From IMG/VR virus record IMGVR_UViG_3300031963_000683, positions 1 to 29,626 of that record: DNA of 29,626 nt, one strand, 5' to 3'. Under the pieces are notes generated by a model that ran no database searches, was not told the DNA's origin, and was given only the letters and a program-made list of their open reading frames with translations. Positions 1-29,626 of this stretch are shown one piece after another. The translations under genes were made by a program, and so were the position numbers. Numbering within the stretch: position 1 is the stretch's first letter; every line of letters starts with the position of its first letter. This DNA is from a virus (Duplodnaviria; Caudoviricetes).

Positions 1-104
1 TTGACGATCAGCGAGCCGGCAGCGTCAGCGGCGACCAGGCCGGCCGCCTTGAGCGAGAGGGACGAGTCGTAGGTGTAGGAGCGGATCTGAGTGGCGGTGG
101 CCAT
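1..104 (-). CDS. Virion protein downstream of the major capsid gene (possible capsid cement/decoration protein), truncated by the window edge
   Basis: ATG at 104 preceded by AAGGGG RBS just after the MCP stop; reads MATATQIRSYTYDSSLSLKAAGLVAADAAGSLIV off the window; not in the ORF track; function inferred from position only. Confidence 0.6.
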   Translation of the reverse strand, partial: MATATQIRSYTYDSSLSLKAAGLVAADAAGSLIV

Positions 105-117
105 GGTCGGTGTCCCC

Positions 118-1041
118 TTAAGCCACGATCGCGGCGTTGGTGATGGAAGTCAGGCGGGTGGCGGCATACGGGTTCTCGATGCAGAAGCTGTTGAACCACT
201 CGATACGGGTGCGGTGCTTCGGCTCGGACTGCAGCTCGCCCAGATCCTTGACCGACATCGGCGCGACCTGGATGCCGCAGATGTGGCCTTCCTTCAGCGA
301 CATGACGTAGATTGAGGAGGTGACAGCAGAGCCGCCGCCGGAAGCGGTCTCGGTGAAGGGCAGCAGGGCGGTGTCCGGGCCGGTCTCGTAGCCGACCAGG
401 AAGGGCAGACCGTTGTAGGTCATGACCTCACGACCGAAGTCGTCCTTGGTCAGGTTCAGGTTGCCCGACAGGGTCTGGTTCCGCATCGTCGCGCCGAACT
501 TGGTGCGAAGGGCGAAGGGCAGCAGGATGTGGGTCGGGTCGACCGTGTTGGCGATCGCCTCGTCCAGGGCGGCCAGGGACAGGGCGGCACCGCCCGAAGC
601 AGCCGAGTTGGCAATCACGGCGCGGCCGGTCAGGCGACGCTGCAGGCCGTCGGGCGACTTGGGGTTGGTCGAGTTGTCGCCGGTGATCAGGGCAGAGGTA
701 ACCGCGCGGGCCATCTGCTTGATCTTGCGGCTTTCCTCGCGGGCGCGGCGACCGGGGTCCAGCGCCAGCAGGTAGTTGTCGACGTCGGCCTCGCCGCCGG
801 CGATGAACACCTGCTCGACCTGCGGGTTCTCAACCGAGGTGTCGGGCGTGTAGCTCTCGTTCACGCCGCGGTAGGCGATGCCCGGCAGGGTGGCCTCCAG
901 CGTGTATTGGTAAGCGCCGCCAGTGGTCTTCCACGGCACGGCAGCCAGCAGGTCGGACGACTGAGCATAGAGCTCAACGACCGCCTTTTCGACGCCGGGC
1001 TGCAGGCCCTTGGAGTATTCAACGAGATTCTGAGCAGTCAT
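118..1041 (-). CDS. Major capsid protein (HK97-fold, BPP-1-like)
   Basis: 307 aa; TLPGIAYRGVNESY, GGEADVD and GDNSTNPKSPDGL motifs typical of this MCP group; follows the scaffold gene; AAGGGG RBS. Confidence 0.88.
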   Translation of the reverse strand: MTAQNLVEYSKGLQPGVEKAVVELYAQSSDLLAAVPWKTTGGAYQYTLEATLPGIAYRGVNESYTPDTSVENPQVEQVFIAGGEADVDNYLLALDPGRRAREESRKIKQMARAVTSALITGDNSTNPKSPDGLQRRLTGRAVIANSAASGGAALSLAALDEAIANTVDPTHILLPFALRTKFGATMRNQTLSGNLNLTKDDFGREVMTYNGLPFLVGYETGPDTALLPFTETASGGGSAVTSSIYVMSLKEGHICGIQVAPMSVKDLGELQSEPKHRTRIEWFNSFCIENPYAATRLTSITNAAIVA

Positions 1042-1056
1042 GTTGGTCGATTCCCC

Positions 1057-1761
1057 TTAGCCGGCCTGGCGGGCGCGGATTGCGGTGAGAAGTGCTTGGC
1101 CGGACAGGCCGTCGAGGTCTGAGGTTGGGGTGGCGGGCGGACCGGCCGAAATGGCCGAGCCGGTTAGTTTCGAGACGAGGGCTTCCAGTGCGATCACCGC
1201 GTCAGCGGAACGCATCGACTGGCGAATGGCGTTGGCCCCTTCAGCGCCTACGGCGGCGACAAGGGACGAGTGGATCGCGCCGGTGCGCTTGACATGCTCG
1301 GCGCCCAGTTTGGCCTGCTCGGCGGTGATGTGCGCCTGCTCGGCCTTCGCGGCCTCGACCTCGAGCTTGGTGAAGGCGGCCAGCAGCTTCTCGACGCCGG
1401 CCTGCGGAACGCCGCACTCGTGCAGCACGGGCAGGACGGCTTGCGCCAGAGGATCGGTCGGGTCGAACTGGACCGGCTTGCCGTCCAGGCCGACGATGTC
1501 CTCGCCCAGCTTGAGCTCGTACTTGTCAGCCGACTCCGGCACACCCTCGCGGCGGGCGGCCTCAGCGGCTTCAAGCTCGGCGAGGCGGGAGAAGGCTTCG
1601 GGCTTCACGCCGGCGGCGTCGTCCCAGTAGGTGTCGGGCAGTCCATCCGGGCGCGCGGGCATGGCGGGGGCCGACACCTCCGGCGCAGCAGCCATGACAG
1701 AGACTTCAGGCGCGGGGGCAGCCGGTTCGGCAGCTTCGGGAGCGGGTGTTTGGTCCGTCAT
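1057..1761 (-). CDS. Capsid assembly scaffolding protein
   Basis: Acidic Ala/Pro-rich N-terminus (MTDQTPAPEA), RPDGLPDTYWD and VPESADKYEL motifs, helical core; lies between portal and MCP; start placed at ATG 1761 with no SD (probably leaderless). Confidence 0.8.
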   Translation of the reverse strand: MTDQTPAPEAAEPAAPAPEVSVMAAAPEVSAPAMPARPDGLPDTYWDDAAGVKPEAFSRLAELEAAEAARREGVPESADKYELKLGEDIVGLDGKPVQFDPTDPLAQAVLPVLHECGVPQAGVEKLLAAFTKLEVEAAKAEQAHITAEQAKLGAEHVKRTGAIHSSLVAAVGAEGANAIRQSMRSADAVIALEALVSKLTGSAISAGPPATPTSDLDGLSGQALLTAIRARQAG

Positions 1762-1768
1762 AATCGGA

Positions 1769-1802
1769 ACCGTGAGGTCGTGGGCGGCGAGCTTCAACGC
1801 AC
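1769..1802 (-). promoter_or_regulatory. Putative late promoter copy 1 (GTGCG-TTGAAG-N17-CACGGT)
   Basis: Exact GTGCGTTGA 9-mer shared by six sites; scaffold ATG lies 7 nt after the -10-position hexamer. Confidence 0.65.
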
Positions 1803-1807
1803 GGACC

Positions 1808-2068
1808 TCATGGTGCGGGCGCGCCTTTGGCGATCAGTTTCTGGACAATCCGACGCGCGCCCTCGGCGTCACGCAGGGCCGCCTCGCTGCAGCCCAGGGG
1901 CGTGGCGTCGCTGACCTCGTCCATGAGCCAGTCGAGGACGCGCTGGCCATCGGCGCTGATCAGCATGTGCCGGCAGATCACCGACTCGATTGGCTCCTCT
2001 TGCGAGGCGATCGAGGCGGGCCGTGCGTTGGCCGCGCGGAGACGGTCGAACCTACGCGGCCCCGACAT
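1808..2068 (-). CDS. Bbp19-like small head-module protein
   Basis: 86 aa with DGQRVLDWL and EGARRIV pattern; position between portal and scaffold. Confidence 0.7.
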   Translation of the reverse strand: MSGPRRFDRLRAANARPASIASQEEPIESVICRHMLISADGQRVLDWLMDEVSDATPLGCSEAALRDAEGARRIVQKLIAKGAPAP

Positions 2069-3575
2069 CTGGCATGCCTCCGCCTTGGGCCATCATTTGA
2101 GCGGCCTGCTCGGCCATGATCTGCTCGTCCGACTTCATGACGATGTGGCGTTCCTTCGCCGTGGCGATCAGGTTCTCCATCGTGGCCTTGGCATCGACCG
2201 GCACGCCGACCTGCATGGCCCCTCCGATGCTGGCGGCCATCGACAGCACCTGCCCCGTGAGGTTCATGTCCTCGAGATCCTTGGCCTTGGACAGCGGGCT
2301 GATCGGCCGGCAGTTCACGATCTTGCCACCCTTGAGCTTGACCTCGGGCAGCACGCCGCGCTTGGCGAGAATCCACGCCACGCGCTCGATGATCGGCAGC
2401 ACCCACTCGCGGACGCAGCGGTCGCGCGGCAGCTCCTTGCGGCGCGTGTTCCACGCCTTCTCGTCCATCCACTGACCCAGCGTCGGCGGCGTATCGCCGG
2501 GCTGCTCGGGACGGTCCTGGTAGCAGGCGCGCTTGATGCCCTTGCGCATCTCGTCGGCGGCGAAGAACGAGGCGTCGAACCGCACGTCCGGCAGGAAGGC
2601 CTCGGGCGCCTTGGATTGCGGCGCGCGGGCGAAGCCCTTGCCGGGCTCCATGCCGCCGTCAAAGTTGGCGAGGCCGTCCTCCTCGTAGGAGAAGGCCGGG
2701 TCGATCGTGCGGCCCAGACCCTTAAGGTTCAGGTACGCAAGCTCATCCAGCACGCGAGCACGCGGCGTCGCCTTCTTGAACGGGCCGGGGCCCCACGCGG
2801 AATCGGCCTGCTGGCGAAAGCGGCAGGTGATGATCGGGCAGGAGCCGGCACCCTCATAGGTGAGGTTCACCCGCTCCTTGTCGTCGACGAAGATCCGGTA
2901 GCTCCACCGCTCAACGCCCGGCGTCGACCAGTCGCGGTCACAGCCCTCGACGATCCGTTGCTTCTTGTCCTTGCCGACACCGCTGAACGCTGGAAACTCT
3001 TTCCCCATCGACGCGCCCCAGAGCATGTTTTGCTCCGCCTGGGTCAGTTTCATCTCACGCCACTTGCCGGTCACGGACCCGTCGGGGCCGCGCTCCATCA
3101 GCAAGTCGGGAATCTCGATCGGCTGGAAATGCAGCGGGTTCAGCGGCCCCATGTCCGACAGGGCCACCGCCATCGCCGACACGCCCCAGTACGCGAAGCA
3201 CTCCTGCGCGGCGTCCCAGTAGTTTGACCGCTCGATCTCAGCGAACACGGCGTCGCCGATCGCGGCGAGCTGAGGCGCGATCTCGCGCTTCTGGCCCTCC
3301 GACAGGTCGTCCGCCGGCTCGAACATCACCCACCGCTCGTGGCGCGGGGTGAAGGTCGAGATCATGTCCGACGCGAAATCCTCGGCGACGATCTCGAGCT
3401 CATTGTCGAACTGGTCGTCCTGCTCCTCAATGCGGAGCGAGGAGTCGGATCGGTCGTTGCATCGGCGATAGGTCGGCAGCGCCAGGCGCAGCGTCTCGTC
3501 AATCCATGTCGCGTGACGCGCCTTGTCCTGCCTCGCTGCGGCAACGCGGGCGAGGATCTGTTTGGCGTTGGCCAT
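2052..3575 (-). CDS. Portal protein (T7/BPP-1-type head-to-tail connector)
   Basis: 507 aa; IERSNYW, RFRQQADSAWGPGP and PISPLSKA motifs; Q/M/A-rich tail; synteny with terL and capsid. Confidence 0.9.
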   Translation of the reverse strand: MANAKQILARVAAARQDKARHATWIDETLRLALPTYRRCNDRSDSSLRIEEQDDQFDNELEIVAEDFASDMISTFTPRHERWVMFEPADDLSEGQKREIAPQLAAIGDAVFAEIERSNYWDAAQECFAYWGVSAMAVALSDMGPLNPLHFQPIEIPDLLMERGPDGSVTGKWREMKLTQAEQNMLWGASMGKEFPAFSGVGKDKKQRIVEGCDRDWSTPGVERWSYRIFVDDKERVNLTYEGAGSCPIITCRFRQQADSAWGPGPFKKATPRARVLDELAYLNLKGLGRTIDPAFSYEEDGLANFDGGMEPGKGFARAPQSKAPEAFLPDVRFDASFFAADEMRKGIKRACYQDRPEQPGDTPPTLGQWMDEKAWNTRRKELPRDRCVREWVLPIIERVAWILAKRGVLPEVKLKGGKIVNCRPISPLSKAKDLEDMNLTGQVLSMAASIGGAMQVGVPVDAKATMENLIATAKERHIVMKSDEQIMAEQAAQMMAQGGGMPDVGAA

Positions 3576-3883
3576 CAGTACATCACCGAGAGGCTGCGGT
3601 CAGCGGAGCCGAAACGCGAGCCGCCGGCGAAAGCGGTGCCAGACCCCGCGCCTGAACCGCCGGGCGAGCCGACGCCGGGAGTCATCGGGCCGCCCACGAT
3701 CGGGACGGACCCGCCACCGCCGCCGGGCAGCGAGCCAAAACGGCGGTTGCGCCGTCCGGTTGCCCCCAGCAGCCAGGCTTGGGTCTCCTCGGTGCGCGCG
3801 TTCTCAGCCCGACGCTCCTCACGCTCGCGCGCGGCTTTCGTGGCCGGATCTTCTTCGGGAAGCGTGACCTTCGGAGTCCTCAT
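3575..3883 (-). CDS. Small Gly-rich virion protein upstream of portal
   Basis: ATG 3883 overlaps the upstream stop (ATGA); MRTPKVTLPEED, charged helix, then Gly-rich tail; stop overlaps the portal start. Confidence 0.65.
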   Translation of the reverse strand: MRTPKVTLPEEDPATKAAREREERRAENARTEETQAWLLGATGRRNRRFGSLPGGGGGSVPIVGGPMTPGVGSPGGSGAGSGTAFAGGSRFGSADRSLSVMY

Positions 3884-4308
3884 GCCTGCCTGCTCTCGAA
3901 CGCGGGTCGCGCACCTTGAGCAATCAGATCGCGGTAGAAGGCCTCCGGTCTCAACGCACGGGACCGCGCGCCGACCAGATGCGCGACCGCCGGCGTGCAC
4001 CAGAAGCCAATGCGGACGCCGGGCTCAACAGGCTCGCCGACCGGCTCGAACGCGACGATGCGGCGGTTGTCCGGCAAGGCCTCGACCCATGCGTCCATCT
4101 GACTGGGCGTCAGCATGCGGATCAGGGTACGGCGGGTCGTGACGTCGTACAGCAGCCACGCGGCCTGCTCGGCGCAATAGCCGAACGCGGCGACGTGGCG
4201 AAAGCCAACGCGGCACAGGCTCGACCACCAATACCGCCGATCGCCGTCGTAAAAAGCGACATACCAATGCGGCGGCATGCCCGAGAGAGCGTCGTCGGTT
4301 TCGATCAT
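3880..4308 (-). CDS. Hypothetical protein, possibly permuted papain/NlpC-P60-like
   Basis: 142 aa coupled to the terL stop; His (FRHVAAF) precedes Cys (FWCTPAVA) and a RPEAFY tail. Confidence 0.6.
   Translation of the reverse strand: MIETDDALSGMPPHWYVAFYDGDRRYWWSSLCRVGFRHVAAFGYCAEQAAWLLYDVTTRRTLIRMLTPSQMDAWVEALPDNRRIVAFEPVGEPVEPGVRIGFWCTPAVAHLVGARSRALRPEAFYRDLIAQGARPAFESRQA
3926..3959 (-). promoter_or_regulatory. Putative late promoter copy 2 (GTGCG-TTGAGA-N17-CGATCT), inside a CDS, upstream of the portal block
   Basis: Same 9-mer and same CnnnnT spacing as the other copies. Confidence 0.45.
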
Positions 4309-6893
4309 CGCCGGGCCCGGAACAGCGGCGCGCGCGATCCGCGATCGAACACCCGCGCCTGCACCTTGGTCTGTACTGCGGCGACGTTGCGGCCGGCACC
4401 GAACAGCAGGTTCCCGCCCTCGCCCATACCCAGCAGGAGGTATTGGAACGCGTCACAGTTCGAGACCAGCGCGCCCTCCACGTAGAAGACGTGCTCGTTT
4501 TCGACCTCTAAGTCATAGACGGGTAGCGAGCCGTAGAGCCGCAGCGGTTCGACCCGAACAACTCTTGGAGCAGTGCGTGACCTTTGAATATTTGTTGGTG
4601 CGGAAGCCGACGCCGCACTGAACGCAGATCCGATCCACGTCATCCACGCCGGAAGCCCTGCGGGCCATGCCCTGACAGGACATGGAGCAGAAGCCCTTTT
4701 TTCTGTAGCCGTATTTGACCCAGTAGGGCTTAGCGCACCAGACGCACTCGTGTTGCTGAGGCTCGCGCTTTGAGGCGTCGAGCTTGGCGGCGGCGCTGGC
4801 GCGTCGGCGATATTCTGGGCACTTCTTTGCCTCAGCAGCTTTGAGCCGCATGGTAGCCAGAAACCCCGCGCAGTTTTGCGGCATAGGTCCGTCGTGAATC
4901 CAGTGGTGCTTTGCGTGATCCTCCGCGTGCATCGCCTCCAGATTTTCGATTGCGTTGTTGGCTGCGTCTCCGTCGACGTGGTGGATATGATGGTCATCGG
5001 GGATCGGCCCGTGATGGTGCTCCCAGACGACGCGATGCATGTAGCGCCCGCCAAACTTGGGGTCGCAGCGGTAATAACCGCTGGGGCCGGGTCGACGGTA
5101 ATAGCGCCGCCCGTTGAACTCTTGGATTGGGTACTTCGCGGGTCTGCCCATGAATCACATTCTCCGACTAGGAGATCATTATACTGCAAAGCATCAGCAC
5201 GCACAAAACGCACGCCATCAACAGCGAAGTGATGCTCGGGCGTGCAAGTGATCTTGCGGCCATTGGAGAGATGAACCTGCACCAAGTCGGACGCGGGGCG
5301 GTTCATGCAGGCCGCGACCCTCTGCGCGCCATTTGGGGTCAGGACGAGATCACCGGGCTGAAGCGTCTCAATCGGCACGCGGCCGGACGGCGTGCTCACC
5401 AACGTCCCGGCCACAAAGCAGGTGTGACTGTACTGGTTCTTGACGACGTCGTCGGAGACGAACTCGCCGAACGAGGACTTGGTGACCTTGAACTGGTAGC
5501 CGCCGCTCAGGCCTTGCACCAGCATGCGGCAGCCGGGGTCAATCATCAGCGCCTGATAGCCGTCGACCTGACGCTCGAGCAGGCTGTCGACCACCTCCTT
5601 GCGCCCGCCGACCTTGGAGAAGCGGTTGGCGCCGGGGGCCGGTCGGACCGGCATGCCTTGCTGGCGGAAGATGTCGAACGGGGTTTGCTCGTCGGTCTGT
5701 GACCGGACGGCGCTGCCAGGGTCGCCGATGAACTTGACGCGCGCCAGATCGAGGCCGCCGAAGCGGCGCAGGATCTCGCGCTTGACCACGGGCGCGAAGC
5801 TCACCGCGCCGACGCCCTCGGCGTAGAGCTCGCCCAGCACGAAGACGCGGCCGCGGATGGTCTGGCCAAACACGACCGCCGGCGTCAGGCCGAAGTCCAT
5901 GCCGACGTAGAGCTCCAGCTCGGGATTGAACTTGAGCGCGTTCGGGCTGACGTGGCTGTTGCGCTCACCCTCGCCGCGGAACAGCGGGTGCACCGCCTTA
6001 CCCTTCATCTGGCTGGCGGCGATGTTGCGGCAGTTGGCGTCGATCCACTGGCGCGTCACGCCGTGGATTTTCTTGGGGTAGTAGTCCGGCCTAAGCCAGC
6101 GCAGGTTCTCGGCGCCAGGGTTGACGCAGTACTCGACCTCGTCGCCCGGATTCAGCGGCTCCAGCCCAGAGGCCTTCAGCGCATCGTCCAGCACCAGCAG
6201 CGCCGGCGGCTGGACATACAGGCACCAGCCGGGCGGGCGGCGGTGCTTCTGCACGTCGTCCGGCGTGAAGTGGTCCGGCACGGGCGCCTTGCCGAACATG
6301 ATGGGCGCCCAGTGCAGGCTCTCGGGCGCGTTCATGTCAGCGATGCCGCCGGACCAGTTGCACCCGCCGTTCTTGACGGACGGATAGCGGCCGCAACGCG
6401 ACAACCCCTCCGTCACCAGCATCAGGCTGATGTACTGAAGCTCGTTGAAATAGATCCCGGTCAACTGCAGCGAGCGCAGCTTCTTGACATCGTCGTCTTT
6501 GTCCAGCGCGAGGAAGATGAACTCGGCTTCCATGTCGCCGTAGCGCATGTGGTAGGTGAACGGCGGCGACCACGACATCTCGCCGAAGCCGCCCTGCGCC
6601 TCCGAGCCCTCGGGAAACAGGTTCACGAACGAGGGGATCGTCGTCGTCTTCAGCTCAGGGAAGGTCGAGCGGACGATGGCGAAGCGGGAGCGCCGGACCT
6701 TATCGCCTTGCGGCGGTTGCTGACTTGCATGCCGGAACAGGCGCATGATCGCGGCGTCGGTCTTGCCCGAGCCGATCGGCCCCTGGATGATGTCGAACTC
6801 ATTGTCCGCGAGCAGGAACGCCGACAGGATTCGGCCATCAGGCTCAAAGCGGATCGGCTCGCGCGGTGGTTGGGATGCTGCCTTGCGGGCCAT
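4305..6893 (-). CDS. terL: Terminase large subunit precursor containing an intein
   Basis: Walker A GPIGSGKT, Walker B-like YFNELQY, nuclease motif VGMDFGLTPA, C-terminal SHT|CDAFQY interrupted by the intein. Confidence 0.93.
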   Translation of the reverse strand: MARKAASQPPREPIRFEPDGRILSAFLLADNEFDIIQGPIGSGKTDAAIMRLFRHASQQPPQGDKVRRSRFAIVRSTFPELKTTTIPSFVNLFPEGSEAQGGFGEMSWSPPFTYHMRYGDMEAEFIFLALDKDDDVKKLRSLQLTGIYFNELQYISLMLVTEGLSRCGRYPSVKNGGCNWSGGIADMNAPESLHWAPIMFGKAPVPDHFTPDDVQKHRRPPGWCLYVQPPALLVLDDALKASGLEPLNPGDEVEYCVNPGAENLRWLRPDYYPKKIHGVTRQWIDANCRNIAASQMKGKAVHPLFRGEGERNSHVSPNALKFNPELELYVGMDFGLTPAVVFGQTIRGRVFVLGELYAEGVGAVSFAPVVKREILRRFGGLDLARVKFIGDPGSAVRSQTDEQTPFDIFRQQGMPVRPAPGANRFSKVGGRKEVVDSLLERQVDGYQALMIDPGCRMLVQGLSGGYQFKVTKSSFGEFVSDDVVKNQYSHTCFVAGTLVSTPSGRVPIETLQPGDLVLTPNGAQRVAACMNRPASDLVQVHLSNGRKITCTPEHHFAVDGVRFVRADALQYNDLLVGECDSWADPRSTQSKSSTGGAITVDPAPAVITAATPSLAGATCIASSGSTITGRSPMTIISTTSTETQPTTQSKIWRRCTRRITQSTTGFTTDLCRKTARGFWLPCGSKLLRQRSAQNIADAPAPPPSSTPQSASLSNTSASGALSPTGSNTATEKRASAPCPVRAWPAGLPAWMTWIGSAFSAASASAPTNIQRSRTAPRVVRVEPLRLYGSLPVYDLEVENEHVFYVEGALVSNCDAFQYLLLGMGEGGNLLFGAGRNVAAVQTKVQARVFDRGSRAPLFRARR
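4458..5420 (-). mobile_element. Intein (321 aa) in TerL
   Basis: Block A CFVAGTLV, block B TCTPEHHF, block F VYDLEV, block G ALVSN followed by Cys+1; removal restores KNQYSHT-CDAFQY. Confidence 0.93.
4513..5151 (-). CDS. HNH homing endonuclease with C-terminal Cys zinc fingers, nested out of frame in the intein
   Basis: MHRVVWEHHHGPIP..HIHHVDGDAANNAIENLE HNH motif; CVWC..FCSMSC and CVQC..HCSKSC; own RBS GGAGA 9 nt before ATG. Confidence 0.9.
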   Translation of the reverse strand: MGRPAKYPIQEFNGRRYYRRPGPSGYYRCDPKFGGRYMHRVVWEHHHGPIPDDHHIHHVDGDAANNAIENLEAMHAEDHAKHHWIHDGPMPQNCAGFLATMRLKAAEAKKCPEYRRRASAAAKLDASKREPQQHECVWCAKPYWVKYGYRKKGFCSMSCQGMARRASGVDDVDRICVQCGVGFRTNKYSKVTHCSKSCSGRTAAALRLATRL

Positions 6894-6899
6894 ACGCGG

Positions 6900-6933
6900 A
6901 GAAGGCGCGGCGCTGGCTATGGGCTCAACGCAC
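6900..6933 (-). promoter_or_regulatory. Putative late promoter copy 3 (GTGCG-TTGAGC-N17-CCTTCT), leaderless terL
   Basis: Intergenic; terL ATG lies 6 nt after the hexamer; no SD. Confidence 0.7.
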
Positions 6934-6938
6934 GAGGA

Positions 6939-7856
6939 TTACGGCAGCCAGGTCCGCGACACCAGTTCCGACGCACCAAAACGACCCTTGCTCGCGCCGA
7001 TCACAGCGGTCGCAACGTCAAGCGTCCCGCCCGGCGTCAGGCCTGTGACCAGAGTCGTCGTGGCGTCGGCATAGGTCAGCAGCGCCCTGGTGTGGCCGGC
7101 AGGAACCGGCTCCGTGAACACCGGCAGGCTGCGTGATGCCGTTGTGCCTGTCGTGACGATGGGAGACGTTGCGACCGAGCCAAGCTCAAGTTGGGCCTGC
7201 CACAGAGTAACACCGGAAACGTCGTCGCCCGCGAAGGTGACGTTGGAGGTGGGGCTGATGTTGACGCGCGCGATCGCGTTCGCGGCCACGCCCGTAATCG
7301 CCACAGCGCTACGGTAGAAGCTGCGGGATACCGCCAGCAGGGATGGCGTAACGCCCGCCTCATTGCCGACAATCGTGCCCGTGTTGAGGTCAAACACCAC
7401 CCCGGAACCGACCGTGCCCAGCCGTTGAGTGACGAACCCGTAACCCGTCGGGACACCGAATATGGAATACGTCTGCGTTCCTGCCGACGATACCGGCGTC
7501 TGATCGAGGCGGTGTTGCGCGTTGGCCGTGCTGGCGACCACGGTATCAGCGGTCGTTGTGCCGTCCGGAGCGATAACGGCGTTGGCCGTCACACCAAAGA
7601 TATTGGTTCTGGCATACGAACCGTTGTCGAACTCTTGCGAGCGCCGCAGAAGGTTGGTCGCGGCAGGCTCTAGCGCAAGGCCCCGATCCGTCCGCTGTGG
7701 CGCATCCTCCGCAAACGTCTCGATCACGCCTGCCGCTGTCAGCGCGGTCGCCGCGCCGACCCGCGTGTAGGTCGAGCCTGCGGGCATGGCGGCGCGGAAG
7801 TCGTGGAAAATGGCAGCCTTGGAAAGCGATGCGAGATCTATGCCGATCCCGAGCAT
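6939..7856 (-). CDS. Head spike fibre protein (RcGTA rcc01080-like)
   Basis: MLGIGIDL N-terminus, LALEPAATNLL and WQAQLELGSVATSPI motifs; follows the spike-base gene. Confidence 0.75.
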   Translation of the reverse strand: MLGIGIDLASLSKAAIFHDFRAAMPAGSTYTRVGAATALTAAGVIETFAEDAPQRTDRGLALEPAATNLLRRSQEFDNGSYARTNIFGVTANAVIAPDGTTTADTVVASTANAQHRLDQTPVSSAGTQTYSIFGVPTGYGFVTQRLGTVGSGVVFDLNTGTIVGNEAGVTPSLLAVSRSFYRSAVAITGVAANAIARVNISPTSNVTFAGDDVSGVTLWQAQLELGSVATSPIVTTGTTASRSLPVFTEPVPAGHTRALLTYADATTTLVTGLTPGGTLDVATAVIGASKGRFGASELVSRTWLP

Positions 7857-8116
7857 CAGTAGAGGGCGACCAGGTTCGTTGCGGTGGTGCTGGTGGCGTT
7901 CACCCGCTGGCAGTTCACCGGGAGCACCGTGCCAGACGCAGCGTTCTTGAACGTCACCGCATTGTCCTGGGCGGTGATGACGACGACGTCGCCACCTACG
8001 CCGACGTAGATGCCGCGGCAGATCGCAAAATAGGTCGTGTCGGACGGCGTGATCGCCACCGCGTCGTCTGCAGCGCCGTTATCACCGGCAGCGAATGGGT
8101 TGCGCACAACGGGCAT
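7856..8116 (-). CDS. Head spike base protein (RcGTA rcc01079-like)
   Basis: 86 aa AVAITPSD..RGIYVGVGGDV..VTFKN..GTVLPV..RVNATSTTATNLVAL; AGGAG RBS. Confidence 0.85.
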   Translation of the reverse strand: MPVVRNPFAAGDNGAADDAVAITPSDTTYFAICRGIYVGVGGDVVVITAQDNAVTFKNAASGTVLPVNCQRVNATSTTATNLVALY

Positions 8117-8139
8117 CGTTGGGTCTCCTGTTCGTGGAC

Positions 8140-8173
8140 ACCACGCCGCAAGCCCAAGGGTCGCTCAACGCAC
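8140..8173 (-). promoter_or_regulatory. Putative late promoter copy 4 (GTGCG-TTGAGC-N17-CGTGGT)
   Basis: Intergenic, immediately after the upstream stop. Confidence 0.65.
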
Positions 8174-8175
8174 CG

Positions 8176-8529
8176 TCAGTGAACCCAGCCGTTGAGGTGC
8201 GCAATCTCGTGACGCAGGAGCTTGCCGCAATAGGCGTCCTGCTCGGCCGGACAGTGCGGCAGCAGGATCACGCGCCTGGGCATGAAGGTGCAGGCCATGA
8301 TGATGTCCCGCGCCGGGGGCGGCTGGCCACCGCACGCCATGTGCACCTGATACGGCGTGCCGACGATGACGACGAACGGCTGGTCAGGGGCATGATCGTA
8401 TTTGGCCGGCGGGGCCTCGACCGCTTCAGGCGAGGGCACAAAGAGCCGGACTTCCTGCGTAGAGGCGGAGGGGCCTGACATGGTGGGTATGAGCGTGACA
8501 GCCAAGGCTGCGATCAGGGTTTTCAGCAT
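8176..8529 (-). CDS. Small exported protein with HExxH (zincin-like) motif
   Basis: Signal-peptide-like MLKTLIAALAVTLI, four Cys, C-terminal LRHEIAHLNGW; AGGAGG RBS. Confidence 0.7.
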   Translation of the reverse strand: MLKTLIAALAVTLIPTMSGPSASTQEVRLFVPSPEAVEAPPAKYDHAPDQPFVVIVGTPYQVHMACGGQPPPARDIIMACTFMPRRVILLPHCPAEQDAYCGKLLRHEIAHLNGWVH

Positions 8530-8546
8530 GCGCCCCTCCTGTGTGT

Positions 8547-8580
8547 AGGAGGGGGTCGGGGTGGGGCTGCCTCAACGCAC
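8547..8580 (-). promoter_or_regulatory. Putative late promoter copy 5 (GTGCG-TTGAGG-N17-CCTCCT)
   Basis: Overlaps the upstream stop codon; predicted +1 falls on the AGGAGG SD. Confidence 0.65.
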
Positions 8581-8775
8581 GGGGCGGTGAAAGCCGAGCG
8601 GGCCGCGATGCGATTCGGCGGCATCTCGCGCCTTCATGGCCTTGCCGATCTGAAAGGCGCGGTGGGCGGCGGGGCTTACGGACTTGAACCGTGGCGGTTC
8701 CTCCTGCCCGCTCAGATCGTAGCAGGTGCCAGTCTCAAACCACGGCAGCCAGTCCTCGTCGTCCCAGTCGTCCAT
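8572..8775 (-). CDS. Hypothetical protein
   Basis: MDDWDDEDWLPWFETG.. starts 1 nt after the upstream stop; PLGF C-terminal motif. Confidence 0.55.
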   Translation of the reverse strand: MDDWDDEDWLPWFETGTCYDLSGQEEPPRFKSVSPAAHRAFQIGKAMKARDAAESHRGPLGFHRPVR

Positions 8776-8776
8776 C

Positions 8777-8959
8777 CTACCCCATCTCCACATCGTCGAC
8801 GTCCAGGGTGCCCGGATCAGGCCGCAGGTCGGTCGCGGATCTCGGGAACGGGCGGCCAAGGCGCGCGGCCCAGCGTGCGCGCTTGGCGGAGGCTTTCTTG
8901 TTTTTGACCAGTTGCTCTGCCTGCCAGACAGCGTGCTCGGGTGTGCCGGCCACGATCAT
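8777..8959 (-). CDS. Hypothetical protein
   Basis: MIVAGTPEHAVWQAEQ..; ATGA coupling to the upstream gene. Confidence 0.55.
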   Translation of the reverse strand: MIVAGTPEHAVWQAEQLVKNKKASAKRARWAARLGRPFPRSATDLRPDPGTLDVDDVEMG

Positions 8960-10167
8960 GCGACCATCTCCGGCGAGACGGTCACAGAGCCGACCTGCCC
9001 CCACCGACTGTGGTAGGTGTAGGCCGTGGCCTGCCTGTCGCTGTGCCAGCCGCCGCGGGCCGCATAGGCGTCGCGCGCCGCAAGGGTCGAGTGCTGCGTC
9101 ACCTTCATGCCGCTGTGCTCCTTGATCTCCTCGTGATGCCGGTGGCCGGTGTGGGCGTATCGCTTTGTCGTCGCGCCCCACTCGCGCGGGTACTGAGCGG
9201 CGAACAGCAGGGGCAGGCCGTCGTTCTTCTTCAGGTGCCCGTGGTGGAACGCCAGCATGGTCTCGCCGTGGACGTGGACGTAGTAAGGCAGCTCGCTGTC
9301 GATGACCTTCACGCGCGGCTCGTTCTCGTACAGGGCGCCGAACATGATGCGGAGCCAGACGCTCGAGGCAAGGTCGTGGTTACCCTCGGCCATGACGACA
9401 AAGACGGTCTTGTGGCGGGAGAGCGCCAGATCAATCACCCGGCGCAGAATGCGGATCGCCGTGCGGACCATCTTGGAGAACCGTCCGTCGGCGTCCAGCA
9501 CATGCCCGTGGCCCGGCGTCACCGGCAGCAGGCCGTCATAGTGCAGAAAATCGCCAAGCTGGTTGACGACGCAGGTGTCGGCGCAGGGCGATCGCTCGAC
9601 CATCTGCTCAAAGCAGCCGACCAGCGTGTCCTCGGCGATCTGCATGTCCCAGTCGGCCCCGCCCTCCTTGCGCCACGCCAGCATGCCGACATGGGAATCG
9701 GTCAGGGTGAACAGGTTGCACAGCGCCTCGTTGGTGCTCGCCGGCGGGGCTATGGACGCAACGCGCGGCACCTCCTCGCTGAGGGCGGCAAACGCCTCCC
9801 GCAGCATCTCAGCCCGGCGCTCATCGTCCGCGCTCGACTTGTCCCAGGACAGCACCTCGACACGCTGGCCGGTGACCGGATCCAGTTTGCGCAGGACAGA
9901 TCGGCCTTTGAGCTTGAACCCGTCCGGCACCTGCTCGGTCATGCCGTACTCAGGCGCGTGGCCCTGCGCAGCAGCGCGGGCGCGGATCTGCGCCAGCATC
10001 CGTCGGAAGCTGCGGTCGTCCGTGTTCAGGTGTCTGGCGGCGTGGGTAATGCTGCCAATGTCAATGACGGCCTGCACGCACTCTCGCTGGCGCTCCGTCT
10101 CGCAGAAGCGGAGCAGAGCCTCGGTCGGCACCGCGTCCTGCGGCGGGACGAACCGGAGGCCGGTCAC
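8956..10167 (-). CDS. HTH plus calcineurin-like metallophosphoesterase
   Basis: N-terminal GSITHAARHL HTH; TDSH, LGDFLH, GNHD, HHGH and GHRHH metal motifs; GTG start coupled to the Rz1 stop. Confidence 0.85.
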   Translation of the reverse strand: MTGLRFVPPQDAVPTEALLRFCETERQRECVQAVIDIGSITHAARHLNTDDRSFRRMLAQIRARAAAQGHAPEYGMTEQVPDGFKLKGRSVLRKLDPVTGQRVEVLSWDKSSADDERRAEMLREAFAALSEEVPRVASIAPPASTNEALCNLFTLTDSHVGMLAWRKEGGADWDMQIAEDTLVGCFEQMVERSPCADTCVVNQLGDFLHYDGLLPVTPGHGHVLDADGRFSKMVRTAIRILRRVIDLALSRHKTVFVVMAEGNHDLASSVWLRIMFGALYENEPRVKVIDSELPYYVHVHGETMLAFHHGHLKKNDGLPLLFAAQYPREWGATTKRYAHTGHRHHEEIKEHSGMKVTQHSTLAARDAYAARGGWHSDRQATAYTYHSRWGQVGSVTVSPEMVA

Positions 10168-10430
10168 TCGCACAACTCCCGCGCCGTGCCGGCCCGGCCC
10201 CAGCCCTCACGGCCCCAGTCCAGAACCTCGGACGCCCATGCCAGCAGGTCGCGCGTGGCGTCCTTCTCGGCATTGGTGACGGGAGCGACAAGACCGGCGC
10301 TATCCGGCAGCACAGGCTCCGGCCGGACCTCGGTGCAGAGGCTAGGCGGCAGGGGCGGTTGGTTGGAGTGCGTCGCGCAACTCGCCAGAAGGAACAAGCT
10401 CGCGCACAGCACAGCCTTGGGGATCGACAT
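10164..10430 (-). CDS. Outer-membrane spanin (Rz1-like lipoprotein)
   Basis: Lipobox LLAS-C, Pro-rich; overlaps the 3' end of the Rz-like gene in another frame. Confidence 0.8.
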   Translation of the reverse strand: MSIPKAVLCASLFLLASCATHSNQPPLPPSLCTEVRPEPVLPDSAGLVAPVTNAEKDATRDLLAWASEVLDWGREGWGRAGTARELCE

Positions 10431-10671
10431 GGATCGGCCTCTCGATGATGGTCTCGATGCGCCGGGCCGACTGACGGGCCTCGTTCACGCGGGCCAGGCA
10501 TTGATCGGCCTGGGTTTGGGCGTCATCCTGCGCAGCGACCTTGAAGTCACGCAGGGTCTTGAGTTCGGCGTTGGCCTCGATCAGCTCGTTCTTGAGCCGG
10601 TCGACGCGCCACGACTGCACGCCGGCAAGCGCCAGAGCCACGGCCAATGCAGCGAGCAGGTAGCGGGTCAT
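10342..10671 (-). CDS. Inner-membrane spanin (Rz-like)
   Basis: MTRYLLAALAVALALAGVQSWRV TM anchor followed by coiled coil. Confidence 0.8.
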   Translation of the reverse strand: MTRYLLAALAVALALAGVQSWRVDRLKNELIEANAELKTLRDFKVAAQDDAQTQADQCLARVNEARQSARRIETIIERPIHVDPQGCAVRELVPSGELRDALQPTAPAA

Positions 10672-10877
10672 TCCGGCCTCCACGCGACAGGATAGAAGCA
10701 CTTGCTGCGCTCCCAGTGCCCCTCCATCACGACCTCGCCTTCCCCCCAGTGTCTGACGGTCGGACACAGCGGATGCGTGATGCGCGACTGGATTCGGGCC
10801 TCGCGCCCGTCCTCGTCGATGCCGACAATCCACGTCCCATCTTGCGGGGCGTCTTGCATGTCGCGGAAGTCGGTCAT
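10668..10877 (-). CDS. Hypothetical protein (DUF551-like APxDGT motif)
   Basis: DAPQDGTWIVG..PVAWRP; ATGA-coupled at both ends. Confidence 0.6.
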   Translation of the reverse strand: MTDFRDMQDAPQDGTWIVGIDEDGREARIQSRITHPLCPTVRHWGEGEVVMEGHWERSKCFYPVAWRPE

Positions 10878-11368
10878 TGCTCGTTCACCGTGATCGGCGT
10901 GCCGTTGGCCTTCAGCCTGACAACCCGAGCGACGGGCAGCGGTATCTCATTCGGCCAGCGCATCTCCGACAGGCGATTGCGGGCGATGCGGGTGATCGAG
11001 ACGGCGTCGCCCTGATTGCCGCCAAGGACGTGCAGGTGTGTGTCGTCCTCGCCGACATAGAAGCCGACGTGACCTCCTCCGGCCCGCGTGAAGGTCAGGA
11101 TGCAGCCAGGTCGGGGAGCCAGCAACTTGCGGCCCCACTTGCCCCACTCCGATGCACGGACGGCGATCGGCGGGGACTTGATGCCTGCATGGTCCATGAC
11201 GTGCGCGCAGAACAGGCCGCACCACGGGACGGAGTCGGCGGCGTAGCTGATGCCGAGAACCTTCGCGCCGAGCCGCTTGGCCCAGCCCATGATCGTGGCG
11301 CTATTGCCCGCGCCGGGGACTTCGCGCACGCCGATCAGCGAACGCGCGTAAGGCATCCAGATACTCAC
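10874..11368 (-). CDS. Endolysin, TIGR02594 family (NlpC/P60-CHAP-like)
   Basis: IGVREVPG..DSVPWCGLF..GGGHVGFY..VLGGNQGDAV; GTG start overlaps the holin stop. Confidence 0.88.
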   Translation of the reverse strand: MSIWMPYARSLIGVREVPGAGNSATIMGWAKRLGAKVLGISYAADSVPWCGLFCAHVMDHAGIKSPPIAVRASEWGKWGRKLLAPRPGCILTFTRAGGGHVGFYVGEDDTHLHVLGGNQGDAVSITRIARNRLSEMRWPNEIPLPVARVVRLKANGTPITVNEQ

Positions 11369-11604
11369 GCCACCCCCCGGATTTTCTCGATGGTCTTGAG
11401 GCCCAGCATCGCCGCGCAGAAGGTGAGCCAGGCGACGAGGTAGCCCTCCGGCATGGGGCGCTGGATTGCGGGGCCGATCACGCCGGCGTAGGCCAGTCCG
11501 GCAACGACGACCCATCCAGCAGACGGCCGCCACAGACGGTCAAAGCACTGCCACGCCCAGTGCGTGCGGATCGGATGGTCCGGCAGGGCGGTGTGGTCGG
11601 TCAT
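11365..11604 (-). CDS. Holin (GTA 3TM-holin-like)
   Basis: WRPSAGW and MLGLKTIEKIRGV motifs, two hydrophobic segments; directly upstream of the endolysin. Confidence 0.78.
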   Translation of the reverse strand: MTDHTALPDHPIRTHWAWQCFDRLWRPSAGWVVVAGLAYAGVIGPAIQRPMPEGYLVAWLTFCAAMLGLKTIEKIRGVA

Positions 11605-11828
11605 CGCGCACGCTCTATGCGGTCAAGCTGCTTCTGCATGGCCTCTGTCCGCTCATCCAGCCGGGCCAGCGTCCCATCCGCCAGCGGCGCGACCGTGCGC
11701 TCAAGGGTCGAGACGCGCTGATTGATCCCGCCACCCCAGAAGACCAGCGTCGTCGCCTGAGCTACCAGCGCGACGATCACGCCAATCATCGCCCAGTTCA
11801 ACTTTCGCGCGTCCGAATGCAGAGTCAT
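11601..11828 (-). CDS. Single-TM coiled-coil lysis-cassette protein (holin/antiholin-like)
   Basis: MTLHSDARKLNWAMIGVIVALVAQ..LARLDER..LDRIE. Confidence 0.65.
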   Translation of the reverse strand: MTLHSDARKLNWAMIGVIVALVAQATTLVFWGGGINQRVSTLERTVAPLADGTLARLDERTEAMQKQLDRIERAR

Positions 11829-11866
11829 CCGTTGCCACCCCAGCCTTCGTGCGCGCGCGTTTGCAT
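11825..11866 (-). CDS. Putative leaderless 13-aa uORF (MQTRAHEGWGGNG)
   Basis: ATG at the predicted +1 of promoter copy 6; TGA overlaps the next ATG (ATGA). Confidence 0.35.
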   Translation of the reverse strand: MQTRAHEGWGGNG

Positions 11867-11872
11867 GCCCGC

Positions 11873-11906
11873 ACATCGCCGCCTCGACCTCGCACCCTCA
11901 ACGCAC
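11873..11906 (-). promoter_or_regulatory. Putative late promoter copy 6 (GTGCG-TTGAGG-N17-CGATGT), lysis cassette
   Basis: Intergenic, 4 nt after the upstream stop. Confidence 0.7.
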
Positions 11907-11910
11907 AAGG

Positions 11911-12594
11911 TCACCGCTTGAACTCCCGTACGGACACGGTCGCCGCATCGGCCTCGCCCGTTTCGTAGTTGCTGACGCTTGCCTGCGCCGTGACGCTGTA
12001 GGTGTACGTCCCCGCCGACAGGGTCTCGACCGCGCGCGGCGTCTGCCAGCCCTGGATCAAGTCACCGCTGATCGCCACAAAGGTCTTGTCAAAAATCACA
12101 GTCGAGTCCCGGTACATGCGGACCCGGCACGAGACACCGCCGGCCGTCGGGTGCCAGACCGTCAGGTGGAAGTTGGCCTGAATCTCAAGCTCACCACCCG
12201 TCGTCGTATAGGTCCGGCTCGCAATCGTCGTCTCAAGCGCCGCGTTCAAGGCCACGACCCCGCCGACCGCGGAGGTCGCGCCGGCCGTAATCGCAGAACT
12301 CGCCACCTTGGCTGTCGGAACCAGCCCGTCATCCAGCGCCGCCGAGTCCGTGATCTTCTCCCCGTCCGTCAGATCCAGAAACGGCTTCACGTCCGTCCCG
12401 CCGACATTCAGACCCGTGAACGCCTCGTCGCCCGCCAGCACGTCATCGACGCGATCATCTACCGCGGTCGCATCCGCCTGAGCCGCAGCCGCGGCCAACG
12501 CCGCCAACTCGGTCTTGCGGGCAGCCCTGGCCAGCCGCTGCTCAAGCGTCGGCTCCGGCCGCGTGGTCGGGATGGAACGACGGACAGTGGTCAT
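11911..12594 (-). CDS. Probable virion or fibre-like protein
   Basis: ATG 12594 coupled to the upstream stop; VPTAKVASSAIT linker and beta-rich C-terminal domain (LSAGTYTYSV). Confidence 0.6.
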   Translation of the reverse strand: MTTVRRSIPTTRPEPTLEQRLARAARKTELAALAAAAAQADATAVDDRVDDVLAGDEAFTGLNVGGTDVKPFLDLTDGEKITDSAALDDGLVPTAKVASSAITAGATSAVGGVVALNAALETTIASRTYTTTGGELEIQANFHLTVWHPTAGGVSCRVRMYRDSTVIFDKTFVAISGDLIQGWQTPRAVETLSAGTYTYSVTAQASVSNYETGEADAATVSVREFKR

Positions 12595-12779
12595 GCGACG
12601 TACGGCGCCACGACCGCACCCTCCGCCAACACCCGCGTCACCTCGTCGACCGTGTACGGCGAGCCGGTATTGTCGCGCAGGCACTCGAGCACGGATCGGG
12701 TGATCTCGATGTAATCCGGCAGGCCATCGACCAGGTCGGTCTGGTCAGCCGCCTCAACGCATTGCTCGAACAGGGTCAT
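12591..12779 (-). CDS. Hypothetical protein
   Basis: MTLFEQCVEAADQ..; GAGG RBS. Confidence 0.6.
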   Translation of the reverse strand: MTLFEQCVEAADQTDLVDGLPDYIEITRSVLECLRDNTGSPYTVDEVTRVLAEGAVVAPYVA

Positions 12780-12789
12780 TGAAACCTCG

Positions 12790-12905
12790 GAGGTTTTGGA
12801 GGGGTGAAAAAAAAATGAGGTCCGGTCGGGAAAAGTTGCGGGTGTGACACCTGCCGGGACCATCGCCCCCCGCGATTACCCCCCGCCCCCCGTACCCCCC
12901 GCCCC
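12790..12905. other. Homopolymer-rich non-coding tract after terS (candidate pac site or genome end)
   Basis: Four C6 runs plus C4 at 12866-12905 and an A9 tract near 12807-12815. Confidence 0.4.
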
Positions 12906-13001
12906 GGCGCATCTCGCCCGGCAATGCGGGGCGGCCGGCAGGGTACCCCGTCGGAACGGCCGCCCGGAATCGGAGGCCCGTTAACCGGGGCCACTAGGGG
13001 C

Positions 13002-13550
13002 CTATTCATCGTCCGACTCATCGCATCCAACTGCGTCGGAGTTGGACGGGTAAGGCGGTAATGGCGTGTAGGGCGGGCTTTCGATCACACCGGGCATCTG
13101 ACTAGCAGGCAGATGCCCCATGCCTTGCGCCGCATTGACCACGATTTGCACAAGGGTCCGGGCTGTCGCGTTAGGGTCCGTGCCCTTCGCGCCAAGCTCG
13201 CCTGCAGCTTCGAGAAACACGCGGTTCGCCTTTAGCCGGACATCCTCTGAGCAGGCGGAGTCGGCCAACTGGGCCACGTTGAGCCACGCTTTCGAGGTTC
13301 GGGACTCGAGCCATGCGTGTTTGACAGAGGAAAGGAACGCCCGAACGTGAGGCTTTTTCATCGCCACGTTGAGGCTATGCGGCGTCATACCGGCACGGCG
13401 AGCGGCGTCCTGTTGCGAAAGGCCCTCTGTCACAATCAGCGTGCAAGCCTCTTGCAATCGCGGCCTAATCTGTGGCGCGCGTGCAATCGCAACGGCCGCC
13501 CTAGCCTTTTCGTCAATGATCGGATGCGCGTCGGCGCTCAACGCGTGCAA
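13002..13550 (-). CDS. Terminase small subunit (probable)
   Basis: HTH (LSQQDAARRAGM..KPHVRAFL), SEDVRLKANRVFLEAAG helix, VQIVVN tail; start uncertain (TTG 13550 or 13541). Confidence 0.7.
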   Translation of the reverse strand: MHALSADAHPIIDEKARAAVAIARAPQIRPRLQEACTLIVTEGLSQQDAARRAGMTPHSLNVAMKKPHVRAFLSSVKHAWLESRTSKAWLNVAQLADSACSEDVRLKANRVFLEAAGELGAKGTDPNATARTLVQIVVNAAQGMGHLPASQMPGVIESPPYTPLPPYPSNSDAVGCDESDDE

Positions 13551-13939
13551 TCCCGCTTAGGCGCCGGAACCGCGCCGATCGACTGGGCAAGCTCTGCAGG
13601 CATGAGCACGAGGGCAATCCCCGCGGTCTCGAGCCAGACTTCGGCCATGAAGCTTAGGGCGATCTCACCGTCCGGCTTGTCCGGTGCGGGCGGGTCAATG
13701 GTGATCCGGGCCCGGTAACCGTGCTCCGCTTTGGTGACGTAGCGGTCACTCCATCCAGCTCGCCCGTCAAACTGCTCGCAAGTCTCATTTGATGCGATCC
13801 GGTGCGCGCGTAGCAGCGACGCAATATCGGCGCGGGAATGAACGATAACGGGGCGGGTAATGCGATAGGCCTGGTCCGCGTAACGGACGGGGCGGGGTTC
13901 GCATCCTGCAGAGTCTATGGTCGCACAATGGTTCATCAT
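13538..13939 (-). CDS. Hypothetical protein, degenerate XRE-HTH-like
   Basis: LLRAHRIASNETCEQFDGRAGWSDRYVTKAEHG pattern. Confidence 0.55.
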   Translation of the reverse strand: MMNHCATIDSAGCEPRPVRYADQAYRITRPVIVHSRADIASLLRAHRIASNETCEQFDGRAGWSDRYVTKAEHGYRARITIDPPAPDKPDGEIALSFMAEVWLETAGIALVLMPAELAQSIGAVPAPKRDCTR

Positions 13940-14034
13940 CGCCCCCTTGATCGGGGCGGGATCAGTGACCTGGGGCGCGCCAACGCAAGGGCAATATGGC
14001 GGTTGCGGGTTAGCGCCGGGTTATCGCCGTTTTG

Positions 14035-14261
14035 TCGAGTGAGGCGATCGAGTGCTCCTGTATGCCTACTCCTCTAAACTGTTACCATTGTGCAGTTATA
14101 TACACCCCCCCCTATATTCTCACTCGATTGATATATAGAGCCCTAAACCCTGTCACTGCCTGACTGAATAGCCTTTATCGAGTGGGATCGAGTGAGGGCG
14201 CACTTGCCGGTTTCGTGTGTAACGCTTACATATGGCCGACGGGCAAAAGGGGAGCACTCGA
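14035..14261. repeat. Cluster of six TCGAGTG repeats around an AT-rich core
   Basis: Direct copies at 14035, 14048, 14178 and 14188; inverted copies at 14121 and 14255. Confidence 0.75.
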
Positions 14262-14262
14262 C

Positions 14263-14856
14263 ATGATCGATTCCGCCGAATATCAGGCCGATCGGGCCTG
14301 TCTGGACCGGGTGCGGGCCGTGCTATCCGTGGGCGAAATGAGCCGGACGGACCTTGGCCGCCGCTGCAATGCGCATCCGACGGCGCGCGTTCAAGGCGTG
14401 ATCGACACGCTTAAGGCGTCGGGACATATCGCCGAGACGATCATCCGGAACGGGCGCGGCGTCCGGACGATGCTTCGCCTGGCCGATCCAGCGCGCGCCG
14501 CCCGCGACCCCCTGCTAGTCCGTATGAGCGCGGAGGCGATTGGGGTCCAGGGCGAAGCGGAGGCGCGGTTGCGGGTATGGTTTGCCGATTTGGAAGCGGC
14601 GAAGGCAGTCACGCTGGCGGACTCGGCGGCGCGGCCGGTCCTGGAAGCGGCGCGCGATCTACTGATCAGACTTTACCGGACGCCATGGAAATACGCCGTT
14701 GATAGGCCGCTGAATGACATTGCGGACGGGCTGGCGGCCGTGAAAGCGGCGCGCAAGCTGGCGGAAATGGGCGCGATCGTCCTGAAAGAGCGGCGCGGCA
14801 AGGGCCGATTGAGCACGTTCCGGCTGGCGAGCGTCCCGCCCTATCCGATGCAATAG
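14263..14856 (+). CDS. Putative winged-helix DNA-binding protein
   Basis: AAGGGGAG RBS; GEMSRTDLGRRC..VIDTLKASGHI and ARKLAEMGAIV..RGKG wHTH-like segments. Confidence 0.65.
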   Translation: MIDSAEYQADRACLDRVRAVLSVGEMSRTDLGRRCNAHPTARVQGVIDTLKASGHIAETIIRNGRGVRTMLRLADPARAARDPLLVRMSAEAIGVQGEAEARLRVWFADLEAAKAVTLADSAARPVLEAARDLLIRLYRTPWKYAVDRPLNDIADGLAAVKAARKLAEMGAIVLKERRGKGRLSTFRLASVPPYPMQ

Positions 14857-14866
14857 CGAAAGGGGG

Positions 14867-14897
14867 TTGACGGGGTTAGGTATGTGCTGGCATATAC
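14867..14897 (+). promoter_or_regulatory. Housekeeping sigma70-type promoter (TTGACG-N17-GCATATAC)
   Basis: Resembles the Caulobacter sigma70 consensus; intergenic, upstream of the accessory operon. Confidence 0.6.
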
Positions 14898-14943
14898 GCG
14901 GCGTCGGCCCCGAAGCGGGGCGCCTGGAATGGAATGAGACAAG

Positions 14944-15132
14944 ATGACAAGCCCTCGCCTCGCCTATCTCGACTGGCTCGCATTCGGGCATTCGCTTGCC
15001 CGCCGGGCCGCCTTCTATCCTGCAGGCTCAACCGGCCGTGCGTGGTGCAAGGTCAACGCTCGCGACGCATTCCGCGCGGCTCGCGAGACTCGCCGGGTCA
15101 ACCGGCAAGCGTTCGCCATGGGCGCCCGCTAA
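14944..15132 (+). CDS. Hypothetical protein
   Basis: 62 aa; stop overlaps the next ATG. Confidence 0.55.
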   Translation: MTSPRLAYLDWLAFGHSLARRAAFYPAGSTGRAWCKVNARDAFRAARETRRVNRQAFAMGAR

Positions 15133-15506
15133 TGACTCGCCGCATCCCCTACACCGGCCAAATTCCCTACATGACGGCCCGGCTTACAGTGTCCGGCTAT
15201 CGCCCGACGGAGTCCAGCCGCTTCGCCGTGGTCCGGGTGAACGCCGACGCGCCGTGGTCCCTGATCCATACACGTTCAGGAATGCCGGTTAACTCGCTTC
15301 TCCCGGCACTGGCCCGCAAGGTCACGCTTGCCGATAAGCTCGCCGTTGCCGCGGCCTTTGAAGCGCAAACGCACTTGAACTGGGCCGCCTTTGACGAACT
15401 GCAGGAACTGGGTCCCGGTTTCAACGGGACGCAATACATGGACCCGGCGAAGGGCGCGGCCCTCGCCCCCGCGCTTCGCCAGATTGCAGCCCAGGTGCTC
15501 GCCTAA
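15132..15506 (+). CDS. Hypothetical protein
   Basis: MTRRIPYTGQ..PWSLIHTRSGM; TAATG coupling. Confidence 0.6.
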   Translation: MTRRIPYTGQIPYMTARLTVSGYRPTESSRFAVVRVNADAPWSLIHTRSGMPVNSLLPALARKVTLADKLAVAAAFEAQTHLNWAAFDELQELGPGFNGTQYMDPAKGAALAPALRQIAAQVLA

Positions 15507-15604
15507 GCCGACGCTCAAGTTTCCGGCCGTCAATGGCGGCCGGTTTCTTGAACGCCTGTTGCGTTCTGTTTGCCCAGTCTGGGCGCCTATTGGAGATCCA
15601 CCCC

Positions 15605-15946
15605 ATGCGTATCTATGTCGCTTGTCTCGCCAGTTATAACGCCGGAATCCTTCACGGCCGCTGGATTGACGCGAGCTCTGATCCCGACGCCATGCAAGGC
15701 GAGATTGACGCCATGCTTAAGGCGAGCCGCGAACCGGGCGCGGAGGAATGGGCGGTGCATGATTACGACGGCGTTCCGTCCGGCCTGGGCGAATATCCCG
15801 GGCTCGACAAGATCGCGGCCTTTGTCGCGTTGTGTGAAGAATTCGACTTTCTCGACTCGGACGACGTCGCCGCCATTGCCGCGAATTGGTGCGGCGACCT
15901 GGATCAGGCGCGAGTCTTTCTCGACACGCCCCCGGCCATGCCATGA
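15605..15946 (+). CDS. ardA: Antirestriction protein ArdA, C-terminally shortened
   Basis: MRIYVACLASYNAGILHGRWID..EEWAVHDYD signature; GGAG RBS; only 113 aa. Confidence 0.85.
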   Translation: MRIYVACLASYNAGILHGRWIDASSDPDAMQGEIDAMLKASREPGAEEWAVHDYDGVPSGLGEYPGLDKIAAFVALCEEFDFLDSDDVAAIAANWCGDLDQARVFLDTPPAMP

Positions 15947-16161
15947 TCACCACGCCCGACGACCTAAAGGCCGCCCGCCTCGCGCTAGGATGGAGTCTCC
16001 GCGATATGGCCCGTGCCTTGCGCCTTGCCCAGGTTGAGACAAAGGGCCCGGACCGCGTGCGGGATATGGAATCAGGCGCCCGGCCTATCAGCGGCCCGGT
16101 CACGGTGTGTGTTGAGGCGTTCCTAACCGGGTTCCGGCCTGCAGGCTTTGCAGATGAATAG
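15943..16161 (+). CDS. XRE-family HTH protein
   Basis: TPDDLKAARLALGWSLRDMARAL..VRDMESGARPI. Confidence 0.8.
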   Translation: MITTPDDLKAARLALGWSLRDMARALRLAQVETKGPDRVRDMESGARPISGPVTVCVEAFLTGFRPAGFADE

Positions 16162-16363
16162 CCCCGCCCGACGCAAGGCCGCTGCAGCCCACGACGCCAA
16201 GCTGCAGGGCGAAGGCTGGCGCAAGGTCACGTTCCGTGCGTCGCCCGATATGGCGGCCGCGCTCGACTCCCTGATTGCCCGCCACGGTACCCTGCAGGCC
16301 GCCATGAGGGCGATTCTGGCGCCCGCGCCCGCGCATATCTCGCAGCGTGGCAAGCCCGAATAA
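16154..16363 (+). CDS. Small DNA-binding protein (ribbon-helix-helix-like)
   Basis: GWRKVTFRASPDMAAALDSL strand-helix pattern. Confidence 0.55.
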   Translation: MNSPARRKAAAAHDAKLQGEGWRKVTFRASPDMAAALDSLIARHGTLQAAMRAILAPAPAHISQRGKPE

Positions 16364-16391
16364 AATCCCGCCAACAGATTTTTCAAAATCC

Positions 16392-16427
16392 AAGGCCCGA
16401 CTGGCAGAAACGCCGGTCGGGCCTTTT
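16392..16427 (+). terminator. Intrinsic terminator between convergent operons
   Basis: AAGGCCCGACTGGC-AGAAAC-GCCGGTCGGGCCTT stem-loop followed by a T run. Confidence 0.8.
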
Positions 16428-16451
16428 GCGTGGGCGGAAAAGAGCGGGGAA

Positions 16452-18863
16452 TCAGGACGTGCCGGGAGAGGGGCGCTCGACGGACACGCGATACGACTTG
16501 ATCTTGTGCCCGCCTGCCGGCGGCTGATCCTCTCGCCGGTCCAGATCCCCGCCGTCGACCAGGCCGTCCAGCATGTCGCGAAGCTCCTTTGCCTTGAGCC
16601 GGTTCTTGAGCGACTGGGATATTTCCCGAAACGTCATCCAGCCACGCCCCTGCAGTGCACGGATGACACGCTGCGCCTCGCCCTGGTGCTGCGTCTCGGC
16701 CATGTAATCGGCGGCCATCTCGACCGTCTGTTCCGCGGACCACCGTGCAAGCGCGATACCCCAGTCCATGTCCTCGAGCGTGACGCGCGCCGCGGCACCG
16801 TCGCGACCGATCGCCCTGATCGTGGCCATGCGCTGCGCCATTTCCGCCGAGCGGGTGAAGAACACCGCGTCCAGCTCGCGCCGCTCACACTCCTGCCCGA
16901 ACGCCATGTAGGCCTGGTGCGCATACTTGTCGTCCCATGGCACGACGATCGAGGGGCCGTCCGAGGCGGAGTTGTGTGACGTTGCGCGACTGAGCGGAGG
17001 CAGGGACGCGACGATCGCAACCAGCCCGTCCGTGATCGCATCCGGCACGGCAGTCTTGTCCAGCAGCGGCTCGCGCTCCTCAACACGGGCGTGCGTCGAG
17101 AAAATCAGGAAGCGATTGAGGAAGCCGTTGAAAACGTCCGCGCCGTCGAGGTTGGCGAAGAACTCCTCGTGCGTGGACACCCCGTAGATCGAGAGCGCCG
17201 GCGAGAAGATCGGCTCCCCTACCCTGCCCGCCCATTCCGGCGTGGCCATCGTGTCAAAGCTCGAGCCCCAGGCCGAGCGCAGGGTGCGGGTGATCGCCTT
17301 CTCGTGCGGCGAGGCCTTGCGCCCATTGATCCGGCCGAGATAGCCGCCGAACTCATCAATGCAGGTGAGCGTGAGCGGCTGGCGATTGAGACGCGAGACC
17401 AGCGCCGACATGGACATGAACTCGCCGGGCCCGACATGGGCGCCGAGGGTTGCCGCACGCAGCACGCGATCAATCGCCTTGAGCGGGTGATCCTTTGCCG
17501 CGCCAGACGGTGCCAGAAATAGCCCATACAGGTGCGTTCCGGTGCGTGTAGGGCCTGAAAACGTGCGCCCTGCAGCCGTTCCGACGATCTCCAGCGCCGC
17601 CATGAGCGCGCCGGCACGCTGAGGCTTGCGCGCCGTATCGCAGATCCAGTCCGTGATCGAGCCGACAAGGCCGGGTGCGCGGGTGAGCGCATCGGGAAGC
17701 TCGTTGCCGAACGTGGTGGGCGGGGCGTCTGCGTATTCAGGATGCTCGACCTTGAGCCGGTCCATAGCGGGCGCGACCACCGTGTCAGCGAACTCCTGCA
17801 GCGTGACCGGCGCCTTCACCCGCAAAGGCTCAGGCAGGTCGCTGTCAACCACCGTCGGCATATCCAGCGCGATCACCACGCTGTCGTCCTTCAGGCCCAG
17901 TCGCTCACGCAGCCAGTCCGTCGCCGCCGCTTGCTCGCAGTCCCGCGCGGCCATGACCAGGTCGATCGCCGAATAGGTCTCGTTCGTCCCAAAATCCTTG
18001 ATGCCATCCCGCTGGATCGACAGGTTGCGCTTGCGGTCCGGGATCGCCTGCCCGGTGCTGGACGCCCGCCATGTCGCGACCGCCTCAAACCCGCCGCGTG
18101 CAGGCCTGCATCCATACAGGTCGAGGGCGGGAACCCACTTGTCGAGATTCGCCAACGCCGCACTTTTTGTCTCAGACCAGATGTCATCGGGGTCAAGCTC
18201 GCCGCAACGGGGCGGGCGTGGCGCACGATCCTTGCCGGCAGACACACGCTCCCGCGACCACCCGCACACCTCCAGCGCCTCCTCCAGCGCCGTCATGTCG
18301 TCATCGGTCAACACGGGAAGCTCGTCCGCGCGCACGGGTCCGGCCAGCCAGACGTAGGGCTTGCCGGTTTCCGGGTGGATCGACGGCGGCACGACGGTCT
18401 GGCGCGTGTCGAACCCTGTCAGGCGATCGAGAAGGCGCCCGTCGGGCCCGTCATACGAGGCGGTCTTCAGCGTCTTGGGGGCCAGATAGAACCGGCTCTC
18501 GCCCTTCGCGCCACGCTTGACCATCGGGCTGGCCGGTGCAGCACGCAGCAGGGTGTCCAGCACGTCTGCGTCCTGAGCGTCAAAGTCCAGAACGACGACG
18601 TGCAGGTCCTTGCGCGCGACCGTGCCCATGAGCAGGCCGATGTTCGCGCCCGGCGCCTTGGACCACAGGCCGAGCTCAAACGCGGAGGGCGTGGTATCGC
18701 GGAACCGTTGCCACTTGGACATGCCCTGCCAGCCGCCCGAGCGATACTCGCCGGGGCATTTGCCGCGACCCTGATGCTGGGCCCAGTCGGCGGGGATCAG
18801 CGGCAGGACCGAGTAGCCGAGCGCCTGCAGGTCGGAGGCAGATGCGGAGAAGGGAGAACTCAC
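16452..18863 (-). CDS. Bifunctional primase-polymerase fused to a DUF3987-like helicase/ATPase domain
   Basis: GYSVLPL..GKCP..ANIGLLMG..VLDFD..QTVVPPSIHPETGKPY Prim-Pol motifs; APSGAAKD, IDEFG and GFLNRFL; GTG start with GTGA overlap. Confidence 0.88.
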   Translation of the reverse strand: MSSPFSASASDLQALGYSVLPLIPADWAQHQGRGKCPGEYRSGGWQGMSKWQRFRDTTPSAFELGLWSKAPGANIGLLMGTVARKDLHVVVLDFDAQDADVLDTLLRAAPASPMVKRGAKGESRFYLAPKTLKTASYDGPDGRLLDRLTGFDTRQTVVPPSIHPETGKPYVWLAGPVRADELPVLTDDDMTALEEALEVCGWSRERVSAGKDRAPRPPRCGELDPDDIWSETKSAALANLDKWVPALDLYGCRPARGGFEAVATWRASSTGQAIPDRKRNLSIQRDGIKDFGTNETYSAIDLVMAARDCEQAAATDWLRERLGLKDDSVVIALDMPTVVDSDLPEPLRVKAPVTLQEFADTVVAPAMDRLKVEHPEYADAPPTTFGNELPDALTRAPGLVGSITDWICDTARKPQRAGALMAALEIVGTAAGRTFSGPTRTGTHLYGLFLAPSGAAKDHPLKAIDRVLRAATLGAHVGPGEFMSMSALVSRLNRQPLTLTCIDEFGGYLGRINGRKASPHEKAITRTLRSAWGSSFDTMATPEWAGRVGEPIFSPALSIYGVSTHEEFFANLDGADVFNGFLNRFLIFSTHARVEEREPLLDKTAVPDAITDGLVAIVASLPPLSRATSHNSASDGPSIVVPWDDKYAHQAYMAFGQECERRELDAVFFTRSAEMAQRMATIRAIGRDGAAARVTLEDMDWGIALARWSAEQTVEMAADYMAETQHQGEAQRVIRALQGRGWMTFREISQSLKNRLKAKELRDMLDGLVDGGDLDRREDQPPAGGHKIKSYRVSVERPSPGTS

Positions 18864-19066
18864 CCCAGGCCCCCCACCGGAATCGTCCACGCCGACACGA
18901 TGCGATCGCCCGCGGCCTTGTTCGCCTCATTGACGACGATGAGACAGAAGGTAACGTATTCGTCCGCGGACAGGGTGCGCAGGTCGAACTTGCCCAGTGC
19001 GTCCAGGTGCGCGCCGCCGATCTCGGACGCGCGCTTGACGTCGTCGAGTGTGAGGTAGGGGGTCAT
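18860..19066 (-). CDS. Small protein (DUF6511-like)
   Basis: GAHLDALGKFDLRTLSADEY motif; typical neighbour of this primase type. Confidence 0.6.
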   Translation of the reverse strand: MTPYLTLDDVKRASEIGGAHLDALGKFDLRTLSADEYVTFCLIVVNEANKAAGDRIVSAWTIPVGGLG

Positions 19067-19587
19067 GCTGCTTGCCTCCCGAAAAATGTGGCGGTTGTGT
19101 TTGCGGCGGTGCGGTCGAACAGGTGCCACGCGCAGTTGTCCTTGCCGGTCATCTTGCTGTCGGGAATCCACCTCACGCGGCCAACCGACACGATGCGGCG
19201 GAGGCGGGCGAGGAACGGCACAGCCTGCCGGGTGTGAACCCAGTCGGCGTCAAACAGAAGCCATGTCGGGGCCTGATCCGACAGGTGAACGATCAACGGG
19301 TGCAGCACTTTCCGATCCCAAGGCGGGTTCGTGATGATGCAGTCCAGCGAAACGTACCGCAGCGTGAGCGCGTCGGCCTGAAGCATGGAGCGTTGCGGCT
19401 CAATGTCCGACTCCATGACGCAGACATGGCCGGCCGCCGTCAGGCTGTCGACCAGCGCGCCGTCGCCAGCGCAAGGCTCAACGAACCGCGTGCCCGGTGC
19501 CAAGTGCGCCAGCAGCGGGCGCACGGCCGCCTCCGGTGTCGGGTAGAAGTCGCGCGGGACGCGGGCGAAGTCGGAACGCTTGCCCAT
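19063..19587 (-). CDS. Orphan DNA amino-methyltransferase (N6-adenine type)
   Basis: DFYPTP, EPCAGDG SAM-binding motif, IITNPPW catalytic motif. Confidence 0.88.
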   Translation of the reverse strand: MGKRSDFARVPRDFYPTPEAAVRPLLAHLAPGTRFVEPCAGDGALVDSLTAAGHVCVMESDIEPQRSMLQADALTLRYVSLDCIITNPPWDRKVLHPLIVHLSDQAPTWLLFDADWVHTRQAVPFLARLRRIVSVGRVRWIPDSKMTGKDNCAWHLFDRTAANTTATFFGRQAA

Positions 19588-19757
19588 CACTGAACCCCCA
19601 CAATCTGACCATCAGCCAGCACCACACGCTTGCCGTCCGGCAGCGCCTCCCAGTATTTCACCTGCACGACGTCGCCCCGATCGGGCTTGACGTTCAGGAC
19701 GAACTCGCCGGTTCGCGTGACGTATCCGCCCGTGACTGTGGCGTTGAAGCGGGTCAT
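19587..19757 (-). CDS. Hypothetical protein
   Basis: MTRFNATVTGGY.. 56 aa; coupled on both sides. Confidence 0.6.
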   Translation of the reverse strand: MTRFNATVTGGYVTRTGEFVLNVKPDRGDVVQVKYWEALPDGKRVVLADGQIVGVQ

Positions 19758-20206
19758 GCGACGAACCTCCGCAGGGACCGCTCGAAATCCTTGGGCTTGC
19801 CCGTCGGGCGATAGACGATCGCGCGGTGGCCGGCGCAGTAGCTCGTCGCCCCGTCGCAAGGGTTGCAGCACGATTGCCCGTCGTCGAGAATCCACGAGCA
19901 CTCGCGCATGGTCCGCGACAGGAACGGGCGCGCGGCCATGATGTCGACCACCACCGGCACCGCAACCACGGCCTCGACACGCGGCGGTCTGGGCGGTTTG
20001 ACCACCTTGAACTTCTTGACGCGCTGAGGCTTGGGCGCGGCGGGGCCTCGCGTACCCCGGACCATCGCACCCTCGCGCTTCAGGCCCATGCGCCACAGCC
20101 GGCCGCACACGGCGTTCCGGGTCAGGCCAAAATATCCGGCGATCTCAGTCGCTGACTTGCCCTCGCGCCACAGATCGTGCGCAACGCCGTCGTTCCACGC
20201 GTTCAT
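19754..20206 (-). CDS. GcrA-like cell-cycle regulator
   Basis: LWREGKSATEIAGYFGLTRNAVCGRLWRMGL N-domain; CSW..C..SYCAGH C-domain. Confidence 0.85.
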   Translation of the reverse strand: MNAWNDGVAHDLWREGKSATEIAGYFGLTRNAVCGRLWRMGLKREGAMVRGTRGPAAPKPQRVKKFKVVKPPRPPRVEAVVAVPVVVDIMAARPFLSRTMRECSWILDDGQSCCNPCDGATSYCAGHRAIVYRPTGKPKDFERSLRRFVA

Positions 20207-20577
20207 GCCGACACCCGATCGTCGATCCAGGCGCGCAGCTCGGGGGCGAGGGTGTAGCAGCCGGTGCCGTATGCGTTGCTGATCCCGCCGGGCGCCTTGA
20301 AGTCGGCGAACCGGCGACGCAGTTGCGACAGGCAAACCTTGACGCTGGCGAGGTCGGGCCCGTCACCGCAGTCCCGCTCGAACACGTTGAGGTAAATCGC
20401 CGTCGTCGAGATGGGACGGGTCGCGCCCATCAGCAGCGCCAATGTGCCGGCCTGCTTGGGCGAGAGGCCGAAGGCGTGGCGAAGCTGTGTCTTCTGGTCG
20501 ACGGTGCCAGTCAGTTCGCTCAGACGCTCGCGCAGGTACTCGACCTCAGCGCGGAGGGATTCGATGGTCGCGGTCAT
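20203..20577 (-). CDS. OmpR/CtrA-type winged-helix protein lacking a receiver domain
   Basis: FGLSPKQAGTLALL..PDLASVKVCLSQLRRRF..ISNAYGTGCYTL; N-terminal coiled coil. Confidence 0.75.
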   Translation of the reverse strand: MTATIESLRAEVEYLRERLSELTGTVDQKTQLRHAFGLSPKQAGTLALLMGATRPISTTAIYLNVFERDCGDGPDLASVKVCLSQLRRRFADFKAPGGISNAYGTGCYTLAPELRAWIDDRVSA

Positions 20578-22202
20578 GCCGCTTGCTCCTGTGATTGAGT
20601 GAAGCGGCGCGAAGCAATGTTCCACCACTTTCCGTTTTTCTGAATTCCAATGAAGGCGGGCTGCGAAAGCTCGCTCCAACGCACCAGCGCGTCCTCGATC
20701 GTGTCCGGCACCGGCAATCGCCCGCCATGCGCAACCCACCACTTCTCAGCGCGGTATCGTCCGGGCCCGCTGTGTTGCAGCAGCACCCACTCGGGGTAGG
20801 ACATCAGCCCGGCCGAGTAGGTGACGCGCAGACTGTCCGGCGATCCGGCCTTGACGTGCCGACGCGCCATCCAGGTGACGACCGGGATCTCCTCCGGCGG
20901 CTGGTTGCGCAGATCCCGTGAGAGGATCGCGACGTCGTCCGCCTCAGCGTCGTGCCGGGCCTTGTCGAGCGTCCATTCGTGGCCACAGAAGGCGCAGGTC
21001 TGGGCGTTAAGCGCGGCGAGGGACTTGCAGGTCGGGCACTCCTTGGCGCGGACGTCCGTGACCTTCGCCGCGTCGGGCGCACCCTTCTTGCCCGGCCGAC
21101 GATCAACGGTGAGCGTGTCGACTGGGCCGAGGCGGCGGATCGTGCCGGTGTAGTCGAGCACGAGACAGTCCGCTTTGCCCTCCGCCAGTCGGGTGCCGCG
21201 GCCAAGCATCTGCACGAGCAGGCCGGGCGAGAGCGTCGGACGCAGCAGCGCGATCATGTCGAGGCCGGGCGCGTCGAAGCCGGTCGTCAGGACGTTGCAG
21301 TTGGTGAGGCAGCGCAGGCGTCCGGCACGGAAGTCGTCGATGAACCGGGCCCGGTCGCCCGGATGCGTCTCGCCAGAGATGACCTCGCACGACACGCCCT
21401 GCCGCACGAACTCGTCGCGGACATGGTGCGCGTGCTTCACGCCGGCGCAGAACGCCAGCCACGATCGCCGCCCCTCGCCGAGCGTGATGATCTCCGAGAC
21501 GGCAGCCTGGGTGACTGCGTCGTCATCTGCCGCGGCCTCGAGGGCGCCGGAGACGAACTCCCCTCCCCGCTTGGCCACCATCGACACGTCGATCTCGGTC
21601 GCGCCGGACTTGGACACCAGCGGCGACAGCCAGCCGTCGTCGATGCCTTTGCCGATGCCGTAGGAGAACACGATCTCGTCGAACAGGCGGTCCTTGCCGT
21701 CGTCGAGGCGACCCGAGTCCATGCGGAACGGCGTGGCGGTGAAGCCGGCGACACGCAGGTCCGGCCGCATCTCACGCAGGGCATCGAGCAGGTGCCGGTA
21801 CATGCCCTCGCCTGCCGACGGGACCAGATGCGCCTCGTCGATCAGGACCAGGTCGAACGCGCCGAGCTCCTTCGCCCGCCGATAGACCGACTGGATGCTG
21901 GCGAAGATGATCCGCTGACTGGTGTCGCGCCGGCCGAGACCGGCCGAGTAGATGCCGACAGGGGCTTGCGGCCAGAGGGAGAGCAGCGCCTTGGCGTTCT
22001 GGGCGACCAGCTCCCGCACATGCACGAGCATGAGCACGCGCATCTGGGGGTAGGCGCCCATGAGGCGCTGCGTCAGGTCGCCGATCGTGACGGACTTGCC
22101 GAGGCCGGTCGCCATGTCGACGAGGGGGTTGCCGCCGCCCCGTTCCCAGTATGAGAGGACGGAGTCGATGGCGGCGGATTGGTAGGGGCGGAGTTGGGTC
22201 AT
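20574..22202 (-). CDS. SF2 DEAD/DEAH helicase (RadD/YejH-like) with zinc finger
   Basis: LRPYQ, ATGLGKS, DEAH, TATP, LTTGFD, QMLGRGTR, CPTC..CAFC. Confidence 0.93.
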   Translation of the reverse strand: MTQLRPYQSAAIDSVLSYWERGGGNPLVDMATGLGKSVTIGDLTQRLMGAYPQMRVLMLVHVRELVAQNAKALLSLWPQAPVGIYSAGLGRRDTSQRIIFASIQSVYRRAKELGAFDLVLIDEAHLVPSAGEGMYRHLLDALREMRPDLRVAGFTATPFRMDSGRLDDGKDRLFDEIVFSYGIGKGIDDGWLSPLVSKSGATEIDVSMVAKRGGEFVSGALEAAADDDAVTQAAVSEIITLGEGRRSWLAFCAGVKHAHHVRDEFVRQGVSCEVISGETHPGDRARFIDDFRAGRLRCLTNCNVLTTGFDAPGLDMIALLRPTLSPGLLVQMLGRGTRLAEGKADCLVLDYTGTIRRLGPVDTLTVDRRPGKKGAPDAAKVTDVRAKECPTCKSLAALNAQTCAFCGHEWTLDKARHDAEADDVAILSRDLRNQPPEEIPVVTWMARRHVKAGSPDSLRVTYSAGLMSYPEWVLLQHSGPGRYRAEKWWVAHGGRLPVPDTIEDALVRWSELSQPAFIGIQKNGKWWNIASRRFTQSQEQAA

Positions 22203-24088
22203 GCGGCCTGCTCCAGCGACCGAACCGCCTCGACAGCCTGGATGCGCTCACCGATCCAGCGCATGCACGGAACCGCCATGCTGTTGCCCAGAGCCTTGTA
22301 TCGAGGGCCGTCAGCGGCGGGCTTTCCGCGATGCGGGACGGAGGTGTAGCCGTGGTGCGTCGTGAACCTAATCTCGTAGGAACAGCCGCTCCGCATTGCC
22401 TCGGGAATGAACCCAGCCATGGCAATCGCCACACAGCAGGACAAGGTTTCCAGTGTCGAGGCGAAGGTCGGGTCGTTTGACCCAAGTGGCGATGTGGTGG
22501 ACCTCGAACATCGGGTCAGGCCGTCGATGAACCACGCCGCATCGCTGGCACGTTCGGTGATCTCGGGCCCAGACAGAGCCACAAACGCGCTTCCATTCAG
22601 CGGATGAATAAAAGGCTTGGTGCTCTGTGGTGATTCCGCCCTTCCAATGCGGGTTGAGTTCGCCACGGCGGCGTTCATGAGCACAGCCAGGAGAGCAAAA
22701 GCGTCGCTCGGCATAGGTGGGAGAGACGAGCTTTCGAGTTCCGCAATGCTCGCAGACCAAGACGACTTTCCGGCACTGTGTAGCTGAAGAACCTGCCGCT
22801 CTAAGTCGATCAGCACATTGACGGCCACAGGTGCGCTTGGCCCGAGCGCGAGGGCTGCTGAACCCCTCGCCGCAGACGACGCAAGCGCGTGTTTCTCGTC
22901 CTCGCTTCTGCATACGAGAATCCTGAGCTCATTCGTGATTTCGGGGAAGCCCTGAAGGCGCTCGCATTCGCGGGGGGTTAGGCGGCGGACGGCGGAGCCG
23001 GCTGTGAGCAGGCTTTCCGCAGTGTCGGCGTCGGTCCCCTGCGGTCGGTTTCCGCCTGTGGCGTTCCCCCCGGCCCGAAGCGTGGGGCTTGCGCTGACGT
23101 GCGCCACCGCTTGCGGCACGGTCCGAGCTTCCAGCGTGTAGGCGGCATCATCTGACCTGAACCCAGCACCGTCAGGCCCGGCGTTCGGGTTCTCGCAGAC
23201 GGCGCGCTCCTGAATGGCGTAAGCCACCGCGGGCTGGACAATGTAATCCCCGCCCTGGTTTCCCCCCGTAGGCCCCGCAGCCATGACGGGCTGCGATACG
23301 TTCGTCTCCCGGCCCTTGAAGTCCTTGCCGCTGTTCATCGGCATGATGGAGAACGCCACAGGCACGATCGGCGTCCCGCGACCCGTCCCGTCCTCGCTGG
23401 CGTCGAAGCCCTCGCCCTTGAGGGTGTGGGCGATCAGGTGACCGGCCTGTCCCTGGTTGTCGTCCGCGCCACAAGTTCCAACGCCGTTTGCAGTGAGCGC
23501 GGCAACGCCCGGCCCCTTTTCTCTGCGCGGCGCAGGATTCCCCGACAGGCTGTGGCGCTCAAATAGAACCGCTGCGGCACGTCGCCAGTCTCCAAGGTAT
23601 CCGACAACGAACACACGGCGGCGGCGCTGGGCCACTCCGAAGAACTGAGCGTCAAGGACTCGGTAGGCGACGCCATACCCGAGTTCGACCATGCCCCCGA
23701 GAATGGCTCCAAAGTCCCGTCCTCCGTTCGATGACAGGACGCCGGGGACGTTCTCCCACACCAGCCATCGGGGCCGCAGTCGGTCAGCCAGCCTAAGATA
23801 TTCGAGGGCCAGGTTGCCCCGGTCGTCATCCAGTCCGCCTCTGAGCCCGGCGACGCTGAAAGACTGGCAAGGTGTTCCTCCGACCAAAAGGTCGATTGGC
23901 TCGTATTCGCCAGCCTTGATCGTGGTGAAGTCGCCATGAAGCGGGGTCTCCGGGTAATGGTGAGCAAGGACCGAGCGCGGGAACGCCTCGATCTCGGAAA
24001 AAAACGACGCCTTCCAGCCAAGCGGATGCCATGCGGCGGACGCGGCCTCGATGCCGGAGCAGACGGATCCGTAGGTGAGCGCACTCAT
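22199..24088 (-). CDS. C5 cytosine DNA methyltransferase carrying a ~196-codon in-frame insertion
   Basis: CSGIEA (I), GGTPCQSFS (IV), WENVPG (VI), QRRRRVF (VIII), RRLTPRECERLQGFP (IX), YKALGNSMAV (X); ATG 24088 by ATGA overlap. Confidence 0.92.
   Translation of the reverse strand: MSALTYGSVCSGIEAASAAWHPLGWKASFFSEIEAFPRSVLAHHYPETPLHGDFTTIKAGEYEPIDLLVGGTPCQSFSVAGLRGGLDDDRGNLALEYLRLADRLRPRWLVWENVPGVLSSNGGRDFGAILGGMVELGYGVAYRVLDAQFFGVAQRRRRVFVVGYLGDWRRAAAVLFERHSLSGNPAPRREKGPGVAALTANGVGTCGADDNQGQAGHLIAHTLKGEGFDASEDGTGRGTPIVPVAFSIMPMNSGKDFKGRETNVSQPVMAAGPTGGNQGGDYIVQPAVAYAIQERAVCENPNAGPDGAGFRSDDAAYTLEARTVPQAVAHVSASPTLRAGGNATGGNRPQGTDADTAESLLTAGSAVRRLTPRECERLQGFPEITNELRILVCRSEDEKHALASSAARGSAALALGPSAPVAVNVLIDLERQVLQLHSAGKSSWSASIAELESSSLPPMPSDAFALLAVLMNAAVANSTRIGRAESPQSTKPFIHPLNGSAFVALSGPEITERASDAAWFIDGLTRCSRSTTSPLGSNDPTFASTLETLSCCVAIAMAGFIPEAMRSGCSYEIRFTTHHGYTSVPHRGKPAADGPRYKALGNSMAVPCMRWIGERIQAVEAVRSLEQAA
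22352..22939 (-). mobile_element. In-frame insertion in the MTase, consisting almost entirely of an out-of-frame HNH gene
   Basis: Interrupts the normally contiguous LQGFP-x-x-YT; no intein blocks; boundaries uncertain by 1-2 codons. Confidence 0.75.
22368..22913 (-). CDS. Zinc-finger HNH endonuclease nested out of frame in the MTase
   Basis: CVVC..TCGRQC and CEHC..FCSPGC fingers, NPHWKGG, RDHRTCQRCG..EVHHI..NLVLLCGDCHGWVH; AGGA RBS 7 nt upstream. Confidence 0.9.
   Translation of the reverse strand: MQKRGRETRACVVCGEGFSSPRARAKRTCGRQCADRLRAAGSSATQCRKVVLVCEHCGTRKLVSPTYAERRFCSPGCAHERRRGELNPHWKGGITTEHQAFYSSAEWKRVCGSVWARDHRTCQRCGVVHRRPDPMFEVHHIATWVKRPDLRLDTGNLVLLCGDCHGWVHSRGNAERLFLRD
23434..23937 (-). 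CDS. Alternative-frame MTase partner polypeptide (EcoHK31I beta-like arrangement)
   Basis: +1 frame ORF with GGAGA RBS 9 nt before ATG 23937; ends in SLSDTLETGDVPQRFYLSATACRGILRRAEKRG. Confidence 0.7.
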   Translation of the reverse strand: MATSPRSRLANTSQSTFWSEEHLASLSASPGSEADWMTTGATWPSNILGWLTDCGPDGWCGRTSPASCHRTEDGTLEPFSGAWSNSGMASPTESLTLSSSEWPSAAAVCSLSDTLETGDVPQRFYLSATACRGILRRAEKRGRALPRSLQTALELVARTTTRDRPVT

Positions 24089-25023
24089 GCGGCCACCCCG
24101 CCGCAATCCACCCACACGTCGCCGCTCGCGAGCCGGTACGTCACCCGCTCGGTCTCGTGGTCGACGTCGGTCTGCTCACCGGGCACTGCGTCCGGGTTGA
24201 ACAGGTGCTGCGGGCAGCCAAAGCGCTGCTCGTCGAGGCAGAGGTCGCGGTTGTGGCGACCGCATGAAACGCGAGCGTCGCCGTCCAGATGGAACGTGAC
24301 GTGCAAGCACGAGCGGCACGAGCGCGCCGGCATGAGCCCGTCGTTCGGCGCGCAACCGTAGCCGGCCTTGAGGAAATAGACGGGGCACGAACACGCCGGG
24401 CGACGATCGCTCGTCACGATGCGCTCGGCCTTCGTCATCAGCCCGACCGCGAACAGGACGTCGTACTCGATGCGCTCGCAGTACAGTTCGTCCGTGTTCT
24501 TGTTGACGCCAAGATACAGCGCCCGCGTCAGGCCCTGACAGTGCAGGTAGGTCTGGACCTGGGCGAAATGCTCAGGCTTGCCCTCGCGCACGCAGCCAGC
24601 CTTCAGCAGCGCCTTAAAGGCGCGGTCGTTCATGCTCTTGGCCTCGAAGACGTGCATGGTCTTCGGCGCCTCGGGCACGCCCGTGACCTTGCCGTCGGTC
24701 CGGCCGGATGCGTGACCGCCCGCGAACACGATGCGCCATTGCTCGCCGGTGGCCGGGTCGAGGTCGTCGACGATCATGCCGGCGTCGCGGAGCCGCTGAA
24801 CGAGGCGGGTCTCCCAGTGCTCGCCGGTCTCAAAGATCGAGAGCTTCTGGGCGTCAAAAATCTCAGCCGGGAACAGCCAGCGGAACTTGTCCCACTGTTG
24901 CCGCTCGCAGCCACCCAGCCCCGACGCGGCAAGGCGCGGGTGCTGGTCGCGGCGCTGCTTGGATTCCAGCGCGGCGAAGATGGCGCGGGCTGTGGCGGGG
25001 ATGGTTTGCGGGATCTCAGCCAC
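24085..25023 (-). CDS. PD-(D/E)xK exonuclease, Cas4-like
   Basis: ASGLGGCERQQW, GRTDG, FEAKS, HFAQVQTY, C-terminal Cys cluster; GTG start. Confidence 0.85.
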   Translation of the reverse strand: MAEIPQTIPATARAIFAALESKQRRDQHPRLAASGLGGCERQQWDKFRWLFPAEIFDAQKLSIFETGEHWETRLVQRLRDAGMIVDDLDPATGEQWRIVFAGGHASGRTDGKVTGVPEAPKTMHVFEAKSMNDRAFKALLKAGCVREGKPEHFAQVQTYLHCQGLTRALYLGVNKNTDELYCERIEYDVLFAVGLMTKAERIVTSDRRPACSCPVYFLKAGYGCAPNDGLMPARSCRSCLHVTFHLDGDARVSCGRHNRDLCLDEQRFGCPQHLFNPDAVPGEQTDVDHETERVTYRLASGDVWVDCGGVAA

Positions 25024-25183
25024 GGAACACCTGCGGGCATGAGGGACAGCCGCACTTGCAGGGGCGCTTGGCGCGCTCCTCGCGAGCCTCTTGCTCACGC
25101 GCCCAGACCTCAGCCGGGGTCATGTCGCCATGCTCCGACCAGTGGTCGTCGGCCTCGTCCTCGGTCATCTCGCGGGCAGCCAT
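25016..25183 (-). CDS. 55-aa acidic protein with CxCxCxxC tail (below ORF-track cutoff)
   Basis: MAAREMTEDEADDHWSEHGDMTPAEVWAREQEAREERAKRPCKCGCPSCPQVFRG; TGATG coupling fills the gap exactly. Confidence 0.6.
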   Translation of the reverse strand: MAAREMTEDEADDHWSEHGDMTPAEVWAREQEAREERAKRPCKCGCPSCPQVFRG

Positions 25184-25365
25184 CAGACCGCCTCGCCGTG
25201 AAAGGCGCGGTCGAGCAGGCGCTGTGCGTGGCTGATCTCGAGGCGACCGGCGGTCATGAAGCCGCCCTCGAACTCGATCTTGGCTTGGCGAACGATCTCG
25301 GCGACCTGGGTGAGCAGCGCCACCTCATCCTGTCGGCCATCGACAGGGCGCAGTTGTTCGGTCAT
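25183..25365 (-). CDS. Hypothetical protein
   Basis: 60 aa; AGGAG RBS. Confidence 0.6.
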   Translation of the reverse strand: MTEQLRPVDGRQDEVALLTQVAEIVRQAKIEFEGGFMTAGRLEISHAQRLLDRAFHGEAV

Positions 25366-25412
25366 CGTCAGGGGCTCCTGCGATGCTGTTGGAAGACAGC
25401 AGGTTGGAAGGG

Positions 25413-25454
25413 TCTGCCGGTCGGTCCGGTGTGGTAATCAGTCCGACCGGCAGA
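25413..25454. other. Intergenic 12-bp perfect inverted repeat
   Basis: TCTGCCGGTCGG-N18-CCGACCGGCAGA. Confidence 0.7.
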
Positions 25455-25462
25455 TGTTCAGG

Positions 25463-25924
25463 TTAGGCAGCCTTCTTGCCCCAAGGGGTCGAGGCTGTGG
25501 CCGGAGCGGTCTGCGTGGTCGCGGGTCCGGCGGAACCGACCGCCTTGTAGCCCTTGACCTGGTTGCTCTCGCCGTACTCGCCCTTGGCCGGCTGGATCGC
25601 GACGGTGATCTCGACCGGCTTGAAGTGCAGGCTCTCGCTGTTCGACAGGACGCCCGTGTGGCCGACGGCCGCACAGATGCGCTTGAGCGAACGCTCGGCG
25701 ATGGACTGGGCGTCGGGGTTGGAGTTGATGATGTTGAGATTTTCCCAGACCCGGCGCTTGGCCTTGGGCCCGTCGATGATCTCCCAGGTCAGGCGGAGCA
25801 TCTTGCCGCCCGTGCGGGTGTCGGCGAGCGAGGACTCGATGATCTGGGCGACGTAGTTGCCGGCCTCAAGGATCTCGCGATCATCGGTGACGGCATCGGG
25901 GTTGAATGAGCCGAGTTCGGCCAT
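25463..25924 (-). CDS. DUF669-family ssDNA-binding protein
   Basis: LEAGNYVAQI..MLRLTWEIIDGP..RRVWENLN..NQVKGY, PW tail; follows Sak4. Confidence 0.8.
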   Translation of the reverse strand: MAELGSFNPDAVTDDREILEAGNYVAQIIESSLADTRTGGKMLRLTWEIIDGPKAKRRVWENLNIINSNPDAQSIAERSLKRICAAVGHTGVLSNSESLHFKPVEITVAIQPAKGEYGESNQVKGYKAVGSAGPATTQTAPATASTPWGKKAA

Positions 25925-25943
25925 TTGTGTTCTCCGTTGGAAG

Positions 25944-26732
25944 CTAGGCCGCCTGAGCGGCGGGTTGACCGGCGGATGCCGATTGCGGGAAGAACGGTGC
26001 CAGCGCGGCGAAGCCCTGCCCCCGCTGGTAGATGATGCGCGCCGGCATGTTGTACCGATTGCCGGCGGTGAACGCGGGCTTGCCCTCGGTGTAGATCCAG
26101 CGCGTGTCGCCGCCGTCAGCACGGGCGCGTTCGCCCTTGCCCTCGGTCTTGATCGTCACGTCCTTCTTGACGAGCAGGATGGCGTCGACCTCTCGCTTCA
26201 GCAGCGCCTCGGCCCGCTTGTGCAGGTCGATGTCGTAGCGGCTGTACGACTGGGTCTCGGGATCATCAAAGCGGCTGATGATGGCGTGACCGACCAACAC
26301 GACGGCCATGCCGCGCTCGTTGCGCAGGTAGTTCAGGCCGTCCAGCACCTGAAGCCAGAGATTGTCCGCCTCAATGTAGCCCTTGCCGTAGCCACCACCT
26401 GCCAGCTCGATCGTCTTCACGTTCGAATCGCGGCAGACCTTGTCCCAGACCAGCTTCTGCAGGGCCGAGACGCTGTCCAGCACGACCGTCTGGAAACTGT
26501 GCTCCTCCTGGGCGAGCGAGGCGATCGCCTCGACCACGCTCTCGAACGTGTCGAGCGTGCCGAAGCTGTCCAGCACCAGGTCGCCGCTCTCGCCGCGCTC
26601 CGTCTGCAGGAACACAGGCGCCGGGAACTCGGCGGCGAGCGTCGTCTTGCCCATCTTCTCGGGGCCGTAGATCAAAAGGCGCGGGGGTTGGTCGGCGCGG
26701 ACCTTGCGCAGGGATGCGAGGGTGATGGCCAT
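25944..26732 (-). CDS. Sak4-like AAA ATPase (recombinase)
   Basis: IYGPEKMGKTT, TVVLDSV, GGGYGKGY, LVGH, AGNRY. Confidence 0.88.
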   Translation of the reverse strand: MAITLASLRKVRADQPPRLLIYGPEKMGKTTLAAEFPAPVFLQTERGESGDLVLDSFGTLDTFESVVEAIASLAQEEHSFQTVVLDSVSALQKLVWDKVCRDSNVKTIELAGGGYGKGYIEADNLWLQVLDGLNYLRNERGMAVVLVGHAIISRFDDPETQSYSRYDIDLHKRAEALLKREVDAILLVKKDVTIKTEGKGERARADGGDTRWIYTEGKPAFTAGNRYNMPARIIYQRGQGFAALAPFFPQSASAGQPAAQAA

Positions 26733-27097
26733 TATGCGGGCTCCTTGGCCGAGAGCAGGGATTCGGCCTTGTTGATGTCGAAAGCGCAGAGGTCGGCGGC
26801 AGAGCCGCGCCGGTAGTTGGCCCACGGATCGCCGCAGTTCACCGCCACCTCATCGAGGGGGGACTCGTCGTCGTCAGGGTCTTCATGACGGCGCAGGGCA
26901 TATTCAGGCTCATCGCGCAGCACGATGTAGCTCGGGGTTGCCATGCCTGCCTCGTCGGCAATGTGCAGCAGTTCTTCCAGTCGCGCCTGCCATTCGATCG
27001 GCATGTCTTGGATCGCGAGCTTTGGCAGCACGAGATACTGGGTGCGATAGAGGCGCGACCCGGTAAGATCGTCAGCCAGCTCCTCTCGGTCACTCAT
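26732..27097 (-). CDS. Hypothetical protein
   Basis: YLVLPKLAIQDMPIEWQ..DPWANYRR; coupled to both neighbours. Confidence 0.7.
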   Translation of the reverse strand: MSDREELADDLTGSRLYRTQYLVLPKLAIQDMPIEWQARLEELLHIADEAGMATPSYIVLRDEPEYALRRHEDPDDDESPLDEVAVNCGDPWANYRRGSAADLCAFDINKAESLLSAKEPA

Positions 27098-27662
27098 CTT
27101 GGTCTCCTTCAGGCGCGTCGATGAACCAGCCGCCGGTCGCGCCGTCCTTGTGCGGGTGGAAGTTGAGAGTGAGCGGGTCCGCCGGGCGCACCATGATGCG
27201 GGCGCGCGGGGTGCGGTGATTGCCTTGCGGCATCCACGCCAGCACCAGGCCGGTCACGAAACGGTCGTCGTCGATAACCTTGCAGGACACGAGCAGGTCG
27301 ATCGCCGCCTTGGCGGTGTTGTCCAGATCGGCGCGCAGGCTTGCGCGCTCGACGCCCATGACGATCACCACCCTGCCCGGCACCCGGTCGCAGCCGTCGC
27401 GCGTCATCTGCTCGCGCACCGTCCAGCCAGCCTCAGCCAGCCATGCCTTGTAAGCCGGCGTCTTGAAGCGACCGCGGACGCTGTTCGAGAACAGGTTGTT
27501 GACCGACGGCGGCGCGGGGATGGTGAGCGTGGTGCAGGCGGAAGCGCCGGGGGACGATGCTCCCGCCTGCTGGCGCACCCCAGACACGGAAACCGCGCCG
27601 GGATTGTTGAGGGCCGCGTAGTCAGCGGCCTCTGCGATGGGGCAAATACGCGCGGCGGTCAC
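27090..27662 (-). CDS. RusA-like Holliday junction resolvase
   Basis: PPSVNNLF, YKAW, DLDNTAKAAIDLL, IDDDRFV. Confidence 0.85.
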   Translation of the reverse strand: MTAARICPIAEAADYAALNNPGAVSVSGVRQQAGASSPGASACTTLTIPAPPSVNNLFSNSVRGRFKTPAYKAWLAEAGWTVREQMTRDGCDRVPGRVVIVMGVERASLRADLDNTAKAAIDLLVSCKVIDDDRFVTGLVLAWMPQGNHRTPRARIMVRPADPLTLNFHPHKDGATGGWFIDAPEGDQDE

Positions 27663-27865
27663 AGCGTCACCTGCTCGAGCACCGCAATGGTCTCGTCCGG
27701 CAGGTTGGCGATGGGTCCGATCTTGCGGCCCGTGGCACGAAATATGCGGAGGGCGAGCTTCTGGTTCGGGACGCGGCGACCGTTGGCAATGTCATAGGCA
27801 TAGCCACCACGGGCGACGCCGCTGTCCTGCAACTGCTTGGCAAATGAGGTATCGACGTTGTCCAT
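27659..27865 (-). CDS. Cro-like regulator
   Basis: 68 aa; YAYDIANGRRVPNQKLALRIFRATG; divergent from the repressor. Confidence 0.75.
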   Translation of the reverse strand: MDNVDTSFAKQLQDSGVARGGYAYDIANGRRVPNQKLALRIFRATGRKIGPIANLPDETIAVLEQVTL

Positions 27866-27875
27866 ATTTGAAACA

Positions 27876-27944
27876 TCGCAGAATGCGAGGTTAACGGCAA
27901 GCCTCATTCCTCGCAAAAACGACATGGACGATCGCAGCCTGCGA
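27876..27944. promoter_or_regulatory. Operators between cro and cI (TCGCA-N3-TGCGA)
   Basis: Perfect palindromes at 27876-27888 and 27932-27944; half-site at 27911. Confidence 0.75.
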
Positions 27945-27959
27945 TTTACCAGTCAGCGC

Positions 27960-28277
27960 ATGGCCAGATCACCCGTAAAGCTCGCCGCAAATCACCTCCG
28001 GGCATGGAGGGAGTTCAGGCGCATGACCCAGGAACAGCTCGCCGATTCGATCGGCACCGCCGGCAATGTGATCGGCCTGCTAGAGAGTGGCGAGCGCGGA
28101 CTGTCCCATAAATGGCTGCTGAAGCTGGCCCCGGTCCTTGGAACCACGCCCGGCTTCCTGCTGGATCACGACCCCTACGACTTGGACACGTCATTTCTGG
28201 ACGCCGTCATGTCGGTCCCGACAGAAGACCGGGCACAGGTGCTGGCGATCATCGAGACCTTTAAGAAGCGCGCGTGA
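27960..28277 (+). CDS. CI-like XRE repressor without a peptidase domain
   Basis: LRAWREFRRMTQEQLADSIGT..IGLLESGERGL..LAPVLGTTPGFLL; start could also be 27924. Confidence 0.85.
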   Translation: MARSPVKLAANHLRAWREFRRMTQEQLADSIGTAGNVIGLLESGERGLSHKWLLKLAPVLGTTPGFLLDHDPYDLDTSFLDAVMSVPTEDRAQVLAIIETFKKRA

Positions 28278-28310
28278 GTCACGGCCTGCGAGGACGGCTG
28301 AAATAATACC

Positions 28311-28349
28311 TCGCATTTTGCGCTAGACAGCATACTCGCAATCTGCGAG
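28311..28349. promoter_or_regulatory. Operators downstream of cI, overlapping the early promoter
   Basis: TCGCATTTTGCGC at 28311 and CTCGCAATCTGCGAG at 28335. Confidence 0.72.
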
Positions 28350-28379
28350 CCTTCCCTCCTCAACACAGGAGGGCATAGC

Positions 28380-28664
28380 GTGCCGCACCCAAATCAACAG
28401 GCGCTTCCCGTCGCCGTCTCGCGCTGGATCGACCAGTCATACTGGCTGTCGGATGAAGCCGCCGTCGCGCGGCTGAACGAGAAGCTGGCCTTCGTCACCG
28501 AGGCGATCGACGTGCTGGCATCCGATGCGGATGACGTGCCGTCGGAACTGGACGGCCTGTCCGTCATCGACCTGATGTCGGCGTCGGCGAGCCTGGCTGT
28601 CGAGATCGGCACGCGCCGCCGGCACGCCGAAATCAGCGAGCGGATGATGGAGCGTGCAGCATGA
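28380..28664 (+). CDS. Hypothetical early protein
   Basis: AGGAGG RBS, GTG start, 94 aa. Confidence 0.7.
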   Translation: MPHPNQQALPVAVSRWIDQSYWLSDEAAVARLNEKLAFVTEAIDVLASDADDVPSELDGLSVIDLMSASASLAVEIGTRRRHAEISERMMERAA

Positions 28665-28861
28665 GCCGCACCCTTCGCACCGACTACGCAGCCTACAACA
28701 GCCGCGGCGTGCAGGTCCGCACATTCAACGACCTGCCCCGCGCCCGAGCATGGGTTCGCGACAACGCCAGCCTGCATGTCGGCCTGCACCTGCAGGAGGT
28801 CAGCCTGGTGGCCCGCAAGATCTACACGCCGCGCTCGCGGCCGGCGGCGGTGTTCGCATGA
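28661..28861 (+). CDS. Hypothetical early protein
   Basis: ATGA coupling at both ends. Confidence 0.65.
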   Translation: MSRTLRTDYAAYNSRGVQVRTFNDLPRARAWVRDNASLHVGLHLQEVSLVARKIYTPRSRPAAVFA

Positions 28862-28947
28862 TCGCCGCTGTGGCCGAGGTTCTGCGTCCGCGCTCGATCA
28901 TCATTCTGGCCGTGCTGGCTGGGGTTATCAGCCTGTGGTGGCTGTGA
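28858..28947 (+). CDS. 29-aa single-TM peptide
   Basis: MIAAVAEVLRPRSIIILAVLAGVISLWWL; coupled at both ends. Confidence 0.55.
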   Translation: MIAAVAEVLRPRSIIILAVLAGVISLWWL

Positions 28948-29626
28948 TGACCGAACTCCCCGACGATATGGAGAAACGGCTGGCGAGCATGGCAAACTGG
29001 TTCTCGCAACTGACAGACGCGCCCGCGCCGGTTTCGTCGTCGCAAGCGGCAAAAGACCTCCGCGCCCTCCTGCTCGCATACCAAGAGCGGGGGCGGGCTT
29101 TGGAGGCAGCATCCCCTGTCGTTCCGGCACCCGAGGGGGAGGCTTGGCGGACTGTTCCGGTTGAGCCGACCGAGGCGATGTTGGTGAATGGCCGCGAGGC
29201 GCTGATGCCTCTCGTCCGGTTGGACAGTTACGGGCCGCTGATAGGCGTCTGGGGGGATATGCTCGCAGCATCCCCTGTCGTTCCGGTAGGGGCGAGCAGG
29301 GAGACGGTCCATGACCTAATCCTGATGCGTGTTTTTGGGCCATGCGACGCGATCTCTGACGAGTTGGACAGCGCGGTTTGGAACGCCGCCGACGCCATCA
29401 TCGCAGCCCTTCGCCCTACCGATGCAGGGTGGCGGGACATTGCGGGTGCGCCTCTGGGCGTCCGCGTTCTGGCCGATGTGGTGTTCAATCCGCCGCACAC
29501 GTACTTCGGTGCGCGACGCGTCGAGATCGGCAGCTTTGACGGTCACGGATGGTGCGGAGAAGGTGTCGGCGGCGAACCTGTCGCATGGATGCCTGCGCCC
29601 CTCCCTCCCGCCCCTACCGATACAGG
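28947..29626 (+). CDS. Mosaic Ea22/DUF551-like early protein, truncated by the window edge
   Basis: Open from ATG 28947 to the end; VPVEPTEAM, GWRDIAGAP and PVAWMPAP modules. Confidence 0.7.
   Translation, partial: MTELPDDMEKRLASMANWFSQLTDAPAPVSSSQAAKDLRALLLAYQERGRALEAASPVVPAPEGEAWRTVPVEPTEAMLVNGREALMPLVRLDSYGPLIGVWGDMLAASPVVPVGASRETVHDLILMRVFGPCDAISDELDSAVWNAADAIIAALRPTDAGWRDIAGAPLGVRVLADVVFNPPHTYFGARRVEIGSFDGHGWCGEGVGGEPVAWMPAPLPPAPTDT

Follow-up and report, generated by a model that had tools for sequence, protein, structure and literature searches.

Hidden HNH endonuclease genes in a terminase intein and in a C5-methylase insert of one phage genome: two independent inserts of known kinds with candidate internal promoters

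Nuclease genes concealed in another reading frame of an in-frame insertion have already been described in phages. In the brucellaphages Tb, Pr and their relatives, a putative intein with an out-of-frame HNH gene was recognized in terL in 2015 (PMC4422536); in the passages of that article considered here, the family is not surveyed, selection is not compared between frames and no promoter is described. Non-canonical inteins carrying an endonuclease VII-like gene in frame 3 were reported in actinobacteriophages (bioRxiv 10.1101/2025.01.02.630785), in a preprint whose main text does not use the word promoter. The ShiLan domain of mycobacteriophage methylases is a splice-less insert that hides an HNH gene (PMC11855218; PMC9957025), for which leaderless initiation was proposed (PMC11855218); the word promoter is also absent from the available text of this article. 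Regarding an internal promoter or a leaderless start in such elements, the openly readable literature offers only this proposal. A nested coding frame is likewise known from M.EcoHK31I, a two-chain C5 methylase whose second chain is encoded in another frame inside the gene (PMC2836561), and PMC5050341 is a further related source beside PMC9957025 and PMC2836561. The two papers of 2025 among these left open by which route such concealed genes are expressed and if a methylase functions with its insert retained.

The DNA stretch analysed here, called the window, is a linear virus record of 29.6 kb (IMG/VR record IMGVR_UViG_3300031963_000683), 72% complete and with a GC content of 0.66. Its minus strand, which also carries every feature described below, encodes capsid, head-tail connector, terminase, primase-polymerase, helicase and methylase proteins, the closest named methylase being that of Caulobacter phage DMCA (67%). 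Datasets sharing at least half of the window's words are labelled as freshwater or fungus metagenomes; no RNA dataset is among the listed datasets that share window words, which has no bearing on expression. An earlier note on this DNA had described two HNH endonuclease genes overprinted in host genes and had proposed that both represent one distinct class of homing element. Coordinates and Pfam matches bear out that both ORFs are fully nested, on the same strand as their hosts, in frame +2 and free of host-frame stops. A frameshift or assembly artefact as the source of the nested ORFs was ruled out by contigs of three runs not flagged as source (X7, X8 and X11), which span the inserts with 0-1 differences. 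At the terL insert, the X7 contig covers 4344-5457 and the X8 contig 4200-5484, both with 0 differences; at the methylase insert, X7 covers 21609-23594 (0 differences), X8 21027-23594 (1) and X11 22101-23594 (0). The compensating frameshift errors that the note had considered fatal to its proposal are thus absent. It is quite probable that the window carries two independent homing inserts, a terL intein that is spliced out and a methylase insert that is kept, with each HNH expressed from its own short transcript.

The terL gene (4305..6893, minus strand), recognized by PHROG terminase matches and by its empty alleles, encodes a terminase large subunit precursor of 862 aa, or 541 aa minus the insert. 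The insert (4458..5420, minus strand; 963 nt, 321 aa) is a class-1-type intein with Hint_2 and intein-like PDB matches, and its ends are exactly defined by the empty alleles. Read in the host frame (5420-4458), it starts with the N-terminal Cys of a Hint domain (C-FVAGTLV), contains TPEH as the TxxH of block B and ends in ...HVFYVEGALVSN followed by C; the junctions are SHT/CFVAG...ALVSN/CDAFQY, with the terminal Asn directly before Cys (S-N/C) and Ser as the penultimate residue in place of the usual His. Pfam detected Hint_2 (E 8e-11) and Intein_splicing (E 4e-8, under the curated cut-off of that model). The C-extein +1 Cys codon is located at 4455..4457 (minus strand); in the most similar empty alleles, this position is Ala or Asn. 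The insertion site, H-x-x-D-A-x-x-Y, is presumably the C-terminal motif of the terminase nuclease domain. Between the splicing blocks lies a complete ORF for an HNH_3 endonuclease of 212 aa with C-terminal zinc fingers (4513..5151, minus strand, frame +2; HNH_3 E 9.6e-16), the stop of which falls within block F. The earlier note had read the host frame over both HNH genes as shadow sequence; this frame is indeed open, but in terL it also carries the Hint motifs, which had been missed. Pfam on the ORF in this insert gave HNH_3 only, not the endonuclease VII-like nuclease of the Gosselin subtype, and by its sequence features the insert is assigned to the wider kind, the non-canonical intein with an out-of-frame nuclease, predicted to splice itself out.

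Insertion-free alleles, without which the earlier proposal would have failed, exist for both genes. Among 20 terL loci, 4 are filled copies of the window's phage, 14 are full-length without insert as judged by match length (11/14 were read at the insertion site) and 2 are partial; the conserved site is empty in loci L102-L109. The empty alleles measure 1626 nt, with an amino acid identity of 99.1-99.6% in six loci and 90-91% in two more, and in run X8 the empty joint is present alongside the filled allele. Near-identical empty alleles read SHT-A-DAFQY or SHT-N-DAFQY and more distant ones SHP-C-EALGY; among the near-identical alleles the Cys required for splicing is found only in the filled one, as expected if it arrived with the element. 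A co-conversion tract around the intein is no more than hinted at, by 3-8 differences within the 30 nt that directly follow it downstream. The same layout of intein and HNH occurs in three named isolates, Tetrasphaera TJE1, Rhodobacteraceae LS06-2018-MD07 and Acinetobacter Highwayman, and in all three records opened the HNH is unannotated, in agreement with the idea that annotation often misses such genes.

The second host gene (22199..24088, minus strand) encodes a C5 cytosine methyltransferase of 629 aa including the insert (PF00145, E 2.5e-46), whose catalytic core was modelled by AlphaFold2 (119 aligned rows) as similar to M.HhaI. An in-frame insert of 588 nt or 196 codons (22352..22939, minus strand) follows motif IX, the filled junction reading QGFPE/.../GYT vs QGFPD-D/G/N-YT in empty alleles. 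It contains an ORF for a McrA-like HNH endonuclease of 181 aa with two N-terminal zinc fingers (22368..22913, minus strand, frame +2; PF01844, E 4.4e-9). The HNH motifs are intact in both nested ORFs, and the terL HNH keeps the conserved His/Asn columns in alignments; the two, which the earlier note had called unrelated, belong to different subfamilies and have a zinc-finger module as their sole common part. A second nested ORF, in the +1 frame over the N-terminal half of the methylase (23434..24084, minus strand; PHROG 16143), belongs to the host gene and not to the insert; it is open across motifs IV-VIII in 79/80 loci. A set of 80 methylase loci examined for the insert comprises 4 filled, 63 with a short motif IX-X distance (25-52 residues), 1 cut and 12 unparsed, and a protein search retrieved at least 120 methylases that match the insert region over its full length. 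A tblastn search with the insert found no match in isolated phages, and the methylase HNH searched against isolates and plasmids retrieved distant nucleases only. The two ends of the insert show just a loose likeness, without a target-site duplication.

Neither Pfam, which detected no Hint domain, nor PHROG gave a match to the methylase insert, and Rfam covariance models produced 0 matches in the window at gathering score, those of group I and II introns included. In the host frame, AlphaFold2 predicted an alpha/beta unit (pLDDT 76, pTM 0.73) with strands near 90 at both ends, a confidence that may be inflated by covariation inherited from the HNH frame; these two end strands may pair. The best fold match reached Z 3.7 among 48,161 chains with no Hint listed, a blank that shows neither difference nor novelty; no viral fold matched under E 0.1, and the best value in the Atlas search was 0.76. 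The host-frame alignment scan of the insert (4 loci) was saturated by the host motif. The insert is therefore likely retained in the protein, forming an additional domain that separates motif IX from motif X and with which the methylase would remain active.

The earlier note had taken the open host frames as a sign of selection, arguing that no NTG codon of the HNH may be followed by a codon starting with A. This rule holds and is incomplete, given that NTA followed by A or G is also forbidden. For the inserts in the window, codon shuffles gave a chance of an open host frame of 0.015 for terL and 0.17 for the methylase, synonymous recoding one of 0.07 and 0.15, respectively, and segments of the same length in 14 other genes were open in 0/234 cases (terL length) and 5/271 (methylase length). 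Such stop statistics from a single window are too weak to show selection, and the +2 offset of both ORFs may merely reflect fewer forced stops in that frame; the families, in contrast, do show selection.

For the terL HNH, the best 80 of 219 loci from a profile search were kept. The host frame is open in 50, of which 49 are in Hint-type inserts and one in a methylase-like frame; based on flanking motifs rather than on a profile search of the hosts, 45 of the 49 are near the C-terminal nuclease motif and 4 at a Walker B-like site. The other 30 loci have host-frame stops and include full-length free-standing relatives with 3-8 stops (L225, L227, L228, L232 and L233). Among the best 80 of 227 loci kept for the methylase HNH, the top 53 are all open and 60 are open overall, at GC contents of 0.30-0.63 and with up to 27 stops in the third frame; 59 are at the same C5-methylase site (3 of them judged by the 3' flank only) and one is in another methylase type. 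The remaining 20 contain 1-7 host-frame stops, and motif IX is missing upstream in 13 of the 14 checked. Codon shuffles predicted 109 host-frame stops in 43 methylase representatives and 84 in 31 intein representatives, and 0 were seen in either set; as both sets were drawn from open loci, the unselected evidence is the 53/53. In 17 disjoint pairs of the methylase family, the median uncorrected pN/pS was 0.40 for the HNH frame vs 0.99 for the host frame; the corresponding values in 10 intein pairs were 0.39 and 1.35. HNH identity exceeded host-frame identity in 27/27 pairs; in a single copy, L172, the HNH frame is itself interrupted by a stop. Amino acid selection therefore acts mainly on the HNH while the host frame is mainly held stop-free, and this distribution of conservation (pN/pS about 0.4 vs 1.0-1.35) is the one that the note's proposal demanded. 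That the host-frame value is lower in the methylase family weakly hints at some additional constraint on an insert that is kept in the protein.

A quick tree was built from those methylase loci whose core could be parsed, 24 of them filled and 66 empty. On it, the filled/empty label changes 9 times, the starred branches forcing just 2 changes, and a single clade of filled methylases was rejected (AU p 5.7e-6). The nearest neighbour of the window's methylase is an empty allele at 98%, and loci L126 and L128 have HNHs 96% identical in hosts 74% identical. Between the window and its nearest filled relative (L125), the HNH is 85% and the host 95% identical, which fits inheritance and not a recent jump in the window's lineage; within-gene recombination could also scatter the methylase insert. 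The methylase had no match (0/5) in the records with a near-identical empty terL, so that no isogenic pair is available there. Both inserts are likely mobile and probably spread by homing: host genes that lack the insert would be cleaved by the HNH and would acquire it during repair. The retention of catalytic residues and the tree conflict are indirect signs of this.

Regarding expression, a GGAG Shine-Dalgarno-like site (5162..5165, minus strand) is located 10 nt before the ATG of the terL HNH, and a promoter-like sequence, TTGTGC-17-TATAAT (5178..5206, minus strand), lies within the intein codons (…FVRADALQYN…), 26 nt before that ATG. A strict consensus promoter scan of the window returned no site at the terL or methylase locus; the terL sequence fails it because its -35 matches at 3/6 positions. 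Upstream of the methylase HNH, the hexamer CAGGAT (22920..22925, minus strand), 6 nt before the ATG, is a weak version (3/6) of a -10-like hexamer of the family, and the host Phe-Pro codons TTCCCC (22943..22948, minus strand), 17 nt further upstream, a spacing fixed in the family, are a possible weak -35. The 43 methylase representatives, aligned without gaps at motif IX, have a TAnnnT-like hexamer 17 nt after the Phe-Pro codons, with the start codon 6 nt downstream in 37/43, and contain T-12 in 27, A-11 in 35 and T-7 in all 43. T-12 is a third codon position, and its frequency exceeds the expectation of 9.0 in 43 as well as that of 2.1 in the loci with GC of at least 0.5 (10/17). The hexamer score of the family is higher than in 300/300 synonymous recodings. 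For the inteins, the 60 nt that follow block B were scored with a generic E. coli-like matrix, and the best -35/-10 pair reached 9.0 in the 31 representatives vs 5.2 in recodings; 0/300 recodings attained this score, and the pairs occur in two registers.

By standard sigma-70 geometry, a -10 box six bases before the ATG would put the transcript start at the ATG. The spacing of the hexamer is thus likely to give a leaderless HNH mRNA in most methylase copies. In 3/43 relatives the hexamer contains GGAG; some copies may use a Shine-Dalgarno site on a long mRNA, and the CAGGAT of the window could also act as one. The suggestion that each HNH has its own Shine-Dalgarno site is accordingly sustained for terL, while at the methylase the AGGA is inside a hexamer that is -10-like in most relatives. 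In the long mRNA the terL site is predicted to pair with an upstream 5-nt arm (5-bp hairpin), which would mask it, and the 5' arm would be lost in the short mRNA; however, RNA folds at the start sites did not go beyond shuffles (z -1.08 for this hairpin, 0.26 and 0.05 for the others).

Based on this evidence, a mechanism can be proposed. The terL host frame would have to stay open so that translation reaches the splicing motif at the end of the intein and the final residues of the terminase, and the meaningless middle would be removed with the intein on splicing; the HNH would be translated from its Shine-Dalgarno site on a short transcript initiated at the -35/-10 pair in the intein codons. 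In most methylase copies, a leaderless HNH mRNA would arise from the -10 box, which precedes the start codon by six bases. A bolder version for the C5-methylase element, possible and still rather doubtful, is that of a splice-less homing parasite whose promoter is completed by the host Phe-Pro codons, whose HNH mRNA is leaderless and whose host-frame product has become a self-contained domain, unlike any known fold and closed by its end strands, so that the methylase, a two-frame gene, works. If true, overprinting would have given rise to a protein fold that stands in for splicing, and the family showing it would count well over 100 members. The locus yields base-level predictions, namely one transcript start near position 5171 and another at the methylase HNH start codon (22913), which silent changes would abolish, and the near-identical filled and empty alleles provide material for homing tests.

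Other explanations have to be weighed against two independent homing inserts with their own short transcripts. The methylase HNH could be produced from the long mRNA, by internal Shine-Dalgarno initiation or frameshifting, the -10-like box being an amino-acid by-product of the beta-strand; the AGGA of the window, 7 nt before the ATG, the GGAG in 3/43 and the invariant T-7, which also occupies the middle position of a codon for a hydrophobic residue of a predicted strand, would agree with it. This appears unlikely, as the excess of T-12 falls on a third codon position, GC-rich genomes included, A-11 persists whether the codon there specifies Ile, Thr, Arg or Lys, and the copies with longer leaders (L133, L140) hold the box in place and add GGAGG. 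It is even less probable that the HNHs are domesticated helpers, that is, packaging cofactors or agents restricting competing phages, instead of selfish homing enzymes: a terminase-associated role for the HNH was raised before (PMC4422536) and purifying selection on the HNH is compatible with both ideas, yet terminases 99% identical lack the insert, and the inserts occur at conserved motifs and are scattered on the host tree.

It is very improbable that the methylase insert is removed, be it as an RNA intron that escaped recognition, through bypassing ribosomes or through protein splicing of a non-Hint type. The predicted fold of the host-frame product (pLDDT 76, pTM 0.73), the conserved Cys/Gly columns and a Thr two residues past the insert speak in favour of removal, but a stop-free host frame in 53/53 loci would be unneeded for an RNA intron or bypass, Rfam, Pfam and PHROG gave no match as mentioned above, and neither an N-terminal nucleophile nor a terminal Asn is present at the ends of the insert. 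Least credible of all is the single new class of splice-less overprinted homing element of the earlier note. The two inserts do have the same offset and strand, a zinc-finger HNH and an open host frame; nevertheless, Hint blocks A, B and F and the terminal Asn-Cys are present in the terL insert, the HNHs come from different subfamilies and both layouts are already in print, as an intein with an out-of-frame HNH (PMC4422536; bioRxiv 10.1101/2025.01.02.630785) and as the ShiLan design (PMC11855218). The preferred reading remains that of two independent inserts with different fates.

Compared with the described systems, the terL element resembles that of the brucellaphages in its large terminase host and its HNH gene out of frame inside the intein (PMC4422536). 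With the actinobacteriophage inteins it shares a same-strand, frame-3 nuclease between the splicing blocks, related free-standing nucleases and empty alleles among close relatives, differing in a nuclease of the HNH_3 type with zinc fingers instead of an endonuclease VII-like one and in hosts beyond actinophages (bioRxiv 10.1101/2025.01.02.630785). The methylase insert has in common with ShiLan an in-frame insertion of about 200 codons in a phage DNA methylase, free of host-frame stops and of any intein or intron detectable by Pfam, PHROG or Rfam, as well as a zinc-finger HNH in frame 3 that starts near the 5' end and stops near the 3' end, and a patchy distribution (PMC11855218). In contrast, ShiLan gp65 is a DPPY-type amino-methylase while the window encodes a C5 enzyme with the insert at motif IX, the two HNHs are 31% alike over 126 columns, and the ShiLan GTG has no clear -10 box 6 nt before it. 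The ShiLan insert was modelled with poor confidence (PMC11855218), vs pLDDT 76 here. As methylase family, site and HNH lineage are not the same, the methylase element appears, from these comparisons, to work like ShiLan without being its orthologue. The layout of M.EcoHK31I, compared as layout only, is similar to that of ORF 23434-24084 in that a chain is nested in another frame of a methylase gene, although motif IX is on the nested chain in M.EcoHK31I and on the main frame in the window (PMC2836561). Far outside the actinophages, too, phage terminases and C5 methylases commonly harbour hidden nucleases of these kinds that annotation has passed over. The window thus combines two known kinds in one genome and no new class, to which a wide spread, likely built-in promoters and a predicted fold for the methylase insert are now added: the terL element joins a known kind as a new member, and that of the C5 methylase represents a widespread new variant with a candidate expression signal.

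In the gene encoding the terminase large subunit (terL), the +1 Cys next to the intein (window 4455-4457) is confined to the allele that carries the insert; in the closest empty alleles, which lack it (L102-L110), this position is occupied by Ala or Asn. A related intein, likewise with an HNH in frame +2, was detected in four loci (L249, L251, L255, and L272), located not at the nuclease site but at a Walker B-like site, with the junctions GPQFHGGW|C...N|CDELAAW.

The C5-methyltransferase insert is also found at an unchanged site in a distant C5-methylase subfamily (L142, L148, L150, and L157; GC ~0.62). In another relative (L172, 1520-2300) a stop interrupts the HNH frame and the host frame is still open; this is a decaying copy. 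The window HNH (22368-22913) lacks the first zinc finger (~25 aa) that most relatives have. Separately, the methylases of L066, L068, and L030 contain further long in-frame stretches around motifs IX-X, which by eye differ from the window insert.

Hidden HNHs of the terL-HNH and methyltransferase-HNH clades were also detected in L199 and L266, where the overlying frames are open, lack Hint motifs and look like amino-methylases.

Elsewhere in the window, contigs from sequencing runs X8 and X11 skip 8571-8779 and 19054-19585; the latter holds a small methylase-like ORF with an NPPW motif, missing from co-occurring relatives. A 405-aa ORF (8956-10173, minus strand) had no match in a Pfam search; by eye, it carries motifs that we take to be metallophosphoesterase-like.

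The N-half of the C5-methyltransferase is overlapped by a +1-frame ORF (23434-24084, minus strand). This frame is stop-free over motifs IV-VIII in 79 of 80 methylase loci, and a Y/F-F/Y/L-L-S/T motif occurs in the ORF at 75 of them. Together with the other nested frame, the gene thus employs, part by part, all three sense frames. The +1-frame ORF of the window methylase brings to mind the two-chain M.EcoHK31I.

Follow-up and report, generated by a model that had tools for sequence, protein, structure and literature searches.

A hidden HNH endonuclease gene in the open frame of a phage C5 cytosine methyltransferase, probably a homing element carried without splicing

The window analysed here is the whole stretch of 29,626 nt, an entire 29.6-kb phage contig with portal, capsid, primase, GcrA-like, RusA and helicase genes. 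On its minus strand, an HNH endonuclease gene was found nested inside a C5 cytosine methyltransferase (MTase) gene. The features of the locus are listed below.

22199-24088, minus strand: host C5 cytosine MTase ORF, 629 aa from its ATG (PF00145, TIGR00675)
22352-22939, minus strand: dual-coding insert of 588 nt, host aa 384-579; its boundary slides by 1-2 nt
22368-22913, minus strand: HNH endonuclease gene, 181 aa (PF01844), with CxxC modules and a C-terminal HNH core
22910-22939, minus strand: predicted N-terminal stalk strand, host-frame aa 384-393 (from the model, hydrophobic pattern and charge pairing)
22352-22378, minus strand: predicted C-terminal stalk strand, host-frame aa 571-579 (from the model and hydrophobic pattern), overlapping the HNH stop codon
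22920-22925, minus strand: where the family has its -10-like box, 6 nt ahead of the HNH start codon; CAGGAT in this contig, a 3/6 match
22940-22987, minus strand: motif IX region (RRLTPRECERLQGFP-E), the flank upstream of the insertion site
22280-22351, minus strand: GYT linker and motif X (YKALGNS), reached in translation only by reading through the insert
23434-23937, open to 24084, minus strand: second overlapped ORF in the N-terminal half of the MTase, not part of the insert

The host was assigned to the C5 MTases by motifs IV, VI, VIII, IX, and X together with an HhaI-like fold; PCQ lies at aa 73, ENV at 112, RRLTPREC at 368, and YKALGNS at 597. The MTase frame runs open through the whole insert, and its stop codon overlaps the ATG of the downstream helicase gene (22199-22202). 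The HNH ORF occupies the same strand in another frame, the host frame being HNH frame +1. The insert starts (22939) 26 nt before the HNH ATG and continues for 16 nt after the HNH stop, in agreement with the distances given by an earlier reading made from the letters alone (the sequence-only reading). The insertion site lies between motifs IX and X, whose spacing is 214 aa here versus 18 aa in close empty alleles such as that of locus L089; the net insert is therefore 196 codons, which leaves 433 aa for a protein without it. The nested HNH ORF and the 196-codon excess over empty alleles established that the HNH insert proposed at 22352-22939 is real, and the MTase sizes expected with and without it, 629 and 433 aa, agree with the ORF length and the net insert. 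The split had been placed between LQGFP and YT..YKALGNS; the site was correct, but the exact edges were not, since they fall between FP-E and G-YT, where E and G are host residues.

Contigs from the DNA runs X3 and X4 spanned the insert with no differences. A contig from DNA run X12 joined 22353 to 22944 with two other letters, which is an empty-site FP-D-GY allele. In runs X19 and X21, which are probably DNA, related inserts appeared only as short fragments. Coverage by X22, the single confirmed RNA run, did not extend to the insert. Joined forms in runs X19, X21, X22, and X23 carried other letters and are empty alleles of relatives.

Since a collection that found only open frames had to be avoided, related loci were gathered by the HNH alone. 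This yielded 80 viral, 29 metagenomic, and 2 genomic loci (Sphingomonas fennica and Thalassospira aquimaris), 112 with this contig. The C5 motif IX-X site holds 91 of the 112, of which 81 were assigned by pattern and 10 by reading translations (L026, L032, L034, L035, L041, L060, L072, L186, L187, and L195). Across the HNH match, all 91 C5-site loci had 0 stops in the host frame, compared with 2-27 in the third frame, whereas 20 of the 21 loci in other contexts had 1-7 stops in the equivalent frame. After reduction to 68 elements (non-redundant at 95%), the C5-site set contained 0 stops versus 278 expected from synonymous recoding and 159 from codon shuffling, while 15 other-context elements showed 54 stops against 61 expected. 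The elements are diverse (median HNH identity 46%, GC 30-63%), and they are kin, so that the counts do not represent independent events. In a protein search with the MTase C-terminal region, the best 120 listed matches were 36-100% identical over 94-100% of its length. The hosts themselves appeared intact: motif IV, ENV (motif VI), and GN[SAG] (motif X) were kept in one ORF in 52 of 56 untruncated hosts, and flank substitutions fell mainly at third codon positions (52/66). The host frame is kept open beyond chance and is under selection. Had host-frame stops been common in homologous inserts, simple gene disruption would have been indicated; the opposite was seen.

Several loci departed from the common layout. 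In L038 (924-3179) the C5 MTase is split, and its N-terminal ORF nests a second nuclease-like ORF (1540-2095) in another frame, besides the HNH element. In L053 (1201-3155) the host MTase forms two ORFs, one N-terminal (248 aa) and one C-terminal, with the insert still open; in both hosts the split lies upstream of the insert. L072 and L195 (~2207-2939) hold a truncated element, the C-terminal HNH part only, joined to a motif X tail without a catalytic domain. The invaded MTases of L034 and L056 seem to bear also an intein ending at the catalytic Cys (HNC), and P0234, in which motif X comes ahead of motif VIII, seems to be a circularly permuted C5 MTase.

The sequence-only reading had seen too little room for a group I or II ribozyme and ends that lack the intein Cys/Ser1 and terminal Asn. 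Both observations held. With 26 and 16 nt outside the HNH ORF, neither a ribozyme core nor splice-site nucleotides of a group I or II intron were found, and Rfam gave no family on the insert, its single weak match (E 3.9) falling outside. Folding of the insert gave z -1.24, and no terminal repeat stood out. Among the 62 elements with both ends resolved, own ends paired better than mismatched ends in 28 only, which is chance level; the best conserved 5-bp end helix was no better than after shuffling (0.706, compared with 0.698 and a maximum of 0.710 for shuffled ends), the ends gave an empty consensus fold, and neither a 5' U nor a terminal G was conserved (G in 5/62). At the protein level, the first insert residue of the 62 elements was mostly I/V with no conserved Cys, Ser, or Thr, the last showed no terminal Asn (H 12, S 7, Q 6), and the following residue was Gly in 49. 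The conserved Cys/Trp near the 5' end arises because the HNH start codon is read in the host frame (ATG-C as TGC). None of the marks of an intein (a Hint domain, Cys or Ser as residue 1, and a terminal Asn or Gln followed by Cys, Ser, or Thr) was found in the insert; the scan that found no Hint domain in the MTase ORF detected one in another gene of the contig. An 862-aa ORF at 4305-6893 on the minus strand, adjoining the portal gene, carries a Hint/intein domain. The RNA routes were rejected on the fold score, the lack of terminal repeats and Rfam families, and the chance-level pairing of the ends, and removal by bypass, RNA processing, or intein-like excision gained no support from the ends of the 62 elements.

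The same reading had suggested that the MTase tolerates a loop of ~196 aa whose alternating-hydrophobic ends form a beta-hairpin stalk. The ends were compared in 169 inserts, comprising the 62 loci and 107 database proteins that passed the pattern. Insert positions 1, 5, 7, 9 and -9, -7, -5 were mostly hydrophobic, the last three in 94-99% of the inserts, and proline was nearly absent from the two ends (2/1690 and 2/1521). Position -5 was written with 15 different codons, which indicates a constraint at the protein level. Opposite charges were paired across the ends at antiparallel registers 0 and -2 only (z 5.8-7.2 at three redundancy cut-offs, with 114-154 non-redundant inserts), led by the position pairs (8,-8) and (2,-4), while the other eight registers gave |z| < 1.4. 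Part of the 5' alternation may stem from the promoter box described below and not from the protein alone.

An AlphaFold2 model of the MTase, built on an 83-sequence alignment, placed strands at 384-393 (pLDDT ~88-90) and 571-579 (pLDDT ~89-93) and motif X at pLDDT 92-97; the model bears on the stalk through its secondary structure and confidence output rather than strand-strand contacts. Against M.HhaI, residues 2-626 were aligned with Z 29 and rmsd 2.6-2.8 over 238-254 residues. The insert interior was mixed (pLDDT 44-83), with its variable region not resolved. Consistent with the stop-free frame, hydrophobic pattern, charge pairing, and model, the insert ends likely behave as paired antiparallel beta-strands, and the proposal of a tolerated loop on a hairpin stalk was strengthened. 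Seven gap-free comparisons showed interior host-frame identity to equal third-frame identity (for example, 69 vs 70%, 51 vs 49%, and 54 vs 56%), indicating that most of the loop drifts with the HNH. A wobble bias in 32 of 98 HNH columns, compared with 1 of 16 control codons, had raised the idea of broad amino-acid selection on the loop interior; it was discounted because of these equal identities, and shared ancestry may explain much of it. A search of the ESM Atlas with the host-frame insert gave no usable match, which speaks to neither absence nor novelty.

The first 29 nt of the insert carry a further signal. In 54 of the 62 elements, the HNH start codon (ATG/GTG) lies at exactly +29 nt, counted from the Phe-Pro codons. 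The match to TATAAT peaks sharply at offset +17 (mean 4.18/6; 25/62 elements score 5 or more), which puts a -10-like box 6 nt before the start codon; TG precedes the box in 23/62, and no Shine-Dalgarno motif precedes the HNH start in 51/62. The host-synonymous T17 was present in 43/62 elements versus 19.8 expected, a level reached in 0 of 2000 recodings. The signal holds at a 60% identity cut-off and weakens in divergent subsets (6/2000 at 55% and 58/2000 at 50%, where 8 elements are left). In sigma-70 promoters, a -10 box at such spacing implies a leaderless transcript. The conserved box suggests, as a reading of sequence, that the HNH mRNA is leaderless in most family members. In this contig, the box CAGGAT contains the Shine-Dalgarno-like AGGA and a promoter scan called no site there; the HNH here may thus start from a Shine-Dalgarno motif on the longer mRNA. 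A hybrid promoter taking its -35 box from the host Phe-Pro codons was not supported as a selected feature, because empty alleles score equally (3.1 vs 3.1). A trade-off between the -10 box and the Shine-Dalgarno motif (Fisher p 0.001) was not counted as evidence, since both motifs occupy the same bases and the trade-off is partly built in. Among eight elements whose HNH start is shifted downstream, three (L017, L024, and L179) have a clear Shine-Dalgarno motif ahead of it.

Occupancy was surveyed in the 80 viral relatives whose catalytic domain is nearest to that of this MTase, 16 of which were left unscored because the pattern failed or the contig ended. Three of the 80 were invaded, two identical to this contig plus L091, and most other close relatives had 14-21 residues between motifs IX and X. 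The L089 allele shares 98% identity over the catalytic domain but has no insert. A quick tree was made from 41 invaded and 56 empty alleles, leaving out L038 and L053 as split; on it the occupancy label needs 8 changes, of which only 2 are forced by strongly supported branches. Near-identical hosts were seen with divergent elements (87% against 47%; 83% against 52%), and host and HNH identities correlate (Spearman 0.62). The distribution among related methylases is patchy as read from this quick tree and a biased sample; given the correlation, the few forced changes, and empty alleles sampled only near this contig's MTase, module recombination could explain some of the patchiness. Homing of the element is likely on these patterns.

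The closest known layout is that of the ShiLan domain, published in 2025 (PMC11855218; see also PMC9957025). It is a stop-free 202-aa insertion in the mycobacteriophage methylase gp65 with an HNH hidden in the third frame, for which its authors propose a looped-out, hairpin-like, unspliced insert and leaderless initiation (PMC11855218). By these sources (PMC11855218, PMC9957025), ShiLan and the C5 element have in common an in-frame, stop-free insert of ~200 aa in a phage methylase, an HNH with zinc-finger modules at the same frame offset and with its start and stop near the insert ends, no intron or intein signature, and a patchy distribution. The two HNH proteins are 31% identical over 126 aa (pairwise E 9e-6). 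The host and site are different: ShiLan gp65 has a DPPY motif of the amino-MTase type (read from L086), whereas the host here is a C5 MTase that matches ShiLan gp70, not gp65, and the insertion is at C5 motif IX-X rather than at the gp65 site. Direct comparison of the two host-frame inserts gave no significant similarity, a search with the host-frame insert gave no phage match, and no mycobacteriophage was among the 60 HNH matches listed of 78. The C5 family is also far broader than ShiLan, with its 68 non-redundant elements, median HNH identity of 46%, and GC of 30-63%.

The C5 element has the stop-free methylase frame, the alternate-frame HNH filling nearly the whole insert, and the lack of intron and intein signatures that mark the ShiLan type; the gp65 host family at its site and an insert homologous to the ShiLan domain, which mark the ShiLan family, were not found. 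As judged by sequence, it is a ShiLan-type hidden HNH by kind, outside the ShiLan family proper: the hidden-HNH layout is known already, and the host class, site, and insert sequence are different here. The words 'promoter', 'purifying', and 'cytosine' are absent from the main text of the ShiLan paper (PMC11855218), and a literature search that barely covered subscription journals turned up no publication that deals with a C5 motif IX-X family, stalk covariation, or an internal promoter. Intron and intein homing endonucleases likewise sit in highly conserved motifs, have empty cognate alleles, and include HNH nucleases; unlike them, the C5 element lacks a splicing device, and its host appears to be spared by overlapping frames and a putative protein stalk.

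The ShiLan paper also describes an insertion in Pacc40 gp60 and free-standing HNHs upstream of methylases in Sashimi and Tiff81 (PMC11855218). What these share with the C5 family is nesting together with free-standing kin beside methylase genes; the host and site of the Pacc40 element differ from those of the C5 element. Among our loci, L061, L069, L078, and L079 have free-standing HNH relatives directly upstream of amino-MTase-like ORFs, which possibly represent the source state for nesting. In L083 (1958-3980), an amino-type MTase (SPPY) nests a related HNH (2242-2803) with an identical frame offset; its host frame contains no stop, and this insertion is at a second, independent site. L065 and L066 (~2288-3809) have the same amino-MTase site, but a stop and what appears to be a frameshift upstream interrupt the host frame; this may be a decayed copy.

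Taken together, these data make it quite probable that the insert is a non-splicing homing element and that the MTase carries it as a 196-residue loop on an antiparallel beta-hairpin stalk. The MTase would be translated straight through the insert, with the 196 extra residues as a loop, and the insert ends would pair as an antiparallel beta-hairpin, thereby reuniting motifs IX and X. The HNH would be a separate product initiated at its own start codon, likely on a leaderless mRNA from the -10 box within the first 29 nt in most of the family, and more likely through the AGGA at the same spot in this contig. The HNH would then cleave or nick alleles that lack the insert, near the FP-D-GYT codons, and repair would copy the element into them. 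MTase activity with the loop, the transcription start, cleavage, and homing are what we infer here.

An invaded MTase could instead be dead or weak, its frame being held open for translational coupling to the helicase or against transcriptional polarity. The overlap of the MTase stop with the helicase ATG at 22199-22202 would fit such a role, as would the insert interior, which shows no general host-frame conservation, and the methylase studied in PMC11855218 is non-essential according to that paper. Nevertheless, we consider a dead MTase unlikely, for 52 of 56 hosts retain their catalytic motifs, the flanks change mainly at third codon positions (52/66), and the strand pattern with its cross-strand charge pairing is sensible only if the protein must fold. 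Removal or nicking of the translated insert as protein, by non-canonical splicing or host proteolysis with the hairpin holding the MTase halves, would likewise need an open frame and could use the paired ends. Split C5 MTases do exist, M.EcoHK31I being one (PMC2836561), and the model gives the insert interior only partial confidence (pLDDT 44-83). However, the missing Hint domain, the first and last residues without conserved Cys/Ser/Thr or Asn, and the Gly after the insert (49/62) make such excision very improbable. Least credit goes to removal from RNA or skipping by the ribosome, through a minimal intron, an enzyme-spliced intron, or bypass, which we regard as highly improbable: insert lengths are multiples of three and this contig's own insert ends hold a 7-nt inverted repeat, whereas in the 62 elements end pairing was at chance, the consensus fold empty, and splice-site nucleotides absent, and Rfam matched nothing on the insert. 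Neither bypass nor RNA removal would require a stop-free host frame, which counts against both.

The C5 family gives population-level answers to three questions left open by the ShiLan paper, namely whether such an insert is tolerated, whether selection keeps the frame open, and by what means the hidden HNH is expressed (PMC11855218). The C5 motif IX-X site appears to accept insertions of ~200 residues carried by a short stalk. Nested nucleases are easy to miss, because the long MTase ORF is all that gene callers report here. In a wider reading, which we hold as a real possibility while leaning slightly against it, these are old, widespread, splice-free homing elements with a multi-coded adapter, in which 29 nt would serve as strand, promoter or ribosome-binding site, and start, and a co-evolving hairpin would let an active MTase carry a partly folded domain of ~200 residues that arose de novo from the HNH's second frame. 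If true, selfish genes would have, in addition to introns and inteins, a third means of residing within conserved motifs.

The second overlapped ORF (23434-23937) has the same offset in 80 of 80 close MTase relatives, with 0-1 stops, was matched in 38 of 62 invaded hosts, and hits PHROG 16143 'DNA methyltransferase' (E 1e-6). We take it to be like the beta subunit of M.EcoHK31I, and by this analogy it is probably a beta-type subunit, in which case the gene would encode three proteins. In M.EcoHK31I, the alpha and beta subunits come from an MTase gene with a second ORF in another frame (PMC2836561); the likeness concerns the N-terminal overlap of the host, not the insert, and this host keeps its own motif IX.
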